In this document: one piece after another, positions 1-64,000 of the stretch | Numbering within the stretch: the first letter of the stretch is position 1 | Layout: each line of letters starts with the position of its first letter | Source of the DNA: an uncultured virus (IMG/VR IMGVR_UViG_3300029305_001083) | Taxonomy: Duplodnaviria; Heunggongvirae; Uroviricota; Caudoviricetes | DNA: 64,000 nt | Virus record (IMG/VR): IMGVR_UViG_3300029305_001083 | Reading direction: 5' to 3' (one strand) | Program-made: the position numbers and the translations under genes | The notes under the pieces: model-generated | What the model saw: the letters and a program-made list of their open reading frames with translations, nothing else | What the model was told of the DNA's origin: nothing | The model's database searches: none

Positions 1-1977
1 GCGAATGAAATTACAAGTTCTGTAAGTAGTACTTACGCGACCAAAACGTCGGTTACCAATCTAAGTAACAACCTTTCTAATAATTACTCAACCACATCAG
101 CTATGAACTCGGCTATTAATCAAAAAGGTGATTCTATACTAAGTACGGTAAGTGGTACTTATGCGACCAAAACGTCACTCAATACTACCAATACTAATGT
201 GACAAATCTTACATCCAGAGTATCCACCGCCGAATCAAAATTAACAAAATCTAGTTTAACCACAACTATAGGTGATTATTATACAACTTCTAGTACGGTT
301 AACGATTTAATCACGTCTAAGAATTATGCTACAACTTCTCAATTATCACAAACATCCGATTCGTTGATAGCCACATTCAAAGAAAATGGAGGGTATAACA
401 AGGTTCGAAATGGTGGTTTTCTATCCGGTGATTTAACTCATTGGAATGGCTGGGGAACGTGTACTCGATATGTCGCCGATACAACGATAATGGGGTTTAC
501 CAAAAAAGTGGTACTCGAAGTAACGGGATCAAATCAAGGTATACAACAAACAATAACTGGACTTACACCGAATAAAACATATACAGCGTCGGTAATAGCA
601 CAAGTTGAAAGTGGACAATGCATGCTTCAAATTTATGATTCGTCCGCTGGACAATGGTTGGGTGCATATCTACCAACAGGAACAAAAGGTCCGACCGTAC
701 TATCAAAAACATTTAAACCCGCGGGTTCAAGTATAGTCATGCAGCTCGGTAGAGGTGGTGGTGGATCCAACGGTATATTCTTTTTTACCGGTGCAATGTT
801 AACTGAGGGGGAATACGCTCTTCCATGGTCGCCACACCCAAGTGAAGTATACGATGGCATAGTTAAGATTAACAAGGATGGTATCAGAGTCGCGCAAAGT
901 AATTATAACGGTGCTACAGCGATGACTTCGCAGGGGTTTTATATTAATAACGGAACCGAGGATGTTTTTAAAGCTACCGCCTCTGGGTTATTTGTAAAAG
1001 GTAATATAACAGCTACATCTGGTAAAATAGCCGGATTCTCGATTTCTGGCGATAGTCTCGTCGGTAATAATGTGGGGATGTGTGGATTAAGCGGTACGAA
1101 TTATGCGTTTTGGGCCGGAAGTAATACCTCTAGTTCTGCTCCATTTAGAGTTGGTCATGGTGGCGCTGTAGTTGCGACGGATCTAACCGTAAATGGAGGC
1201 TCGATAAATATAGCTGGTAAATTTAAAGTTAGCACCGCGGGTGCCCTAACCACGGAATCGACTATTTTAGCCAAAGGGGGTATCTATACCTATCAAGATA
1301 TTAGGGGGATGGATAGTGCTGATGGTAGCGGGGGTTTAACGGTAGTTACTAATACTGGAGATCTTGCTTTAAGAAATGAATCGGGGGCATATTCGGTATA
1401 TTTACAAGCCGCGAGCGGACATGTATATGTAACGGCACCAAAGACAAAAAGTGATTACATAGCCCTTCATACGGGACGATTATATGCTAATAATGTTCTG
1501 GAGTTTTCGGGTAGTAATCGAATTATACGCGTTCATAGTAACAATCATTTATATTTACAATGCGGAACAACCGATAATACCGGCGCAACAACGAGCGAGG
1601 TTAGATGTACTAGATCAGAAAAATCGGATACATACGCCAATCTTCGAGCGTATAATCTGTGCGCCCAAAACGCGGTATTTGCGAACGGTGTGAATGTATC
1701 ATCCGATAGAGATAGAAAAAGGGATATAGAATTATATAGCGTTGATGCGGTGAGAGAAATTTGTTCAACTCCAGTATATACTTATCATCTAGATACAGAT
1801 TTAAATGAAGAAATAAAACGTATCGGTATAATAATGCAGGAAGCCCCACTTGATGCTATCGATTTAAGTGGAAAAGGTGTTGATCTTTATCAAATGACAA
1901 CCATGTTATGGAGAGCAGTGCAACAGCAACAAGATATGATTGATGAATTACAGAAAGAAATCAAAGGAGAGTGTTAA
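1..1977 (+). CDS. C-terminal part of tail fibre/spike with C-terminal intramolecular chaperone (peptidase S74-like); continues the ORF starting at 61363
   Basis: Frame is open from base 1 and bases 1-49 equal 63952-64000 in the same frame. CBM-like segment (YNKVRNGGF...PWSPHPSE); ends in SSDRDRKRDIE...IGIIMQEAP...VDLYQMTTMLWRAVQQ plus coiled coil. Confidence 0.85.
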   Translation, partial: ANEITSSVSSTYATKTSVTNLSNNLSNNYSTTSAMNSAINQKGDSILSTVSGTYATKTSLNTTNTNVTNLTSRVSTAESKLTKSSLTTTIGDYYTTSSTVNDLITSKNYATTSQLSQTSDSLIATFKENGGYNKVRNGGFLSGDLTHWNGWGTCTRYVADTTIMGFTKKVVLEVTGSNQGIQQTITGLTPNKTYTASVIAQVESGQCMLQIYDSSAGQWLGAYLPTGTKGPTVLSKTFKPAGSSIVMQLGRGGGGSNGIFFFTGAMLTEGEYALPWSPHPSEVYDGIVKINKDGIRVAQSNYNGATAMTSQGFYINNGTEDVFKATASGLFVKGNITATSGKIAGFSISGDSLVGNNVGMCGLSGTNYAFWAGSNTSSSAPFRVGHGGAVVATDLTVNGGSINIAGKFKVSTAGALTTESTILAKGGIYTYQDIRGMDSADGSGGLTVVTNTGDLALRNESGAYSVYLQAASGHVYVTAPKTKSDYIALHTGRLYANNVLEFSGSNRIIRVHSNNHLYLQCGTTDNTGATTSEVRCTRSEKSDTYANLRAYNLCAQNAVFANGVNVSSDRDRKRDIELYSVDAVREICSTPVYTYHLDTDLNEEIKRIGIIMQEAPLDAIDLSGKGVDLYQMTTMLWRAVQQQQDMIDELQKEIKGEC

Positions 1978-1978
1978 G

Positions 1979-2137
1979 ATGGACATTGATATCCAAGAAG
2001 TATTAAAAATTTATAAAGAGGAATTGGCGGCCGCAAAAGAAGAAGCTATCTTACGAAAAGTTGCTCAATTTCAATTAGAAGCGGAAAATATTAGATTGAA
2101 ACAAAGAATAGCTGAGTTAGAAGAAGGTGACAAATGA
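1979..2137 (+). CDS. small coiled-coil protein
   Basis: AAGGAG SD before ATG 1979; heptad-like sequence. Confidence 0.6.
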   Translation: MDIDIQEVLKIYKEELAAAKEEAILRKVAQFQLEAENIRLKQRIAELEEGDK

Positions 2138-2138
2138 A

Positions 2139-2825
2139 ATGTATGTTAAATTGATAGATGGGGTATTGGTTGAGGCTCCAGAAGAATTAGTATTGGATGA
2201 TGGTTATGTCATCAAAAATTTTAATCGCTCGATAAATTCCATGATTCAAAATGGATATCGCCCCCTAGTCGATACCAAACCAGGATATGATGTTGATACC
2301 CAATATTGTATTTTTAAGGGGTACATTGATACCGAATGTTATATTCGTTGCGAGTGGGAAGTTATTGATATAGAATTCTCAGAAGCCGAAGTCCTAAATC
2401 AAGAAGCTCAAAAAGCTATGGAAATGTTGAATATGGATTTTCAAGAACAAATACAAACCTTAAGCGATAGTCAAGCATTACAAGTATCATCTATATATCC
2501 AAAATGGAATGCCAATGTTGAATATGCGGTTGGATATAAAGTTAAACATGATGGTATCCTATATAAAGTTTTACAATATCATAGATCGCAAGAGATATGG
2601 ACTCCAGATATAACTCCTAGTTTATACGCTAGGGTTATAGTTGGTGAAAATAACCCCGATACAGGGGAACAGGAAATCCTAGATTGGATACAACCGGATA
2701 GTACGAACGCGTATATGACTGGTGATAAAGTAAGATATGACGGTGTGGTATATGAAAGTGTAATGGATAACAATGTTTGGTCTCCGGTCGACTATCCGGA
2801 AGCATGGAAGACAATAGAGGGGTGA
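2139..2825 (+). CDS. tail-associated protein with C-terminal CBM5/12-like (chitin-binding-like) modules
   Basis: W..N..Y..G.KV...G.LYKVLQ.H.SQ..W.PD and WIQPDSTNAYMTGDKV; paralog of 13436-14032. Confidence 0.65.
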   Translation: MYVKLIDGVLVEAPEELVLDDGYVIKNFNRSINSMIQNGYRPLVDTKPGYDVDTQYCIFKGYIDTECYIRCEWEVIDIEFSEAEVLNQEAQKAMEMLNMDFQEQIQTLSDSQALQVSSIYPKWNANVEYAVGYKVKHDGILYKVLQYHRSQEIWTPDITPSLYARVIVGENNPDTGEQEILDWIQPDSTNAYMTGDKVRYDGVVYESVMDNNVWSPVDYPEAWKTIEG

Positions 2826-2843
2826 TTCTTAACCCCTCTTTAT
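2816..2843 (+). terminator. probable intrinsic terminator
   Basis: AGAGGGGT-N8-ACCCCTCT stem followed by T-rich tract. Confidence 0.55.
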
Positions 2844-2867
2844 ATTTATAAAAGGATGTGAAAATAA

Positions 2868-3281
2868 ATGATATACGTTGATAGAACCATAACTGTACAA
2901 CAGGGTTCTAGTAAAATCGATGAACCTGTTATATTATATAGAGGAGATCACGACGTTAGTGTTCGTTTTACGATAATAAACGATAATGTGAAATTTATGA
3001 GTGGGTATAACATGATAGAATACGAGAATTCACCTCATGCTCAGATAATAATATTATCGCCAACAAAAGAAGCCATATTTTCTGATATTTTACGCTGCGA
3101 AGAAGGTGTCGCTGAGTTTACAATACCTCAAGAATTACTAGATGAATTGCGAGAGGTTGGTAAATATTCTTTCCAAATTCGCTTATATGATTACGATTTA
3201 ACCTCTCGTATCACGATCCCTCAGGTTAAGAATGGTATAGTTGTGCGAGAGCCAATTATTACGGGAGCCGATACTCGATAA
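2868..3281 (+). CDS. BppU-N-like baseplate/receptor-binding adaptor protein
   Basis: ILYRGD...VRFTI...G.YSFQIRLYD...RITIP pattern, shared with the next ORF. Confidence 0.55.
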   Translation: MIYVDRTITVQQGSSKIDEPVILYRGDHDVSVRFTIINDNVKFMSGYNMIEYENSPHAQIIILSPTKEAIFSDILRCEEGVAEFTIPQELLDELREVGKYSFQIRLYDYDLTSRITIPQVKNGIVVREPIITGADTR

Positions 3282-3299
3282 TAGAAAGGAGGGCGACCA

Positions 3300-4784
3300 A
3301 TGCTCTACGGAAGAGTTGTTTTACAAATTAAACAAGATGAAACAACATCGGATAGTAAGGTGGTGTTATATAGAGGTGATAATAATATCGACGTAGAGTT
3401 TGTATTACAAAGTGTTGATTATATCTTGTCGGAGTGTGCATATGCACAATTAATATTGATGCGACCATACGCGATATCTATATTTTCCGAACTATTCAAA
3501 ATAAATAAAAATAAAGTGACTATGAGAATCACCGGCGACATGATAGATGAGATAAGCGAGTCGGAATCCTACGCGATTCAGATAAGACTATTCGACGCTG
3601 AGTGTATAGCGAGAGCAACATTACCACCGTGTTATGATGTGCTTTATATTAGAGAACCAATAGCAACTGAGCCGGTCGAATACGATATCGCCATAGTTGA
3701 TTTAGCCGAGGTCGATCGTAGTCTGGTTACTAGGGGTATCGTGGAAGGCGACACATTCACAAATGGTGTCTATAATAAAACAAATTGGGCTACTGGCGAT
3801 TTAATCAGTAAAGGACGATTAGATAAAATAGAAGATGCGTTATATACCATAAGTGGGGTGGATGTAGCACAAAGTATATTAATAGATACCCACACCCACG
3901 ATGAATACTTAACAGAACACCAAGATATTTCACATTTAGCTACTAAAGCTGAAATACCATCAATCGAAGGATTAGCTACCAAAGAAGAAATACCATCGAT
4001 TGAGGGATTGGCTACAGAAGACTATGTAGATGAAAAGATTTCTCAGATTGAACCTGGCGGGGGAGGTATGACCGAGGAAGAAAGAGAGCAATTAGAAAAA
4101 AATACCAGTGATATTTCGACTATATTAGGTATCGTGGATACACCGCCAACATATACGAAACCGACTTTATCTATAAGCTTTAATACTAGCACGCTCGAGC
4201 ACAACAAAGCCACATCAGTTACGATAACTCCGAATTTTAAGCAAAACGATGCTGGTTCGGTCAGTAAGTATGTGTTGTATAAAAACGGAACAGAGATATT
4301 TAATAATACGACAGTATCTGCGTATACAGATAGCGCCACTATTAACCATAATGGAAGCATCTCATATAGTGCCACTGCAACATATGGTGATGGGGCGATA
4401 AAGAACACACTATTGGGTATACCATATCCAAACACAAGTATAAAAGCCGGAAGTGTATCTGCGTCGGGAACAATTAGAGCTTACGCTTTATCGTATTACG
4501 GTGTAATAAGCGCATCGACTATTACCGAAAATGATATTTCTTCTCTGAGCTCACGCTTATCTTCATCTAAATCTTATACATATACAGTAAGTTTATCCGA
4601 ACAAAGAATAGTTTATATGTATCCTCAATCTTTCGGTACTCTGACATCTATAAAAGATGCCAACAATTTCGACTACATTAACAGCTATACAAGATCAACA
4701 TTATCCTATAATGGTGTAGACTATTACGTTTATATTTTAACCGATCCGGTAACCATTACAGGATTCAAACAAATATTTAATTAA
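3300..4784 (+). CDS. BppU-N-like tail appendage protein
   Basis: VLYRGD...YAIQIRLFD N-terminus, YLTEHQDIS/LATKEEIPS linker repeats, S/T-rich beta C-terminus. Confidence 0.55.
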   Translation: MLYGRVVLQIKQDETTSDSKVVLYRGDNNIDVEFVLQSVDYILSECAYAQLILMRPYAISIFSELFKINKNKVTMRITGDMIDEISESESYAIQIRLFDAECIARATLPPCYDVLYIREPIATEPVEYDIAIVDLAEVDRSLVTRGIVEGDTFTNGVYNKTNWATGDLISKGRLDKIEDALYTISGVDVAQSILIDTHTHDEYLTEHQDISHLATKAEIPSIEGLATKEEIPSIEGLATEDYVDEKISQIEPGGGGMTEEEREQLEKNTSDISTILGIVDTPPTYTKPTLSISFNTSTLEHNKATSVTITPNFKQNDAGSVSKYVLYKNGTEIFNNTTVSAYTDSATINHNGSISYSATATYGDGAIKNTLLGIPYPNTSIKAGSVSASGTIRAYALSYYGVISASTITENDISSLSSRLSSSKSYTYTVSLSEQRIVYMYPQSFGTLTSIKDANNFDYINSYTRSTLSYNGVDYYVYILTDPVTITGFKQIFN

Positions 4785-4796
4785 GGCGGTGATTGA

Positions 4797-7700
4797 ATGG
4801 CAATTAACGTAGGTGATAACTTTAGTTACCAAGGTAAAAAATACTTGGATAACAGACAAAGCTTTAAAACCCTATCGGAGCTTCAAGCCTACAGTAACGT
4901 TCCGGAGGGTTTTATCGCTTACTGTGAAGAAGATAAAAAACGTTATGAGTATGTGGATGGTGTCTGGACCGAATACGTTATCGCATCGTCTGGAACAGGG
5001 GTTAATCCTGACTGTGCCACAAAAGCATATGTCGATGAATTAATTGAATCTCATACTCATGACGAATATTTAACGGAACACCAAGATATTTCCCATCTAG
5101 CCACTAAGGCTGAAATACCATCTTTAGAAGGGTTGGCTACTGAGACTTACGTGCAAGAACAAATAGCGAATGCGTCTCTCGGTGGGGGAGAAGGCGGAAG
5201 TATCGACACATCAAACTTCGCAACAAAAGCTGAATTAAACACTAAATTCGACGATGTTGAAGTCAACGAAGAAGAAACAACGGATTCTCAAACCGCATTA
5301 GACTTCTTCGCCAACGGTGAAAAAGTTAAGACTGTATATTTCTCTGGTGGAGGTGGAGGCAGTGCAGCAGCTGCTTATATCTCAACGACTTTACCGGAAG
5401 AAGCCATGGTTGAAACCGGCTATGACTTTGATATTTTATTAGATTTCTACTCGCCTAATCCCGGTAAAGGTACTTTGAAAGTGTTCGTAAATGATGTAGA
5501 TGCTCTATCAACACCAATCATTCAAGGTGAAACAACCACAACTTTATCGCATGAAAAATTAACAAAAGGTACAAATAAAATTGTAGTATATGTATTAGAC
5601 CGAATCGGTACAATGTCAAACTCATTGACATTCTATGTTCGATACGGTAGTACAGAGCTAGTCGGAGAGTTCGATAGCTCGCTATCTTATGATTACGGGG
5701 CAAATATTAGATACTACTTCACCGCTACCGCACTTGATACATCTTTAGCGTTGACATTCTATATGAGTATTGATGGCGCAGTTCAAAATGGAGTATCGTG
5801 TGTGAGTGACGTCAGAGGATATTTCACTTTCCCTAATTCACTAGAAGCTGGTGGACATTATTGTGAATGTTGGGTTGAGGATAGCAAGGGTGGTAAATCA
5901 AACATTGAAACGTTTAACCTAGTGATTCTAGACACAAACACCTTGGCGATTGTTACCGAAACAAGAAATCCATCGGTAGAAGAAGGCTCACAATTAGTGT
6001 TGGATTATAGGGTTTATAAGAAAAACGAAACAACATTCATTATCAAAACGTATGTAGACGAAGAGTTAGTAAGTACTGGTACTTGTGGGTTGACTACTTC
6101 ATACTACAAAACAACTACTTTAAGAGAAGGTATGCATAACATCAAAATAGAAGCTTGGGATACGACAGAAACGGTTTCAGACTATGTAACTTGGTCTGTA
6201 ATCATAACGCCATCAACATATACAATGCTTGAGCCGATTAAAGCTGGTTCTATGTTTATGGCTACTGCTAAAAATAGAACGAATGGAGATCCCAACCGTG
6301 AAACGTGGACGGGATACAACCAAGATAATAACGCAATAGATTGTACGTTATATAACTTCGCGTTTAACAGTGAAAGTGGTTGGATGGATGACCAATTATT
6401 CATAACTGGTAACTCGTATGTAGAAGTACCAATTCAACCATTAGCAAATAATGCTAGATATGGTTTCACTCTTGATGTTGAGTTTTCGACTAAACCTATT
6501 GGGGTTGATGACGCCGAGGTATTAAGTTTATGGAATGACGCGGATAATTGTGGAATCAAAATAACTACCGATCAATTAATACTACAAAGTAAAACGGGTA
6601 ATAAATGTGAATTATATTTCAGTGAAAACGAAATTGTAAGCGCAATATTTATTATCGATAGACATGAAAAGACAGCTAAAGTATATTTGAATGGTGTAAT
6701 GTGTGCCGCATTTGCTTTATCTGATTATGTTGCCGAAGGGGTATCATATCTAGAGGATTTCACGGTTAACGATAATTTATATTTGGGTAAACCGGGAAGT
6801 AATGGATACGCCACAATTAAGAATTTACGAATTTATGAATTGGCATTATCGTCTTCGGAGATTCTTAATAACTTCATGGCTAACGAAATCGATAAAGCTA
6901 AACAAAAAGCTCTAGTTGAGTTCCAAAAAGGTGAAGATTTACCAACAGTTACAGTATATTGCGACTTTAGCGGTTTAGGTAAAGATGATAAAAAATATTG
7001 CGATATCGTATATAACTCTCCAGACCCAGTTAAATACGGTGAATCGTTCTCGTTAATGGGTAAATATTCGCAGTTACAATACCAAGGGACTTCATCAATG
7101 CAGTATCCAATTAAAAACTATCGTTTGAACCCGAGAGATAAAGACGGTAAAGTGAAAATCAAATTACCGCACTGTCAACCAGAAACACGATTCACTCTAA
7201 AAGCCGATTTCATGTCTTCCGGACACTGGCAGAATACCGGATTAACTAAATGGGTGAATGATAACTTGTATAACTACAATGAAAACGATGAAAAATCTAT
7301 GAATCCTGCTAAATGGTGGGCGCTTCAAAATGGAAAAGACCCTAACGACTATAGAGAATGCATTTACGGATTCCCTTGCCGATTGATATTAGTGAATGAT
7401 GGAAATAGTCCTTTGAATGAGGGACAACAAGAGCCGACACCTGGAAACACCAAAGACATGGGTATCTTTAACTTTAACTTGGACAAAGATTGCGAAAATA
7501 GTTTAGGGTTCAAAATAAAAGATTTCCCTAACGCACTATCAATGGAGGTTACAGCCAACTCTGATACAAGTGCGGGGGCTTTTATGAGTTATGGGACTAA
7601 AGAAATAGAGTTACCGCTATACAATGGATACGGTAGTGAATATACCAGTGTTGATATTCCAGTAGAACAAATCTTTGGCGATGATGAGAGCATCACAATT

Positions 7701-10700
7701 AGTTATGCAGATGATGCGAACAGTACCTTATTAGTACGATTAAAAAATTCATCTGGTGAGATTTTAACAGGGTCATACATCAGCAAAGAGGGAACCGTGA
7801 TGATGAGTCAGTCTAATGCCACACACTGTATGTTTATCATGCTTCGAGCCACTTCCGGAGATAAGACATCAAAGGAAACGATATATATTGGTAATAAAAT
7901 TATATTCAAAACAATAAATGTTGATGAAAATGGAATTCAACCTGTATTTCCAGGGGAAGAGGGTGAATTAGACTACATCAAAGAGTCATTCGAACTTCGC
8001 TACCCAGACGAGGATGATGTTCCAGAAGGTTGGGGGTTTATGGGTATGGATTTTTATGACCCAAAAATGATGGTGGATTATTGGTTTAACCCTACAAAAT
8101 CGAATAAATTCACATCGGTATTCGATAAACCTGATTATATTACGGTCGAGACACAAACCGCGGATACTTTTTCTATAGCGTATCACCAAGATGGTGTATG
8201 GACTGGTCAGTCTAAATATAAGTCGGGCTCATTTGTAGATTTGAGGGATAGAACTGAAAATCAAATAGCCGTATATATCGGCGCTACTTATGACGATGAG
8301 TATATCATCATTGATGGAGAAAAGTATTATTACGGAGAAGAGTGCGGCGCTAGTGAAATCAAGGATCCTTACATTCACCCCACAGAAACAATACATCGAT
8401 TCGACACATCATACAGCCTAAAAGCCTTAATCGACTGGGTTGATAATTCGACAGACGAGCAATTTGTAGCTGAATTCGAAGAACACTTCCATAAAGACTA
8501 CACATTAAGATATTTCTTACTTGTAATGGTATTAGGAATGGTGGATAACTTAGGTAAAAATATGATGCTTGACTCTTACGATGGTAAAATATGGATGCCT
8601 CGTTTCTATGACTGTGACACCATCTGTTCATATGATAACTCGGGTGCTATCAAATTCGACGTGGATATCGAAATGCAACAAGGATATTGGAATACTTCTA
8701 GTTCACGCTTATGGACACGTGTAAGAGACTTATTCCATGACGAATTAGTTGTTAAATACAATGATATGCGTCAAAATGGATTAAGCTTTGAAAGTTTAAT
8801 GAATGTATTCTATAACGAACAAATCGCCAAAATCCCACAAAAATACTACAACATGGATGCCGACGTTAAATACTTACCATATGCAGATGAATATTTAGGT
8901 AAAGCTCACGGTGATGGATATGAACATTTAAAACGCTGGTTGAAAAACCGAATTATATTTACAGACTCGTTGTATGACTATGCCCCAAGCTATACAAACG
9001 ATATGATAACGTTCAGGGCAAATACAACAGAAGAAATGAGTATAACAATTGAGACTTATACGCCGGTTTATCAGCACGTTTCATGGTACAACGGTAATAT
9101 GCAAAAAGAAAAGATAGCTAAGGGTACTCAACTAACATTCAAAGGATTCGCTCAAGCGGCTACAGACCAGGAGGTATTAGTATACGGTGGTTCTAATATT
9201 AAACGTATCATAGGTATCTCGACGATGAATCCAAACTCAATGTTAATAGGTAATGCCACACGACTGGTTGAGCTTGATATTTCGGATTGTCCAATTCTAA
9301 CCGATATTAACTCTAACAAAGCAAACTTCACACCACACACTTACTTGAATAAGCTTGATATTTCAAACTGTCCACAACTCGGTGGCTCGTTGAGATTGAA
9401 TTATTCACCTCTGATTGGCGAAATAAACGCTACGAATACGGCTGTAACAGATTTACAATTACCTAGCTCGATACGTAACTTACATACTCTTAAAATCCCA
9501 GGGGCGTTAACGAGTCTAGCACTTAATGATGGACCGGTACTTTCAACTTTAGAATTCGACGGACCTAATAACTTACAATCAGTAAATCTTACAAACTGTA
9601 ACGCGTTAACGAATGTTGTGAATTTCGACATGACTCAAATACCAGCCGTAACGCTTAATAACTCTTACGATGCCGATGAACTATACATGAGTAAGACAAC
9701 AAATCTATCTCTAGTTAATATGGCTAACATTAAGAAATTGATATTTATACCGAATAACGAACACGAGACATTCAACCTAACAGAATTACGTAACTGTCCT
9801 GATTATACTATCAGCGCAATCAACTGTCCTAATCTGAAGACTTTCATGACTACTGCTCCTTATAGATATAGTTATACTAATGGTGAGTATGGCGACGTCA
9901 CACCAAATACAGCCTTCTGCGCCAATACGCTTGATATTTCAAATACTAAAATAACAGATGTCAACTTCTTATGTACAACCGACGTATACCAACTAAAACT
10001 ACCGGATACTGTAAACAATTTCATATGCGACAGTGCGTATGATTTAGATACTGACTATTTACCAGACGGAGATTTCGATACGGTTCATCATGAGTTGATA
10101 GAGGCTTATACGACGGATTATACGAATGGTTATAATGACCGCGTTTATATTGGCGAATGCAACGAAAACGTCGATTTTGATTTTATATCCGACGGGACTT
10201 ATCTAAAAGATGGGAATCTAAATACAACAACCGCTAATTCAGCAACAACATCTAAAATCTATGTTCTTGGCGGTACAGAAATATCTTTTACTAGAAATTC
10301 GTTGAATTATTCGAATTATTTCATTAATGAATACGATATAAACGGAAAATACTTAAAATGCACACGACACTTTGATACCCATAATTGGAATAGGGCAATT
10401 ACACAAGCGGTGAGTAGCGATACGTTTTACGTTATTATCAGTATAGTGGATTATAGAGAATTAGACGGTAGCACCCCTTCTTTCGACACATTATTTAAAA
10501 CTTTCTCACGTTACGAACCGAAGACACCAAACCTAATCCCATCAGCAGCAGATGGTTCGTTGATATTTAGTATGTATGCACCAAATACCAACGTAGCGGT
10601 ACCAGCGGAAGGAATCTGGGATTTATACGGTTTAACATTTGAGGAGTTCTATACTTACGGTATGAATAATGATATTGTTGTGACTGATGGTAATATTACA

Positions 10701-13418
10701 ATGCCTCATAGATACGCCGATTATAACATTACAATTCAAAATGCCAACATTAACCCAACAAAACATCCAACAATGTTATATCCTCTATTAGTTAACGAGA
10801 ATAAACCAATCGTCGGAACAATTGATTATAGCAACTATCAAGGCGATGATTTATCTTATGTTATGACTTATGCTAATAAATCTGAAGTTGATATTTCTAT
10901 ACCAGATGAGGTAATGATTAACTCTAACTATTCTTATAATATAGATAAAGATAGTGAGTATGAATACAATGACCCTAGAACTATAGCGAAATACACATGT
11001 AATGCTAAAGGGGTATTACCGACATTTAATGATGGATATACGGATTATAGGGTTAGTGAGTTGGATAATGGCGACGGAACTTATACAACTAGCATAATTG
11101 CGGATGATATTAGTATTTTACCAACGAGTATAAATTTTAAAGATTGTAAAGCACTTTTAAAAGTTAGTGCATTAAATACCAGCAAGGTTGAGAATATGAG
11201 TAATATGTTCGGCGGCTGCTCTTCACTAGCCTCTCTAGATACAAGTAACTGGGACACTTCGAATGTTACTAATATGCATAGTGTATTCGTCGACTGCACC
11301 GGACTAACATCTCTAAACCTGAGTAATTGGGATGTTTCGAGCGTTACTACTATGGGTAGTATGTTTCAAAACTGCTCCGGACTAACATCTCTAGACCTAA
11401 GTAACTTCAATACTTCGAAAGTTATTGTTATGAATAGTATATTTAACAACTGCACCGGACTAACATCTCTAAACCTGAGTAACTGGGATACTTCGAGTGC
11501 TAATAATATGAGTTACATGTTTAACAGCTGCCATAGACTAACATCTTTAGATGTAAGTAGTTTCAATACTTCGAATGTTACTAATACAGCTTATATGTTC
11601 CAAAACTGCGCTAGACTAACATCTCTAGACCTAAGTAACTTCAATACTTCGAAAGTTACTGCTATGAATGCTATGTTCCAAAACTGCTCCGGACTAACAT
11701 CTTTAGATGTAAGTAGTTTCGACACTTCGAATGTTATTAATATGTCTGCTATATTTAACAACTGCTCTGGATTAACATCTATAGACGTAAGTAACTGGGA
11801 TGTTTCGAAAGTTACTACCATAAATGGTATGTTCCAAAACTGCACAAGCCTAACATCTCTAGATGTAAGTAACTGGGATACTTCGAGTGTTACTAATATG
11901 ACTTCTGCGTTTAATAACTGTTCATCATTAACATCTATAGACGTAAGTAACTGGGATGTTTCAAAAGTTAATACTATCTCTGATATATTTCGAATGTGTT
12001 CCAAGTTTACTTCATTGGATATTAGCGGATGGGATATTCAAGAGGAATGTAATACGGATCGTTTTGTCTATCAAATGGGTTCGATGTTTACAAATTTAAA
12101 ATGGGGAAACTGGCGATGTTCATTTGATATGACTTATGTAACCTCTCTGACATCCGAATGTCTAAAAGACTTACTAGCCAACTTAGCGACCGTAGCAAAC
12201 GGACAAACTCTAACCCTAGGCTCAACAAACTTAGCTAAAGTCTCAACAGCTGATATTCTAGCAGCCCAACTTAAAGGTTGGACGATGGACGGAGCGACAT
12301 CTACCACCGTAGTATTTGCGTCGGATACAATTAGTGGTAATGATGCTATTACTGAGTGTGGTATACAGTTAACGGATGCTAATAGGAATAAAAGAATTGA
12401 TGAAGTTCTCGGCGCATATACGGCCTGTACGAAATTATATTTGTTCGACGATGGTACCGTTACAAGTCTATACCGTTTATTTTTGAATAACTCAACATAT
12501 AGAAATAGGGTGACAGCTATCGAAATTATCCCAAGTTTCTTTAAAAACGTAACAAATACACAACAGATGTTTCAAGGTTGCTCGAATCTAACTTCTTTGG
12601 ATTTAAGAAGTTTAGATGTTAGCTCTGTTATTGATATGTCTAATATGTTCATCGGCTGCTCTTCACTAGCCTCTCTAGATACAAGTAACTGGGACACTTC
12701 GAATGTTACTAATATGAATGGTATGTTCTATGAGTGTATCGCACTAACATCTCTAGACCTAAGTAACTGGGATGTTTCGAGCGTTACTACTATGAATTAT
12801 ATGTTTTTTGGATGTTCATTTTTAACATCTCTAAATGTTAGCAACTGGGATACCTCGAAGGTTACCGCTATGTATGGTACATTCAAACTATGCTCCCGAC
12901 TAACGTCTCTAGACGTAAGTAACTGGGATACTTTGAGTGTTACTACTATGGGTGGCGTGTTTGATAGCTGCCGTGCCCTAACATCCTTAGACCTAAGTAA
13001 CTGGGATACTTCGAATGTTGCTGATATGTCTAATATGTTCTCCGGATGCTCTAACTTAACATCCTTAGATTTAAGTAGTTGGAATACTCCGAAGGCTACT
13101 AATATAAGTTATATGTTCCGAAGTTGCTCTTCGCTAGAATCTCTAGATATAAGTGATTTCACCGTGACTCCGGAAACATTAACTAATGCTATTTTTAACG
13201 AATGTTCAAACTTAACAATGCTTAAAATCCCAATATGGTACACATCGCTATTTTTATCTCAATCATCCAAGCTTACGTCAGAGTGTCTTAAAGACTTACT
13301 AGCTATTCTAGCGACCGTAACAAACGGACAAACTCTAACCCTAGGCGCAATAAACTTAGCTAAATTAACAGATTCGGAAAAAGCAATAGCCACAAATAAA
13401 GGATGGACATTAGCGTAA
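4797..13418 (+). CDS. giant (2873 aa) tail-associated/adhesin-like protein: LamG-like, CotH-kinase-like, LRR and BspA/DUF285-type repeats
   Basis: YQGTSSMQYPIKNY, FTLKADFM, MVDNLGKNMM, PRFYDCDT (CotH-like); many MF..C..LTSLDxSNWDTSNVT 26-aa repeats. Confidence 0.75.
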   Translation: MAINVGDNFSYQGKKYLDNRQSFKTLSELQAYSNVPEGFIAYCEEDKKRYEYVDGVWTEYVIASSGTGVNPDCATKAYVDELIESHTHDEYLTEHQDISHLATKAEIPSLEGLATETYVQEQIANASLGGGEGGSIDTSNFATKAELNTKFDDVEVNEEETTDSQTALDFFANGEKVKTVYFSGGGGGSAAAAYISTTLPEEAMVETGYDFDILLDFYSPNPGKGTLKVFVNDVDALSTPIIQGETTTTLSHEKLTKGTNKIVVYVLDRIGTMSNSLTFYVRYGSTELVGEFDSSLSYDYGANIRYYFTATALDTSLALTFYMSIDGAVQNGVSCVSDVRGYFTFPNSLEAGGHYCECWVEDSKGGKSNIETFNLVILDTNTLAIVTETRNPSVEEGSQLVLDYRVYKKNETTFIIKTYVDEELVSTGTCGLTTSYYKTTTLREGMHNIKIEAWDTTETVSDYVTWSVIITPSTYTMLEPIKAGSMFMATAKNRTNGDPNRETWTGYNQDNNAIDCTLYNFAFNSESGWMDDQLFITGNSYVEVPIQPLANNARYGFTLDVEFSTKPIGVDDAEVLSLWNDADNCGIKITTDQLILQSKTGNKCELYFSENEIVSAIFIIDRHEKTAKVYLNGVMCAAFALSDYVAEGVSYLEDFTVNDNLYLGKPGSNGYATIKNLRIYELALSSSEILNNFMANEIDKAKQKALVEFQKGEDLPTVTVYCDFSGLGKDDKKYCDIVYNSPDPVKYGESFSLMGKYSQLQYQGTSSMQYPIKNYRLNPRDKDGKVKIKLPHCQPETRFTLKADFMSSGHWQNTGLTKWVNDNLYNYNENDEKSMNPAKWWALQNGKDPNDYRECIYGFPCRLILVNDGNSPLNEGQQEPTPGNTKDMGIFNFNLDKDCENSLGFKIKDFPNALSMEVTANSDTSAGAFMSYGTKEIELPLYNGYGSEYTSVDIPVEQIFGDDESITISYADDANSTLLVRLKNSSGEILTGSYISKEGTVMMSQSNATHCMFIMLRATSGDKTSKETIYIGNKIIFKTINVDENGIQPVFPGEEGELDYIKESFELRYPDEDDVPEGWGFMGMDFYDPKMMVDYWFNPTKSNKFTSVFDKPDYITVETQTADTFSIAYHQDGVWTGQSKYKSGSFVDLRDRTENQIAVYIGATYDDEYIIIDGEKYYYGEECGASEIKDPYIHPTETIHRFDTSYSLKALIDWVDNSTDEQFVAEFEEHFHKDYTLRYFLLVMVLGMVDNLGKNMMLDSYDGKIWMPRFYDCDTICSYDNSGAIKFDVDIEMQQGYWNTSSSRLWTRVRDLFHDELVVKYNDMRQNGLSFESLMNVFYNEQIAKIPQKYYNMDADVKYLPYADEYLGKAHGDGYEHLKRWLKNRIIFTDSLYDYAPSYTNDMITFRANTTEEMSITIETYTPVYQHVSWYNGNMQKEKIAKGTQLTFKGFAQAATDQEVLVYGGSNIKRIIGISTMNPNSMLIGNATRLVELDISDCPILTDINSNKANFTPHTYLNKLDISNCPQLGGSLRLNYSPLIGEINATNTAVTDLQLPSSIRNLHTLKIPGALTSLALNDGPVLSTLEFDGPNNLQSVNLTNCNALTNVVNFDMTQIPAVTLNNSYDADELYMSKTTNLSLVNMANIKKLIFIPNNEHETFNLTELRNCPDYTISAINCPNLKTFMTTAPYRYSYTNGEYGDVTPNTAFCANTLDISNTKITDVNFLCTTDVYQLKLPDTVNNFICDSAYDLDTDYLPDGDFDTVHHELIEAYTTDYTNGYNDRVYIGECNENVDFDFISDGTYLKDGNLNTTTANSATTSKIYVLGGTEISFTRNSLNYSNYFINEYDINGKYLKCTRHFDTHNWNRAITQAVSSDTFYVIISIVDYRELDGSTPSFDTLFKTFSRYEPKTPNLIPSAADGSLIFSMYAPNTNVAVPAEGIWDLYGLTFEEFYTYGMNNDIVVTDGNITMPHRYADYNITIQNANINPTKHPTMLYPLLVNENKPIVGTIDYSNYQGDDLSYVMTYANKSEVDISIPDEVMINSNYSYNIDKDSEYEYNDPRTIAKYTCNAKGVLPTFNDGYTDYRVSELDNGDGTYTTSIIADDISILPTSINFKDCKALLKVSALNTSKVENMSNMFGGCSSLASLDTSNWDTSNVTNMHSVFVDCTGLTSLNLSNWDVSSVTTMGSMFQNCSGLTSLDLSNFNTSKVIVMNSIFNNCTGLTSLNLSNWDTSSANNMSYMFNSCHRLTSLDVSSFNTSNVTNTAYMFQNCARLTSLDLSNFNTSKVTAMNAMFQNCSGLTSLDVSSFDTSNVINMSAIFNNCSGLTSIDVSNWDVSKVTTINGMFQNCTSLTSLDVSNWDTSSVTNMTSAFNNCSSLTSIDVSNWDVSKVNTISDIFRMCSKFTSLDISGWDIQEECNTDRFVYQMGSMFTNLKWGNWRCSFDMTYVTSLTSECLKDLLANLATVANGQTLTLGSTNLAKVSTADILAAQLKGWTMDGATSTTVVFASDTISGNDAITECGIQLTDANRNKRIDEVLGAYTACTKLYLFDDGTVTSLYRLFLNNSTYRNRVTAIEIIPSFFKNVTNTQQMFQGCSNLTSLDLRSLDVSSVIDMSNMFIGCSSLASLDTSNWDTSNVTNMNGMFYECIALTSLDLSNWDVSSVTTMNYMFFGCSFLTSLNVSNWDTSKVTAMYGTFKLCSRLTSLDVSNWDTLSVTTMGGVFDSCRALTSLDLSNWDTSNVADMSNMFSGCSNLTSLDLSSWNTPKATNISYMFRSCSSLESLDISDFTVTPETLTNAIFNECSNLTMLKIPIWYTSLFLSQSSKLTSECLKDLLAILATVTNGQTLTLGAINLAKLTDSEKAIATNKGWTLA
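11140..13220 (+). repeat. two arrays of ~78-bp (26-aa) BspA/DUF285-type leucine-rich repeats
   Basis: Recurrent ctaacatctctaga..taagtaactggga.acttcga; 11213-11276 identical to 12653-12716. Confidence 0.9.
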
Positions 13419-13435
13419 AAAAAGGGGGTGAAATA

Positions 13436-14032
13436 GTGAGACTAGAAGAAAAAGATGGGTTACGTATTTTACATCCAGCTTACGGATATTGGTTGAAAAA
13501 TACGGAAACTGGGGATATTCACACAGGTAAGATTTATCTGGGGGCTAACGTATCCCCGGATATTTATGTCGAAGTGTTAGATGAAACCATCGATAATGGT
13601 TTATTTAGCGCGCTAACAGATATTCAAACAAAAGAAAACTCACTCAACAAAATCGGTAAAATCGTAGCAAATAATGTTACAGACGACGCGGTGGCACTTA
13701 CAATTCAAGAATTCTATGATATTTGGGAAGTTGGTGCGACATACGAAGTTGGAAGATATTTACAATACAAAGGCGTATTATACAAAGTATTACAACCACA
13801 CACAAGTCAAGAAACATGGACGCCGGATGTAGCATCAAGCGTATATGCGAAAGTTCTTATTGACCCAACTGGTGAAACGATTCCTGAATGGGAGCAACCA
13901 GACAGTACAAATGCATATATGACTGGCGATAAAGTACGCTTCGAGGGTGTTGTATATGAAAGTATAATGGATAATAATATTTGGTCGCCAACGGCTTATC
14001 CTCAAGCTTGGCGAGTTGTAGAGGAGGGATAA
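13436..14032 (+). CDS. tail-associated protein with CBM5/12-like modules
   Basis: Paralog of 2139-2825 (WEQPDSTNAYMTGDKVRFEGVVYESIMDNNIWSP); GTG start after GGGGG SD. Confidence 0.65.
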   Translation: MRLEEKDGLRILHPAYGYWLKNTETGDIHTGKIYLGANVSPDIYVEVLDETIDNGLFSALTDIQTKENSLNKIGKIVANNVTDDAVALTIQEFYDIWEVGATYEVGRYLQYKGVLYKVLQPHTSQETWTPDVASSVYAKVLIDPTGETIPEWEQPDSTNAYMTGDKVRFEGVVYESIMDNNIWSPTAYPQAWRVVEEG

Positions 14033-14033
14033 A

Positions 14034-14333
14034 ATGGGAGAAGATAAAACACAAGAACTACTATTACAATTAGTACAAGATATGTCCTTCGTCAAAGCAA
14101 AACTGAGTAATATCGAAGAACAAAAATTAGCCTCTAGGATTGATTCCCTGGAGGCTCAAAATAGAGAGCACGATAGAACGATCAAATCTCTAGAGAGAAG
14201 AAACGATACGATGGAAGAGTTTGTACGTGGGTCAATGCAAGAAAGTAGAAAACAGCAAACCGGCGTATTTATATCTATGGGTATGGCGGTATTCAGTGCG
14301 ATTGTATCTGTAATGTTCGGTTTCTTAATTTGA
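14034..14333 (+). CDS. coiled-coil protein with C-terminal TM helix (XhlA-like lysis accessory/holin)
   Basis: Coiled coil then hydrophobic C-terminus; lies in the lysis region. Confidence 0.55.
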   Translation: MGEDKTQELLLQLVQDMSFVKAKLSNIEEQKLASRIDSLEAQNREHDRTIKSLERRNDTMEEFVRGSMQESRKQQTGVFISMGMAVFSAIVSVMFGFLI

Positions 14334-14347
14334 AAGGGGGTGATATA

Positions 14348-14620
14348 ATGAAAGTGGATTATCGTGAAACGTATACAAAAGTTTACGATAGCTACGCATA
14401 TTCAAGCAGTGAAATCGAAAACGCAGTAGAAGAGATCATGCAAAAACGTAAAGAATTAGGATTACCTGTAACACGAACTAAGTCATCGTATGTAAGCGAA
14501 TGGAAATCACATAACCGATTATACAAACTAGGCATCCAAAGAAGTCGCACCAAAGATGTGGATCTAGAAGAAGAAATAAACTCAACAAGAAACTTTTTAT
14601 ATTCAATATTAGGATTCTAG
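14348..14620 (+). CDS. hypothetical protein
   Basis: ORF with GGGGGTG SD. Confidence 0.6.
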   Translation: MKVDYRETYTKVYDSYAYSSSEIENAVEEIMQKRKELGLPVTRTKSSYVSEWKSHNRLYKLGIQRSRTKDVDLEEEINSTRNFLYSILGF

Positions 14621-14631
14621 GAGGTGATAGT

Positions 14632-14865
14632 ATGGAGAAATTAAAAAATCCTTATTTCTGGTTATCATTAATCGCATTGATATTTGCAGCAGCAGGAATC
14701 GAATTTGAACAATTAACTAGCTGGGGGTTATTGTTCCAAGCAATACTTGATATTGTACAAAACCCAGTGAGCATTGTTGCTATTATTACAGCATTCCTTG
14801 GTATCTGGAATGACAACTCAACAAATGGTTTAGATACCTTTAAAATAAGAAAAACAAAAAATTAA
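14632..14865 (+). CDS. holin
   Basis: 77 aa, KLKNPYFWLSL start, two hydrophobic segments, basic tail; upstream of endolysin. Confidence 0.8.
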   Translation: MEKLKNPYFWLSLIALIFAAAGIEFEQLTSWGLLFQAILDIVQNPVSIVAIITAFLGIWNDNSTNGLDTFKIRKTKN

Positions 14866-14886
14866 AATTAGAGGAGACGATTAAAA

Positions 14887-15372
14887 ATGTTTGAAGAATT
14901 ATTAGTATGTTTAGGTGAAATTTATGCTGGTGTGGAACAAAAAATTACAGAGATGAATGCTTTAAAAGCTGAAAATGAAGCAGTGAAAGCTGAAAATGCA
15001 AGTTTACGTGAAGAAATCGCTAACCACGTATGTGAATGCGACCATGAAGAAGAATTAGCTCAAGCCAAAGCAGAAGTAGAAGCAGCTAAAGCGGCAGCTG
15101 AAGAAGCTAAAGCAGCGGCTGAAGCAGCTAAAGCAGAAGTAGAAGAAGTTAAAGCAGCTCACAATGCTCAATTAGAAACATTACGTAATGAATTCCAAGA
15201 ATTAAAAGATTTATTATTCCCTGCTGAAGAAGAACCAGAAACTCCAGTAGTACCAGAAGAACCAGAAGTACCTGTTGAACCAGAAACTCCAGTAGTACCA
15301 GAAGGTGGAGAAGATAACGGAGAAGACAACGGAGAAGACAACGGAGAAGTAGAAGACGTACCAGCTGAATAA
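14887..15372 (+). CDS. acidic coiled-coil protein with Pro/Glu-rich repeated tail
   Basis: EAAKA repeats, EPETPVVPE x2, GEDN x3; strongly biased codons. Confidence 0.7.
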   Translation: MFEELLVCLGEIYAGVEQKITEMNALKAENEAVKAENASLREEIANHVCECDHEEELAQAKAEVEAAKAAAEEAKAAAEAAKAEVEEVKAAHNAQLETLRNEFQELKDLLFPAEEEPETPVVPEEPEVPVEPETPVVPEGGEDNGEDNGEDNGEVEDVPAE

Positions 15373-15373
15373 T

Positions 15374-15404
15374 ACGCGAAAAATACAATCCCTTTAATGA
15401 AGAG
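15374..15404 (+). promoter_or_regulatory. 31-bp conserved motif copy 1 (putative phage promoter)
   Basis: ACGCGAAAAATACAATCCCTTTAATGAAGAG. Confidence 0.7.
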
Positions 15405-15457
15405 AGTGGGCTCGGTTGAGTCTCTCTCTTTTATATTTTTTATAAGGGGGTTTTATA

Positions 15458-16132
15458 ATGGATATGAAAAATGTTAACAAAAAGATTGTCGCTGTTGGTT
15501 TGACTGGCGTAATAATTTCAGGGGTTGTTTTAAATCAACAATACGAAATTAATCAACTAGAGAGAGACTTACAAATTCAGCAAAATATGACCGACCAGAA
15601 ACACAACTACACTGAAACACTAATTGATATTTCATCAATTCAGGAAAAACTGAACGATGAATGTAACTTCAAAGTATTAGATGGTTCCATCAATATCAGA
15701 CACACATATGTATACAAACGAGATAGTATTTTGGGTTTTAAAAGCGAGTATAAACTTGTCGGTACAGCCGACTTTTATTATGCTCTAACAGTCGATTTAA
15801 GCCAATCGAATATCACGAAAGCTACCGATAAAAAAATCACAATCGAAGTACCGAGAGCACGAATTGATGAAGGGGCTTATCATCGAGTAGCAAATTCTTT
15901 CGTACGTATCAACGAAGAATGCAGCACTAATATTCTAGCAAATAAATCAGATGCCGAAAAAGCAACAAGACAATGGGAAGATTCTTTTGATACTAAAGGT
16001 ATCGAATATGTTGAGAAGTATATGGTGCGAGAAAGCGTTAAAGAAAAAGTGGATCAACTTACAGTTCGTCAGGTAAAAATACTTATGGAAAAACTTGGAT
16101 ATTCTCAAACTATAGATGTTAAAATCGTATAG
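15458..16132 (+). CDS. membrane-anchored protein (DUF4230-like)
   Basis: N-terminal TM; VDLS...ITIEVP.A.I pattern. Confidence 0.5.
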   Translation: MDMKNVNKKIVAVGLTGVIISGVVLNQQYEINQLERDLQIQQNMTDQKHNYTETLIDISSIQEKLNDECNFKVLDGSINIRHTYVYKRDSILGFKSEYKLVGTADFYYALTVDLSQSNITKATDKKITIEVPRARIDEGAYHRVANSFVRINEECSTNILANKSDAEKATRQWEDSFDTKGIEYVEKYMVRESVKEKVDQLTVRQVKILMEKLGYSQTIDVKIV

Positions 16133-16144
16133 GAGGAGATTATC

Positions 16145-17314
16145 GTGTTTGTATGCGATATGGGTGAATTTATATTTGAAGAGCAACAAAGTGAAGATGT
16201 TTTTCAATCAGCTGAAGATTATGAGTTATCGGAAGATTATATAACTACGGAAGGGGAATATATTATGAGTGAATCACGTTATGGTTTTACAAAAATGAAT
16301 GTTAATGAATTTAAAACTTGGATTAAAAAACAAGGAAATTATGATTACAATGGTATCCAAATACACCACACATATTCGCCAAGCTATGCTAATTTCTATA
16401 AATCAAATGGCGGTCACGAGGATGAATTAACTCGACAAAACAACATGAAATCATACCATGTTAACACAAACGGTTGGGATGATATTGCTCAACATTTCAC
16501 AATTTATCCAAATGGGGCTATCGTAACAGGACGCAGTCTATCAAATACGACAGCCATCGGAATTAGAGGATGGAACTATAATAAAATCTGTATAGAAATT
16601 TACGGTAACTTTGATAAAGGCGGGGACGTCATGACAAATGAACAAAAACAAGCTGTCATTGCCGTGTATGGGGAACTATGCAAAAAGTTCAATATTACAC
16701 CTTCGATTTCAACATTAAGATGTCATGCTTGGTTTACTTCTGGTGGAACATATTTGGGGGATTATTCATCTAGTCGATCAGCTAAAACTTGCCCTGGAAC
16801 AAACTTCATGGGATTTGGAAACACTAGAGAAGCTATAGAGAAAAACTTTATACCGCTAGTTAAAAATTATATTAGTAATGGATCATCAAATTCTAGCGCA
16901 GTAGCAACAAATTATGTCGTTAAAATTAATACTGATACATTAAATGTTCGTAAAGGACCTGGAGCAACTTATAGTGTTGTTGGTGAATTAGGTAGAGGTG
17001 AAGCATATACGATTGTTCAAACTCAAAATGGCTGGGGTAAATTAAAATCCGGAGTTGGATGGATTAATTTAGCTTATACCAAACGTGTCAGTAATACGAC
17101 GGCCGCGTCAGCAACCGTTCAAATGTCTAATTACTTGGTTAAAGTCTCTACGCACAGCTTAAATATTCGCAAAGGTCCTGGCGTATCTTATGATATTTCA
17201 GGAACTGTCAAAAAAGGCGACGTGTTTACAATAACAGAGACTAAAAATGGTTGGGGTAAATTAAAATCAGGAGCTGGTTGGATTAGCTTAGGTTATACTC
17301 AAAGACTAAAATAG
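16145..17314 (+). CDS. endolysin: N-acetylmuramoyl-L-alanine amidase (Amidase_2) plus two SH3b domains; alternative start at 16265
   Basis: IQIHHT, IAQHF, ICIEIYGNFD, KTCPG; two LNVRKGPG...GWGKLKSG.GWI repeats. Confidence 0.9.
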   Translation: MFVCDMGEFIFEEQQSEDVFQSAEDYELSEDYITTEGEYIMSESRYGFTKMNVNEFKTWIKKQGNYDYNGIQIHHTYSPSYANFYKSNGGHEDELTRQNNMKSYHVNTNGWDDIAQHFTIYPNGAIVTGRSLSNTTAIGIRGWNYNKICIEIYGNFDKGGDVMTNEQKQAVIAVYGELCKKFNITPSISTLRCHAWFTSGGTYLGDYSSSRSAKTCPGTNFMGFGNTREAIEKNFIPLVKNYISNGSSNSSAVATNYVVKINTDTLNVRKGPGATYSVVGELGRGEAYTIVQTQNGWGKLKSGVGWINLAYTKRVSNTTAASATVQMSNYLVKVSTHSLNIRKGPGVSYDISGTVKKGDVFTITETKNGWGKLKSGAGWISLGYTQRLK

Positions 17315-17319
17315 GAGAG

Positions 17320-17697
17320 ATGATTATGGCGGATGATTGGGTTGGTGTTGGTAGAAAAGTTAAACGAGATAATTCACAAAAAGTTTACGAAAAAGAGCAT
17401 TTTATAATTTTAAAAGTGAAAAGTGGTAAAAAAATAGGATATATAGCGTATAATACTAAAAAAGAATGGGAAGAAGGTCACACTCATTTAGACAGTTTTA
17501 ATATGGCTAAAACTATCATCGATAATGTATTGAAACGTAAAAAACCCAAAACTAAGAATTTATATTTACTTAACAGTCATATACGTTTGAGCGATAGCCC
17601 GGCATATGATAGATTTATAAACGATATAATTAACGCCAGAAAGAATAAGAAAAAACAAGGATATAGAAACGATAAATATTTAAAGGAGAGATTATAA
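17320..17697 (+). CDS. basic hypothetical protein
   Basis: ORF with SD; lysine-rich. Confidence 0.65.
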   Translation: MIMADDWVGVGRKVKRDNSQKVYEKEHFIILKVKSGKKIGYIAYNTKKEWEEGHTHLDSFNMAKTIIDNVLKRKKPKTKNLYLLNSHIRLSDSPAYDRFINDIINARKNKKKQGYRNDKYLKERL

Positions 17698-17885
17698 TGG
17701 AATATATTATCGGTTGCCTTATAGGATTTATTCTATCATGGATATTTACAAAATTTAGATATGGAAACGGAAATTTTCGCATCAACGAAACTGATGCGAA
17801 TAAGGACGTCTATAAGCTTGTAATTAATGACTTCAACAAGCTACACCGAAGAAGATATTTGCTGGTTAGAATCACGCGAAAATAA
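17697..17885 (+). CDS. small membrane protein
   Basis: N-terminal TM; stop codon lies inside motif copy 2. Confidence 0.6.
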   Translation: MEYIIGCLIGFILSWIFTKFRYGNGNFRINETDANKDVYKLVINDFNKLHRRRYLLVRITRK

Positions 17886-17904
17886 CTTTTGCTATTATGA
17901 GAAG
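17874..17904 (+). promoter_or_regulatory. 31-bp motif copy 2
   Basis: ACGCGAAAATAACTTTTGCTATTATGAGAAG. Confidence 0.7.
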
Positions 17905-17931
17905 AAAATAATTCTAAAGGAGATGTTTGTT

Positions 17932-18252
17932 ATGAAAAAAGATAACAAAAAATTGTTAGAAGAAGTGATTAATGATCGTTTAACAAAATCATTAGGAGAT
18001 AATCCTGACGAAGCATCAGCTGCTTTCGAGGAAGCTATGCAGGCAATCGATAGACAAAATGAACTAGATAAAGATAAAAAAGATAGAATGGTGAAAGTTG
18101 TCGAAGTCGGTATGGTTGTTGTAGCGGCACCTTTGATTGAAGCTGCTTGTAAGAAAGGATTTGCTCGTATGATTTGTGAATTCGAGGAGGATCACATCTT
18201 CACAACGATGGCGGGAAAATCTTTATCAGCATTATTCAAATTTAGAAAGTAA
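17932..18252 (+). CDS. hypothetical protein (cassette ORF)
   Basis: AAGGAG SD, ATG 17932; followed by hairpin 18268-18285. Confidence 0.7.
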   Translation: MKKDNKKLLEEVINDRLTKSLGDNPDEASAAFEEAMQAIDRQNELDKDKKDRMVKVVEVGMVVVAAPLIEAACKKGFARMICEFEEDHIFTTMAGKSLSALFKFRK

Positions 18253-18312
18253 TTCTTACTAAGTAAGGACCGTTTAAACGCGGTCTCTTATTTTTCGAAA
18301 GGGGAAATTGTT

Positions 18313-19071
18313 ATGGAAAAAGTGAAAAATTTTTGTGTTGAAAATGGCGCTAGTATCTTAACTGGTGTTGGTGTTGTAGGTGTTGTTAGTACGGCTGTAT
18401 TAGCAGCAACAGCAACCCCAAAAGCTTTACGTTTATTAGAAGAGAAAGAGCGTGTGGCTAAAGAAACATACGATGAAGAGTTGACTAGATTTGAAAAAAT
18501 TATTGCTGTTACTCCAGCTTATATTCCGGCAGTTCTTAGCGGATTAGCCACGGCATCATGTATCTTAGGTGCGAATCATATTAATAAAAAACAACAAGCT
18601 TCTTTAATGAGTGCATATACATATTTGGCAACTTCATTTGGAGAATATAGACGAAAAGTTAAAGAGGTATTCGGCGAAGAGGGTGACGCTAAAGTTTGTC
18701 AAGAGCTAGAGAAAGAGGTTGATTTATATTTAAAATACGGCTCACTACACGAAACACGATTATTCTATGACGAAATCTCAAAAAGATATTTCGAGATGAG
18801 CATGTATGAAATGAAAGAAGCCGAGTATAACATGAATAGAATGTTTAATTTCTTAGGGGCTCTTAAGTTAAACGAAGTATATGAATTCTTCAATCTAGGT
18901 CCAACTGAATATGGAGAAACCGTTGGATGGGCTGCTTTACGTGATTGGGAAGTTATTGGATATTCTTGGATCGAAGCGACATTTGACGAGATTGAAACAC
19001 CTGATGGTCTACAAGCATTCTCTATCAGATTCAACATGGAACCAACCAAGGATTATCTTCAATGGTATTAG
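18313..19071 (+). CDS. DUF6353-like protein, paralog 1
   Basis: ILTGVGVVGVVSTAVLAA.ATPKA...Y.PA...L..AY...EYR.KV....GEE...LNE.Y...G...GW. Confidence 0.7.
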   Translation: MEKVKNFCVENGASILTGVGVVGVVSTAVLAATATPKALRLLEEKERVAKETYDEELTRFEKIIAVTPAYIPAVLSGLATASCILGANHINKKQQASLMSAYTYLATSFGEYRRKVKEVFGEEGDAKVCQELEKEVDLYLKYGSLHETRLFYDEISKRYFEMSMYEMKEAEYNMNRMFNFLGALKLNEVYEFFNLGPTEYGETVGWAALRDWEVIGYSWIEATFDEIETPDGLQAFSIRFNMEPTKDYLQWY

Positions 19072-19072
19072 T

Positions 19073-19103
19073 ACGCGAAAAATACATGGTCCTTTATGAG
19101 AAG
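19073..19103 (+). promoter_or_regulatory. 31-bp motif copy 3
   Basis: ACGCGAAAAATACATGGTCCTTTATGAGAAG. Confidence 0.7.
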
Positions 19104-19130
19104 ATAATAAATTTAAGGAGAGTGTTAATT

Positions 19131-19316
19131 ATGATGAACAATGAAAATATTAACTTTTTAAAAGCTTGGAGTAAAGCTGAGGAAGCTATTAAGATGATGA
19201 ATAAATATCGAGATAACGACGAGGCTAAATACGCTGAGTGGGAAAAAGTATACTATGATCAAATGGCCATCACAAAAGCAGTAATCCGTAAACAATATTT
19301 GAAAGCTCAAAAGTAG
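19131..19316 (+). CDS. small hypothetical protein (cassette ORF)
   Basis: AAGGAGAG SD; followed by GCAA-tetraloop hairpin 19309-19338. Confidence 0.7.
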   Translation: MMNNENINFLKAWSKAEEAIKMMNKYRDNDEAKYAEWEKVYYDQMAITKAVIRKQYLKAQK

Positions 19317-19340
19317 GCACGCAAGTGCTTTTACTTTTCC

Positions 19341-19371
19341 ACGCGAAATTCACAACGCCTATTATGAGAAA
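19341..19371 (+). promoter_or_regulatory. 31-bp motif copy 4
   Basis: ACGCGAAATTCACAACGCCTATTATGAGAAA. Confidence 0.7.
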
Positions 19372-19402
19372 GACGAAACTAATTTAAAGGAGAGTGTTCT
19401 TT

Positions 19403-19573
19403 ATGAAAAATTTCAAAGTCGATACTGTTCAAGTGGTTGCATTATTAGGTGGTGCGTTTGCTGTAGTAGGTTCAATGTTAACGGACTATGCTAATGATAA
19501 AAAACTTGAAGGTGTTGTTAATGAAAAAGTAGCTAAAGCCATTGCCGAACAATTAGGTAAGATTACTCATTAA
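19403..19573 (+). CDS. 56-aa protein with hydrophobic segment (not in ORF track)
   Basis: MKNFKVDTVQVVALLGGAFAVVGSMLTDYANDKK...; AAGGAGAG SD; hairpin 19572-19598. Confidence 0.7.
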   Translation: MKNFKVDTVQVVALLGGAFAVVGSMLTDYANDKKLEGVVNEKVAKAIAEQLGKITH

Positions 19574-19634
19574 GAATAAGCCACAACGGCTTGTTCTTTT
19601 GCGTTTCACAAATTTATATTTAGGAGGTATTAGT

Positions 19635-20375
19635 ATGGACCTTAAGGAGATCAGAAATGAGGTTATTAATAAGGTATCTAAGAAAAGCCCGGAGATTCTT
19701 GTCGGATTTGGTTTGGCTGGTATGCTTACAAGTACCGTGTTGGCAGTTAAGGCGACACCCAAAGCTCTTGATATTTTAGAACAAGAGGATGAAGATTTAA
19801 CTAAATTGGAAGTAGTTAAGAAAACTTGGAAATGCTATGTACCAGCGGCCGTTGGATATTGTACGTCAGCAGCTTGTATTATCGCAGCTACCACAACTCA
19901 AAATAAACGACATGCGATGTTAGCCGGCGCTTATAAATTATCCGAGTCAGCGTTACTCGAATATAGAAATAAAGTTGTGGAGACACTTGGCGAAGAGAAA
20001 GAGAAGGAGATTCGTGATTCAATCGCCAAGGATAGAGTTGAAGATAGACCTGTAGTAGTTAACTGTCTAGGTAAGGAGGAATTCCTATGTTACGATATGC
20101 TATCCGGACGTTACTTCAAATCAAGCATCGACGTGATTCAGAAAGCGGTAAACGATATGAACTACAAGCTGTTGAACGACAACATCTTATCGTTGAACGA
20201 GTTCTATTTCGAATTAGGCATGAAACCAACCGATATCGGGTATGAACAAGGATGGGATATTTCAAAAGGAATGATTGAAGTTTCATTTAGCTCAATCATT
20301 TCGGAAGATGATAAACCGTGTATTGTTATGCATTTTGATAATCCACCGCAATATGGATTTGATAGATTTATGTAG
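19635..20375 (+). CDS. DUF6353-like protein, paralog 2
   Basis: SPEILVGFG...ATPKA...CYDMLSGRYF...LNEFY..LG...GW. Confidence 0.75.
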   Translation: MDLKEIRNEVINKVSKKSPEILVGFGLAGMLTSTVLAVKATPKALDILEQEDEDLTKLEVVKKTWKCYVPAAVGYCTSAACIIAATTTQNKRHAMLAGAYKLSESALLEYRNKVVETLGEEKEKEIRDSIAKDRVEDRPVVVNCLGKEEFLCYDMLSGRYFKSSIDVIQKAVNDMNYKLLNDNILSLNEFYFELGMKPTDIGYEQGWDISKGMIEVSFSSIISEDDKPCIVMHFDNPPQYGFDRFM

Positions 20376-20376
20376 T

Positions 20377-20407
20377 ACGCGAAAATTACATTCTGTATTA
20401 TGAGAGA
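20377..20407 (+). promoter_or_regulatory. 31-bp motif copy 5
   Basis: ACGCGAAAATTACATTCTGTATTATGAGAGA. Confidence 0.7.
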
Positions 20408-20475
20408 GTGAGACCTCGGTTGGAGCGGTCATTCACGACGCAGCGCAGGTGGTTCGATTCCACACTCGCTCTTTC
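20402..20475 (+). ncRNA. degenerate tRNA-like RNA
   Basis: 11-bp closing stem GAGAGAGTGAG/CTCGCTCTTTC; T-arm GTGG-TTCGATT-CCAC; D-like CTC-GGTTG-GAG; poor anticodon arm; no CCA. Confidence 0.55.
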
Positions 20476-20512
20476 TTTTTTTGTTTTATATTTTAGAGAG
20501 GAGATGTTTATT

Positions 20513-21115
20513 ATGAACGAATACAAAGGTAATTCTCATAGAAGCAAAGAGGAGGCTTCTACAGAAGTAGTACCGGTTAAAAAAGTTGAGCGTGTTGCTA
20601 ATGGTAAAACTCGTAAGAAAGGTGAGGTTCGAAAATTAGCTGATGCGTTTATAGCGGAAGATGTTAAGAGCGTAAAAGATTATATTATTCAAGACGTATT
20701 AATTCCAGCTGCTAAAAAAGCTATTGTCGAGATGGTCGATAGCGGTATTAATATGTTGATATATGGTGAATCTAAACCTAGAAATAAAGATAGAAATAAT
20801 TCACGAGTATCTTATACTAAATACTACGAACGAGAACGAGATTATGACCGAGGAACACGAACACGAGTTCGAGGATACGACTATGATGATATTATTCTAG
20901 ACACTCGTAGAGAAGCAGAAGAAGTATTAGATAGAATGCAAGACTTAATTGATACTTATGGTATGGTGAGCGTTGCTGATTTATACGATTTAGTTGGTAT
21001 CAATGGAAGCTATACGGATAATAAATACGGATGGACTCGTTTACGAGATGCGGATGTTCAACGTGTGAGAGATGGATATTTACTTAAACTTCCAAAAGCT
21101 TTACCATTCGATTAA
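20513..21115 (+). CDS. conserved phage protein
   Basis: EAEEVLDRM..LIDTYG.VSVADLYDLVG...DNKYGW...DGYLL.LP; GAGGAG SD. Confidence 0.75.
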   Translation: MNEYKGNSHRSKEEASTEVVPVKKVERVANGKTRKKGEVRKLADAFIAEDVKSVKDYIIQDVLIPAAKKAIVEMVDSGINMLIYGESKPRNKDRNNSRVSYTKYYERERDYDRGTRTRVRGYDYDDIILDTRREAEEVLDRMQDLIDTYGMVSVADLYDLVGINGSYTDNKYGWTRLRDADVQRVRDGYLLKLPKALPFD

Positions 21116-21139
21116 AAAATTCCGGGGAGGGAAAATTCT

Positions 21140-21337
21140 ATGATCTTTTTAGATGCTCTGTTTGCTTTCTTCTTATACAAATTCTTTGGTGAAGGTGCTC
21201 TTTATATTTTGGCAATTACTTGTTGTGTTTCTTTTCTTCGTAATTGGGGAAAAGTAGGTTTTGTTGCCGGTATCTATCAAGATGCCATTATTAATAATTT
21301 ATTGAAAAAGGAGGTAAATGAAGATGAAAGTCTTTAA
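21140..21337 (+). CDS. small membrane protein
   Basis: Hydrophobic ORF with SD. Confidence 0.55.
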   Translation: MIFLDALFAFFLYKFFGEGALYILAITCCVSFLRNWGKVGFVAGIYQDAIINNLLKKEVNEDESL

Positions 21338-21530
21338 AAACTTCTGGAAGGAGAAAAAACGCGAGATGACTGTTGAAGCTTTCGATACTATTGTTGAGAA
21401 TAAATTAGAAAATAATAAACGTGAAATAGCTATAGCGGCCGGCGTAGTAGCTGGCCTTGTAATTTTAGGTTGCTTACATATGAGACACTCATCAAAGCAA
21501 CCACAAACGGTGATTTATATTATTAAATAA
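21318..21530 (+). CDS. small membrane protein
   Basis: AAGGAGG SD; single TM. Confidence 0.6.
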   Translation: MKMKVFKNFWKEKKREMTVEAFDTIVENKLENNKREIAIAAGVVAGLVILGCLHMRHSSKQPQTVIYIIK

Positions 21531-21544
21531 GGAGAGTGTTATTT

Positions 21545-21643
21545 ATGGGTAGCTTTGGTATTGTTATTGGTTATATGTTAATTGGGAGTGTCATTGGACA
21601 CAATTTATATAAAATGATTAAAAAATCTAAAGGAGTGTGTTAA
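21545..21643 (+). CDS. 32-aa hydrophobic peptide (not in ORF track)
   Basis: AAGGAGAGTGTT SD; MGSFGIVIGYMLIGSVIGHNLYKMIKKSKGVC. Confidence 0.5.
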   Translation: MGSFGIVIGYMLIGSVIGHNLYKMIKKSKGVC

Positions 21644-21645
21644 TT

Positions 21646-22560
21646 ATGAAAGAAAAATTTGTTAACGTATATAATGGTGTTAAAGGTAAAGTTGAAAAAC
21701 ATAGCCCTGAAATTTTAATGGGTGTTGGTGTTGTTGGTATTGTTACAGGTACTGTAATGGCTTGTCGAGCAACTATGAAATTAAATGATATTTTAGAAGA
21801 AGCACAAGAAACACGAGATAAAATCAAAGAAGTTGAATCTAATCCAGACTATGAAGATAAATACACAGCAGAAGATGCTAAAAAAGATTTAACTATTAAC
21901 TACGTTCAAACAGGAGTTAAAGTTGCAAAATTATATGCTCCAGCCGTAGCTGTTAGTGTTGCTGGGGTTGGATGTGTGTTGGCTTCACATGATATTATGA
22001 AAAAACGTAACGTTGCATTATCAGCGGCATATTTAACAGTCGATAAATCTTTCAAAGAATACAAACAACGAGTTGTAGATCGTTTCGGGGAAGAAGTAGA
22101 AAAAGAAATCCGTTATGGAATTAAAGCTGAAGAGATTGTTGAAACTGTTACGGACGAAGAGGGAAACGAAACAACTGTAACAGAAACAGTTAAAACAATG
22201 AATCCAACTTTATATTCTGATTACGCTCGTTTCTTCGATGAAGCAAGCCCATGTTGGCAAAATGATCCAGAATACAATTTAATGTTCTTACGAGCTCAAC
22301 AACAATACGCAAACGATTTACTACGAGCAAAAGGGCGTTTATTCTTAAATGATGTATATGACATGTTAGGAATCGAGAAAACTAAAGCTGGACAAATTGT
22401 TGGTTGGGTATATGATAGAGAGAATCCAAATGGAGACAACTTCGTTGACTTCGGTATTTATGATATGAGCAAAGAACGTGTTCGAGCATTCGTAAATGGA
22501 TATGAAACAAACATCTTATTAGATTTTAATGTTGATGGAAATATTTGGGATTTAATGTAA
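21646..22560 (+). CDS. DUF6353-like protein, paralog 3
   Basis: HSPEILMGVG...LYAPAV...LSAAY...FKEYKQRV...FLNDVYDMLG...GQIVGW. Confidence 0.75.
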   Translation: MKEKFVNVYNGVKGKVEKHSPEILMGVGVVGIVTGTVMACRATMKLNDILEEAQETRDKIKEVESNPDYEDKYTAEDAKKDLTINYVQTGVKVAKLYAPAVAVSVAGVGCVLASHDIMKKRNVALSAAYLTVDKSFKEYKQRVVDRFGEEVEKEIRYGIKAEEIVETVTDEEGNETTVTETVKTMNPTLYSDYARFFDEASPCWQNDPEYNLMFLRAQQQYANDLLRAKGRLFLNDVYDMLGIEKTKAGQIVGWVYDRENPNGDNFVDFGIYDMSKERVRAFVNGYETNILLDFNVDGNIWDLM

Positions 22561-22579
22561 ATTGAAAGGGGATGTTATT

Positions 22580-23023
22580 ATGAATAAAAGTAGAGTATTA
22601 AAAATATGTACTGGTGCTTGTGTGGGTGGTTTAATTGGGTTTGGTATTGATACAATAATAAAACATCGTAAATTAAATAAAGCATTTGATGATGCAATCG
22701 ATAAAAAAGATTTAGAAGAAGCGAGAAAAATAGAAAAAGAAATAAAAGTAATCGAAACCAATGTTGATATTGTATTAAAAATTGCTACGGTAGTAGTATC
22801 TTTTAAATTCGCATATGATATCGTAAAACAAATACAATCTAATCGCGAATTCAACGAATTAAATTTCACAATGACATTATGTCATATTTTAGATACAGAT
22901 GAATCTATAAATAATTCCGACAAATTAGATTTAATAAATAAAATAATAGATTCAGGGAAATTCGGAGAAAAAGCCATTAAAATATTAAAAGATCAAGTTA
23001 CTGAAATCGTGGAGGTGAACTAA
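22580..23023 (+). CDS. hypothetical protein
   Basis: ORF with SD; AT-rich. Confidence 0.6.
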   Translation: MNKSRVLKICTGACVGGLIGFGIDTIIKHRKLNKAFDDAIDKKDLEEARKIEKEIKVIETNVDIVLKIATVVVSFKFAYDIVKQIQSNREFNELNFTMTLCHILDTDESINNSDKLDLINKIIDSGKFGEKAIKILKDQVTEIVEVN

Positions 23024-23024
23024 T

Positions 23025-23306
23025 ATGAATAAATACATAACTAAAACTGTCGATAAAGTTTTAGATTTAGATATTCAAGAATTAGTTCACCCGGATAAAT
23101 GTACACTACCACAAGTAAGAAATGCTATGAATATGAATGATAATATCGCAGATAACGCAATTAAAATGATGATAACAAAAAGCGGAGCAATTGCGATTTT
23201 AATCGTTGTTGGTGGTATTGTATTTAAAATGATAGAACCGAATATCACCAATATTATATTGGCTAAAAATTCAAAAGAGTTAGAAAATAATAAAGAGGAG
23301 GAATAG
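23025..23306 (+). CDS. hypothetical membrane protein
   Basis: GGAGG SD; one TM. Confidence 0.6.
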   Translation: MNKYITKTVDKVLDLDIQELVHPDKCTLPQVRNAMNMNDNIADNAIKMMITKSGAIAILIVVGGIVFKMIEPNITNIILAKNSKELENNKEEE

Positions 23307-23308
23307 TT

Positions 23309-23866
23309 ATGAAAGGCTTATTTATATTTGCTGCCGGCTTAGCTGTTGGTGCTATTGCCGGAGCTTGTTTAGTACGTAATAAAGCGTTAGAAGACGCTAA
23401 ACAAGAAGTAGAAGAAGTACGTGAATATTATAGAGAAAAACTTAATGAAGTTAAAGAAGAGGAGCCTCAAGTTGAAGTAGAGGTTCCTCAAGATGTTGAT
23501 GTAGTGAAAGATATTGTTAAAGAAAACGGGTATACAAACTATAATAAACCACAAACTATTAACGTTCCACAATATGATGATCCATATGTTATCGATCCAT
23601 CAGAGTTTGGTGAAGAGCCAGGCTATGATACAATGACTTTAACATATTTCGCAGATGGCGTATTAGTGGATGATGTGGATGACGTTATCGAACAAGCGGA
23701 TGTCGTTGTGGGACTTGAAAACCTTAAGGTGTTTGAAGAGTTCGGCGCGACAGCAGTCTATGTGCGAAATGATATTTATAGAACGGATTATGAGATTCTA
23801 CGAGACGATTGGAATTATTCAGACCTGAAAGAGCCACCGTTCGAGAAGAAACCTCATCAATTATAG
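23309..23866 (+). CDS. acidic protein with N-terminal membrane anchor
   Basis: PYVIDPSEFG...LTYFADGVL...VYVRND....DYEI. Confidence 0.7.
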   Translation: MKGLFIFAAGLAVGAIAGACLVRNKALEDAKQEVEEVREYYREKLNEVKEEEPQVEVEVPQDVDVVKDIVKENGYTNYNKPQTINVPQYDDPYVIDPSEFGEEPGYDTMTLTYFADGVLVDDVDDVIEQADVVVGLENLKVFEEFGATAVYVRNDIYRTDYEILRDDWNYSDLKEPPFEKKPHQL

Positions 23867-23895
23867 TCTCCGGGTAAAGAGAGGAGGAGATTATA

Positions 23896-24405
23896 ATGCA
23901 TGAAGTATTAGATGATTACTTTGATTGGTTATATCACTTAGCTATGTATGATGAAGATGGCTGGGGATTCATGAAGTTATTTGGAATGTTACACGATATT
24001 AGCTTTAGATATTCCGTCGACTATGATGAGAATCGAGCAGCTGATGGAGAAAATATGAGATGGTATTACGTAAACGATGGTGGTGATATTCGTATAATGG
24101 ACTGGGCCCGTCCTTGTACGGTATTAGAGCTTATCGTTTCGGTAGCATTACATATGGAAAACATTACGGGCGAGATGGATATTCGCTATTGGTTCTGGCG
24201 AATGCTTGATAATCTCGACTTATCATGGATGACGGATAGGAAGTTTGATTCTGCTTATGTATACGGACAAATAGAGATATTCTTAGATAGAGATTACGAA
24301 CCAGATGGACGAGGAAATATTATTCATATTCCTGGTTGCAAGGAAGATTTACGAGAAGTTGAAATATGGAAACAAATGTGTTGGTATTTAGATAGTTTTT
24401 TATAA
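23896..24405 (+). CDS. conserved phage protein upstream of primase
   Basis: DENRAADG...CTVLE...WFWRMLDNL...EIWKQMCWYL. Confidence 0.7.
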   Translation: MHEVLDDYFDWLYHLAMYDEDGWGFMKLFGMLHDISFRYSVDYDENRAADGENMRWYYVNDGGDIRIMDWARPCTVLELIVSVALHMENITGEMDIRYWFWRMLDNLDLSWMTDRKFDSAYVYGQIEIFLDRDYEPDGRGNIIHIPGCKEDLREVEIWKQMCWYLDSFL

Positions 24406-24466
24406 GGAGGTTTTAAATATGGATCAAGAAACACGTTGTTAGTAATAAAGGAGGGGACTTAACGGT

Positions 24467-27178
24467 ATGATTGATTTCTTAATGATCTCGACACGTAGTA
24501 CGAAACGAGGCGTTATCGAAATCTATCCAAAATTCATAATCAAAAAGAGCTCCGACCTTATGATTAGAGGTGGAGACTTCTATGCAATATGGTTGGAAGA
24601 ACGAGGATTATGGTCAACCGATGAACAAGACGCACTACAATTAATAGATAAAGAACTTGATAAATACGCGGAAGAGAACAAAGATAGATTTGATGCTACG
24701 ATTCGGGTTCTGCATATGTGGGACGCCGAATCTGGCATGATAGACGCCTGGCATAAATATTGTCAACGGCAAATGCGGGATTCTTTCCATACTCTAGATG
24801 ACAAATTGATATTCTCAAATATGAAAACGGATAAGACGGATTACGCAAGTAAACGACTATCATACCCCCTAGAGGATGGAGACTATTCTTCATTTGAAAA
24901 ACTTATTTCGACTTTATATACTCCAGAGGAAAGACATAAGATTGAATGGTCTATAGGTTCTATTGTATCGGGAGAATCAAAGAATATTCAAAAGTTTATG
25001 GTGTTCTATGGTTCAGCGGGTACAGGTAAGTCGACAATCTTAAATATTATACAACAATTATTCGATGGATATTACTCGGTGTTTGACGCGCGGGCACTGG
25101 GTTCTAGTAGTAATTCATTCGCACTTGAATCATTTAAGAGTAATCCACTTGTAGCTATTCAACATGACGGTGACTTATCACGAATTGAGGATAATACAAG
25201 ACTTAATAGTTTAGTTTCTCATGAGCTGATGACGGTAAATGAAAAGTTTAAAGCCGCATATTCGAGTAGATTTAATTGTTTCTTATATATGGGTACGAAC
25301 AAGCCGGTAAAGATTACAGACGCTAAATCGGGTTTAATACGACGTTTGATAGACGTATCACCGTCAGGTAACAAATTAAGCCCAGTTGAGTATAAAGCAG
25401 TTATGAAAAGAGTCTCATTCGAGCTCGGTGCAATCGCGAAGCACTGTCTGGATGTCTTCAATGCAAACCCGGGAGCATATGACGACTACGTCCCAATCTC
25501 TATGATGGGAGCTTCGAATGATTTCTATAACTATGTATTAGACGCATACCCAGTATTTAAGAAAGAAAACGCAACGACACTTAAATGTGCGTGGGAAATG
25601 TATAAAAACTATTGTGATGAGGCTAAAGTACCATATCCGATGTCGAAACGAGTATTTAAAGAGGAATTAAGAAACTACTTTAAAGATTATAAAGAACGAT
25701 ATAGACTTGATGATGAAACACGAGTTAGAAGTTATTATATAGGTTTCAGAGAAGAGAAATTCGAAGAGGAGCAAACTGAGGTAAAACCTGTAGAAGAGAA
25801 ACCGAAATTGATATTTGAGTATACAGAATCGATATTCGATGAACTATGTGAGGATTGTTTCGCTCAGTATGCTACTGATAAAGGAACACCAAGTAAAAAA
25901 TGGGATAATGTTGCCACGACTCTAAAGGATATTGATACGAGTCAGCTTCATTATGTTAAGGTTCCGGAGAATCATATAGTTATTGACTTTGATATTCCAG
26001 ACGAAAACGGAAACAAGTCATTAGAACGTAATTTAGAAGAAGCAAGCAAATGGCCACCAACTTACGGCGAGCTCAGTAAGAGCGGAAACGGCGTTCACTT
26101 GCATTATATTTACACGGGAGACCCTAGTAAACTTAGCTCGATATATTCCGAACATATTGAGGTTAAGGTATACTCGGGTAAAAGTTCATTAAGACGTAAA
26201 CTTACGAGATGTAATGATTTACCTATAGCAAATATTAGTTCTGGGTTACCATTGAGAGGAGAGGATAAAGTGGTTAACTTTGAGGCTATTAAAACTGAGA
26301 AAGGTATTCGTACGCTTATTAAGCGAAATATTAGAAAGGAGATTCATCCGGGAACAAAACCTAGCATCGACTTTATTCATAAGATATTAGAAGATGCTTA
26401 TAATAGCGATTTACATTATGATGTAACGGATTTACGACCAGCAGTACTATCATTTGCAGCACAGAGCACACATCAAGCTGATTATTGTATTAAGTTAGTG
26501 AACCAAATGCAGTTTAAATCAAAAGAAGCATCAAATGCAGTGTTGAATGATAGTGAAAAAATTATATTCTACGATGTTGAGGTATTCCCTAACTTGTTCT
26601 TAGTCAATTGGAAATTCCAAGGAGACGACCAAAAAGTGGTTCGTATGATTAACCCTAAGCCGGCTCAAATAGAAGAGTTGATGCGTTTTAGACTTGTTGG
26701 GTTTAACTGTAGACGATACGATAATCATATTATGTATGCAAGAATGATGGGATATTCTAACGAACAATTATACAAACTATCACAAAAAATTGTTACACAA
26801 GGTCAAGGATTCTTCGGAGAGGCGTATAACTTATCATATACGGACGTTTACGACTTTGCGGCTAAGAAACAATCTCTTAAAAAATGGGAGATTGAACTAG
26901 GTATTCATCACCAAGAGTTAGGATTACCTTGGGATGAGCCGGTACCAGAAGAACGTTGGATTGAAGTAGCTGAATATTGTGATAATGATGTTATTGCTAC
27001 AGAAGCAGTATTCAACGAATTAAAAGGCGACTTTACAGCGAGAAAGATATTAGCCGACTTAGCTGGTATGACAGTAAATGATACAACAAATACGCTTACT
27101 ACAAGAATTATATTTGGTAAAGAACGTCACCCTCAACTTGTCTATACAGACTTGGCAACGGGTGAACAATTCTATTAG
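24467..27178 (+). CDS. fused SF3-type helicase, primase (AEP-like) and 3'-5' proofreading exonuclease
   Basis: Walker A GSAGTGKS; VIDFD...SKSGNGVHLHY; ExoI FYDVEVF, ExoII GFNCRRYD, ExoIII YCDNDV. Confidence 0.85.
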   Translation: MIDFLMISTRSTKRGVIEIYPKFIIKKSSDLMIRGGDFYAIWLEERGLWSTDEQDALQLIDKELDKYAEENKDRFDATIRVLHMWDAESGMIDAWHKYCQRQMRDSFHTLDDKLIFSNMKTDKTDYASKRLSYPLEDGDYSSFEKLISTLYTPEERHKIEWSIGSIVSGESKNIQKFMVFYGSAGTGKSTILNIIQQLFDGYYSVFDARALGSSSNSFALESFKSNPLVAIQHDGDLSRIEDNTRLNSLVSHELMTVNEKFKAAYSSRFNCFLYMGTNKPVKITDAKSGLIRRLIDVSPSGNKLSPVEYKAVMKRVSFELGAIAKHCLDVFNANPGAYDDYVPISMMGASNDFYNYVLDAYPVFKKENATTLKCAWEMYKNYCDEAKVPYPMSKRVFKEELRNYFKDYKERYRLDDETRVRSYYIGFREEKFEEEQTEVKPVEEKPKLIFEYTESIFDELCEDCFAQYATDKGTPSKKWDNVATTLKDIDTSQLHYVKVPENHIVIDFDIPDENGNKSLERNLEEASKWPPTYGELSKSGNGVHLHYIYTGDPSKLSSIYSEHIEVKVYSGKSSLRRKLTRCNDLPIANISSGLPLRGEDKVVNFEAIKTEKGIRTLIKRNIRKEIHPGTKPSIDFIHKILEDAYNSDLHYDVTDLRPAVLSFAAQSTHQADYCIKLVNQMQFKSKEASNAVLNDSEKIIFYDVEVFPNLFLVNWKFQGDDQKVVRMINPKPAQIEELMRFRLVGFNCRRYDNHIMYARMMGYSNEQLYKLSQKIVTQGQGFFGEAYNLSYTDVYDFAAKKQSLKKWEIELGIHHQELGLPWDEPVPEERWIEVAEYCDNDVIATEAVFNELKGDFTARKILADLAGMTVNDTTNTLTTRIIFGKERHPQLVYTDLATGEQFY

Positions 27179-27179
27179 T

Positions 27180-27210
27180 ACGCGAAAATAACAACGTATA
27201 TTATGAGAAA
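27180..27210 (+). promoter_or_regulatory. 31-bp motif copy 6
   Basis: ACGCGAAAATAACAACGTATATTATGAGAAA. Confidence 0.7.
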
Positions 27211-27287
27211 GAAGGGTAGCTCAACCAGGTGAGAGCAGCACCGTAAAACGTGAAGGTTGTCGGTTCAAATCCGACCTCTTCTTTTTC
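27205..27287 (+). ncRNA. tRNA-like RNA/pseudo-tRNA between exonuclease and polymerase ORFs
   Basis: Acceptor AGAAGGG/CTCTTCT (extendable to 12 bp), TA, D-arm GCTC..GG..GAGC, T-arm GTCGG-TTCAAAT-CCGAC; defective anticodon arm; no CCA. Confidence 0.7.
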
Positions 27288-27314
27288 TTTTCTATTTTAA
27301 AGGAGAGGATTATT

Positions 27315-28514
27315 ATGGATATTATCAACGCATTCCCTGGATATGAATATATCGACGGTAAGAATATTTATCGAGGGGATGATTTAGGAAAAGGAGGTTA
27401 TGTTTATGCTGAACCAGGTATGTATGGTAACGTGGCTTTATTGGATGTCGCTTCTATGCATCCGAATTCAGCTATCAATTTAAACGCATTCGGTGAGTAT
27501 ACACAAAACTTCAAAGATATTTTAGATACACGTATCGCTATTAAGAGAGGTGATTTTGATAAAGCCAAGCATTTGTTCGGTGGGAGATTAGCTAAATATT
27601 TAGATGATGAATCTTCAGCCGCAGCACTAGCTCAGGCTTTAAAGATTGCGATTAACTCTGTATATGGATTAACATCGGCAAACTTCGATAATCCATTTCG
27701 AGATATTAGAAACAAAAACAATATTGTAGCATTACGCGGGGCATTATTTATGCGAACACTTCAAGACGAAATTCAAAAACGAGGATTCAAGGTTGCTCAT
27801 ATTAAAACAGACTCTATTAAGATTCCAGACGCAACTCCGGAGATTATAGAATTCACCATGGATTTCGCCAAGCAGTATGGATACGAATTCGAACATGAGG
27901 CTACTTATGATAGAATGTGTCTTGTGAACGACGCTGTATACATTGCTAAATATGCTACAGCTGAGGATTGTATTAGTCAATATGGATATTCTCCAGGTGA
28001 CAACAAAAAGAAAGGTGGTAAATGGACGGCAACTGGTACTCAATTTCAAATACCATATGTATTCAAAAAACTGTTCTCTAAGGAGGAGATAACTTTCGAT
28101 GATTTGTGTGAGACGAAATCGGTAACTAGCTCTTTATATTTAGATATGAATGAAAATCTTGAGGAAGGAGAACATAACTATATATTCATTGGTAAAATAG
28201 GACGATTCTGTCCAATCAAAGAAGGATGCGGAGGAGGAATACTATATAGAGAAAAAGACGGTAAATACAATGCAGCAACCGGTTCTAAAGGATACCGATG
28301 GTTGGAATCAGAAATGGTTGAGAAACTGGGAAAGGTGGATGATATTGACCACAAACATTTTATTGAAATGGTTGATACGGCTATTGATGCTATTAATAAG
28401 TACGGGGATTTTGAATGGTTTATTTCGGATGATTTATATGTTAAACCACCATTAATTGTAGGAGAATACGGACTATACCCGTTTTACGAGGGAGATGATA
28501 TTTGTGACTCATGA
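27315..28514 (+). CDS. family B DNA polymerase catalytic domain
   Basis: LLDVASMHP (motif A), KIAINSVYG (B), IKTDS (C). Confidence 0.85.
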   Translation: MDIINAFPGYEYIDGKNIYRGDDLGKGGYVYAEPGMYGNVALLDVASMHPNSAINLNAFGEYTQNFKDILDTRIAIKRGDFDKAKHLFGGRLAKYLDDESSAAALAQALKIAINSVYGLTSANFDNPFRDIRNKNNIVALRGALFMRTLQDEIQKRGFKVAHIKTDSIKIPDATPEIIEFTMDFAKQYGYEFEHEATYDRMCLVNDAVYIAKYATAEDCISQYGYSPGDNKKKGGKWTATGTQFQIPYVFKKLFSKEEITFDDLCETKSVTSSLYLDMNENLEEGEHNYIFIGKIGRFCPIKEGCGGGILYREKDGKYNAATGSKGYRWLESEMVEKLGKVDDIDHKHFIEMVDTAIDAINKYGDFEWFISDDLYVKPPLIVGEYGLYPFYEGDDICDS

Positions 28515-28683
28515 AGATGTTAATAAGACTATCAATGTCTTAAACGAGCTCATTGATATTTATGCCAAAGAGCTATACATCTTAGATCAACATAAATCTA
28601 GAGATTGGAAAAAGCAATACAACTATCAACTAAAAATTGATAGAACCAATCAAGTTATTGAAGAGTTGAGAAAAATAATTTAA
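28495..28683 (+). CDS. hypothetical protein
   Basis: ORF with SD filling the gap. Confidence 0.55.
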   Translation: MIFVTHEDVNKTINVLNELIDIYAKELYILDQHKSRDWKKQYNYQLKIDRTNQVIEELRKII

Positions 28684-28704
28684 GGGTAAAGGAGAATGAT
28701 TGTT

Positions 28705-29181
28705 ATGGCTTATAAAAAAACAAATAATATTATGATTGAGAATGCACGTTTAATCTTTAAAAACTTCTCAGGGGAAGAATCAAAATTTAATCGCGGAGGT
28801 AATAAAAACTTCTGCGTTGTATTAGACCATGATATGGCTGAAGATTTAGCAGCTGAAGGTTGGAATATTAAATACTTACGTCCTCGTGAAGACGGAGAAG
28901 AACCAACTCCATATTTACAAGTGACTGTTGCTTATGGTAATATTCCACCTAAAGTTATTATGATTGCTGGGCGTAATAAAACACCATTAGATAGCATGGC
29001 AATTGGTACTTTAGATTATGCCGAAATCGCAAATGTAGACTTAATCATTAGACCCTATCATTGGGAAGTAAATGGAAAAGAAGGAATCAAAGCTTACTTA
29101 AAAACAATGTATGTTGAAATTGAGCAAGACGCATTCGCAAGTAAATACGACTTCGATGATGACGAAGAGGTTCCTTTCTGA
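28705..29181 (+). CDS. putative single-stranded DNA-binding protein
   Basis: ARLIFKNFSG...NFCVVL; acidic tail DDDEEVPF; replication context. Confidence 0.65.
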   Translation: MAYKKTNNIMIENARLIFKNFSGEESKFNRGGNKNFCVVLDHDMAEDLAAEGWNIKYLRPREDGEEPTPYLQVTVAYGNIPPKVIMIAGRNKTPLDSMAIGTLDYAEIANVDLIIRPYHWEVNGKEGIKAYLKTMYVEIEQDAFASKYDFDDDEEVPF

Positions 29182-29194
29182 AAGGATGATTTAA

Positions 29195-30412
29195 ATGGAA
29201 TTGAGAGATTATCAGCTAGACGCTATAAATAAAATGAAAAATGGATGTATATTAAACGGAGGGGTTGGTAGCGGAAAATCACTAACAGCCCTTTCGTATT
29301 ATTACCTTCAAAATGGAGGCAGCGTTGGATTTCTTACAGGTGAGGATTATATTCCTATGGATTGCACACCCATGGACCTTTATATTATTACAACCGCTAG
29401 AAAAAGAGATACGTTTGAATGGGAAGGCGAAATGTCACACTTTCTATTATCCACTCACGATGAGTGTAGTATATATAACAATAAGGTGGTGGTTGACTCA
29501 TGGAATAATATACAAAAATACAAAGATGTGATGAACGCTTTCTTTATATTTGACGAACAAAGAGTAGTAGGTAGCGGTGCATGGGTGAAGGCATTTCTAA
29601 CAATAACCAAAAAGAATAAATGGATATTACTATCCGCTACACCCGGAGATACATGGTCGGATTATATACCAGTATTTATAGCAAACGGATTCTATAAAAA
29701 CAAAACAGAATTCATGAGAGAGCATGCGGTATTCTCGAGATTCTCTAAATTCCCAAAAATTGAAAAATACATAGGAACGGGGCGATTGATTAGACAAAGA
29801 AGAGATATTCTTGTCGACATGAAATTCGAAAGAAAAACCGTGCAGCATCATTGTGATATTTATGTGACGTATGATTCAACACAATATAAGGATGTGATGA
29901 AACGACGATGGGATATTTGGAACGACGAGCCTATTGTAAATGCTAGTGGGCTTTGCTATGCGTTACGAAAAATTGTCAATACGCATGATTCTAGGTCAAC
30001 CAAACTATTAGAGCTATTTGAGACGCATAAAAAGATCATAGTGTTCTATAACTTTGATTATGAATTAGATGTACTCAAGAGCTTATATTATGGAGAGGGT
30101 GTGATAGTAGCGGAATGGAATGGACATAAACACGAACCGACGCCAACGGGTAGTAAATGGGTGTACTTGGTTCAATACACTGCTGGAGCAGAGGGTTGGA
30201 ATTGTATAACTACAGACACTATTGTATTTTACTCATTGAATTATTCATATAAAATTATGCATCAATCAGCAGGGAGAATAGATAGGCTTAATACGCCTTA
30301 TACTGATTTATATTATTACTACATGAAAACACGCTCTGGTATTGATTTAGCCATTGAGCGAGCTTTAAATGAGAAGAGAAAATTTAACGAGTCGAGCTTC
30401 ATAAAATTTTAG
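29195..30412 (+). CDS. SF2 DNA helicase
   Basis: LRDYQ, GGVGSGKS, FIFDEQ, LLSATP, QSAGRIDR. Confidence 0.9.
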   Translation: MELRDYQLDAINKMKNGCILNGGVGSGKSLTALSYYYLQNGGSVGFLTGEDYIPMDCTPMDLYIITTARKRDTFEWEGEMSHFLLSTHDECSIYNNKVVVDSWNNIQKYKDVMNAFFIFDEQRVVGSGAWVKAFLTITKKNKWILLSATPGDTWSDYIPVFIANGFYKNKTEFMREHAVFSRFSKFPKIEKYIGTGRLIRQRRDILVDMKFERKTVQHHCDIYVTYDSTQYKDVMKRRWDIWNDEPIVNASGLCYALRKIVNTHDSRSTKLLELFETHKKIIVFYNFDYELDVLKSLYYGEGVIVAEWNGHKHEPTPTGSKWVYLVQYTAGAEGWNCITTDTIVFYSLNYSYKIMHQSAGRIDRLNTPYTDLYYYYMKTRSGIDLAIERALNEKRKFNESSFIKF

Positions 30413-30424
30413 GAGGGGTTTGTT

Positions 30425-30985
30425 ATGGCATACGGACGTAAAATGGTGTTTATTGTGAATGGAAAACCACGAGCAGGTAAAGATACTTTTGCTCAGATTT
30501 TAGGAGAGTATATGGATGTTTATAAATACTCTGCTGTTTCTAAAGTTAAAGAGATTGCTAAATTATGCGGATGGGATGGCGCTAAAGAAGAACGAGATAG
30601 AAAATTCTTACATGAATTGAAAATGCTGACTACTGAATATTCAGATATGTCGCATAAAGATATTTTAAACGAGATTCAAAAATACTACGATGGTGAAATT
30701 CAAGCAGACGTTTTTGTGGTTGATATTCGAGAACCAGAAGAAATCAAACGACTACAAGAAATGGTTCCGTCTATCACTATTTTTATTGATAACGATAGAG
30801 TACCAGCAATCACTTCAAATGCTGCTGACGCAAATGTTGAGAATTACGAATACGACTTCCATATTAATAACGATGGAACTCTTGACGAATTTGAGGATAA
30901 TATTAAGATATTCTTAGAAATCCTTATGATGTTAACATTAATGGCTGAGGATTATGAAGATGGAAACTTAGATATTTTAAACTAG
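30425..30985 (+). CDS. putative deoxynucleoside monophosphate kinase
   Basis: NGKPRAGKDT P-loop, DIREPEE, INNDGTL. Confidence 0.65.
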   Translation: MAYGRKMVFIVNGKPRAGKDTFAQILGEYMDVYKYSAVSKVKEIAKLCGWDGAKEERDRKFLHELKMLTTEYSDMSHKDILNEIQKYYDGEIQADVFVVDIREPEEIKRLQEMVPSITIFIDNDRVPAITSNAADANVENYEYDFHINNDGTLDEFEDNIKIFLEILMMLTLMAEDYEDGNLDILN

Positions 30986-30999
30986 AGGGGGAATGCGAA

Positions 31000-32862
31000 A
31001 TGTCAAAATCCGAAAACGAGTTAATTGATGCCGTGTGCGGTTTATTGGATTTTACGAACCAAGACGTTCTAACAGAGAACGCGAATAAGCAGTCTCAACT
31101 TGTGTCTACTCAACGAGATTTAATGGCTGGGGAAGTAAGCAAATATATTTCTAAAACAAAAATTCTACCACGGCATCTAGTTGAAGCTCACGATAGAGGC
31201 GAAATAAAAATTCACGATTTAGACTATTATTTAAACTCAACATATAATTGCGAATTGATAAATTTAGATGATATGCTACAAAACGGTACTGTTATTAATA
31301 AAAAGATGATTGAAAAACCTAAATCATTAAGAACTGCCATGACCATCGTAACGCAAATAGCCGCTCAGGTGGCTTCTTCCACTTACGGTGGTCAAACTAT
31401 TTCACTATCTCATATAGCACCTTTTGTTAGAATAAGCGAGGAAAAAATTACTAAAAAATACAAAGCTATGGACTTACCTGTTACAGACGAACGCTTGCAA
31501 GAATTGATTAATAAAGAGTTGCAAGACGAGGTTAAGGATGCTGTCCAAACCTTTAACTATCAAGTATCAACGCTCATGACCACAAACGGGCAATCACCAT
31601 TTATCTCAGTATGCATGTATATTTCCGAAAAACCGGAATATGAAAAAGAAACCGTGATATTAATCGAAGAGTTTTTAAAACAACGAATCGCTGGACTAAA
31701 AAATGAGTATGGAGTTGTGGCCACTCAAACATTTCCTAAACTATTATATTTTCTAGATGAAAACAACACTTATCCGGGAAGCGAATACTATTGGTTAACA
31801 AAGCTTGCAGCTAAATCAACAGCGTTACGAATGAATCCTGACGTGATTTCAGTTAAGAAAATGAAAGAATTACACGGTTACGCATTTCCGCCTATGGGTT
31901 GCCGAGCTTTCTTAAGCGTATTCAAAGATAAAAACGATGAGGCTATATTCTACGGACGAGGTAACCTTGGTGTATGTTCGGTGAATCTACCATATGCAGC
32001 TCTTGAATCAGGAGGCGATGTTAGAAAATTCTTTAAAATAATGGATGAGAAGTTAGAACTAGCGAGACAAGTATGCGAGTTACGTTATGAAAAATTACGA
32101 GGGGTTAAGGCTAGTATTGCTCCGATCTTATGGCAACACGGAGCGATTTCAAGACTTGGTCCGGACGATGACATTTTAAAAGCTATCGATGAACGAGGAT
32201 TCACAGTAACCATTGGATATTCTGGTTTATATGAAACTGTAAAATACTTAACTGGCGAATCACATACTTCAGAAAAAGGTTTCGAATTAGCGGAACACAT
32301 AATGAGATATTTACGAGACACATTAGGAAACTTTAAAATTAACCAACCTCATTTACGATTCGCGCTATATGGTACACCTCAAGAATCAACCACAGGCTGG
32401 TTTAGCGAAAAACTACGAGCACGATTTGGCGATGTACCGGATATTACAGATAAAGGTTGGATTACCAATTCTTATCATGTCGATATTCGTGAAGAGATAG
32501 ACGCATTTGAGAAATTAAATATTGAGGGTAAATTACAAAGATATTCTACGGGAGGAGCTGTTAGTTATATTGAAACAAGTCCGTTATATAATAATGTCAG
32601 TGCTGTTCTCAAGTTATACGAACACATGTACGAAACGATCATCTACTCGGAAATCAACTTCGAAAGCGACGTCTGCGGAGTTTGTAAATACTCGGGAGTC
32701 ATGGAAAACGACCCAGAAACGTTAGATTGGGTTTGTCCGGTATGCGGTAATAGAGACCAAACTAAATTAAGTGTAGTACGACGAACATGTGGATATTTAG
32801 GTGAGACTACCTGGACGACTGGGAGAAAGTTGGATATTCTTAATAGAATTAAACATTTATAA
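31000..32862 (+). CDS. nrdD: anaerobic (class III) ribonucleoside-triphosphate reductase, no ATP-cone
   Basis: IHDLDY, YGGQT, PMGCR, YGTPQES, CxxC/CxxC, RRTCGYLG glycyl-radical loop. Confidence 0.95.
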   Translation: MSKSENELIDAVCGLLDFTNQDVLTENANKQSQLVSTQRDLMAGEVSKYISKTKILPRHLVEAHDRGEIKIHDLDYYLNSTYNCELINLDDMLQNGTVINKKMIEKPKSLRTAMTIVTQIAAQVASSTYGGQTISLSHIAPFVRISEEKITKKYKAMDLPVTDERLQELINKELQDEVKDAVQTFNYQVSTLMTTNGQSPFISVCMYISEKPEYEKETVILIEEFLKQRIAGLKNEYGVVATQTFPKLLYFLDENNTYPGSEYYWLTKLAAKSTALRMNPDVISVKKMKELHGYAFPPMGCRAFLSVFKDKNDEAIFYGRGNLGVCSVNLPYAALESGGDVRKFFKIMDEKLELARQVCELRYEKLRGVKASIAPILWQHGAISRLGPDDDILKAIDERGFTVTIGYSGLYETVKYLTGESHTSEKGFELAEHIMRYLRDTLGNFKINQPHLRFALYGTPQESTTGWFSEKLRARFGDVPDITDKGWITNSYHVDIREEIDAFEKLNIEGKLQRYSTGGAVSYIETSPLYNNVSAVLKLYEHMYETIIYSEINFESDVCGVCKYSGVMENDPETLDWVCPVCGNRDQTKLSVVRRTCGYLGETTWTTGRKLDILNRIKHL

Positions 32863-32874
32863 GGAGAGGATAAT

Positions 32875-33372
32875 ATGAATTATTCAAAAATGTTAAAATA
32901 CGACGCTAGTAACTGGGACGGGATTACGGCCACAATATTCTTTAGTGGTTGTAAATTCCGTTGTCCTGGTTGTTTTAATAGTGAGTTATGGGATTTTAAA
33001 TGCGGACAACCGTTCGATAAAAAAGCGAAAAAACAGTTTATATCCTATGCGAAAAACCCACACGTTGATGGTGTATGCTTATTAGGAGGCGAAGTATTTC
33101 AACAAGATTTGGATGAGATATTAGACCTGGTTATTCAACTGACTCGCGAGGTTAAGAAACCGATTCACGTATGGTCTGGGTATACATTCGAAGAGTTAAT
33201 GGCAGATGAGAAATCGATGGTTATTCTACACTACATCGACACATTAGTGGATGGGCCATTTATATTTAAACAAAAAGACCTAACACTTAAATATCGCGGT
33301 AGCTCGAATCAAAGAGTTATCGACGTTAAGCGAAGTTTAAGCGAGGGTAAAGTGGTGATAATTGATGACTAA
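32875..33372 (+). CDS. nrdG: class III RNR activase (radical SAM)
   Basis: SGCKFRCPGCFN, LLGGE, LVDGPF, RGSSNQRVID. Confidence 0.95.
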   Translation: MNYSKMLKYDASNWDGITATIFFSGCKFRCPGCFNSELWDFKCGQPFDKKAKKQFISYAKNPHVDGVCLLGGEVFQQDLDEILDLVIQLTREVKKPIHVWSGYTFEELMADEKSMVILHYIDTLVDGPFIFKQKDLTLKYRGSSNQRVIDVKRSLSEGKVVIIDD

Positions 33373-33425
33373 AAAAGAGAAAGAGGTAAAAGAAAACAAG
33401 AAGTACAAAAAGCGTAAAAAGAAAC

Positions 33426-33456
33426 GCGCGAAATAAACAAGTCCTATTATGAGAGA
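33426..33456 (+). promoter_or_regulatory. 31-bp motif copy 7
   Basis: GCGCGAAATAAACAAGTCCTATTATGAGAGA. Confidence 0.7.
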
Positions 33457-33482
33457 ACATTAATTCGAAGGGGCGATTCTTT

Positions 33483-33644
33483 ATGAATGGAAATCAAAAT
33501 GATACTATTAAAATTATGAGCATGGACAGAAAGTTATTAGCAACTGTGCATTTCAAAGAAGATGGTTCATACGAGATTATTCCAAACGACGAAAGATACG
33601 ACTACTACGAAGGAAAATGGGATGACGACTTAGATTGGGATTGA
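33483..33644 (+). CDS. 53-aa acidic protein (cassette ORF, not in ORF track)
   Basis: MNGNQNDTIKIMSMDRK...WDDDLDWD; AAGGGG SD; hairpin 33643-33662. Confidence 0.65.
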   Translation: MNGNQNDTIKIMSMDRKLLATVHFKEDGSYEIIPNDERYDYYEGKWDDDLDWD

Positions 33645-33697
33645 GAGACTTCACGGTCTCTTTTCCTTTTGACTTTAAAATCATGGAGGATGATAAA

Positions 33698-34213
33698 ATG
33701 AGTTTAGAATACGATATGTTATTAGAGCGTCATAGAGACAATGTTAAGAATGGATATTTATGGATTAAGCGATACTTACCCGAGCTTCTGATTGCGGGTT
33801 ATGATTATGGAATGTATATTGAGGCACATGATATGTCTAAAAACGATAGAGACGAATATGATGCAGCTGATGCTTTTCTATTTGGACCAGAAGATGTTGA
33901 GGCTAGAGCAAATTATAGAAGATCGCAACTACATCATAGACATCGAAACCCACATCATTGGGAGTTCTGGATTCTACACACAAGCAATACTCCAGCTATG
34001 ATTCTTGATATGGAGTATCCTTATATTATCGAAATGATTTGTGATTGGTGGTCTTTCAGTTGGGAGACTGGTGATTTGTTTGATATTTTCGACTGGTATG
34101 AAGAACACAAACACAATATTAAATTAAGCAAAAAGACAAAACGAACAGTTGAAGATATTTTATCTAAGCTTCATCTTAGATTAATTATGGTCAAGGGACC
34201 TAGAGAAAACTAA
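33698..34213 (+). CDS. HD-like metal-dependent hydrolase (DUF5662-like)
   Basis: H...V, AHDMSK, HHRHRNPHHWE, EMICDW. Confidence 0.7.
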   Translation: MSLEYDMLLERHRDNVKNGYLWIKRYLPELLIAGYDYGMYIEAHDMSKNDRDEYDAADAFLFGPEDVEARANYRRSQLHHRHRNPHHWEFWILHTSNTPAMILDMEYPYIIEMICDWWSFSWETGDLFDIFDWYEEHKHNIKLSKKTKRTVEDILSKLHLRLIMVKGPREN

Positions 34214-34235
34214 AAAATAAAGGGAGAGTGTTATT

Positions 34236-34511
34236 ATGACATGGTTAACTGTTATTATGGCTTGTGCGCTTGGTATGATGACTATTGGGTGTAATGGAGA
34301 TATGACTAAAAAAGAGGAAAGAAAATATTCTTATGAATATTGTCGTAAAAATCTTAGCGTCAATTACTATGATAATTGGCGTTGCGAAGACATCGCTTAT
34401 CAATTACAAGATAATTGGTTAAAAGATGATTTGGAATATTTAATGCGACATGGATATTCTTTCGAACGTGCCGTCAACGAGTTAGTCGAAGACGGTAAAA
34501 TGCATCTATAA
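34236..34511 (+). CDS. putative lipoprotein
   Basis: Hydrophobic N-terminus ending TIGC. Confidence 0.5.
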   Translation: MTWLTVIMACALGMMTIGCNGDMTKKEERKYSYEYCRKNLSVNYYDNWRCEDIAYQLQDNWLKDDLEYLMRHGYSFERAVNELVEDGKMHL

Positions 34512-34561
34512 AATCATACTAGGTCCCCTGACCTTAGTTAATCTAAAAAGGAGAGAGAAAA

Positions 34562-34777
34562 ATGTTAAAATTATTATTAATCTTAGAATGCTTAAAAGAA
34601 TTATTCTTAGTGGTGTTAGTTGGAGCCTTCACTTCAATTCTATCAGCAATTGTGGTTGTATATGTTGTTGTTAAAGTCTTAGGAATTAAAGAAATTCTAG
34701 ACATGGAAGATGAAGAGGATTATATTCTTACTAAAGATGATGAAAAAATTCCATATGATGACGAGACTCAAGAGTAA
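34562..34777 (+). CDS. small membrane protein with acidic tail
   Basis: Long hydrophobic stretch; SD. Confidence 0.6.
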   Translation: MLKLLLILECLKELFLVVLVGAFTSILSAIVVVYVVVKVLGIKEILDMEDEEDYILTKDDEKIPYDDETQE

Positions 34778-34789
34778 AGGAGAGATAAT

Positions 34790-35623
34790 ATGTTATTAGA
34801 TGGTAAAAAATATGCTGAGGCTAAGGTCTCAGAATTAAAAGAACGAGCTTCAAAATTACCAAAGAAACCAATGTTAGCTATTATTCAAGTTGCTGGCGAT
34901 ATTGCTAGCGACGTATATGTACAAAACAAATTTAAACGATGTATTGAAGTTGGCGTTGTTCCTAAACTATTCTACTTCTTAGACAACGCTCAACAATGGC
35001 AAATCCAAAACAAAATCTACGAGTTAAATATGGATGACGAGATTACGGGAATCTTATTACAATTACCATTACCCGACCATCTTGACGCTGAATATTTAAC
35101 AAACCTTATCGACCCTCGTAAGGATGTAGATGGATTCACAGAAACTAATACTGGTAGATTATCGTTAGGTAAACCAGGTAACATTCCATGTACCGCTAAA
35201 GGTGTTATCGACATGTTAGACTTCTATGATATTCCACTAGAGGGTAAAGACGTGTTAATTATTAATAGAAGCGATATTGTTGGTAAACCTTTAGCCCAAT
35301 TATTCTTACAACGAAACGCAACAGTAACCGTCGCACATAGTAAAACACAGAATCTTAAAGAAAAAGTAAAACAAGCAGATATTGTTGTTACGGCTGTAGG
35401 TAAACCAAACTTCTTGAAATATGATGATTTTAAAGAAGGAGCTACAGTTATCGATGTCTCTATCAATTTCGTTAACGGACGAATGTATGGAGATGTTAAG
35501 AAAACAAGTTATGGATATTTACAAACACTAGGTAACCTTACTCCGGTACCAGGAGGAGTCGGGCAAGCTACCGTTATTGCTTTAATCGATAATGTTATCA
35601 CAATTGCAGAGGAGGAGTTATGA
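34790..35623 (+). CDS. folD: methylenetetrahydrofolate dehydrogenase/cyclohydrolase
   Basis: LLDGK, YVQNK, GILLQLPLP, KDVDG, PCT, RSDIVGKP, TPVPGGVG. Confidence 0.95.
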   Translation: MLLDGKKYAEAKVSELKERASKLPKKPMLAIIQVAGDIASDVYVQNKFKRCIEVGVVPKLFYFLDNAQQWQIQNKIYELNMDDEITGILLQLPLPDHLDAEYLTNLIDPRKDVDGFTETNTGRLSLGKPGNIPCTAKGVIDMLDFYDIPLEGKDVLIINRSDIVGKPLAQLFLQRNATVTVAHSKTQNLKEKVKQADIVVTAVGKPNFLKYDDFKEGATVIDVSINFVNGRMYGDVKKTSYGYLQTLGNLTPVPGGVGQATVIALIDNVITIAEEEL

Positions 35624-35717
35624 TGTTTAGTAAAGAATTTGAAATCACAACGTTATTAATGGTGTTATTAGGGATTGATATTTGTCCAACATTAGAAGAC
35701 ATTGAGGAGGAATAGTT

Positions 35718-36050
35718 ATGGAAGCGAGAGAATATCAGGAGTTAGCAGCACGAACAATTAACAAAACATTACATGATTATGAGGTTGAGCAACACGCATT
35801 ACATGGTATGGCTAGTGAAATCGGAGAATTACATGGGTTATATCAAAAAGCATATCAAGGACATGGATTTGATGGTGAACATGCTAAAAAAGAGCTCGGC
35901 GATTTACTTTGGTTTATCGCTGAGTACTGCACTGCTATGAATTGGGATTTAGGTGAGGTGATGTTTAAAAATATTTCTAAGTTATTAGCACGTTATCCTG
36001 AAGGTTTCAAAGCTGAAAATAGCTTAAATCGAGAAGAGGGGGATATCTGA
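35718..36050 (+). CDS. MazG-like nucleotide pyrophosphohydrolase
   Basis: EYQELA.RT, GMASEIGE, KELGDLLW, N..KL..RYP. Confidence 0.85.
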   Translation: MEAREYQELAARTINKTLHDYEVEQHALHGMASEIGELHGLYQKAYQGHGFDGEHAKKELGDLLWFIAEYCTAMNWDLGEVMFKNISKLLARYPEGFKAENSLNREEGDI

Positions 36051-36238
36051 TGACAATTAAAGAGAAAATCTTATTGGGTACTTCTATTATCGGTGTTGGA
36101 GGAGCTGCTGTAGCTGGATATTTTTGTATAGCCTACAAACAGGCAGTTCAATTTTTAGTGGAGGAGCGAGATGAGTCATTAAAACGTCCTTTTATAGGAT
36201 TCGTTTGTGCCAAACCAGAGGAGAAAGAGGAGGAATAA
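36050..36238 (+). CDS. small membrane protein
   Basis: N-terminal TM. Confidence 0.55.
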   Translation: MTIKEKILLGTSIIGVGGAAVAGYFCIAYKQAVQFLVEERDESLKRPFIGFVCAKPEEKEEE

Positions 36239-36239
36239 A

Positions 36240-36881
36240 ATGTCAGTTATTACTAATATGCATGTTTATGATTTAGAGGAGACGTTGGTTGCTAGTGGTT
36301 ATGCCATGATTAACGAATACAATACGATTGATATTTGTAAAAAATTAGATGATCTTCGTGGTACAGTCTACGGCCCTTATGCTGTAGAGGAGAACGCTCA
36401 TGTTAAACGGGCTATGGTTTTAACAAAAGCTCCACTTAACAGCGGTCATTGCTCGTTTCTTAAAGGAATTGTCGTAAATATGGATTTGACATTCACCAAT
36501 AAGGTATGGATAGAATTTCAACGCTATCATTTTGCGGATATTATTACAGGAATGTCGACAATGCATCGCTTGAGTCGATTTGATTTAGAATCAGCATTCA
36601 TCGATTACGTTTCACCCGAAATAATCGAGGTTATGAAACGATTGCAACAAGATTACAACAATAATCCAACTAAAGAAAATTATTTATCATTGGTATATTC
36701 TTGCCCAAGCGGTCTAAAAATGACAGGACGAGTTACGACAAATTATTTACAACTCATGACTATATACAAACAACGACATAATCATCGTTTACCAGAGTGG
36801 CGAACATTTTGTAAAGAATGTGTGGATCAACTTCCATTCTTCGAAGACTTTTTGATAGCGAATGGGGTTGAAATTAAATAA
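36240..36881 (+). CDS. ThyX-like (flavin-dependent thymidylate synthase-like) protein
   Basis: GH.SFL, EFQRYH, STMH, TTNYLQL...QRHNHRLPEW; nucleotide-metabolism context. Confidence 0.6.
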   Translation: MSVITNMHVYDLEETLVASGYAMINEYNTIDICKKLDDLRGTVYGPYAVEENAHVKRAMVLTKAPLNSGHCSFLKGIVVNMDLTFTNKVWIEFQRYHFADIITGMSTMHRLSRFDLESAFIDYVSPEIIEVMKRLQQDYNNNPTKENYLSLVYSCPSGLKMTGRVTTNYLQLMTIYKQRHNHRLPEWRTFCKECVDQLPFFEDFLIANGVEIK

Positions 36882-36888
36882 AGGGGCG

Positions 36889-37045
36889 ATGAGTATGACT
36901 TTGGGATGTTGGTTCTTAGTTGGTGTATTTATTGCTTTAGTTATAGTATTGTATGAGGAGAGTAAGGGGTGATATCGTGGCGTTCGGTTGTTGGTTTATC
37001 CTGGCGTTATTTGGGTTATGGTATATTTTATGCTATTTAGATTAG
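36889..37045 (+). CDS. two tandem related hydrophobic micropeptides (36889-36972; 36977-37045)
   Basis: MSMTLGCWFLVGVFIALVIVLYEESKG and MAFGCWFILALFGLWYILCYLD, each with AAGGGG SD. Confidence 0.45.
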
Positions 37046-37060
37046 AAAGGATTGATATTT

Positions 37061-37234
37061 ATGGCAGATCAAGTAGTGAAATGTGTAAAACGTATTTTTA
37101 GAAGTGATGCGAATGGGTTAACTTTAGATAAAAATTATGAAGTAGTATTCGAGGGTGAGTATTCTTATATTATTATCGATGATAACGGTAAGGTTTTTCC
37201 GTACGATAAGGAGAACTTTGAAGAGCTCGCGTAA
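37061..37234 (+). CDS. small SH3-like beta protein
   Basis: VKCV...LTLDKNYEV...Y.IIDDNG....Y....F. Confidence 0.55.
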   Translation: MADQVVKCVKRIFRSDANGLTLDKNYEVVFEGEYSYIIIDDNGKVFPYDKENFEELA

Positions 37235-37257
37235 TTTACAAGCTCTATTATGAGGAG
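37227..37257 (+). promoter_or_regulatory. 31-bp motif copy 8
   Basis: TCGCGTAATTTACAAGCTCTATTATGAGGAG. Confidence 0.65.
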
Positions 37258-37267
37258 AGTGATAATT

Positions 37268-37360
37268 ATGATGACTATTGGTACAGTTTCATTAATTTGC
37301 GCGGTTGCGTTTGGTATTGAGCTTGCTACGGTGTTATGGTTATCTAAACACGAGAAATAA
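37268..37360 (+). CDS. 30-aa hydrophobic peptide (cassette ORF, not in ORF track)
   Basis: MMTIGTVSLICAVAFGIELATVLWLSKHEK; GAGGAG SD; hairpin 37359-37378. Confidence 0.55.
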   Translation: MMTIGTVSLICAVAFGIELATVLWLSKHEK

Positions 37361-37380
37361 GAGCCTACAAAGGCTTTTAT

Positions 37381-37647
37381 TTTTGGCCCACTTATTGATA
37401 TTTGAAAATGGGTTTGGCCCACTTTTATTTGGGTCATGCTGGAATTCATACGTACGGAAAAATATTTTGGCCCACTTTTTTTGGCCCGTGGCCCACTTTT
37501 ATTTTCAAAACCGGGCCAGCGAAAACGTGGTAATACCAACGTTTGTGGGCATCGTGGCCCACTTTCCCACTTTTTTCTCTTATTAAATGTGATATAAAAA
37601 ATATATAATATATATAGTATGGCAAACTAAAGTGGGTTTTTGGGCCA
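37381..37647. repeat. GGCCCACTT iteron-like cluster with AT-rich tract (candidate replication origin)
   Basis: Copies at 37385, 37416, 37469, 37490, 37556; partial at 37483, 37566; inverted partials at 37629-37647; AT tract 37581-37620. Confidence 0.7.
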
Positions 37648-37677
37648 CGCGAAAAATACACGGTCCTTTATGAGGAG
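37647..37677 (+). promoter_or_regulatory. 31-bp motif copy 9
   Basis: ACGCGAAAAATACACGGTCCTTTATGAGGAG. Confidence 0.7.
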
Positions 37678-37687
37678 AGTGATAATT

Positions 37688-37870
37688 ATGAAAAAATTTA
37701 ATAATACTGAAATTAAATGTTTAGTGGCTGGTGCGTTAGGATTGATATCTGTAGGTCTATTCGCAGCGGCGACAAAATATGAAATCGATGAGATTAAAAA
37801 ATTAGAAGACATGATTAATGACGAAGCCTTAAAGATAGCAGAAGCCGTAAAGAAGAGTGACCTTTACTAA
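37688..37870 (+). CDS. small membrane protein (cassette ORF)
   Basis: GAGGAG SD; one TM; hairpin 37850-37883. Confidence 0.65.
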   Translation: MKKFNNTEIKCLVAGALGLISVGLFAAATKYEIDEIKKLEDMINDEALKIAEAVKKSDLY

Positions 37871-37886
37871 GGCTTCTCTTCTTGCC

Positions 37887-37917
37887 ACGCGAAATTTACA
37901 TGCCCTTTTATGAGGAG
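37887..37917 (+). promoter_or_regulatory. 31-bp motif copy 10
   Basis: ACGCGAAATTTACATGCCCTTTTATGAGGAG. Confidence 0.7.
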
Positions 37918-38083
37918 AGAGGCCGTCAGAATCCGATGGTTATAAGAATCATTCTTTCTCTCTTCATTTTCGTCGTTATGACGAAGCGAAGGAGGAAGAC
38001 ATAATAACACCTCCTTGACTATTTATATTCTACTTAGCCGGACTGACACTCCGGCTTTTAATTTTTTAAAAAGGAGGGATACT

Positions 38084-38380
38084 ATGTCACGGCTCGAAAG
38101 AGATTTCCAAGCCAAACTTATTAAGGAATTAAAAGTTATGTTTAAGGGATGTATCATAATCAAAAATGACCCAAACTACATTCAAGGAATACCCGACTTA
38201 TTGATATTATACAATGACCGTTGGGCTGCTCTTGAAGTTAAAAAATCTGAGCATGCATCGCACAGACCAAACCAAGAATACTACGTCGACCTTATGAACG
38301 AAATGTCTTTCGCAAGTTTCATATATCCCGAAAATAAGGAGGAGATTTTATATGAACTTCAACAAACATTACTCGCTTGA
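38084..38380 (+). CDS. VRR-NUC-type nuclease (possible junction resolvase)
   Basis: LERDFQ, GIPDL, ALEVK, RPNQ. Confidence 0.8.
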   Translation: MSRLERDFQAKLIKELKVMFKGCIIIKNDPNYIQGIPDLLILYNDRWAALEVKKSEHASHRPNQEYYVDLMNEMSFASFIYPENKEEILYELQQTLLA

Positions 38381-38909
38381 AGGTAAACATGCATTTCTAG
38401 GTGCAAGTAAGTATCATTGGGTTAACTATGATAATGACAAAATTGCAGATTCATATTTAAAGCATCAAGCAACATTAAAGGGGACTATTCTACATGACTT
38501 TGCTGCTCAATGTATTCAATTGGGACAAAAACTACCAAAATCACAAAAAACATTAAACATGTATGTTAATGATGCTATTGGATTTAAGATGCAACCAGAA
38601 CAAGTTTTATATTATTCCGATAATTGTTTTGGTACTGCTGATGCTATTATATTTAGAAATAATTTATTGCGCATCCATGATTTAAAAACTGGTGTAACAA
38701 AAGCACACATGGAGCAATTAGAAATATATGCTGCTCTATTTTGTTTGGAATACAATAAGAAACCAGGCGAAATAGATATGGAATTAAGAATCTATCAAAA
38801 CAATGAGATTGTTGTTCATCATCCAACAGCGGATGATATTTTACCTATTATGGATAAGATTATGACGTTTGATAAAATTATTGAAAAATTGAAAATGGAA
38901 GGGGAATAA
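38352..38909 (+). CDS. PD-(D/E)XK exonuclease-like protein
   Basis: GTILH, E..L, FGTADAI, IHDLKTG, QLEIYA. Confidence 0.75.
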   Translation: MNFNKHYSLEGKHAFLGASKYHWVNYDNDKIADSYLKHQATLKGTILHDFAAQCIQLGQKLPKSQKTLNMYVNDAIGFKMQPEQVLYYSDNCFGTADAIIFRNNLLRIHDLKTGVTKAHMEQLEIYAALFCLEYNKKPGEIDMELRIYQNNEIVVHHPTADDILPIMDKIMTFDKIIEKLKMEGE

Positions 38910-38912
38910 AGT

Positions 38913-41759
38913 ATGGCTTATGATGATAAACCGTCTTTAGATGAATTAATTCACTATGGGATGCCTAGACGTTCTGGGCGTTACCCTTGGGGTAGTGGTA
39001 AAGACCCTCATCAACATTGCACAGACTTTCTTTCACGCATCCAATATATGTCTGAAAACGGAGTTAGCGATGAAGATATTGCTAAATCTATGGGGTTAAC
39101 AAAAGAACAGTTTGAAACTGAAAAATCATTTGCTGTTGTACATGATATGACTAAACGCGGTAAAACAGAAAAAGAAATCGCTGACGCTTTAGGTAGTACT
39201 ACGACTAAAGTTCGTTTACAAAAAACAATGATTAAAGATGGGCACAGAGCTGTTGAGGTCGATATCGCTAAAGATTTGAGAGATCAAGGATATTCTTTAA
39301 ACGAAATCGCCAAACAAATGGGGTATAAAAATGACTCTTCTGTTCGTAGTTTGTTAAATGCTGAGTCTGAAAGTAGAATGAAACAAGCTAGAAAAACAGC
39401 TGACTTTCTAAGAGACCAAGTTGACCAAAAAGGTATGATTGATATTGGTGCAGGTGTAGAGAGAGAATTAGGTATTTCTAAAGAAAAACTAGATCAAGCT
39501 GTAATGATGCTTGAAATGGAAGGTTATAAACGATTTGGTGGAGGGGTTTCTCAAGTTAATAATCCAGGAAAACAAACTAACCTTAAAGTATTAGCTGCTC
39601 CCGATAAAGAATGGAAAGATATGTATGATTATAAAAATGTACATTCTGTTGTGGACTATCACACTCATGATGATGGAGAAACATTCGATACATTTAAATA
39701 CCCTTCATCATTTGATTCTAAACGTTTAGCCATAAGATACGCTGAAGATGGTGGTATTGAGAAAGATGGACTTGTTGAGATTCGTAGAGGATGTAAAGAT
39801 TTAGATTTAGGTGGTTCACACTATGCTCAAGTTCGTATCATGGTGGATGGAACACACTACATTAAAGGTATGGCTGTATATTCTGATGATTTACCAGATG
39901 GTGTTGATATTATGTTTAACACTAACAAAGGTAAAAACAAAGCTAAAATGGATGTATTAAAACCAATTAAAGATGATCCCGATAATCCATTCGGAGCCTT
40001 AGTTAAAGCTGGTGGACAAAGTTATTATATTGATGATAATGGAGAGAGAAAGCTATCACCAATTAATAAAACAAGAGAAGAAGGGGATTGGAATGACTGG
40101 AGCGACAGCTTACCATCTCAATTCTTATCAAAACAAAGTCTTAAATTAGTAAAACAACAAACGGGTTTGGCTGTTGCTGATAAACAAGCAGAATTCGATG
40201 AGATAATGACAATAACAAACCCAACTGTTAAAAAAGCATTATTGAAATCATTTGCTGATGAATGCGATTCAACTGCTGTTCACCTAGATGCAGCATCTTT
40301 ACCTGGTCAAAGATACCAAGTTATTCTTCCAGTACCAAGCATTAAAGATAACGAAATCTATGCTCCAAACTTTGAAAATGGTACGAAAGTTGCTTTAGTC
40401 CGCTACCCACATGGTGGTATATTTGAAATACCAATTCTAACTGTTAATAATAAGCAAGCCGATGCTGAAAAAATGATAGGTAAAAACGCATTAGATGCTG
40501 TATGTATTAACTCAAAGGTAGCAGAGCAACTATCAGGAGCGGATTTCGATGGTGATACCGCCATGGTTATACCTACAGGTAGAGGGGTGAATATTAAAAA
40601 CAAACCCCCACTAAAAGAACTAGAAGGATTCGATCCTAAAATGCAGTATCCTGAAGTACCTGGTATGAAGTATATGAAGTCGGTTGACGCGAATGGTAAA
40701 ACAGTAGACAATACGCAACAAGAAATGGGTAAAATTTCAAACTTAATAACTGATATGACATTGATGGGCGCTAATGATCAAGAATTGGCTAGAGCCGTTA
40801 AACATTCGATGGTTGTAATTGATGCTGGTAAACATAAACTAAACTATAAACTAAGTGAGAAAGAGAATAATATAGCTGAATTAAAAAGAAGATACCAAGG
40901 ACATATAGATGAAGATGGTAAGTATAGAGAAGGAACTGGTACTATTGTATCAAGAGCTAAGGGTCAAGAGTCCGTATTAAAAAGACAAGGATCACCAATT
41001 ATAGACCCCGAGACTGGAAAACAAACATGGAAAGTTGCCGATGATGTAACATATGAAAAGGAAGTTATAAACCCTAAAACTGGTGAGGTCACTTATAAAA
41101 CTGTAACTAAAACACAAAAGAGTACTAAGATGGAAGAGACTGATGATGCATTCACATTAGTTAGTAAATTCAGAGAGCCTAGAGAAATAGCTTATGCTGA
41201 ATACGCTAATAAAATGAAATCCATGGCTAATGAAGCACGTAAGATCATGGTGAATACAAAAGACATTCCATACTCCCCAGATGCTAAAGCTAAATACGCC
41301 CCCCAAGTAGACCGTTTAAACGCCGCCCTTAACGTAGCCCTAAAGAACGCCCCTAAGGAACGCCAGGCTCAAACAATAGCCAATGCTATAGTGCAAGCTA
41401 AAAAAGCCGACAATCCTGACATGACAAAAAAAGAAATTAGGAAGGCTGGACAACAAGCCTTAGATAAAGCCCGTAAGCAAGTAGGGGCTAAAAGAGAATT
41501 AATTAAAATTTCAGACTTAGAATGGGAAGCTATACAGGCAGGCGCCATCAGTCCTAATAAGCTCCAACAAATACTAAATAACTGTGACCTAGATGTTGTT
41601 AGACAAAAGGCCACTCCTAAAGTAACTAATTCATTAAGCCAAGCTAAAGTTAATCATATAGCAACACTTAAGGAGTCTGGTTATACAAATGAACAGATAG
41701 CATCTAAATTAGGTGTTTCTGTGTCTACAATTATTAATCATATGAAAGGAGAGAATTAA
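38913..41759 (+). CDS. putative single-subunit two-barrel (RdRP/YonO-like) DNA-dependent RNA polymerase with fused HTH domains
   Basis: DG...AQVR...KG; LVRYP; LSGADFDGD (DFDGD at 40542-40556); MGKISN; HSMVVIDAGK; three N-terminal and one C-terminal HTH-like segments. Confidence 0.8.
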   Translation: MAYDDKPSLDELIHYGMPRRSGRYPWGSGKDPHQHCTDFLSRIQYMSENGVSDEDIAKSMGLTKEQFETEKSFAVVHDMTKRGKTEKEIADALGSTTTKVRLQKTMIKDGHRAVEVDIAKDLRDQGYSLNEIAKQMGYKNDSSVRSLLNAESESRMKQARKTADFLRDQVDQKGMIDIGAGVERELGISKEKLDQAVMMLEMEGYKRFGGGVSQVNNPGKQTNLKVLAAPDKEWKDMYDYKNVHSVVDYHTHDDGETFDTFKYPSSFDSKRLAIRYAEDGGIEKDGLVEIRRGCKDLDLGGSHYAQVRIMVDGTHYIKGMAVYSDDLPDGVDIMFNTNKGKNKAKMDVLKPIKDDPDNPFGALVKAGGQSYYIDDNGERKLSPINKTREEGDWNDWSDSLPSQFLSKQSLKLVKQQTGLAVADKQAEFDEIMTITNPTVKKALLKSFADECDSTAVHLDAASLPGQRYQVILPVPSIKDNEIYAPNFENGTKVALVRYPHGGIFEIPILTVNNKQADAEKMIGKNALDAVCINSKVAEQLSGADFDGDTAMVIPTGRGVNIKNKPPLKELEGFDPKMQYPEVPGMKYMKSVDANGKTVDNTQQEMGKISNLITDMTLMGANDQELARAVKHSMVVIDAGKHKLNYKLSEKENNIAELKRRYQGHIDEDGKYREGTGTIVSRAKGQESVLKRQGSPIIDPETGKQTWKVADDVTYEKEVINPKTGEVTYKTVTKTQKSTKMEETDDAFTLVSKFREPREIAYAEYANKMKSMANEARKIMVNTKDIPYSPDAKAKYAPQVDRLNAALNVALKNAPKERQAQTIANAIVQAKKADNPDMTKKEIRKAGQQALDKARKQVGAKRELIKISDLEWEAIQAGAISPNKLQQILNNCDLDVVRQKATPKVTNSLSQAKVNHIATLKESGYTNEQIASKLGVSVSTIINHMKGEN

Positions 41760-41760
41760 T

Positions 41761-41991
41761 ATGGCTGTTATGTTATCAACTATTGACAATCCTTATGATC
41801 CATTCGATAACTTTAGCTCTTGGTATATGTATGATGTTGAATCAGGTTACAATTCTTGTGCTTATTTAGCAAGAATTGCAAAAACTTCTGAACAATTCAC
41901 TGATACTGAGAATGAAGAAGAAATCGAGCGTGCTATTGATGAGATCATTCAATATGATTTTAGAAATATTTATGTTAAAGTTAAGAAATAA
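41761..41991 (+). CDS. small conserved phage protein
   Basis: MLSTIDNPYDPF...W..YD...GY..CAYLARIA. Confidence 0.7.
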   Translation: MAVMLSTIDNPYDPFDNFSSWYMYDVESGYNSCAYLARIAKTSEQFTDTENEEEIERAIDEIIQYDFRNIYVKVKK

Positions 41992-42121
41992 TTTATTAAA
42001 TAATTTATTAAATAATTGTGTGTAAAAATTATTTTAAACCTTACTCTCTTGTCATAGTACCTTGAACTGGTGCTTTGACAGGTGGGGGAGGGGGTCCCAA
42101 AAAACCCACCCCCTCTTGCAT

Positions 42122-42130
42122 CGCCGCCCT
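42122..42130. other. candidate cohesive-end (cos) site CGCCGCCCT
   Basis: GC-rich 9-mer in a 330-bp intergenic gap directly before the small terminase/HNH/large terminase genes; flanked by G/C-run inverted repeats. Confidence 0.55.
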
Positions 42131-42320
42131 CCTTAAAAATTCTCCGGGGGTGATATTTTGGAAAACAAATTACGGTATGTTTACCCCGGCTTTCAATCTT
42201 CTTCCCTTGGCTGGTTAATTTGGCACTTTTTCCTCTCCTTTCAGTGACCAAAAGTGGATTGAAAGTCGCGCTAAACATACCGTAACGAATTTATATTTAG
42301 CAGAAAAGGGGGTTAAAAGA

Positions 42321-42683
42321 ATGCCTAAGAAGAAAGATAATACTCCTAAAGATACACCGAAGAAAATTCGACCTGCTACTACGCCCGAGGCGAGAGAGAA
42401 TCAACTAATAGCTTTGGCTGTAGACTTGGCCGAGAAGCAATTAATAGAGGGAACAGCCTCATCTCAAGTCATAACACATTATTTAAAGCTTGGTTCCACT
42501 AAGGAGAGAATTGAAAGAGAGATATTAGAGAAACAAAAAGCCTTGATTGAAGCAAAAACCGAAAACCTACAGTCAGCTAAACGAATAGAGGAGTTATACA
42601 CTAACGCTATTAATGCTATGAAAAACTATAGTGGCCAAAATGATTCTTCCGAAGACGAAGAAGATGATGAGTATGATGACTAG
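42321..42683 (+). CDS. putative terminase small subunit
   Basis: First gene of the packaging module; helical, acidic tail; call is positional. Confidence 0.45.
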   Translation: MPKKKDNTPKDTPKKIRPATTPEARENQLIALAVDLAEKQLIEGTASSQVITHYLKLGSTKERIEREILEKQKALIEAKTENLQSAKRIEELYTNAINAMKNYSGQNDSSEDEEDDEYDD

Positions 42684-43101
42684 AGGCTACATAAGAACAT
42701 ATAGTGAATTAATGGAGCTAACAACATTCGAAGAAAGATTCAGATATTTAAAGTTGGAAGCCAATGTTGGAGATGCCACATTTGGATTCGACCGATATTT
42801 AAATCAACAGTTTTATCATTCGAGTGAATGGAAGAGTTTACGAAATGAGATAATAATAAGGGATAACGCGTGCGATTTAGCCATGCCAGATCACGAGCTT
42901 AGTAAAAGAATAATAATACATCATATGAATCCAATCTCAAAGAATGACCTTATCCACCAAACAGATTTTTTATTAAACCCCGAATACCTTATATGTACAA
43001 GTCATAAAACTCACTCTGCTATACATTATGGAGATGAAAGTTTATTGGAGAACGCTATTGTAGAACGAACTAAGAACGATACTTGCCCTTGGAGGAGGTG
43101 A
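42664..43101 (+). CDS. HNH endonuclease (packaging-associated)
   Basis: W..LRN.IIIRD..CD, IHHMNP, LIC....H.AIH. Confidence 0.85.
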   Translation: MMSMMTRGYIRTYSELMELTTFEERFRYLKLEANVGDATFGFDRYLNQQFYHSSEWKSLRNEIIIRDNACDLAMPDHELSKRIIIHHMNPISKNDLIHQTDFLLNPEYLICTSHKTHSAIHYGDESLLENAIVERTKNDTCPWRR

Positions 43102-43110
43102 TATTAAGAA

Positions 43111-43467
43111 ATGGACAATATACTAGACTCTATTAAAAAGTTACTCGGAATCAGTCCCGAATACCATGCATTCGATCAAGACTTAATAATTCACATCAAC
43201 ACGGTCTTCGTTATATTAAACCAATTGAATGTTGGTCCAGCAGAGGGTTTTTTCATAGAGGATGGTTCTGAAGAATGGAGTGATTACACCACAGTATTAA
43301 ATGAAAACGCAGTTCGAACATTTGTTTATCTTAAAGTTAGATTAATGTTCGACCCCCCAACTAGCTCTGCTCTGATGGACAGTATTAATAATATGTTGGC
43401 TGAGCTAGAATGGCGCTTGTATCTAGAGGGTGATAATAAAGCTAAAGGGGGTGATAACAATGAGTAA
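43111..43467 (+). CDS. putative head-tail connector/adaptor
   Basis: ILDSIKKLLG...FD.DLIIHIN...L.QL; V...VYLKVRL.FDPP. Confidence 0.65.
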   Translation: MDNILDSIKKLLGISPEYHAFDQDLIIHINTVFVILNQLNVGPAEGFFIEDGSEEWSDYTTVLNENAVRTFVYLKVRLMFDPPTSSALMDSINNMLAELEWRLYLEGDNKAKGGDNNE

Positions 43468-43978
43468 TGATTTACGACATCATGGTATTAAAGGTATGAA
43501 ATGGGGTGTTCGTAGATACCAAAATTCGGATGGTAGCTTAACTCCTGCCGGTAGAAAAAGATATTCCGATTACGACGGAGGAAAAGATAGTGCTGTTAGA
43601 AAGACTATTCCGGTTGGAGTCGGAAAGCGAAAATCATCTAGTGCGGAAGATTACCAAAATGCGATCAAGAAAACTAGATCCATCGGGGAAGGTATTGACA
43701 GTGCTCGTAAATTTAACGATGATGTTAAACGAATTAAAGACCCGGCAATGGAAAAAAGAATACGAAAAAGCACCGAACAAATGTCTGACAAAGAATTACA
43801 ACAAAGAGTCCAACGTCTTAATATGGAGGATAACTACACTAGAATGATGATGCATAGAGAGCATCTAAAGCAAGGCGAAGACTACGTTAATAAAGCATTA
43901 GATATAAGCGCTGTGGCCGTTCGAGGAGCAACAACCGCTCTAACTATCGCTTTACTTGTTAAGCAACTTAGAGGATAA
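43460..43978 (+). CDS. HHGIKGMKWG-leader protein (probable internal head protein)
   Basis: DLRHHGIKGMKWGVRRYQNSDGSLTPAGRKRY; MSDKELQQRVQRLNME. Confidence 0.7.
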   Translation: MSNDLRHHGIKGMKWGVRRYQNSDGSLTPAGRKRYSDYDGGKDSAVRKTIPVGVGKRKSSSAEDYQNAIKKTRSIGEGIDSARKFNDDVKRIKDPAMEKRIRKSTEQMSDKELQQRVQRLNMEDNYTRMMMHREHLKQGEDYVNKALDISAVAVRGATTALTIALLVKQLRG

Positions 43979-44006
43979 AATTTAACAATTGAAAGGAGAA
44001 TTCAAA

Positions 44007-45752
44007 ATGGCGTTGTCGAATACTGCTACTCCGATTTATTACGGTAAATTCAGGGACGCCGTGATGAGAGGTGAAATACCAGTTTGTAAAGAAATCTCAA
44101 TGGAGATGAACAGAATCGACGACCTAATTGCGAACCCTGGAATCTACTATGACGATCAAGCAATTAATGGGTTCATTGAATTCTGTGAGAAAGAATTAAC
44201 ATTAACCGACGGAGGGGATCTACATCTATTGGACTCGTTCAAACTGTGGGCCGAACAAGTATTCGGATGGTACTACTTTGTTGAACGAAGTGTGTTTGAA
44301 CCATCGCCAGATGGACATGGTGGTAGATATGTAACTAAAAAGATAAAGAAACGTTTGATTAATAAACAGTATCTAATAGTCGCAAGGGGTGCGGCAAAAT
44401 CGATGTATGGTTCACTGATACAAAATTACTATCTTAACGTTGACGTTACAACCACTCACCAGATAACAACTGCGCCGACAATGAAACAAGCGGAGGAGAT
44501 ACTATCACCAATGCGTACATCTATTACCCGAGCAAAAGGACCTTTATTTCAATTCTTAACCGAAGGGTCTTTACAGAATACCACTGGCTCTAAAGCTAAT
44601 AGAACAAAGCTAGCATCAACTAAGAAAGGGATAGAGAACTTCTTAACTGGTTCTTTATTGGAGATTAGACCTATGAACATTAACAAACTTCAAGGTTTGC
44701 GTTGTAAAATCGCAACAGTTGACGAATGGTTATCGGGGGATATACGGGAGGACGTAATAGGTGCCATAGAACAAGGGGCATCTAAATTAGATGATTATTT
44801 GATTATAGCTATGAGTTCAGAAGGTACTGTGCGTAATGGAAGTGGTGACACAATCAAAATGGAATTAATGGAAATCCTTAAAGGTGAATATATTAATCCC
44901 CACGTATCGATTTGGTACTATCGTTTGGATGAAGTAGAAGAAGTAGGAGATCCCAGAACATGGTTGAAAGCAAACCCGAATCTTGGTAAAACCGTAACAT
45001 ATGAAACTTATCAATTGGATGTAGAAAGAGCCGAGAAAGCACCGGCCGTTCGAAATGATATTCTAGCTAAACGTTTCGGAATACCAATGGAAGGTTATAC
45101 ATACTTCTTTACTTACGATGAAACACTACCACATAGACGAAGAGATTTCTGGGGTATGCCGTGTGCCATGGGAGCGGACTTATCTCAGGGTGATGATTTC
45201 TGTGCGTTTACATTCTTATTCCCATTAAGAGATGGATCGTTTGGAATAAAGACTCGAAACTATATAACCGATAAGACATTACATAAACTTCCAGGAGCAA
45301 TGAGGTTGAAGTATGATGAATTTATGAGGGAAGGAAGCCTAATAGTTCTCGAAGGTACCGTTTTAGATATGGAGGAAGTTTATGATGACTTGGATGCACA
45401 TATAGTCGATAGGGAATACGATATTCGATGCTTTGGGTTTGACCCTTATAACGCCAGAGCATTTGTTGAACGATGGGAACGAGAAAACGGACCATTTGGT
45501 ATAGAAAAAGTTATACAAGGAGCTAAAACCGAGTCAGTTCCATTAGGGGAACTTAAAAAGTTAGCAGAAGAAAGAATGTTAATCTTCGATGAAGAACTTA
45601 TGACGTTTGCTATGGGGAATTGTATAACTCTAGAAGATACTAACGGTAATAGGAAGTTATTAAAAAGACGATATGACCAGAAGATAGATGCGGTTGCTGC
45701 GATGATGGATGGTTATGTCGCATATAAGTTAAATAAAGACGCCTTTGAGTAA
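44007..45752 (+). CDS. terL: terminase large subunit
   Basis: VARGAAKS Walker A, TVDEW Walker B, KANPNLG, GADLS, GFDPYN, KIDAVAAMMD. Confidence 0.9.
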   Translation: MALSNTATPIYYGKFRDAVMRGEIPVCKEISMEMNRIDDLIANPGIYYDDQAINGFIEFCEKELTLTDGGDLHLLDSFKLWAEQVFGWYYFVERSVFEPSPDGHGGRYVTKKIKKRLINKQYLIVARGAAKSMYGSLIQNYYLNVDVTTTHQITTAPTMKQAEEILSPMRTSITRAKGPLFQFLTEGSLQNTTGSKANRTKLASTKKGIENFLTGSLLEIRPMNINKLQGLRCKIATVDEWLSGDIREDVIGAIEQGASKLDDYLIIAMSSEGTVRNGSGDTIKMELMEILKGEYINPHVSIWYYRLDEVEEVGDPRTWLKANPNLGKTVTYETYQLDVERAEKAPAVRNDILAKRFGIPMEGYTYFFTYDETLPHRRRDFWGMPCAMGADLSQGDDFCAFTFLFPLRDGSFGIKTRNYITDKTLHKLPGAMRLKYDEFMREGSLIVLEGTVLDMEEVYDDLDAHIVDREYDIRCFGFDPYNARAFVERWERENGPFGIEKVIQGAKTESVPLGELKKLAEERMLIFDEELMTFAMGNCITLEDTNGNRKLLKRRYDQKIDAVAAMMDGYVAYKLNKDAFE

Positions 45753-46942
45753 GGGGGTGATAAGATGAACACTTGGACTTGTACACGCCAAGGTGAGCTG
45801 TATCATCATGGTATTAAAGGACAAAAATGGGGTGTACGAAGATTTCAAAATAAAGACGGTTCTCTAACTCCTGCGGGTAGAAGAAGATATGACGAACCAA
45901 ACAAGGGTCGAAAAAGTAATGGTGAGGAAATAACAATTGATGGACAGACTTTTAAAATCCATGGAAATAGACAATCTAATAAATCATACGTCGATAAGGT
46001 TGAGAAAAAAGCAAAAGGTATGGGTTATAAAGTGGAAAGAAAGTCTAACGTAAACGAATCATCAAAAAATCAGACATTATCCGACGAGGAGCGAAAAAGA
46101 CGTATAAGAAGAAATGTAATGATCGGTGCCGGAGCTGTCGCGGCAGGATTAATCGTTATAGGGACTATGCGTTATGTTTCTAATAATAAGAAAATGGATT
46201 TAGCAAAAGGTGTGCAAGAGATTGGTTTTCGTAAAATGATTGGTGAAGAATTATCAGGAAAAGATACAATAATAAAAAAGGGTACAAAATTTCAACGTAT
46301 AAGTTCTATGAAATTAGAAGACTATACTAATAAAGGTAGGGTTGTATATACTTCTTATTTAAAAGGTGATAACTCCATATATATGCGTGATATGCCAGAT
46401 AATATAGCTCAATGGAGACGCTCGCATATCATAAATGATGGTGGAAAAGACGTATATCGACATCTGATGACTATGAATAAAGATATTAAAGTGGCGTCAC
46501 CTAGAAAGGTGTTGGAGGCATATGAGGCTGCTACTGGAAACAAACAACCTAAACATTATGAATACATGAATTTTATGACCAATCTTGTTGATAGGGATAA
46601 TGCTGATAATCAAAAATTCTTCGACTATTTAAGAAAAGCCGGTTATAACGCATTAGTTGATGAAAACGACTCAACTGCTTATACTAAGAAGCCGTTGATA
46701 CTTCTTGACGCTGCTAGCGATATTGCGGGTGTTAAGACCGATAAAGTTGGCTGGTTTAATTCTATAATCAGCGTATTAATGTATAGCGATAAAAGATAAG
46801 GGGGTGATAAGATGAACACTTGGACTTGTACACGCCAAGGTGAGCTGTATCATCATGGTATTAAAGGACAAAAATGGGGTGTACGAAGATTTCAAAATAA
46901 AGACGGTTCTCTAACTCCTGCGGGTAGAAGAAGATATGACGA
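45750..46942 (+). repeat. perfect 146-bp direct repeat (45750-45895 = 46797-46942)
   Basis: Covers upstream stop codon, SD and the first 43 codons of two adjacent genes. Confidence 0.95.
45765..46799 (+). CDS. HHGIKGQKWG-leader protein with variable cargo domain
   Basis: ELYHHGIKGQKWGVRRFQNKDGSLT; internal hydrophobic helix; C-terminal GYNALVDEND...PLILLD. Confidence 0.75.
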   Translation: MNTWTCTRQGELYHHGIKGQKWGVRRFQNKDGSLTPAGRRRYDEPNKGRKSNGEEITIDGQTFKIHGNRQSNKSYVDKVEKKAKGMGYKVERKSNVNESSKNQTLSDEERKRRIRRNVMIGAGAVAAGLIVIGTMRYVSNNKKMDLAKGVQEIGFRKMIGEELSGKDTIIKKGTKFQRISSMKLEDYTNKGRVVYTSYLKGDNSIYMRDMPDNIAQWRRSHIINDGGKDVYRHLMTMNKDIKVASPRKVLEAYEAATGNKQPKHYEYMNFMTNLVDRDNADNQKFFDYLRKAGYNALVDENDSTAYTKKPLILLDAASDIAGVKTDKVGWFNSIISVLMYSDKR

Positions 46943-47888
46943 CGATGGATCAACGGTTAAGGGTATGAAATACGGTGTCAATAAGAAGTTCTATAAGTCA
47001 TATATGGATGAAGACCGAGTTCTCAAAGAGGGTAAACATATCCAAAACATAACATCCAATCAAGCTCGTGATTTATCTAGAGGAGCGCCCGTTTATGGAG
47101 CCCATACTAAGCATGATAAGAATGCGTATGCGGGTAGATATGCTATGGGTAAACTTGCCCTAGGGGAAAAAGCGATTAAAAACGATTTGGTTTTACTTAA
47201 AGATGTTAAGGTCGCTTCCCAAAAACAAGCTGTTGATACCTTTATGGAAATGTATAAAAAGGACCCGAAAGGTGTTGCTGAATCTATAGGTAGAGCGTAT
47301 GCTGAAATAGATTTCCTTAATGGTATATCTAGATTCAGGGAATGGAATGCTAAACGAGTTGCGGATAAATACGGCAAAAAGGGAGAAGACTGGGTTAAGT
47401 CTAAAGGGTATTTATTATTTAATCAATCCATGATGTCTACGAAAGAAGCTGAAGCTAGAAATAGATACTATGAACTCTTAACTAAGAAAGGATACGACGC
47501 GATAAGTGATATTAATGATATTCAGACTGGTTATAATTCCGACGACCCTATTATCTTCTTTAATGCGAAGTCAACGATGAAGAATGTTAGCCAAAAAGAA
47601 TTAACTCTCGGAGATATAGAGTTGGCAAAAGCTAGATATGAGTATGATGAGGCTCGTAGATTAAGTCCTATTTGGAGAACTATCGATAAGATGACATACC
47701 AACAACATTCGAATGCCAAAACGAACCTGAGAGCAGCCGAAAGAAGAAACGATGTTAAAAAGCAAGATTCATATGTAAAAGAAAGAGCTGAGTTAGATAG
47801 AAAAGTTAAGCAATACAAGAAGGAACACCCTAATACTAAATTAACGAATTCAGAAATAGAAACTATGCTACAAGCTGAAGAGACATAG
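46812..47888 (+). CDS. HHGIKGQKWG-leader protein with variable cargo domain
   Basis: Identical leader; C-terminal GYDAISDIND...PIIFFN. Confidence 0.75.
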   Translation: MNTWTCTRQGELYHHGIKGQKWGVRRFQNKDGSLTPAGRRRYDDDGSTVKGMKYGVNKKFYKSYMDEDRVLKEGKHIQNITSNQARDLSRGAPVYGAHTKHDKNAYAGRYAMGKLALGEKAIKNDLVLLKDVKVASQKQAVDTFMEMYKKDPKGVAESIGRAYAEIDFLNGISRFREWNAKRVADKYGKKGEDWVKSKGYLLFNQSMMSTKEAEARNRYYELLTKKGYDAISDINDIQTGYNSDDPIIFFNAKSTMKNVSQKELTLGDIELAKARYEYDEARRLSPIWRTIDKMTYQQHSNAKTNLRAAERRNDVKKQDSYVKERAELDRKVKQYKKEHPNTKLTNSEIETMLQAEET

Positions 47889-47908
47889 AAAGGGGGTGAA
47901 AATTCAAA

Positions 47909-49153
47909 ATGAGAATGAGAGATAGACTACAACATGCTTGGAATGCGTTCGTCTATAATGATAACACTTATACCAACCCTCAAAATTTAGGTGGGTTTAG
48001 TACCTTCAAGCCGGATAGAGTTCATTTTTCGAGAGGTGTTGAAAAGTCAATAGTAACATCGGTGTATAATCGTTTAGCTTTGGATGTCGCGTCCCTTGCG
48101 ATAAAACATGTTCGTTTGGATGAAAACGGTAGATATATGGAGGAAGTAAATTCTGGCTTACAAAATTGCTTGACCGTTGAAGCTAACATCGACCAAACAG
48201 GCAGAGCATTCTTACAAGATGTGGTAATGTCTATGTTGGACGAAGGATGTGTTGCTATTGTGCCGGTAGACACAACTGTAAATCCGGCAGTATCTGGTTC
48301 TTATGAGATAAACACAATGCGAACAGGAAAGATATTAGAGTGGTATCCGGCACATGTGAGAATCAGAGTGTATAACGATAAGAAAGGTATACATGAAGAG
48401 ATAACACTTCCAAAATCATCGGTAGCAATAATTGAAAACCCACTATATGCTGTCATCAATGAACCGAATTCAACAATGCAGCGTCTAATAAGAAAATTAA
48501 ATTTATTAGATGTCGTAGACGAGCAGACAAGTTCTGGAAAACTTGACCTAATCATCCAATTACCATACGTTATTAAAAGTGAAGCCAGAAGAAGACAAGC
48601 CGAGGAACGCAGAAAAGACATCGAAATGCAATTATCGGGCTCTAAGTATGGTATAGCTTATACGGATGGAACCGAAAGAATTACACAATTGAATAGACCT
48701 GCCGAAAACAACTTAATGAAACAAGTTGAGTATTTAACTAGCATGCTCTATAGTCAATTAGGACTAACACAAAGTATTATGGATGGAAGCGCGGATGAGA
48801 AAACAATGTTAAACTATTATAATAGAACAATCGAACCTATTATCGCGGCAATAGTAGATGAAATGAAACGTAAATTCTTGACGAAAACCGCTAGATCACA
48901 AAGACAAACGGTTATGTATTTCCGAGACCCATTTAAGTTAGTACCAGTAAATGAAATAGCTGAAATAGCCGATAAATTTACTAGAAATGAAATTATGACA
49001 TCTAACGAAATAAGACAAGTAGTGGGAATGAGACCTTCGGATGACCCATCGGCAGACGAACTACGTAATAAGAACCTAAATCAATCAGGTGAAGAGATTG
49101 AAGCAAAACAGGCTCCTGAGAAAATTCAAAATGAAAAAGAGGTGACTGAATAA
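47909..49153 (+). CDS. portal protein
   Basis: Position between terminase and protease/capsid; YNRLALDVA, EANIDQT, IMTSNEIR. Confidence 0.85.
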   Translation: MRMRDRLQHAWNAFVYNDNTYTNPQNLGGFSTFKPDRVHFSRGVEKSIVTSVYNRLALDVASLAIKHVRLDENGRYMEEVNSGLQNCLTVEANIDQTGRAFLQDVVMSMLDEGCVAIVPVDTTVNPAVSGSYEINTMRTGKILEWYPAHVRIRVYNDKKGIHEEITLPKSSVAIIENPLYAVINEPNSTMQRLIRKLNLLDVVDEQTSSGKLDLIIQLPYVIKSEARRRQAEERRKDIEMQLSGSKYGIAYTDGTERITQLNRPAENNLMKQVEYLTSMLYSQLGLTQSIMDGSADEKTMLNYYNRTIEPIIAAIVDEMKRKFLTKTARSQRQTVMYFRDPFKLVPVNEIAEIADKFTRNEIMTSNEIRQVVGMRPSDDPSADELRNKNLNQSGEEIEAKQAPEKIQNEKEVTE

Positions 49154-50841
49154 TGAAATACGATTTCAGTGGATGGGCTACTAAGAATAATCTTAAATGT
49201 TCAGATGGTAGAACTATCCTACGAGATGCATTTAAACATAACGATGGACAAACCGTTCCGTTAGTATGGAACCACCAACACAATGACCCATTGAATGTGT
49301 TAGGGCATGCATTACTTGAGAATAGAGAATCTGGTGTATATGCTTATTGTAAATTCAATGAGACTGAAGCTGGTAAAAATGCAAAAATGTTAGTGGAACA
49401 TGGCGATGTAACAGCGTTATCAATTTATGCAAATCAATTAAAACAAAAAGGCGGTAACGTCGAACACGGTGTTATTCGTGAAGTAAGTTTAGTGCTAGCT
49501 GGAGCTAATCCAGGGGCATTTATTGACTCTATCTTACGTCATGGGGAAGCTTCAGACGAAGAAGGGGTTATTTATACTGGTGAGAATATCGAATTAGCTC
49601 ACGCAGAAGAAAAGAAAGAGGAGGAGAAAGAAGTGGCAGATAATAAAGAAAGAACAGTTCAAGATGTTGTTGATAGTATGACTGAAGAACAACGCAATGT
49701 TATGTACGCTTTAATTGGACAAGCCTTAGAAGGCTCAGATGTTAAACATTCAGATGAATATGAAAATGGAGGAGACGATGAGATGAAACATAATGTATTT
49801 GAAAGTGAAAATATTCAAGGAGCTAATTCTAATGAATTAACTCATGCTGAGATGCAAACTATATTAAAAGATGCTAAGAGATATGGTTCTTTACGTGAAA
49901 GCTGCTTACAACACGGTATCGAACATATCGATGAACCTGGATATTTATTCCCAGAATTCAAAAATTTAAACCGTGAACCAGAATTTGTTGGTCGCGACCA
50001 AGGATGGGTTGGAGTTGTAATGTCTGGAGTACACCGCACACCATTCTCTCGTATCAAATCTTTACAAGCTGATATTCGTGAAGACGAAGCTCGTGCATTA
50101 GGTTACATTAAAGGTAACATGAAAAAAGAAGAAGTATTCACATTATTAAAACGTACTACTGACCCACAAACTGTGTATAAAAAACAAAAATTACATCGAG
50201 ATGATGTATTGGATATCACAGATTTCGATGTTGTAGCATTTATTAAAAAAGAAATGCGTATGATGTTAGAAGAAGAAATCGCTCGTGCTATCTTAATCGG
50301 TGATGGACGTTTACCAGATTCAGATGATAAAATTCAACAAAGCCATATTCGTTCAATCGCAAACGAAGAAGAATTATACTGCATCAAATACGACGTTAAA
50401 CCTGCTGAAAATACACCAGAAGCTAAAGCTAAAGAAATGATTCGTTCGGCTTTACGTGCTCGCGTTGATTATAAAGGTTCTGGAGAACCAACATTATTTA
50501 CTACAGAAGCTGTTGTAACTGAAATGTTATTATTAGAAGATAAAAATGGACGCGTTATCTATGATTCAGTTTCTAAATTAGCTACAGCTATGCGTGTTAA
50601 AAACATCGTAACAGTTCCAGTTATGGAAGGCGCTCAAAACCTTGATAAAACTAAAAACATCTTAGGTATTATCGTTAACTTACGTGACTATAATGTTGGT
50701 GCAGATAAAGGTGGAGCTGTATCAATGTTCGAAGATTTCGATATCGACTACAATGCTCAAAAATACTTAATTGAAACACGTTGCTCTGGAGCATTAATTA
50801 AACCATTCTCAGCTATCGTATTACAAGAAGACCCTCAATAA
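49153..50841 (+). CDS. fused prohead protease, scaffold-like linker and major capsid protein
   Basis: FSGWA...DGR.I...AF, PLVWNH, LSIYA, EVSLV..GANPGA; HK97-like C-terminal half (EEIARAILIGDG). Confidence 0.85.
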   Translation: MKYDFSGWATKNNLKCSDGRTILRDAFKHNDGQTVPLVWNHQHNDPLNVLGHALLENRESGVYAYCKFNETEAGKNAKMLVEHGDVTALSIYANQLKQKGGNVEHGVIREVSLVLAGANPGAFIDSILRHGEASDEEGVIYTGENIELAHAEEKKEEEKEVADNKERTVQDVVDSMTEEQRNVMYALIGQALEGSDVKHSDEYENGGDDEMKHNVFESENIQGANSNELTHAEMQTILKDAKRYGSLRESCLQHGIEHIDEPGYLFPEFKNLNREPEFVGRDQGWVGVVMSGVHRTPFSRIKSLQADIREDEARALGYIKGNMKKEEVFTLLKRTTDPQTVYKKQKLHRDDVLDITDFDVVAFIKKEMRMMLEEEIARAILIGDGRLPDSDDKIQQSHIRSIANEEELYCIKYDVKPAENTPEAKAKEMIRSALRARVDYKGSGEPTLFTTEAVVTEMLLLEDKNGRVIYDSVSKLATAMRVKNIVTVPVMEGAQNLDKTKNILGIIVNLRDYNVGADKGGAVSMFEDFDIDYNAQKYLIETRCSGALIKPFSAIVLQEDPQ

Positions 50842-50856
50842 TAGGAGAAATTCAAA

Positions 50857-51171
50857 ATGGCTAAATTCTATGGGGTAATTGGCTATGCTGTAACCGAAGA
50901 AACAGAGCCGGGTATCTATGAAGAACGAATTATAGAAAAAGAACATTTCGGAGATGTAATTAGAAACACTCGTAGATTAAGTAATGCGGCAAAAGTGAAT
51001 GATGATATCACCATCTCAAATCAAATAAGTATAGTAGCAGACCCATTCGCAAATAATAACTTTCATTCAATGCGATATGTTTCATTTATGGGTTCGAAAT
51101 GGAAAGTAACCGAAGTAGAAGTCCAATACCCTAGATTGATATTGACGTTAGGGGGAGTGTATAATGGATAG
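50857..51171 (+). CDS. head-tail stopper/closure protein
   Basis: Follows capsid gene; small beta protein (W.V..VEV..PRLIL). Confidence 0.6.
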   Translation: MAKFYGVIGYAVTEETEPGIYEERIIEKEHFGDVIRNTRRLSNAAKVNDDITISNQISIVADPFANNNFHSMRYVSFMGSKWKVTEVEVQYPRLILTLGGVYNG

Positions 51172-51472
51172 ACGAATCGAACTACACGATAAATTAATCG
51201 ATATACTTGGAAATAGAAATGTATATTTTCAACCCCCAGCGTCGGTACAACTCTCTTATCCGTGTGTTATTTATAATCTTGGAACTGGCGATATTAAACG
51301 TGCGGATAATTCGGTTTACACTTATACCAATAGTTATGAGGTAATGTTTATTTACAAAAGACCAAACATGGAAATTCTTGAGACAATGTTAACCACATTT
51401 TCAATGTGCAGCGTATCAAGGGTCTATGTTGCTGATAACTTGAATCATTATACATTTAATTTATATTATTAA
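51164..51472 (+). CDS. tail terminator/completion protein
   Basis: VYFQPP....YPC.IY; directly before major tail gene. Confidence 0.65.
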   Translation: MDRRIELHDKLIDILGNRNVYFQPPASVQLSYPCVIYNLGTGDIKRADNSVYTYTNSYEVMFIYKRPNMEILETMLTTFSMCSVSRVYVADNLNHYTFNLYY

Positions 51473-51488
51473 ATAAGGAGGAAATGAA

Positions 51489-52139
51489 ATGGCAAAATTA
51501 GTATTTAACAACGTCGGTGAACGTTTATTCGAAACCGGAGTTAAAAACGGCGTTCTTTATGTTATGGGGGACAACGGTGCTTATGAAACTGGTGTGGTAT
51601 GGAATGGGTTAACTTCTGTTACAGAAAGTCCATCTGGGGCAGAAACAACTCCATTATATGCGGATGATGTAAAATACGTAGTAATCTATGCGGCGGAAGA
51701 ATTCGGAGCAACAGTTGAAGCTTATACTTATCCAGAAGAATTCGAACAATGTGACGGTAGCGCAGCAATTTCTGATGGTATTACAATCGGACAACAAACA
51801 CGTAAATCATTTGGTATGTGTTATAAAACTTCTGTTGGTAACGACGTACAAGGACAAGATTATGGATACAAAATTCATATTATTTATGGGGCTAAAGCTG
51901 CACCATCTGAAAAATCTTATTCTACAATCAATGATAGCCCAGAAGCAGTAACATTTAGCTGGGAGTTATCAACTGTTCCAGTACCAGTTGAAGGTCACAA
52001 CCCAACTGCTACAATGGTAATCGATTCTACTCGTGTTCCAGCTGAGAAAATGGCATTAATCGAAGCTAAATTATATGGGTCGGAAGAAGGAGAAGCAACT
52101 TTACCATTACCGGATGAAATCTTAGCGTTAATTAAATAG
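51489..52139 (+). CDS. major tail protein
   Basis: ETGV..GVLY, WNGL, LYADD, GYKIHIIY.A.A.PSE...TIN.SPE...FSWE. Confidence 0.85.
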   Translation: MAKLVFNNVGERLFETGVKNGVLYVMGDNGAYETGVVWNGLTSVTESPSGAETTPLYADDVKYVVIYAAEEFGATVEAYTYPEEFEQCDGSAAISDGITIGQQTRKSFGMCYKTSVGNDVQGQDYGYKIHIIYGAKAAPSEKSYSTINDSPEAVTFSWELSTVPVPVEGHNPTATMVIDSTRVPAEKMALIEAKLYGSEEGEATLPLPDEILALIK

Positions 52140-52148
52140 TTTATATTT

Positions 52149-52184
52149 GGGCCTCGCGGTAAATCGTGAGGCTCTTAGATTTTA
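52149..52184 (+). terminator. hairpin/terminator after major tail gene
   Basis: GGGCCTCGCGG-TAAA-TCGTGAGGCTC. Confidence 0.6.
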
Positions 52185-52220
52185 CAAAATACAAAAATAC
52201 TAATAAGGAGAGATGAATGT

Positions 52221-52589
52221 ATGTTAAAGAAAACAGTTACTTATGTTGATTATAATGGTGTTGAAAGAACAGAGGATTTCTACTTTAATTTATCTAAAGC
52301 CGAGGTTACGGAAATGGAACTATCCGTTCGAGGTGGTTTATCTGCAATGTTAGAAGAATTAGTTAAATCGGGAGATAATGCGAGAATCGTAGAGATTTTT
52401 AAGGATTTAGTTTTAAGATCATACGGTGAGAAATCAGCAGATGGTAAACGATTCGTAAAAAGTAAAGAACTTTCGGAAGCATTCTCACAAACAGAAGCAT
52501 ATAGTGAAATCTTTATGGAGCTAGCGTTAGATGAAAAAGCCGCAGCGGCTTTCGTAAATGGAATCCTACCGGCAAACCTAACCAAATAA
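52221..52589 (+). CDS. tail assembly chaperone
   Basis: Position between major tail and tape measure genes. Confidence 0.6.
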   Translation: MLKKTVTYVDYNGVERTEDFYFNLSKAEVTEMELSVRGGLSAMLEELVKSGDNARIVEIFKDLVLRSYGEKSADGKRFVKSKELSEAFSQTEAYSEIFMELALDEKAAAAFVNGILPANLTK

Positions 52590-52605
52590 ATCTAGGTGAT
52601 GTCAC

Positions 52606-53145
52606 ATGTTAGAGATAACAATACCAGGTCTAGAATATTTTAATGAAGAGACGAACGAATTCACTTATTACGACGATGTTACTATAGAACTGGAGCATTC
52701 CCTTGTGTCGATTTCAAAATGGGAATCGAATTGGTGTAAACCATTTCTTGATGGTAAAGATAAAACGATGGAAGAAATAATCGATTATGTTAAATGTATG
52801 ACTATAACAGATAAAGTCGACGATGATACGTATAATAGGTTGACGGAGGGTAATCTTATAGCAATTAATGAATATATCGGTCGACCGATGACTGCAACAA
52901 CATTTAGAGAAGAAAAGAAACCTGGCGGGAGAGAGATAATAACATCTGAAATAATCTACTATTGGATGGTTTCTTATAACATACCGTTCGAGTGTCAATA
53001 TTGGCATCTTAACAGGCTATTAACACTGGTGAAAGTTTGTAATGTTAAGAATAATCCACCTAAGAAAATGTCACAACAAGAGATTCTAGCAAGAAATAAA
53101 GCCTTGAATGATGCTAGAAGAAAACAATACGGAACAAGGGGATGA
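52606..53145 (+). CDS. tail assembly chaperone-like protein
   Basis: Position; TSEIIYYWM...IPFECQ.WHLNRL. Confidence 0.55.
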   Translation: MLEITIPGLEYFNEETNEFTYYDDVTIELEHSLVSISKWESNWCKPFLDGKDKTMEEIIDYVKCMTITDKVDDDTYNRLTEGNLIAINEYIGRPMTATTFREEKKPGGREIITSEIIYYWMVSYNIPFECQYWHLNRLLTLVKVCNVKNNPPKKMSQQEILARNKALNDARRKQYGTRG

Positions 53146-53149
53146 TAGC

Positions 53150-53527
53150 TTGATACGGTTAACATCTAAAGGTGATTTCGATAAAACTTTTAGATTTCTA
53201 AAGAAAATGAGTAATTTCAAAGTTAATAAAATATTAGAGAAGTATGGAGCCATGGGTGTTAGCGCTTTATCGAACGCTACACCTGTGGATAGTGGTTTAA
53301 CAGCTAGTAGTTGGGGTTATGAAATCTCAGTTGGGAAAGAAGGAGCAACTATACATTGGACTAATACGAATCAACAAAACGGTATTTATATAGCTGTTAT
53401 TCTACAATACGGTCATGGAACTGGTACTGGGGGATATGTGCAAGGAAGAGATTACATCAACCCAGCCATTCGTCCGGTATTCGACAAGATAGCCGAGGAG
53501 GCATGGATGGAGGTGGTTAACTCATGA
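53150..53527 (+). CDS. HK97 gp10-like tail component
   Basis: TPVDSG.T..SW, LQYGH, YINPA. Confidence 0.65.
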   Translation: MIRLTSKGDFDKTFRFLKKMSNFKVNKILEKYGAMGVSALSNATPVDSGLTASSWGYEISVGKEGATIHWTNTNQQNGIYIAVILQYGHGTGTGGYVQGRDYINPAIRPVFDKIAEEAWMEVVNS

Positions 53528-56500
53528 GTTCCATTGACAAAAGAATAGTTCAGATGCAATTCGATAATCAGGGATTTGAACGCGGAGTAAAGGCGACACA
53601 AAAATCTCTAGAAAGTCTGAATGAAAGTCTCAAAATGAAAGGAGCCACAAACGGCCTTAGTGATGTTAATAGCGGTATAAATAAGTTGACTTCACTGGGT
53701 ATTGGTGCCTTATCTTCGGGTGTTGACACAGTATCAAGTAAATTCAACGCTCTTGGTATTATCGCCGCCACAGCCTTGATGAATATTACAAACAGGGCGA
53801 TTGAAACGGGTAGACGAGTTACCAACATGTTAACCATGGAACCTATAACTGGCGGATTTAGTGAGTACGAAACTAAAATGAATGCCATCCAGACAATCTT
53901 AACAAATACCGCTAGTAAAGGTACAACAATGGATGATGTGACAGCGGGGTTGGCTGAATTAAATAAATACGCAGACCAAACTATATATAATTTCGCCGAT
54001 ATGACTAAAAATATTGGTACATTCACTGCAGCCGGTATCGATCTAGACACATCTATATCCGCAATTAAAGGTATAGCTAACTTAGCTGCGGGTTCCGGTT
54101 CTAGCGCACAGCAAGCATCTACCGCGATGTATCAATTATCGCAAGCTTTAGCAGCCGGTAAAGTAAGTTTGATGGATTGGAACTCGGTCGTTAATGCTGG
54201 TATGGGTGGAGAATTATTCCAAAACGCATTAATAGAAACGGCTAATGCGATGGGTATTGTTGTCGATAAAGGAAAACCGTTCAGGGAAACATTGCAGGAT
54301 GGATGGTTAACTGCTGAGGTTCTAACTAAAACATTGGAGCAATTCGCTGAAGATGAAAGTTTAATCAAAGCTGCCACAGAAGTAAAAACATTTACCCAAT
54401 TAGTGGATACCATGAAAGAATCCGTATCTTCTGGATGGGCTACTTCATGGGAACACATAATCGGGGATAAAGAACAAGCGGCGGAATTCTTCACTTCGAT
54501 AAGTGATGGGTTTAATTCCATCATGCAACCATCGACGGATGCTCGAAATTCCATGCTTAAGTTTTGGAATGAACACGGTGGACGCGCTGCGATTATAGAA
54601 GGCTTAACGAATATCGTGGAAAGTTTTGGTAAAGTATTACGAGGTATCGGAATGGCGTGGGATATGGTATTTCCACCGATGACCGGACAAAAGCTCGTTG
54701 ACCTTTCTAATAAATTTAAAGACTTAACGGAAAAATTCAAAATAACCGATCAAACAGCCGGTAAGATAGGACGAGTGTTTAAAGGTTTCTTTGATACCAT
54801 AGTTATGGTTAAAGATGGTGTTGTGAGTTTTGTTAAGGCGATGTTTCCTATTAAAGACGTATTTAAGGGATTTGGCGCTGGTGCTCTAGACGCCGCAGCC
54901 GAGGTCGGTGGATTCTTTAGTAATCTGAGCGAAACAATCGCTAAAAAGGGATATTTCGAAACTATCGCTTCCGGTGTAACCACGGCTTCAACGAAAATAG
55001 CGGGATTCATGTTAAATATTAAAAGTGGTATGAGTACCGCATGGGGTTATATATCGAGTATGGATTTCGAAGGATTCTTTGAAAGTATCAAAAACGGATT
55101 TGATGGTGTTCTTGAGTTTTTTAAACCCATGGTGGATAGTATAGCCAACGTTATAGGTACTATTAATTTCGATACGTTATTCGGTCTAGTTAAAGCAGGA
55201 TCGGCAATAGAGATTGTTAAAGCCTTAAAAGGTATGTTCGCTGAGATCGAGGGTGTTGGGGAATCGGCTAAAGGTATTTTTGGATCGATAAAAGAGCTTG
55301 GTAGTGGTATCGCCGAAACTCTATCGTCCGTAAGAGAAACATTAGAAGAGTATCAGAAAAATCTACAAGCTGATACATTGATTAAAATTGCCGGAGCGAT
55401 AGCAATTTTAGCAGCATCTTTATTATTGATATCCACTCTTGACGCTAAACAAATTACAACCGGCCTATTAGGTTTAATGGGAATTGTTCTAGAACTCGTC
55501 GGTGCATTCTTATTGGTTGCTAAATTTGGTACCGGTAAAGGTATGTTGGCGATGGCAACAATTGGTGATACTATGAGAAATATAGCCATCGGTATTGGTA
55601 TATTAGCGTTAGCGTTGAAAGCCCTATCAACTTTATCGCCAGAACAATTAGTTACAGGTATTCTCGGTTTAACCGTCGCTATGACTACAATGGTTATAGC
55701 TGCGAGATTAATTAGCGGGCATACAAAAGGTTTGATACGCGGATCGATAGGTCTTACTATATTCGCTGGGGCGCTACACGTTATGGCTAGTGCGTTAGAA
55801 GCACTCGGTTCTATAGACCCCGAAGTATTAGGTTCAGGATTAGTTGCTTTGGGAATATTATTAGGTGAATTAGCTATATTTATGATTGGAGCAAAATTTG
55901 GGTCGCTCGGTATGACATCCGCAATCGGAATATTGATATTATCACATGCGTTATTGGTACTTAAAGACGCTGTTGATGGATTTGGAAAAATGAATCCCGA
56001 ACAAATCGTAAAAGGATTGGCTGGTATAGCCGGTATATTAACAGAGATAGCTTTATTCTCGGCGTTTGCCGGGGGAGGTCTAAACATGGTGGTCTTAGGT
56101 GTCGGTATGATGGCACTCGGCGAAGCAATGAAATCGCTTGCGGTTGTTATGGGATATTTTGGTACCATGGATTGGGGTGATATAGGTAAGGGTCTAGTTA
56201 CTATGGCCGGATCACTACTGATACTAGGGACTTCTTCAAAACTTATATCTGGAATAAAAATGACGGTTGTTGCTATGGGTATAGCGGCAATGTCTGCGGC
56301 ATTAATGTTATTGGCTGAAGTAATAAAATCAATGGGTGGTATGAAAGTAGAAGAAATACAACTCGGATTAGTCACGTTGGCTGGATCTCTAGCCATCTTA
56401 GCAATTGCCATGGCGGCTATGTCTAGTTGTTTACTTGGTGCAGCGGCATTGGTAGTGGTTGCTGGAGCATTAGCAATATTAACACCTCAACTTATAATAA

Positions 56501-58014
56501 TGTCACAAATGAGTCTAGAGGGTGTTGGTATAGCATTATTAGCACTAGCCGGGGCATTCACGGTATTAGGTTTAGCCGGCTTAATATTAACACCGGTGGT
56601 TCCAACATTAATTGGATTAGCCGGAGCAATAGCTTTACTCGGACTTGGTGCCGTAGCGTGTGGCGCAGGTTTAACGATGATTGGTACTGGATTAGCTGCA
56701 ATAGGTGTCGCTATCGGTGGTTCAGGATTATTGATTATCGAGTTCCTTAAACAGGCGATTAATTTATTACCACAATTAGGGACTAAACTGGGAGAAATGT
56801 TTGTTAATATGGCTGTAGCTATCGGTAATAGTGCATCGGCAATATTAACTGCTTTGGAGCAAATATTAATGGCTTTATTACAAGCAATTCAAAATGTAAT
56901 ACCGAAAGTAATAGAGGTAGCGGTTGATATTGTAGTGGCTTTAGCCGAAGGCTTAGCTCGAGGGGTTCCAGCTGTAGTTACAGCAGCGATGGAGTTAATA
57001 AAAGGTGTCCTACAGGGTATCGCGGCTAATATCGAAGATATTGTGGTAGCTGGTATGGAGTGCGTAATCGGATTCATGGATGGTATAGCCTCTCGAATAG
57101 GAGACGTTATTCAGTCAGGTATCGAATTAGCCCTAAGCTTCATTGAGGGTGTTGCTGACGGTTTAACTAACAACAAAGAACGCATAGGGGAAGCCGTTAG
57201 AAAAGTAATAAAAGCGATGCTAACAACAGGTGTTGAGGTGATAAAAGGTGGTTTAACCGGATTCCTTCAAGGAGGTAAAGAATTACTTGGTGGTTTAGTT
57301 GACGGTATCAAAGCTAAATGGCCCGCAGTCAAAGAAGCCGTTAAAAGCGCTATCGATAAAGCAAAGGGAGCAGTAGCTAACGCGGGAAGTAAACTATTAC
57401 AAGCAGGTAAAGACTTAATTCAAGGATTCATCAATGGTATTGCTTCAAAAGCTTGGGCTGTAATTTCCAAAGCGACCGAAGTTGTTGGTGGAGCAGTGGA
57501 AGCCGTTAAAAACTTCTTGGGTATTAACTCGCCATCAAGAGTATTTATGGAAATAGGTAAATATACCGCACAAGGTATGTCTATTGGTTTGGATAAATAT
57601 GCGTATATGGCTGAAGATTCGGCATCCGGATTAGCTGAAAATGTTGTAAATAATGTTAAAAACCCATTATCCAATATAGCTAAATTAGTCGATGGAGATA
57701 TAGATATTAATCCAACCATCACACCGGTAATGGATTTATCGAATGTTGAACAAGGGGCACGTCGTCTAAGTGATATGATCGGTAATCAAGATGTTAGAAT
57801 AAATGCTAGAACTGGAATGCTTGCGGGAAGTGTTGGTAAAATTCAAAATGGAAAAGATAACAGCGATGTTATCTCGGCAATAAAAGATTTAAAAGAAGGT
57901 TTAAGTAATAGCACGTCATATAATATTAACGGTATAACATATGATGATGGAAGTAATATAACAAACGCCGTCGAAACATTAGTTAGAGCGGCTAGAATAG
58001 AAAGGAGGATATAG
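53524..58014 (+). CDS. tape measure protein
   Basis: 1496 aa, Ala/Gly-rich helical repeats, YQLSQALAAG, LGINSPSRVF. Confidence 0.92.
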   Translation: MSSIDKRIVQMQFDNQGFERGVKATQKSLESLNESLKMKGATNGLSDVNSGINKLTSLGIGALSSGVDTVSSKFNALGIIAATALMNITNRAIETGRRVTNMLTMEPITGGFSEYETKMNAIQTILTNTASKGTTMDDVTAGLAELNKYADQTIYNFADMTKNIGTFTAAGIDLDTSISAIKGIANLAAGSGSSAQQASTAMYQLSQALAAGKVSLMDWNSVVNAGMGGELFQNALIETANAMGIVVDKGKPFRETLQDGWLTAEVLTKTLEQFAEDESLIKAATEVKTFTQLVDTMKESVSSGWATSWEHIIGDKEQAAEFFTSISDGFNSIMQPSTDARNSMLKFWNEHGGRAAIIEGLTNIVESFGKVLRGIGMAWDMVFPPMTGQKLVDLSNKFKDLTEKFKITDQTAGKIGRVFKGFFDTIVMVKDGVVSFVKAMFPIKDVFKGFGAGALDAAAEVGGFFSNLSETIAKKGYFETIASGVTTASTKIAGFMLNIKSGMSTAWGYISSMDFEGFFESIKNGFDGVLEFFKPMVDSIANVIGTINFDTLFGLVKAGSAIEIVKALKGMFAEIEGVGESAKGIFGSIKELGSGIAETLSSVRETLEEYQKNLQADTLIKIAGAIAILAASLLLISTLDAKQITTGLLGLMGIVLELVGAFLLVAKFGTGKGMLAMATIGDTMRNIAIGIGILALALKALSTLSPEQLVTGILGLTVAMTTMVIAARLISGHTKGLIRGSIGLTIFAGALHVMASALEALGSIDPEVLGSGLVALGILLGELAIFMIGAKFGSLGMTSAIGILILSHALLVLKDAVDGFGKMNPEQIVKGLAGIAGILTEIALFSAFAGGGLNMVVLGVGMMALGEAMKSLAVVMGYFGTMDWGDIGKGLVTMAGSLLILGTSSKLISGIKMTVVAMGIAAMSAALMLLAEVIKSMGGMKVEEIQLGLVTLAGSLAILAIAMAAMSSCLLGAAALVVVAGALAILTPQLIIMSQMSLEGVGIALLALAGAFTVLGLAGLILTPVVPTLIGLAGAIALLGLGAVACGAGLTMIGTGLAAIGVAIGGSGLLIIEFLKQAINLLPQLGTKLGEMFVNMAVAIGNSASAILTALEQILMALLQAIQNVIPKVIEVAVDIVVALAEGLARGVPAVVTAAMELIKGVLQGIAANIEDIVVAGMECVIGFMDGIASRIGDVIQSGIELALSFIEGVADGLTNNKERIGEAVRKVIKAMLTTGVEVIKGGLTGFLQGGKELLGGLVDGIKAKWPAVKEAVKSAIDKAKGAVANAGSKLLQAGKDLIQGFINGIASKAWAVISKATEVVGGAVEAVKNFLGINSPSRVFMEIGKYTAQGMSIGLDKYAYMAEDSASGLAENVVNNVKNPLSNIAKLVDGDIDINPTITPVMDLSNVEQGARRLSDMIGNQDVRINARTGMLAGSVGKIQNGKDNSDVISAIKDLKEGLSNSTSYNINGITYDDGSNITNAVETLVRAARIERRI

Positions 58015-60300
58015 ATGGCAAAGGCAACGATAACGCAGATAGGATTACAAACTGGAACAACCAGAACCGTTTTTGCTACTTGGACGTGGACGAAACGAGA
58101 TCAAACCGATAAATACGATGTTCGCTGGTATTATGGTACAGGAGACGGGATTCGTTTCATAGGTAATCAAGAGCAGGTTGAAATAACAAATGCGCAGCTT
58201 CAAAGTACATATACTCCGCCCGAAAACGCATATGTTGTTAAACTCCAAGTTAAGCCTATCGCTAAAACACGTAAGGTTAACGATAAAGACATAGCATATT
58301 GGACGGCTGAATGGTCGACCGAAGCGGTTTATTATTTTAGTAATAACCCACCAACCACGCCGGGGATACCAAATGTAGTGATAGACGACTATACACTTAC
58401 TACTTCTTTGGAAAATCTAAACGTTGGTGGGAATCAGATACAATTTCAAGTTGTAAAAGACGATTCCACTATATTTAATAGCGGAATAGCGAATATAGTA
58501 ACATCCTCGGCGTCTTATTCGTGTTCGGTTACACCAGGTTCAAAATATAAGGTTAGATGTAGAGCCAAGAAAAACGATATGTATAGCGGATGGACTGAGT
58601 ATTCGGCTAATGTGGATACCATCCCAGCAACACCAAAAGAAATAACATCTTGTCATGCTATAAGTGATACAGCAGTGTTTATGAGTTGGTCTTCTATATC
58701 TTCTTCCACATCATATGATATAGAATATGCCACGAATCCGGATTATCTCGGAAATTCAAACGCATCCACGACGATAAATAATATTACAAATTCACAATAT
58801 ACGATTACTGGATTGACTACTGGACAAAAATATTATTTTAGAGTTAGAGCGGTAAATGAAAAAGGCGAGTCGGCTTGGAGTAATTCTTCAAGTGTTATCA
58901 TTGGGACAAAACCTGTTGCACCCACTACGTGGTCTTCGACAACTACTGCTACGATTGGAGAGCAAGTGGTATTATATTGGATACATAATACCGAAGACGG
59001 TTCAAGTGAACATTATGCCGAGGTAGAGATGTATGTGAACGGTACGAAATATACTTATACTGTAAAAAACGAAAATAAAGACGAAGAGAAAAATAGTTTC
59101 TATACTGTAAATACGTCTAGATATTCCGACGGGGCAACTATTAATTGGCGAGTTAGAACCGCAGGTATAACCTTGAATTATGGTGAATGGTCTATACAAA
59201 GAACTGTAAATATTTACGCCCCAGCAACACTAGAATTACATATAACAGATAAAAGTGGTGATGACGTGTATGAAATAACATCATTCCCATTTTTCATTAA
59301 AGGTATAGCTGGTCCAGATAACCAAACGGTAATCGGTTATCATGTCTCCATAACATCTAATTCGTCTTATGAAACCATCGATGAGATGGGAAACGTCAAA
59401 ATGATTAATGCTGGTGATGAGGTATATTCTAAATTTTACGATGTAAAACAAGAATTGATTTTAGAATTAACGGCCGGAAGTATAGATTTGGAGAATAATA
59501 TCAAATATACAGTAAATTGTATATCCACAATGGATACCGGCATAGCTGCTCAAGAATCTCGAACATTCATGGTTGCGTGGTCGGAAAACACATATGAACC
59601 CAACGCTGAAATAGGATACGATCCCGAAACATTATCGGCATATATCCGCCCATATTGCGAAGATATAAATGGCAATTTAATCGGTGATATAACTTTGTCG
59701 GTTTATAGACGTCAATACGATGGGGGTTTTATTGAAATCGGTAAGGGTCTAACTAATACGAATTCCACTTTTGTTACAGACCCACATCCATCACTGGATT
59801 ATGGACGCTACAGAATTGTGGCTGTAGATAATACAACAGGGAGCGTGAGTTATTCGGATATCCCTGGGTATCCAATTGGTGAAAAAGCAATAATTATTCA
59901 ATGGGGCGAGAAATGGATTAATTTTGACGACCTAGGTGAGCTACCACAAGAACCCCCAGCATGGTCGGGTTCAATGTTAAAACTACCTTACAATATAGAC
60001 GTGTCTGACAGTAACTCGGCGGATGTATCATTCATCGAATATATAGGGCGTTCTCATCCTGTTAGTTACTACGGCACACAATTGGGGTCAACATCAACAT
60101 GGAAGGTCGACATCGATAAAAAAGATAAAAAAACATTATATTCTTTAAGACGTCTCGCGACATGGATGGGGGATGTTTATGTTCGTGAACCATCCGGAAG
60201 TGGTTATTGGGCCAACATATCCGTATCATTCGACCAAACACATAGAGAATTAGTCATACCTGTAACATTGAATATTACAAGAGTAGAAGGTGGTATATAA
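58015..60300 (+). CDS. minor tail (distal tail-like) protein with fibronectin type III domains
   Basis: YTITGLTTGQKYYFRVRAVN..GES.WS. Confidence 0.75.
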   Translation: MAKATITQIGLQTGTTRTVFATWTWTKRDQTDKYDVRWYYGTGDGIRFIGNQEQVEITNAQLQSTYTPPENAYVVKLQVKPIAKTRKVNDKDIAYWTAEWSTEAVYYFSNNPPTTPGIPNVVIDDYTLTTSLENLNVGGNQIQFQVVKDDSTIFNSGIANIVTSSASYSCSVTPGSKYKVRCRAKKNDMYSGWTEYSANVDTIPATPKEITSCHAISDTAVFMSWSSISSSTSYDIEYATNPDYLGNSNASTTINNITNSQYTITGLTTGQKYYFRVRAVNEKGESAWSNSSSVIIGTKPVAPTTWSSTTTATIGEQVVLYWIHNTEDGSSEHYAEVEMYVNGTKYTYTVKNENKDEEKNSFYTVNTSRYSDGATINWRVRTAGITLNYGEWSIQRTVNIYAPATLELHITDKSGDDVYEITSFPFFIKGIAGPDNQTVIGYHVSITSNSSYETIDEMGNVKMINAGDEVYSKFYDVKQELILELTAGSIDLENNIKYTVNCISTMDTGIAAQESRTFMVAWSENTYEPNAEIGYDPETLSAYIRPYCEDINGNLIGDITLSVYRRQYDGGFIEIGKGLTNTNSTFVTDPHPSLDYGRYRIVAVDNTTGSVSYSDIPGYPIGEKAIIIQWGEKWINFDDLGELPQEPPAWSGSMLKLPYNIDVSDSNSADVSFIEYIGRSHPVSYYGTQLGSTSTWKVDIDKKDKKTLYSLRRLATWMGDVYVREPSGSGYWANISVSFDQTHRELVIPVTLNITRVEGGI

Positions 60301-61358
60301 TGCCTAATTGGTTATCTTCAATGCAACAAACGTTCGAATATTATATTGTTGATCCGGGAACATGGAAAGATATAAAAAAAATCGATAATATAACAGACAG
60401 TACAATAAATAGAGATTTAGAAGCAGAGACACTTGGTTCGGCATCAATCACAATTACAGAGTCGCTAGGTGAATGTTATATACGCGTTTACCTTATAACG
60501 ATTCAAAATGGAATTAGAGAAAAGCATCCGTTAGGTACTTTCTTGGTACAGACTCCATCGTATAGCTTTGATGGGAAGATTAAAAACATAACGATGGATG
60601 CATACACCCCTCTTTTAGAACTTAAAGAGAACCCAACACCGCTTGGGTACTCTATTCTAAAAGGTGAAAATATATTAGATATCTCTTATAGAATAGTAAG
60701 AGAGCGATTAAGAGCTCCGGTTGTAAAAACCGAAAACGAGGATATCCTTAATGTGAATTTCATCGCAAATATTGATGATACATGGATCACATTCATACGT
60801 GATTTATTGGGAAATGCTAAGCATTCTTTATATTTAGATGAAATGGGTCGTGTGTTATTCACACCAGAACAAGACACGGCGTCATTACAACCCGTGTGGT
60901 CATATGACGACTCGAATAGTTCCATATTATACCCTCAGTTAGATATAGATCACGATTTATATGGCATACCAAATGTTGTGGAGGTTGTATATTCTAATGG
61001 ACTCGAGTATTATTACGGTAGAGCGGTAAATAATGACCCCGCGAGTCCTATATCTGTGGTCAATAGAGGGCGTGAGATAACACATCGCGAGAATAATCCC
61101 AATTTACTAGGTAACCCAAGCAAAGAAGAAGTACAAGCCTATGCTGAGCGAACACTTCGCGAGTTATCCGCGTTGGAATACACAATAACTTATACACATG
61201 GATATTGTCCTGTTAGAATAGGAGATTGTGTACGGTTGAATTATTCTAGAGCGGGATTACATGGTGTAAAAGCGAAAGTAATTAGTCAAAGTATTAAATG
61301 TGAACCCGGGTGTCCGGTAACAGAGAAAGCCGTATTTACATCAGAATTATGGAGGTGA
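60300..61358 (+). CDS. minor tail/baseplate hub protein
   Basis: Position; PLGTF, IPNVVEV, GREI, P.RIGDCV. Confidence 0.65.
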   Translation: MPNWLSSMQQTFEYYIVDPGTWKDIKKIDNITDSTINRDLEAETLGSASITITESLGECYIRVYLITIQNGIREKHPLGTFLVQTPSYSFDGKIKNITMDAYTPLLELKENPTPLGYSILKGENILDISYRIVRERLRAPVVKTENEDILNVNFIANIDDTWITFIRDLLGNAKHSLYLDEMGRVLFTPEQDTASLQPVWSYDDSNSSILYPQLDIDHDLYGIPNVVEVVYSNGLEYYYGRAVNNDPASPISVVNRGREITHRENNPNLLGNPSKEEVQAYAERTLRELSALEYTITYTHGYCPVRIGDCVRLNYSRAGLHGVKAKVISQSIKCEPGCPVTEKAVFTSELWR

Positions 61359-61362
61359 TTAA

Positions 61363-64000
61363 ATGAGCCTATCAAACGAATTAATATCAAAATTTGTCAA
61401 AATAACCAATGATTTCAATAGAGACGAACCAAAAGAAGGAACTGTATATGGTACAGCGGTTGAGTATGAAGGTGAAATATATGTAAAAATAGACGGATCG
61501 GATTTATTAACCCCTATAGATACTACTGCGGATATCAAAGAGGGTGAACGCGTCACCGTAATGATTAAAAACCACAACGCGACCGTATCTGGTAATATTT
61601 CATCGCCTTCTGCTAGTAGTAATGATGTTAAAAAAGTAACACAAGATGTGGAATCAATCGGTAGTCAAATAACCGAATTCGAGATTATTGTGGCAGATAA
61701 AGTTAGCACGAAAGAATTGGATGCGGAAGTTGCACGAATAGATACACTCATTGCTGGAAAAGCTACCATAGAAGAATTAGAAGCCGTGGATGCTAAGATA
61801 AAAAATTTAGATGTTGAAGTATTGGAAGCTGTAAATGCTAAAATAGAGAACCTTGAAGCAAAAGATGCGCATATCGAAAATCTCGTAGCCGATAATTTAA
61901 AAGCTACTAATGCAGAAATAGAAATATTGGACGCTGAAGTTGCTGATATAAAAACGCTGGTTAACGGTAATTTAACAAGCGATAATATTCTCTCGTTTCA
62001 TATAACAGCGGATAACGTGACGATGGACGATGCATTCATATCAGATGCCATGATTGCGAATGTTAGTGCTGGGAAAATAAGCTCGGGACACATAAATACT
62101 AATTTGGTAAATATTCAAAGCGAAGATGGAAGTATGTTGATAAACGGATCAACCCAACAATTCAAGGATGACGAAGGAAATGTACGTATACAGATAGGTA
62201 AAGATGAGAGTGGTGATTTCACTTTCATACTATATGGCGAGGATGGAAAAGGTCAAATATTAAATCAAAATGGTATAACTTCATCGGCTATAGCAGATGG
62301 TTTGATAGTTAATAGTATGGTTAGCGATAATGCCGCCATATCAGGCGGTAAGTTGGATATTTCAAGTGTTATAACGGAAATAAACGATGATAATAGCACA
62401 ACGATAAAATCTAATAAAATTTATTTGAATGACCAAAAACAATCACTCGAAGTGGCATTCAACAGTCTTAAGACTAAAGTTGACATGATCCAAGATGTAA
62501 CTATTGATGGCGATTTATCATCGGTTATAGCGCAAGTACAAACCAACACTACACAAATAAATGTTAATAAAGAGGGTATTAATGCTCTTGTGGCCGAGGA
62601 CAATATATTAAAAAAACAAATAACCGATTTAAACGGGGAAGTGTCGTCGGTTGAAGAAACATTGAGTTCTAAATATACATCCCTGGAACAAAATGTTAAT
62701 GGGTTTAAAACCTCGGTGGCCGATACATATGTATCGAAAGGAGAGTTTAAAGGACTTCAAATTGGTGGTAGAAATTTATTATTGGATACATCTACACCTA
62801 AGAGTATAGTTGGTAATAATGGTTCAAACCAAACCATGTTATTATATACTATATCCGACCCATCTAAAGTTACAGGTGATGTAACTTTCAGCTTCACATA
62901 TATTATAGATGGATATGAGAGCGGTGATATCAAAATACAAACCCGCCCAACACAGTATATGAATCTACTTGATCCTTCAATAAAACCCACCGAAGATGGC
63001 GTGTTCCACTATACCCATACCGCGACTATCAATCTTGGTACTATTAGTTTTAAGGAGATTCAAATTCGACTAGATAATTTCATCGGCAGTGTAACTATAT
63101 CCGAGATGAAGCTGGAACAAGGTGAAAAAGCAACAACCTGGACCCCAGCACCCGAAGACTTAGAGAAGGTAGTTGATGATCTAGATAGCAATCTAACAAG
63201 CAACTACTCAACTACATCAGCCATGAACTCGGCTATTAATCAAAAAGCGAATGAAATTACAAGTTCTGTAAGTAGTACTTACGCGACCAAAACGTCGGTT
63301 ACCAATCTAAGTAACAACCTTTCTAATAATTACTCAACCACATCAGCTATGAACTCGGCTATTAATCAAAAAGCGAATGAAATTACAAGTTCTGTAAGTA
63401 GTACTTATGCCACAAAAACATCGCTCAATAATCTAAGTAATGATCTTTCCAATCTATCTATAGGTAGCAGAAATCTGGTACGAGAGAAAAGTGGCTATAA
63501 ATATGGATATTTACGTTCGTCAACGGGTGATCAGGTCGATACCGGTAGTCTTAATGGAAATAAAGATGCCTACTCCACATTTTACATTCAAGTAAAAAAA
63601 GATGAGGAGTACACGCTTACCGCCTATGATAGCACTGAAAATATTACAGGGGCCATAACCTTACTTTTCTATGATGCGAATAAACAATGGATCTCATCAC
63701 ACCCAATACACCACGACGGGGTGAGTAGTATAACACCGAAGTCAAAAATTGTAAAGATGCCTAGTGATGGTTATATTAGATATTCGCGTAGGGGTTACGG
63801 ATTATTAAAGGTTAAATTAGAAAAAGGTAATAAAGCGACGGATTGGACCCCAGCACCCGAGGATATTCAAAGCGATATCGATGGTATAACTAATAATCTA
63901 TCCGTAAATTACTCAACTACGTCGGCCATGAACTCGGCTATTAATCAAAAAGCGAATGAAATTACAAGTTCTGTAAGTAGTACTTACGCGACCAAAACGT
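61363..64000 (+). CDS. N-terminal part of tail fibre/spike (runs off the window end and continues at base 1; not in ORF track)
   Basis: GGAGG SD, ATG 61363 (MSLSNELISKFVK...); coiled coil; two IG.RNL...KLE.G.KAT.WTPAPED modules. Confidence 0.85.
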   Translation, partial: MSLSNELISKFVKITNDFNRDEPKEGTVYGTAVEYEGEIYVKIDGSDLLTPIDTTADIKEGERVTVMIKNHNATVSGNISSPSASSNDVKKVTQDVESIGSQITEFEIIVADKVSTKELDAEVARIDTLIAGKATIEELEAVDAKIKNLDVEVLEAVNAKIENLEAKDAHIENLVADNLKATNAEIEILDAEVADIKTLVNGNLTSDNILSFHITADNVTMDDAFISDAMIANVSAGKISSGHINTNLVNIQSEDGSMLINGSTQQFKDDEGNVRIQIGKDESGDFTFILYGEDGKGQILNQNGITSSAIADGLIVNSMVSDNAAISGGKLDISSVITEINDDNSTTIKSNKIYLNDQKQSLEVAFNSLKTKVDMIQDVTIDGDLSSVIAQVQTNTTQINVNKEGINALVAEDNILKKQITDLNGEVSSVEETLSSKYTSLEQNVNGFKTSVADTYVSKGEFKGLQIGGRNLLLDTSTPKSIVGNNGSNQTMLLYTISDPSKVTGDVTFSFTYIIDGYESGDIKIQTRPTQYMNLLDPSIKPTEDGVFHYTHTATINLGTISFKEIQIRLDNFIGSVTISEMKLEQGEKATTWTPAPEDLEKVVDDLDSNLTSNYSTTSAMNSAINQKANEITSSVSSTYATKTSVTNLSNNLSNNYSTTSAMNSAINQKANEITSSVSSTYATKTSLNNLSNDLSNLSIGSRNLVREKSGYKYGYLRSSTGDQVDTGSLNGNKDAYSTFYIQVKKDEEYTLTAYDSTENITGAITLLFYDANKQWISSHPIHHDGVSSITPKSKIVKMPSDGYIRYSRRGYGLLKVKLEKGNKATDWTPAPEDIQSDIDGITNNLSVNYSTTSAMNSAINQKANEITSSVSSTYATKT
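63203..64000 (+). repeat. 126-bp (42-aa) stalk repeats and terminal overlap with window start
   Basis: 63247-63373 identical to 1-127; 63952-64000 identical to 1-49; further copy from 63373. Confidence 0.95.

Follow-up and report, generated by a model that had tools for sequence, protein, structure and literature searches.

We propose that a 31-bp motif, which occurs ten times in the 64,000-nt stretch of viral DNA analysed here (the window), is probably a phage-specific promoter that the phage serves with an RNA polymerase of its own, a 948-aa single-chain two-barrel enzyme which reads the motif directly. The proposal rests on sequence comparisons, on the genes and predicted RNA structures that surround the motif and on the predicted fold of the polymerase.

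Ten copies of the motif on one strand

The motif (ACGCGAAAWWWACA-N5-YWTTATGAGRAG) is gapless, and its ten copies span positions 15374-37917, all on the + strand and each at a gene boundary. An earlier note on this DNA had listed ten such sites, and we found all of them at the same positions and on that strand only:

15374..15404, + strand: copy 1 (ACGCGAAAAATACAATCCCTTTAATGAAGAG), 2 nt past the stop codon of ORF 14887-15372; followed by ORF 15458-16132, then by the amidase/endolysin gene 16145-17314
17874..17904, + strand: copy 2; leader of 33 nt, then the SD-led ORF 17932-18252
19073..19103, + strand: copy 3, 2 nt past the stop codon of the DUF6353 gene 18313-19071; 33-nt leader to ORF 19131-19316
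19315-19330: terminator-like hairpin upstream of copy 4
19341..19371, + strand: copy 4, with a 37-nt leader to ORF 19403-19573
20377..20407, + strand: copy 5, 2 nt past the stop codon of the DUF6353 gene 19599-20375
27180..27210, + strand: copy 6, which separates the two halves (24467-27178 and 27315-28514) of a split DNA primase/polymerase gene
33426..33456, + strand: copy 7, 3' of the nrdG-like gene 32875-33372; 32-nt leader to ORF 33483-33644
37227..37257, + strand: copy 8, overlapping the last codons of ORF 37052-37234; the 30-codon ORF 37268-37360 (16-nt leader) has the purine run of this copy, GAGGAG, as its SD
37647..37677, + strand: copy 9, the purine run of which is the SD of ORF 37688-37870 (16-nt leader)
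37887..37917, + strand: copy 10, the closest match to the family-wide consensus, which heads the nuclease-exonuclease-polymerase operon

A weight matrix derived from these ten copies, and hence circular for those sites, gave them 39.5-54.8 bits, while elsewhere in the window no site scored above 0.9 bits on the + strand or above 0.0 on the - strand. As an independent check, a degenerate pattern allowing up to three mismatches matched ten sites, all on the + strand, whereas 100 dinucleotide-preserving shuffles yielded 0.13 matches on average (standard deviation 0.42, maximum 2), and none of the 100 reached ten. Under uniform placement, the probability that all ten copies fall inside 15374-37917 is 2.9e-5, and the probability that all ten lie on one given strand is 1e-3. 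The motif is indeed restricted to the non-structural half, as had been noted, no copy being found in the structural and lysis part (42-64 kb and 1-15.3 kb). The ORF and leader positions also agree with the description of a motif that sits at gene boundaries, ahead of either a SD-led ORF or a structured RNA. Copies 1, 3, 5 and 6 begin 2 nt past the stop codon of the upstream ORF. The first G after TTAT is followed by a SD-led ORF at a distance of 16-37 nt in six copies, and of 59-172 nt in the four copies endowed with a structured leader.

RNA modules and the candidate transcription start

Four copies (1, 5, 6 and 10) are followed on their 3' side by an RNA module, two of which are tRNA-like. 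The closing stems previously noticed after these copies are real; in each module, a T tract comes after a closing helix that starts with the first G after TTAT or close to it:

15399..15441, + strand: 5' hairpin after copy 1; helix GAAGAGAG/CTCTCTTT from the first G after AAT, followed by a T tract
20402..20485, + strand: tRNA-shaped leader after copy 5; 11-bp closing helix from the first G, followed by a T tract
27210..27283, + strand: tRNA-like element after copy 6; Rfam tRNA, 45.2 bits (gathering score 29)
37912..38083, + strand: structured leader after copy 10, 172 nt

The copy-5 leader, which precedes the SD-led ORF 20513-21115, combines a D-arm-like stem with a GGTTCGATTCC T-arm, lacks a proper anticodon arm and is called by neither Rfam nor ARAGORN. 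In the copy-6 element, to which ARAGORN assigns no normal anticodon, the acceptor stem is lengthened to a 12-bp helix that starts from the first G (27205) and is followed by a T tract. The copy-10 leader begins with a closing helix (to 37967) around two small hairpins. Three further hairpins come next, the second of them GGAGG/CCTCC and the last, at 38036-38056, terminator-like with a T tail that extends to 38066.

These helix-plus-T-tract modules at the 3' edge of the motif fit a transcription start at the first G after TTAT. First, 19 of 23 modules have a closing helix whose start falls at positions -4 to 0 from that G, as against 25% of the 265 helices found at 4200 random positions (binomial 1e-8). 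Second, the SD (GGAG) of copies 8 and 9 sits 2 nt past the first G, inside the purine run, so that a bacterial-type start about 7 nt further on would remove it. Both lines lend indirect support to the earlier suggestion of a start in the purine run, and transcription would begin with the first G after TTAT or no more than about 3 nt away from it. The modules of copies 1, 5, 6 and 10 would open long operons with an RNA 5' end locked in a helix and followed by a U tract, an arrangement that may stabilise the 5' end and/or act as a stop for the host polymerase that the phage enzyme can pass.

That the motif is no promoter at all, and acts instead as a protein-binding or recombination site (operator, module boundary or packaging-related) or as an RNA-acting element, strikes us as very improbable indeed. 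The copies do mark module boundaries: copy 6 splits a DNA polymerase gene that is unsplit in the relatives; the sequence inside the closing helix after a homologous copy differs between close relatives (locus L046 and the window); and ACGCG is preceded by TAGT, which gives a stop codon, in three copies and by TAAT in one. However, module exchange at repeated promoters would be a by-product of repetition, and the motif is not palindromic. Furthermore, its orientation on a single strand and its fixed short distance to SD-led ORFs are expected of a promoter rather than of an operator or a recombination site, as are the terminator-then-motif order and the helices that start from the 3' edge of the motif.

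A polymerase flanked by HTH domains

The candidate reader of the motif is encoded downstream of copy 10:

38084..38909, + strand: genes of an endonuclease (PHROG 93) and a Cas4/RecB-like exonuclease (PHROG 3953), between copy 10 and the polymerase gene
38913..41759, + strand: gene of the single-chain two-barrel RNA polymerase, 948 aa (PHROG 4291)
39039-39362: HTH repeats of the polymerase (residues 43-150)
40542-40556: DFDGD loop of the polymerase (residues 544-548)
41634-41747: C-terminal HTH of the polymerase (residues 908-945)

As judged from its catalytic loop and its predicted fold, the 948-aa protein is a two-barrel RNA polymerase. It matches PHROG 4291 (E 0, 1257 bits), whereas the Pfam matches are a weak one to RdRP and others to HTH_38 and sigma-70 region 4. 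The closest folds to its AlphaFold model (pLDDT 75.6) are those of QDE-1 (E 7e-8), RDR2, the P23-45-type non-virion gp64/gp62 (E 2e-5) and P23-45 gp96. The protein is 37-51% identical to family members in 250 phage records, and has one more N-terminal HTH repeat than nine aligned relatives. Neither a second polymerase gene nor a paralogue was found in the window. The protein belongs to the HTH-flanked "putative RNA polymerase" family of Actinobacteria and Firmicutes phages (Koert et al., bioRxiv 10.1101/842583), with which it shares the DxDGD loop and the HTHs at both ends. In the available part of that preprint, the putative polymerase is among the few genes common to the whole phage group and the only shared gene described with a DNA-binding domain, and the word "promoter" does not occur in the main text (bioRxiv 10.1101/842583).

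The motif accompanies the polymerase gene

Comparative sequence data support the view that the motif accompanies the polymerase gene in Firmicutes and Actinobacteria phages, with unchanged spacing. Using the polymerase as the query, we retrieved 34 IMG/VR loci, which together hold 106 motif matches on the polymerase strand and none on the other; matches occur in 27 of the 34 loci, and no motif copy was found at three of them (L034-L036). In five near-complete IMG/VR genomes (77-100% complete), all 58 copies lie on one strand of each genome, while a reversed-pattern control gave none. The motif also occurs in Faecalibacterium phage FP_oengus (14 copies), Gordonia phage Gravy (11), Streptomyces phage Scap1 (6) and Lactococcus phage P078 (9, without the CGC box), and its spacing is identical in the window and in the relatives that carry it. 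The relatives examined have a copy-10 homologue 0.9-1.35 kb 5' of their polymerase gene, in several of them just after a terminator-like hairpin. In P078, which has no CGC box, the second HTH has SVT where SVR is otherwise invariant; L034 keeps SVR in that HTH, yet no motif was recognised there.

Is the motif a host promoter?

The motif could instead be an early or middle promoter of the host RNA polymerase, recognised by sigma-A alone or with a phage helper on the CGC and ACA boxes. The polymerase of the phage, itself made from copy 10, would then transcribe something else, such as the late block, from a site that we did not recognise. We hold this to be rather unlikely, despite several points in its favour. 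First, the hexamer is -10-like, its last T being invariant, and two phages, Gravy and P078, have a perfect TATAAT while Scap1 has TATAGT, hexamers that could in principle be used by actinobacterial sigma-A. Second, the copies precede early-type small genes and the polymerase's own operon, as is usual when the host makes the phage polymerase. Third, units end with hairpin-plus-T-tract sites resembling intrinsic terminators, of the type obeyed by bacterial polymerase, which counts against our own reading. Fourth, in the available part of the YonO report, this SPbeta polymerase transcribes late genes only, from one start (PMC5467207).

Against the host enzyme, there is no conserved -35 box: at 16-18 bp, the best match reaches at most 3 of 6 positions in eight of the ten window copies. 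The A at position 2 of the hexamer is present in six copies and missing in four, as well as in all 14 copies of FP_oengus (CTTTAT and similar, as read from the listed sequences). The earlier statement that the motif is not a TTGACA-N17-TATAAT promoter is thus upheld; moreover, sigma-70-like sites are not enriched (92 versus 79.8 ± 9.8; 51 versus 40.5 ± 5.6). The CGC, ACA and ATGAG positions are strongly conserved, and sigma-A is not known to contact any of them specifically. The hairpin-plus-U-tract found within 33-83 nt downstream of four operon promoters should stop the host polymerase, and the SD lies 2 nt past the hexamer in copies 8 and 9. Lastly, a search of the stretch from the polymerase gene to the terminase gene revealed no distinct repeated motif, and the architecture and spacing are identical across phages of two phyla.

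Proposed mechanism and the first polymerase molecules

A promoter read by the phage polymerase would comprise three elements: a CGC(G) box lying some 21-24 bp upstream of the start, an ACA box around positions -14 to -12, and YWTWAT abutting the start. The built-in HTH domains would read the upstream boxes, and the TTAT/G junction would be melted. The ten copies would drive the early, nucleotide-metabolism and replication units; copy 10 would drive the nuclease-polymerase operon and, after cos joining, transcription continuing into the structural genes, which have no copy of their own.

The idea that the phage polymerase recognises the motif was already voiced in the earlier note. The co-occurrence of motif and polymerase gene, the polymerase fold and the HTHs speak for it; the first polymerase molecules, however, must come from elsewhere, since the gene that encodes them is itself placed downstream of copy 10. 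They may be delivered with the virion, or stem from leaky host transcription or from dual recognition. In the latter case, weak host recognition of the -10-like part would yield the first polymerase transcripts, and the phage polymerase would then take over all copies by positive feedback. This solves the problem of the gene's position, all the evidence for the phage enzyme applies to it too, and copy 10 happens to carry a -35-like TTGCCA 18 bp 5' of TTTTAT. We nevertheless regard it as quite improbable: TTGCCA is not kept in 17 homologous copies, where the best match reaches 1-4 of 6 positions, and in most lineages the hexamer of the copy-10 homologues is TTTTAT, without the position-2 A.

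Comparison with known systems

Recognition by the phage polymerase, our preferred reading, can be set against several known systems. The lambda PR'-tR' region consists of the late-gene promoter, a short structured RNA (6S) and an intrinsic terminator that has to be passed, through antitermination by Q. Similarly, copy 10, its leader and the hairpin 38036-38066 form a promoter, structured RNA and terminator layout. Unlike in lambda, no Q-like factor was identified in the window, and our proposal is that the phage polymerase would read past the terminator unaided.

T7-type promoters are long, nearly invariant phage-specific sequences, with an AT-rich element abutting a G start and a purine-rich initial transcript; their copies lie genome-wide on one strand, and the polymerase-promoter pair is the basis of orthogonal expression systems. 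The window motif resembles them in being a long phage-specific sequence on one strand, with an AT-rich element next to a G and a purine run, and motif and polymerase could also form an orthogonal expression system, provided that the polymerase requires no other factor. However, T7 polymerase belongs to a fold family unrelated to the two-barrel enzymes, and its gene is transcribed by the host polymerase from ordinary promoters, whereas the window's polymerase gene stands behind a motif copy; the motif is also longer (about -25 to +6) and made of several separate boxes.

A closer precedent is the Thermus phage P23-45, which uses two-barrel single-chain polymerases with promoter motifs of their own, AT-rich for the virion polymerase gp96 and GC-rich for the non-virion polymerase gp64 (Nat Commun 2024, PMC10770324). 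Both phages are siphoviruses whose two-barrel polymerase is a single chain, and in both a phage-specific motif recurs 5' of early and middle genes. By contrast, P23-45 has two polymerases, one of them a fusion with the tape measure protein that is delivered together with the DNA, while the window has one; the available part of the article does not describe the P23-45 enzymes with terminal HTH domains such as those of the window's polymerase; and the motifs are unrelated in sequence, the P23-45 starts being mapped and ours predicted from sequence (PMC10770324).

YonO of the Bacillus prophage SPbeta, which we liken to the window's polymerase by description, is a single-chain phage polymerase distantly related to msRNAPs (Nat Commun 2017, PMC5467207). 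Its promoter sequence is left open in the part of the article available to us, and it serves a late operon only, from one start, whereas the window has ten copies in the early and replication half and none in the late block (PMC5467207). The one mapped YonO start leads to an unannotated non-coding RNA, and in the window structured leaders follow four of the motif copies (PMC5467207).

Ten copies of the motif lie at gene boundaries of the non-structural region

The window is a siphovirus-like phage genome with all genes on the + strand, which are arranged in three blocks.

Gene blocks of the window
42-64 kb, + strand: terminase, portal, capsid-protease fusion and tail genes
1-15 kb, + strand: tail fibre genes, a 2873-aa repeat protein and holin
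15.4-42 kb, + strand: small genes, primase/polymerase, annealing protein, helicase, nucleotide-metabolism genes, two nucleases and the 948-aa protein (hereafter the polymerase)

The ten 31-bp copies (numbered 1-10) that the earlier note had placed in the third block were all found there, starting at 15374, 17874, 19073, 19341, 20377, 27180, 33426, 37227, 37647 and 37887, without gaps and reading ACGCGAAAWWWACA-N5-YWTTATGAGRAG. A weight matrix built from these sites, and hence circular for them, scored them at 39.5-54.8 bits and the rest of the 64 kb at 0.9 bits at most, on both strands. Independently of the matrix, a degenerate pattern with up to 3 mismatches returned the same ten sites, all on the + strand, for an expectation of 0.13 in 100 shuffles (largest shuffle count, 2), and the chance that all ten would fall within 15374-37917 under uniform placement is 3e-5. 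The placement on the + strand at gene boundaries was likewise borne out, every copy occupying a short intergenic gap: four copies start 2 nt past the stop codon of the preceding gene, and a fifth lies over the final codons of an ORF. From the first G (the G directly following TTAT or its equivalent, in the presumed start region) to the ORF led by a Shine-Dalgarno sequence (SD), the distance is 16-37 nt in six copies and 59-172 nt in the other four. The motif is extended and nearly invariant, and its repeats precede phage genes on their coding strand.

Several observations were made alongside. ACGCG is directly preceded by TAGT (three times) or TAAT (once), from which the upstream gene takes its stop codon, at 15370-15373, 19069-19072, 20373-20376 and 27176-27179, and the putative promoter unit seems to carry its own stop codon. 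Two small ORFs, 37268-37360 (30 codons) and 37688-37870 (60 codons), have leaders of only 16 nt, with the SD within the purine run of the motif. The early region encodes three DUF6353 (PHROG 2152) paralogues (18313-19071, 19599-20375 and 21637-22560), at least two of which lie closely behind motif copies. In the tail-fibre region, the 2873-aa protein (4797-13418) comprises eight DUF285 repeats, leucine-rich repeats and a CotH-kinase-like stretch.

The motif occurs together with the polymerase in related phages

The motif and the phage RNA polymerase co-occur across relatives. Using the polymerase as the query, we fetched 34 IMG/VR loci (37-100% identity in the best-matching segment), in which the matrix of the window found 106 sites, every one of them on the polymerase strand, 27 of the 34 loci being positive. 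As for the seven loci with no matrix match, two have almost no upstream DNA, two (L028 and L032) possess a variant copy before the nuclease genes, and three of the 34 (L034-L036) have no recognisable copy. Copy 10 heads the nuclease-exonuclease-polymerase operon; in all lineages compared, its homologue is located upstream of the polymerase start, at a distance of 0.9-1.35 kb, and is the best kept copy (ACGCGAAAAAAACATGCCCTTTTATGAGGAG or near). Five genomes that are 77-100% complete gave 11, 14, 13, 7 and 13 pattern matches, each set on one strand only, and no match to a reversed control pattern. Similarly, the coding strand bears one or more sites in 50 of 65 loci anchored on the DNA polymerase, and the opposite strand bears a site in no locus. 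One related record (G001) is a near-identical 16-kb fragment with five of the same copies, and is not independent of the window; a nucleotide search of a phage collection with 36000-42000 gave no match.

Motif copies in named phages
FP_oengus (Faecalibacterium): 14 copies, ACGCGAAAAAWNCA-N5-CTTTATGGARG
Gravy (Gordonia): 11 copies, TCGCAGAAATTACACGTCCTATAATGAGACCCC or close
Scap1 (Streptomyces): 6 copies, TCGCAAG...ACA-N5-TATAGTGAGACCCC
P078 (Lactococcus): 9 copies, TTTTACATACCCTATAATGARAGG, CGC box absent

FP_oengus carries its copies in the early region and ahead of the nuclease-polymerase operon; the structural genes within the 50 kb examined have none. The spacing between the CGC box and the hexamer is the same in all named phages having a CGC box, and the core common to the named phages is ACA-N5-YWTWRT followed by G. 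Since the motif is kept across phages of Clostridia, lactic acid bacteria and actinomycetes, it is unlikely to be a host-specific signal. Covariation between the helix-turn-helix (HTH) helices of the polymerase and the motif variants is suggestive in P078, and contradicted or unclear in L034 and L032; it is given no weight here. A literature search with four motif strings returned, among the matches listed, only the short ACGCGAAAA, in unrelated contexts, and no paper naming a promoter of the PHROG 4291 family was found.

Three distant relatives (L028:995-1420, L021:7657-7800 and L034:8200-8330) also have clusters of short repeats, direct and inverted (GTGCCACTTT / AAAGTGGCAC and the like), which stand either just before the copy at the head of the polymerase operon or upstream of the polymerase gene, and which may be operators or an origin.

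The motif differs from sigma-70-type promoters

The statement of the earlier note that the motif is not a TTGACA-N17-TATAAT promoter was confirmed on both elements, and we rejected a sigma-70-type promoter because no -35 element is conserved and A2 of the -10 hexamer is inconstant. First, the best -35 match 16-18 bp upstream has at most 3 of 6 bases in eight of the ten copies. It reaches 4 of 6 in copy 4, and 5 of 6 in copy 10, where TTGCCA stands 18 bp from the hexamer; at this place, 17 homologous copies of relatives match at only 1-4 of 6 bases. Second, the hexamer at motif positions 20-25 has T6 in all ten copies and A2 in six of them, and A2 occurs in none of the 14 FP_oengus copies, by reading of the listed sequences. 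Third, sigma-70-like sites are not enriched in the region. A reading of the motif by the host polymerase, which we regard as unlikely, is favoured by the hexamers of Gravy, P078 and Scap1, which possess both A2 and T6 and would suit sigma-A; it sits poorly with the conservation of the motif in phages of such different hosts.

The PHROG 4291 protein is a predicted two-barrel RNA polymerase

The ORF 38913-41759 (+ strand) matches PHROG 4291 with an E-value of 0, and the polymerase is encoded in 250 phage records. In Pfam, it shows a weak RdRP match (residues 535-649) and HTH matches (residues 124-148 and 908-945), and it contains the DxDGD metal-binding loop as DFDGD (residues 544-548), which all 16 relatives of the alignment keep unchanged. 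The AlphaFold model built on the alignment of these 16 relatives (mean pLDDT, 75.6) was matched by Foldseek to QDE-1 (E 7e-8), plant RDR2, the non-virion gp64/gp62 of P23-45-type phages (E 2e-5), P23-45 gp96 (1e-3), and Pol II Rpb1 and crAss-like phi14:2 gp66 (E 5e-3 to 8e-3). The TM scores being low (0.14-0.43), the likeness is confined to the catalytic core. The modelled fold is that of a two-barrel single-chain RNA polymerase, which is predicted to synthesize RNA. A search of the window for a second (virion) polymerase gene, with the 16-relative profile against six-frame ORFs of at least 80 aa and with a DxDGD-like pattern, found none. On virion content, a paper on an Arthrobacter phage contains no passage about mass spectrometry.

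The N-terminal part of the polymerase contains three HTH repeats in the window and two in nine relatives, with one more HTH at the C-terminus; the extra repeat of the window (39039-39140, about residues 43-76) is absent from the nine aligned relatives. Residues 1-30 (38913-39000) include an invariant peptide, HYG.P.RSGRYPWGSG (H14, G16, S21-G22-R23, P25, G27-S28-G29), predicted to be disordered (pLDDT under 50) and found in no other ORF of the window, which may be an interaction or targeting signal.

In the available text of bioRxiv 10.1101/842583 (Koert et al.), this family is a predicted RNA polymerase with HTHs at both ends, it belongs to the few genes common to a group of Actinobacteria and Firmicutes phages, and no other of these common genes is described as having a DNA-binding domain; the word 'promoter' is absent from that text. 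Our literature search found no bench test of DNA-dependent RNA synthesis by the PHROG 4291 family.

Closing helices point to a candidate transcription start near the first G

It had also been claimed that stems closing structured RNA leaders begin in the purine run of copies 1, 5, 6 and 10. In these four copies, folding of the RNA that begins with the first G does bring its purine run together with a pyrimidine run located 33-83 nt further on, and behind the closing helix stands a T tract. We surveyed 107 pattern matches, some of them false, in 14 sequences, namely the window, nine pieces representing five IMG/VR genomes, and the four named phages. A closing helix of at least 8 bp with a T-rich tail was found at 23 matches; it starts at -4 to 0 relative to the first G in 19 of these 23, and exactly at the G in 10. 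For comparison, 6.3% of 4200 random positions from the same regions have such a helix within 10 nt on either side, and only 25% of these control helices fall in the same five positions (binomial, 1e-8). From one lineage to another the closing helices differ in sequence and retain their pairing. The SD GGAG of copies 8 and 9 is situated 2 nt after the first G. Together, the helix starts and the SD position fit, at the level of sequence, a transcription start at or within about 3 nt of the first G, not about 7 nt further on. That the motif is instead a non-promoter site appears very improbable to us. Contigs of relatives, from three metatranscriptomes and one run rated as probably DNA, show 90-99% likeness, contigs being unable to show starts; in one run the depth was greatest just after copy 10, keeping in mind that contig depth cannot rank regions.

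Structured RNA modules follow four copies

Two of the four modules, those after copies 5 and 6, are tRNA-shaped. The element after copy 6 (27210-27283, + strand) has a cloverleaf and scores 45.2 bits with the Rfam tRNA family RF00005 (gathering score, 29), the sole match when 15300-38200 was searched at a permissive Rfam threshold. It has no normal anticodon, as ARAGORN reports it as 'tRNA-???' with a two-base anticodon, likewise in three relatives. The module after copy 5 (20402-20485, + strand) has D-arm-like and T-arm features, and no anticodon arm. These three relatives are two related genome records (G002 and G003) and FP_oengus, where the element called by ARAGORN again stands directly behind a motif copy.

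tRNA-shaped elements in relatives (G002, G003, FP_oengus)
L109:12982-13056
L111:4246-4319
L040:2935-3006

Four tRNA-like elements can be aligned from the promoter-like motif through the T arm, with good D and T arms and with acceptor stems that extend into the leader; their anticodon arms cannot be aligned as a normal stem-loop. Such elements may direct RNA processing, protect the 5' end or serve as a decoy. The 172-nt leader of copy 10 consists of a closing helix round two hairpins, two more hairpins and a terminator-like hairpin (38036-38066), with compensatory changes in 8 of 23 predicted pairs in an alignment of seven sequences, a small sample. All four modules, as well as the hairpin 38036-38066, present a G+C-containing hairpin followed by a T tract, and are predicted intrinsic terminators.

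An insert of 136 nt divides the DNA primase/polymerase gene (24467-28514, + strand) into ORFs of 903 and 399 aa; the insert comprises one base, motif copy 6, the tRNA-like element, a T tract and an SD. Among the 15 relatives examined, the 12 at about 65% identity or less have one continuous frame. In L046 (90%), the gene has the same split with a motif copy, and the closing helix encloses a different sequence; L045 and L047 (97%) have a split gene too, with another ORF standing directly before the second half.

The interval 42040-42290, which separates the polymerase block from the first late gene, contains a stretch of G/C runs (about 42080-42150) as well as an inverted repeat whose arms are 34 nt long (42170-42203 / 42252-42285). 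In actinophage relatives the genome ends at the equivalent place, with the polymerase gene at the right end, and 42040-42290 is probably a cos region. From the polymerase to the terminase genes, no distinct late promoter was seen, the only features noted being this GC-rich cos-like stretch and the long inverted repeat.

A probable promoter of the phage polymerase

The best available reading, which we consider probable, is that the motif is a promoter read by the phage polymerase, because the motif recurs across hosts and the polymerase is, in the available text of Koert et al., the sole shared gene for which a DNA-binding domain is described. The main argument is the co-occurrence of the two in sequence data, from which we infer, rather than demonstrate, recognition. 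The attribution to the phage enzyme made in the earlier note therefore stands in that the motif travels with the polymerase; it is weakened in that the polymerase gene itself lies behind copy 10, with a hairpin and a T run just upstream of that copy in several relatives, since an enzyme solely reading the motif cannot make its own first copies. A motif read by both the host and the phage polymerase is, in our opinion, improbable, more so than one read by the host enzyme.

Starting from recognition by the phage polymerase, we tentatively propose a wider and rather doubtful scheme, that of a self-contained, sigma-free polymerase-motif system with modules that gate the host polymerase and protect 5' ends. 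The HTH domains of the enzyme itself would read a multi-box promoter in widely separated hosts, from Clostridia and lactococci to actinomycetes. Next to the promoter, the modules, with a helix-locked 5' end, often a tRNA shape, and a U tract after it, would act as selective gates, terminating the host polymerase and letting the phage enzyme through, and they would also shield the long transcripts of replication and late genes at their 5' end.

Other phage polymerases are known to have promoters of their own. The PHROG 4291 family has so far only been predicted, as a single-chain, two-barrel polymerase with HTHs at both ends. A 31-bp candidate promoter, with its spacing kept across two phyla, makes three questions accessible to direct bench experiments with cultured phages, namely what YonO-like enzymes recognise, whether a factor is needed and when they are active. 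The window contributes the promoter-proximal, 5'-locked and partly tRNA-shaped modules, which here indicate the start site indirectly. Should the enzyme need no partner, it would provide both a compact orthogonal expression system for Gram-positive hosts and an example of promoter recognition through domains built into a two-barrel polymerase.

Two known systems can be compared with the one proposed here. According to the accessible part of PMC10770324, phage P23-45 solves the problem of the first copies with a virion polymerase; the window differs from it, having no second polymerase gene. Besides the P23-45 enzymes, the only bench-tested relative of this general kind that we found is YonO, which, in the accessible part of PMC5467207, reads one late promoter, a single-promoter habit that speaks for reading of the repeated motif by the host polymerase.

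Follow-up and report, generated by a model that had tools for sequence, protein, structure and literature searches.

Within the window, by which we mean the whole stretch of 64,000 nucleotides from an uncultured gut virus of the Caudoviricetes that was analysed, a replicase is encoded by two consecutive genes. These genes, the features in the gap between them and two further features of the window are as follows:

24467..27178, + strand: upstream replicase chain of 903 aa with SF3 helicase, AEP primase and 3'-5' exonuclease (phrog_4210, GP55 identity, DUF5906)
27181..27204, + strand: phage promoter-like motif, copy 6 of 10, a putative promoter (shuffles and position profile)
27205..27287, + strand: tRNA-shaped non-decoding RNA (ARAGORN, Rfam, folding, covariation)
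27205-27216 paired with 27276-27287, + strand: terminal stem of the RNA, 12 bp
27219-27236, + strand: D arm of the RNA
27239-27252, + strand: anticodon-position arm of the RNA, with a 3-bp stem and an 8-nt loop
27259-27275, + strand: T arm of the RNA
27282..27298, + strand: U-rich run, probable leaky terminator (sequence and terminator scan)
27300..27308, + strand: Shine-Dalgarno (SD) site of the PolB chain (sequence)
27315..28514, + strand: downstream replicase chain of 399 aa with PolB palm, fingers and thumb (phrog_4210, GP55 identity, intact catalytic motifs)
20378..20484, + strand: second promoter with a unit of like design in a more degenerate form (model R1)
38913..41759, + strand: homologue of phage single-subunit RNA polymerases (phrog_4291; Pfam RdRP and HTH matches)

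The 903-aa ORF stops at TAG 27176-27178 and the 399-aa ORF starts at ATG 27315, with the SD at 27300-27308 upstream; the first-pass annotation had correctly read a new SD and ATG as opening the PolB catalytic domain. Both ORFs match phrog_4210 (profile length 1304), the upstream one at profile positions 1-923 and the downstream one at 920-1289. The upstream chain, which also matches DUF5906 (Pfam), is 41.8% identical to residues 22-909 of GP55 and the downstream chain 39.3% identical to residues 907-1298; the seam lies at GP55 residues 907-911. The domain order SF3 helicase, AEP primase, exonuclease, PolB is present across the two ORFs. Judged by this homology, the pair is the two halves of a GP55-type helicase-primase-PolB replicase, cut in the loop between exonuclease and palm. 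Both halves are under strong purifying selection, with dN/dS of about 0.01-0.04 (0.009-0.042 for the 180 codons before the seam, 0.013-0.030 for the downstream chain), and the PolB residues D44, K110, N114, Y117, G118 and D166 are invariant in 24 aligned sequences. The replicase departs from the single polypeptide of the GP55 type by its stop codon, new SD and ATG, an interruption that is clade-wide, and it agrees with naturally split PolB enzymes in having two cistrons, selection on both and intact catalytic residues. This supports the two-chain replicase proposed at first pass.

A model of the fused protein has the PolB fold, and the seam lies in its least confident block (pLDDT 61 versus a mean of 90). 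The model of the complex of the two halves was marked 0.75 and the best of three controls 0.00, a result to be read with the tendency of split-gene halves to pass by likeness to solved structures; 116 of 157 solved pairs and 2 of 215 mismatched pairs reach this mark. At least 71% of contacts agree between runs, with a partner pLDDT of at least 88.

The gap encodes an RNA that ARAGORN reports as tRNA-??? at 27209-27284 and that scores 45.2 bits with the Rfam tRNA model (RF00005, gathering score 29). The minimum free energy fold includes the 12-bp terminal stem, the D arm and the T arm, in agreement with the cloverleaf lacking CCA that had been drawn by inspection; folding gives a z-score of just -1.96 (10 of 200 shuffles fold as well). 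The acceptor, D and T arms of a canonical tRNA are all present. The canonical anticodon geometry (5-bp stem, 7-nt loop, U33, purine 37) is absent, the discriminator is U and no CCA is encoded. The anticodon arm, previously described as broken, is indeed non-canonical, but its 3-bp stem below the 8-nt loop is kept by compensatory changes. The RNA differs from the alleles at loci L001 and L078 in 10 and 9 of 83 columns, respectively (synonymous sites differ by 37-58%). Among the three alleles 100% of cells are paired and three pairs show changes at both positions, a level that 21 of 500 shuffles reach, the compensatory changes falling within the T and anticodon stems. Strict patterns for the window allele matched only L001, L002 and L004 in viral contigs; nine matches in genomes were discarded as unrelated tRNA-like sequences or chance.

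The promoter-like motif occurs ten times in the window, always on the + strand. No match to the full 26-nt pattern arose in 100 shuffles, the pattern having been written from the same ten copies, and the 13-nt core with three mismatches is not above chance (32 versus 27.6 expected). The sixth copy, which had been placed immediately at the stop codon, is confirmed but begins 2 nt after it. The promoter reading is upheld as a prediction: the motif behaves like a promoter in a position profile built on 200 non-redundant copies, a lower bound for the family, and transcription quite probably starts at G27205. No sigma-70 site was found on the + strand at the motif, whose consensus is separate; its likely reader is the RNA polymerase homologue at 38913..41759, the family of which is described in part of 10.1101/842583. 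In 31 of the 77 'direct SD' promoter copies listed, a class that held some misfiled RNA units, an SD starts at +1 to +5; such SDs could serve read-through from upstream. The T arm and its tail form the single terminator-like site in 26900-27500 (shuffles, 0.2 ± 0.6), and we slightly favour leaky termination at the U-run.

Uninterrupted replicase alleles, foreseen by the first-pass annotation, were found in related phages at 61 of 65 loci in one survey and 65 of 80 in another. The nearest record (G001) lacks the replicase gene. A search for the seam pattern returned 41 loci, of which 6 are unrelated. In a quick tree of the PolB half (51 of the 52 chosen rows, L164 being too short), with SH-aLRT support only and an order that homing or recombination can scramble, the split/fused state changes eight times and a single split clade is rejected (p-AU 2.5e-6). 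On this sequence evidence, splitting of the replicase recurred at one seam. In the window's clade (support 97) all 16 rows are split, as are all 18 when the promoterless sister pair L161/L172 is added; the next row out, L158, is fused. Each of the 16 clade rows has one promoter copy in the gap; the cloverleaf is found in 3 and absent from 13. In the PolB half the window phage is closest to L070 (98% identical), which is split and has the promoter with a minimal hairpin only; thus the cloverleaf is not needed for PolB expression. At L159/L164 the gap holds just an SD. Nine loci outside the window's clade carry an HNH endonuclease gene in the gap at the same seam (L153 assigned by inspection, L166 repeating L152), and gap ORFs in all seven such loci scanned match HNH/NUMOD Pfam families, one weakly; no HNH gene or remnant was seen in the gaps of the window and its clade. 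The fused protein of L082 carries both tails that flank the break, which are therefore ancestral linker. The best 120 standalone PolB homologues, 392-418 aa long, begin without exception at the same seam. At each of the 23 split loci listed (of 28) the PolB start has a purine-rich SD in front of it.

How the break arose, and whether it is undone, can be judged from these relatives. The earlier proposal was that a promoter plus tRNA-like cassette of ~135 bp entered a linker and made the split in one step. One promoter copy in every gap of the clade, a motif that begins 2 nt past the stop and the mobile promoter-stem-loop cassettes that passages of PMC2839356 describe in T4-type phages would all suit such an event. 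The sister pair is nevertheless split without a promoter, so that promoter loss or a separate split would be needed there, and with the cloverleaf in so few clade rows and missing from L070 the agent would have to be a promoter-hairpin rather than the cloverleaf RNA. With both tails already in fused L082 as well, we consider the one-step event improbable. Because promoterless, SD-only and HNH-bearing splits share the seam, the cassette most likely colonized an older gap, and sequence comparison suggests that the break most likely predates the small RNA gene now in it. By analogy with the HNH-bearing loci, an HNH endonuclease gene probably caused the split in the window's clade. Rejoining of the two ORFs by an intron, ribosomal bypass or a split intein, which the first-pass annotation had thought less likely, is very hard to credit. 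One contig from RNA runs (X18, among contigs of four runs that are mostly from relatives) links 27178 to 27299, but the join retains the stop and the SD with unknown letters between, and the record length would fit a different, longer spacer; the apparent skip was rejected as splicing. The shares of X17 and X18 are small, and neither run was drawn on for habitat. Gaps at the 23 of 28 split loci listed range from 16 to 964 nt, fall in all three frames, follow TAG, TAA or TGA, often contain whole ORFs and always end in an SD and start. tRNA is the sole Rfam match in the window, where neither Rfam nor ARAGORN found a self-splicing intron or tmRNA, and neither ORF has an intein-sized extra segment relative to phrog_4210.

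The RNA belongs to a larger family. It is one of at least 38 promoter-anchored cloverleaf units of shared design in the window and related phages; this count is unedited and from a stricter finder that misses some units (from an earlier list, 9 of 63 candidates had been removed by eye, being non-phage or having false T arms), and the units are not independent of each other. Matches in genome contigs to the promoter plus D-arm pattern were mostly chance and were excluded from promoter and unit counts. CCA is encoded in none of the 38 units listed and the anticodon loop is canonical in 5, versus 8 of 8 for both features in ordinary tRNAs of the same phages. With L279 and L281 left out for their long loops, 36 units were aligned (A5): 94% of cells are paired and 22 of 26 pairs have changed on both sides, a level reached in none of 500 shuffles. 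The cloverleaf, which at first pass had been made to depend on covariation, thus covaries both among the three alleles and across the 36 units. Unannotated copies are present in the cultured phages 1706 and FP_oengus; in 1706 the window-type promoter pattern gave no copy, and the box that precedes the 1706 unit was classed by eye as a variant. The second unit in the window, at 20402-20479, scores 22 bits with model R1 (E 0.0011). A unit is present at 21 of 39 loci fetched regardless of the RNA, several of which repeat the same phage, and cargo on both sides of the promoter varies among loci, which would fit recombination between copies, as in PeSL cassettes, without proving it. An alanine identity was tried and rejected: G3-U70 occurs in 10 of the 38 units listed and not in the window, and the discriminators are all pyrimidines. 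Apart from tRNA, no Rfam family matched the window or 20 family loci.

Two other readings of the RNA were weighed. It could be a cut signal whose elbow and acceptor stem are recognized by RNase P and RNase Z, so that the message is cut between cistrons. Across units the anticodon loop drifts, but the D/T elbow and a stem of 7 bp or more persist, a conservation that is partly built in by a finder demanding D- and T-arm words; an SD and gene follow in 20 of the 38 units listed, and RNase P can cut the tRNA mimic YrlA, according to passages of PMC4201824. A 5' cut would be unnecessary, however, with a promoter directly upstream; leader and trailer are paired and covary, the next promoter comes within 45 nt with no gene before it in 7 of the 38 units listed, and close kin have simple hairpins instead. 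We regard this function as unlikely. Alternatively, the RNA could be a tRNA pseudogene in decay that survives solely as a terminator or 5' hairpin. This would account for the weak folding z-score and for a graded series in which cloverleaves give way to degenerate units (window 20402, L162) and these to minimal hairpins, some of which retain a word resembling the D arm. Mere decay is doubtful in view of the anticodon-position stem, which has at least 4 bp in 36 of the 38 units listed versus 10.9 (maximum 19) in 500 shuffles, of the compensatory T- and anticodon-stem changes at one locus and of the same pattern of loss in distant phages, 1706 included.

We propose, with a probability of roughly two in three, that the gene was split long ago by homing genes and that the gap later became a cargo slot for a promoter and a tRNA-shaped RNA. 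The break would be old and would lie in a tolerant surface loop; within the family it would have arisen on several occasions, for which free-standing HNH homing endonuclease genes, since lost from the window's lineage, are the most likely cause. The two chains of the replicase would be produced separately and come together with no splicing, chain 1 docking through its conserved tail on the head of chain 2. The gap would then have served as an ordinary cargo slot into which promoter, stem-loop, U-run and SD moved and where small ORFs and RNAs are gained and lost. In the window phage the stem-loop would be a tRNA-shaped RNA that most likely starts at G27205, has its ends sealed by the 12-bp stem and, in a fraction of transcripts, terminates at the U-run; against this, the U-run is weak in 12 of the 38 units listed. 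Such a promoter may yield a stable non-decoding RNA of ~85 nt together with mRNA that reads through into the PolB chain and has its 5' end protected; the elbow may be retained because host enzymes that bind the body of a tRNA recognize it. More tentatively, we speculate that the RNAs of the 1706/FP_oengus group are widespread end-sealed, anticodon-less tRNA mimics made from phage-polymerase promoters, that they act as decoys diverting stress sensors or defences of the host which recognize the tRNA body, their drifting loop avoiding ribosomes and anticodon nucleases, and that one copy came to lie inside a replicase gene split repeatedly by homing endonucleases at one seam.

Selection thus maintains a four-in-one replicase even when it is cut between exonuclease and palm, which offers a natural template for taking GP55 apart, and the seam brings together many homing-type gene fissions that recurred at a single site. 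The more important lead is the RNA class, whose members annotation tools call 'tRNA-???' or miss; with copies in two cultured phages, the long-standing question of the roles of phage tRNA-like RNAs can be tested directly. A search of the main texts of the open-licence literature turned up neither a split GP55 nor this tRNA-mimic RNA class, and the class in 1706/FP_oengus-group phages is apparently undescribed so far.

Several known systems resemble parts of this locus. The window RNA shares with canonical tRNA (RF00005) U8 and A9, a D arm with GG, the T arm and the variable loop, but has an 8-nt loop on a 3-bp stem without the U33/R37 geometry, a pyrimidine discriminator, no CCA and a paired leader and trailer. 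YrlA, a bacterial Y RNA, is likewise non-decoding with a tRNA-like elbow, but in the passages of PMC4201824 describing it the order is T, closed acceptor loop, D, beside Ro60, whereas the window RNA has the D-AC-T order of tRNA; there is no Rfam match to YrlA in the window and, among its 86 listed ORFs, the 37 proteins scanned in Pfam gave no hit to TROVE (Ro60). T4 RNAC and RNAD, likened here by description only, are phage small RNAs from a tRNA region with a role given as unknown in the relevant part of PMC3014915. The PeSL cassettes of T4-type phages, as the main text of PMC2839356 presents them, are repeated intergenic units that combine stop codon, promoter, stem-loop and SD among shuffled small ORFs, much as the window does; their promoters follow the sigma-70 consensus, which the window motif does not, and, unlike in PeSL, the window stem starts at the predicted +1 and is often a full tRNA-shaped RNA in the family ('tRNA' is absent from that main text). 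GP55 of Lactococcus phage 1706, a four-in-one replicase with the domain order of the window pair, is one chain of 1317 aa in the descriptions of PMC12205980 and PMC4889955, against two genes in the window; the word 'split' is absent from the main text of PMC12205980. Naturally split PolB enzymes are described in parts of PMC2988022 and PMC3061061 for T4-like gp43A/gp43B and Rhodothermus phage RM378. The T4-like splits described there lie in the fingers and the window split between exonuclease and palm, so that the proofreading domain stays with the helicase-primase; the break recurs at one seam, and its gap carries a promoter and an RNA.

The window phage belongs to the 1706/FP_oengus group and has terminase, portal, capsid and tape measure genes. 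Its replicase, of the helicase-primase-PolB type, is encoded by two ORFs that match consecutive parts of phrog_4210, both compared below with GP55, the one-chain replicase of Lactococcus phage 1706.

24467-27178: upstream replicase ORF, 903 aa, consecutive part of phrog_4210, 41.8% identity to GP55
27205-27287 (+): tRNA-shaped RNA unit
27315-28514: downstream PolB ORF, 399 aa, consecutive part of phrog_4210, 39.3% identity to GP55
38913-41759: RNA polymerase homologue, assigned by homology

The gap between the two ORFs holds copy 6 of 10 of a 26-nt motif (10 window copies versus no matches in 100 shuffles), a cloverleaf (ARAGORN, tRNA-???; Rfam tRNA, 45.2 bits), a U-run and an SD. The ORF matches, shuffles, ARAGORN and Rfam bear out the first-pass annotation, which had described the split ORFs, motif copy, cloverleaf and SD. 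Elsewhere the window encodes a 2873-aa protein (4797-13418) that combines a CotH-like kinase domain with numerous DUF285/LRR repeats, and an anaerobic ribonucleotide reductase with its activase and a FolD homologue (31000-35623). Identical sequence at both ends (1-51 and about 63953-64000), within a repeat-rich tail gene, reflects either a circular assembly or an internal repeat.

The uninterrupted alleles that the first-pass annotation had proposed to look for exist: among loci found via the PolB half, 61 of 65 viral loci are fused and 4 split, and 80 metagenome loci comprise 65 fused, 10 split and 5 without an upstream half. A linker-tail pattern gave 41 loci (14 fused, 21 split, 6 unrelated), counts that are not family-wide frequencies since the pattern picks one linker type; 4 of these 21 repeat loci of the viral set. 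The best 120 standalone PolB homologues (392-418 aa) open at the same seam.

The cassette most likely did not create the split. The first-pass annotation had proposed that a promoter plus tRNA-like insertion did so, but the seam cloverleaf is limited to the window and two relatives (L002, L078), and a promoterless sister pair is also split. A rapidly built tree of 51 PolB halves places the window in a 16-member clade (support 97) whose members are all split, with one promoter copy per gap; the sister pair L161/L172 (18 rows jointly, support 97) has small ORFs in the gap and no promoter, and L158, just outside this group, is fused. In L070, 98% identical to the window, the gap measures 70 nt and contains a minimal hairpin, and the remaining clade gaps hold other hairpins, other structured RNAs and up to three small ORFs. 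In fused L082 an 8-residue stretch connects the two tails, which therefore represent the ancestral linker. Elsewhere an HNH-type ORF occupies the gap at 9 loci (L153 judged by eye, L166 the same as L152), with Pfam HNH_3/NUMOD in 7/7 scanned ORFs (the L169 match is weak), and L159 and L164 have a 16-17 nt gap holding only an SD. HNH-gap and SD-only splits are interleaved with fused alleles (8 state changes), and a single split clade is rejected (p-AU 2.5e-6). Other gap cargo includes an ORF with a NAD-ligase N-terminal-like domain (L075:3571-3996) and MazG (L157:9662-9985); the window MazG gene lies elsewhere (35718-36050).

Rejoining or bypass at the RNA level, which the first-pass annotation considered less likely, indeed fits poorly: gaps of split loci span 16-964 nt, all frames and three different stops, and an SD is present in 23/23 of those listed, which argues against rejoining. 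A single contig that apparently skips the cassette retains the stop.

The split is old and probably functional. In comparisons with the window, the PolB half has a dN/dS of 0.013-0.030 (6 of 9, with the other 3 saturated) and the exonuclease end one of 0.009-0.042 (9/9), and the PolB catalytic motifs are invariant among the aligned sequences. In a model of fused L158, whose fold matches family B polymerases, the seam lies within the least confident block (pLDDT 61 versus a mean of 90); other fused alleles have 30-55 additional residues there. A two-half complex model scored 0.75, whereas none of 3 controls exceeded 0.00; 116/157 solved and 2/215 mismatched pairs reach the 0.75 mark. The runs shared no fewer than 71% of contacts, with a partner pLDDT of 88 or more, and placed exonuclease-piece residues 193-210 against PolB-chain residues 5-11. 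The model lends modest support to re-association, since the two parts of a split protein are prone to succeed through their resemblance to solved structures.

The consensus of 200 non-redundant motif copies, among the matches listed, reads CGCG-AAA, ACA and an AT-rich box, followed by G and a purine-rich stretch. In 31 of 77 direct-SD copies (a class that includes some misfiled RNA units) the SD starts between +1 and +5, which suggests a putative transcription start at the motif's G. No sigma-70 site overlapping the motif was found on the window + strand. We infer that the phage RNA polymerase reads the motif; the available text of 10.1101/842583 describes this enzyme family and does not mention promoters.

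Among the listed matches of a cloverleaf finder on 299 phage loci, 46 were non-redundant; 38 begin at most 8 nt from the promoter's G and 8 do not. The 38 promoter-anchored units all have a pyrimidine discriminator and lack CCA, 26 have a strong U-run and 5 canonical loop geometry, whereas CCA, a canonical loop and an A discriminator occur in 8/8 of the others (Fisher p 5e-6, although the rows are not independent). In 36/38 the anticodon position retains a stem of 4 bp or more (10.9 in shuffles). G3-U70, the alanine identity pair, occurs in 10/38, mostly related units (L207, L213, L217, L244, L249, L264, L278 and others). Covariation, suggested as a check on the cloverleaf, was found at two scales. 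All stem positions are paired in the three seam alleles, and two pairs of the anticodon stem and one of the T stem have changed on both sides (reached by 21/500 shuffles). The window unit differs from the other two alleles at 10/83 and 9/83 columns, versus 37-58% of nearby synonymous sites. In an alignment of 36 units, 94% of cells are paired and 22/26 pairs, including an extension past the acceptor stem, changed on both sides (0/500 shuffles as high; slid controls 39-57%). Rfam returned no family besides tRNA for the window or for 20 loci of the family.

Among 39 loci picked regardless of promoter or RNA, 21 have a unit, and units stand directly behind 28/122 promoter copies. In FP_oengus a unit absent from the annotation lies at 2932-3012, ahead of the next promoter. 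Phage 1706 has another of the same design between orf42 and orf43 (L437:26076-26190), overlooked by ARAGORN, with a longer, bulged terminal stem, a stub anticodon arm and a variant promoter-like box. Units in L233, L234, L253, L266 and L306 keep the D arm intact but have a long arm at the anticodon position and a remodelled T loop; L162 has three degenerate units in 3 kb, one directly preceding another promoter. Other promoter-anchored RNAs, with several hairpins but no cloverleaf, occur in the L075, L079 and L003 gaps, near 13256 in L165 and at window 37912-37965; the L075/L079 type recurs in L165 at a different locus.

Of the 38 units, 20 precede an SD with its gene, 7 run into the next promoter and 11 have neither. 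The 7 that lead to no gene make it probable, judging from these arrangements, that the RNA is itself a product. Termination at the U-run would be incomplete, as the essential PolB chain lies behind the unit; ordinary tRNA genes close behind the unit in L154, L169 and L274 likewise suggest read-through. The likely output would be a stable non-decoding RNA plus a protected read-through mRNA; the RNA may either be processed by host enzymes or act as their decoy.

The GP55 family (described in parts of PMC4889955 and PMC12205980) and split PolBs are already known; in a search of largely open-access main texts we found neither a split GP55 nor a promoter-anchored tRNA-shaped RNA class. The HNH loci at the seam share the doubt over T4-like gene 43, where the relevant part of PMC2988022 does not decide if the endonuclease caused the split or moved into it. 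One promoter-anchored RNA (L189, about 763 nt from the reverse-strand start) is permuted, with a T arm, a closed acceptor-like hairpin and a D arm enclosed by a terminal stem, a YrlA-like topology. The unit in the replicase gap may be a PeSL-like module, resembling the promoter/stem-loop cassettes of T4-type phages (as portrayed in part of PMC2839356) in its promoter, stem-loop and SD, with a stem-loop that is a tRNA-shaped RNA.
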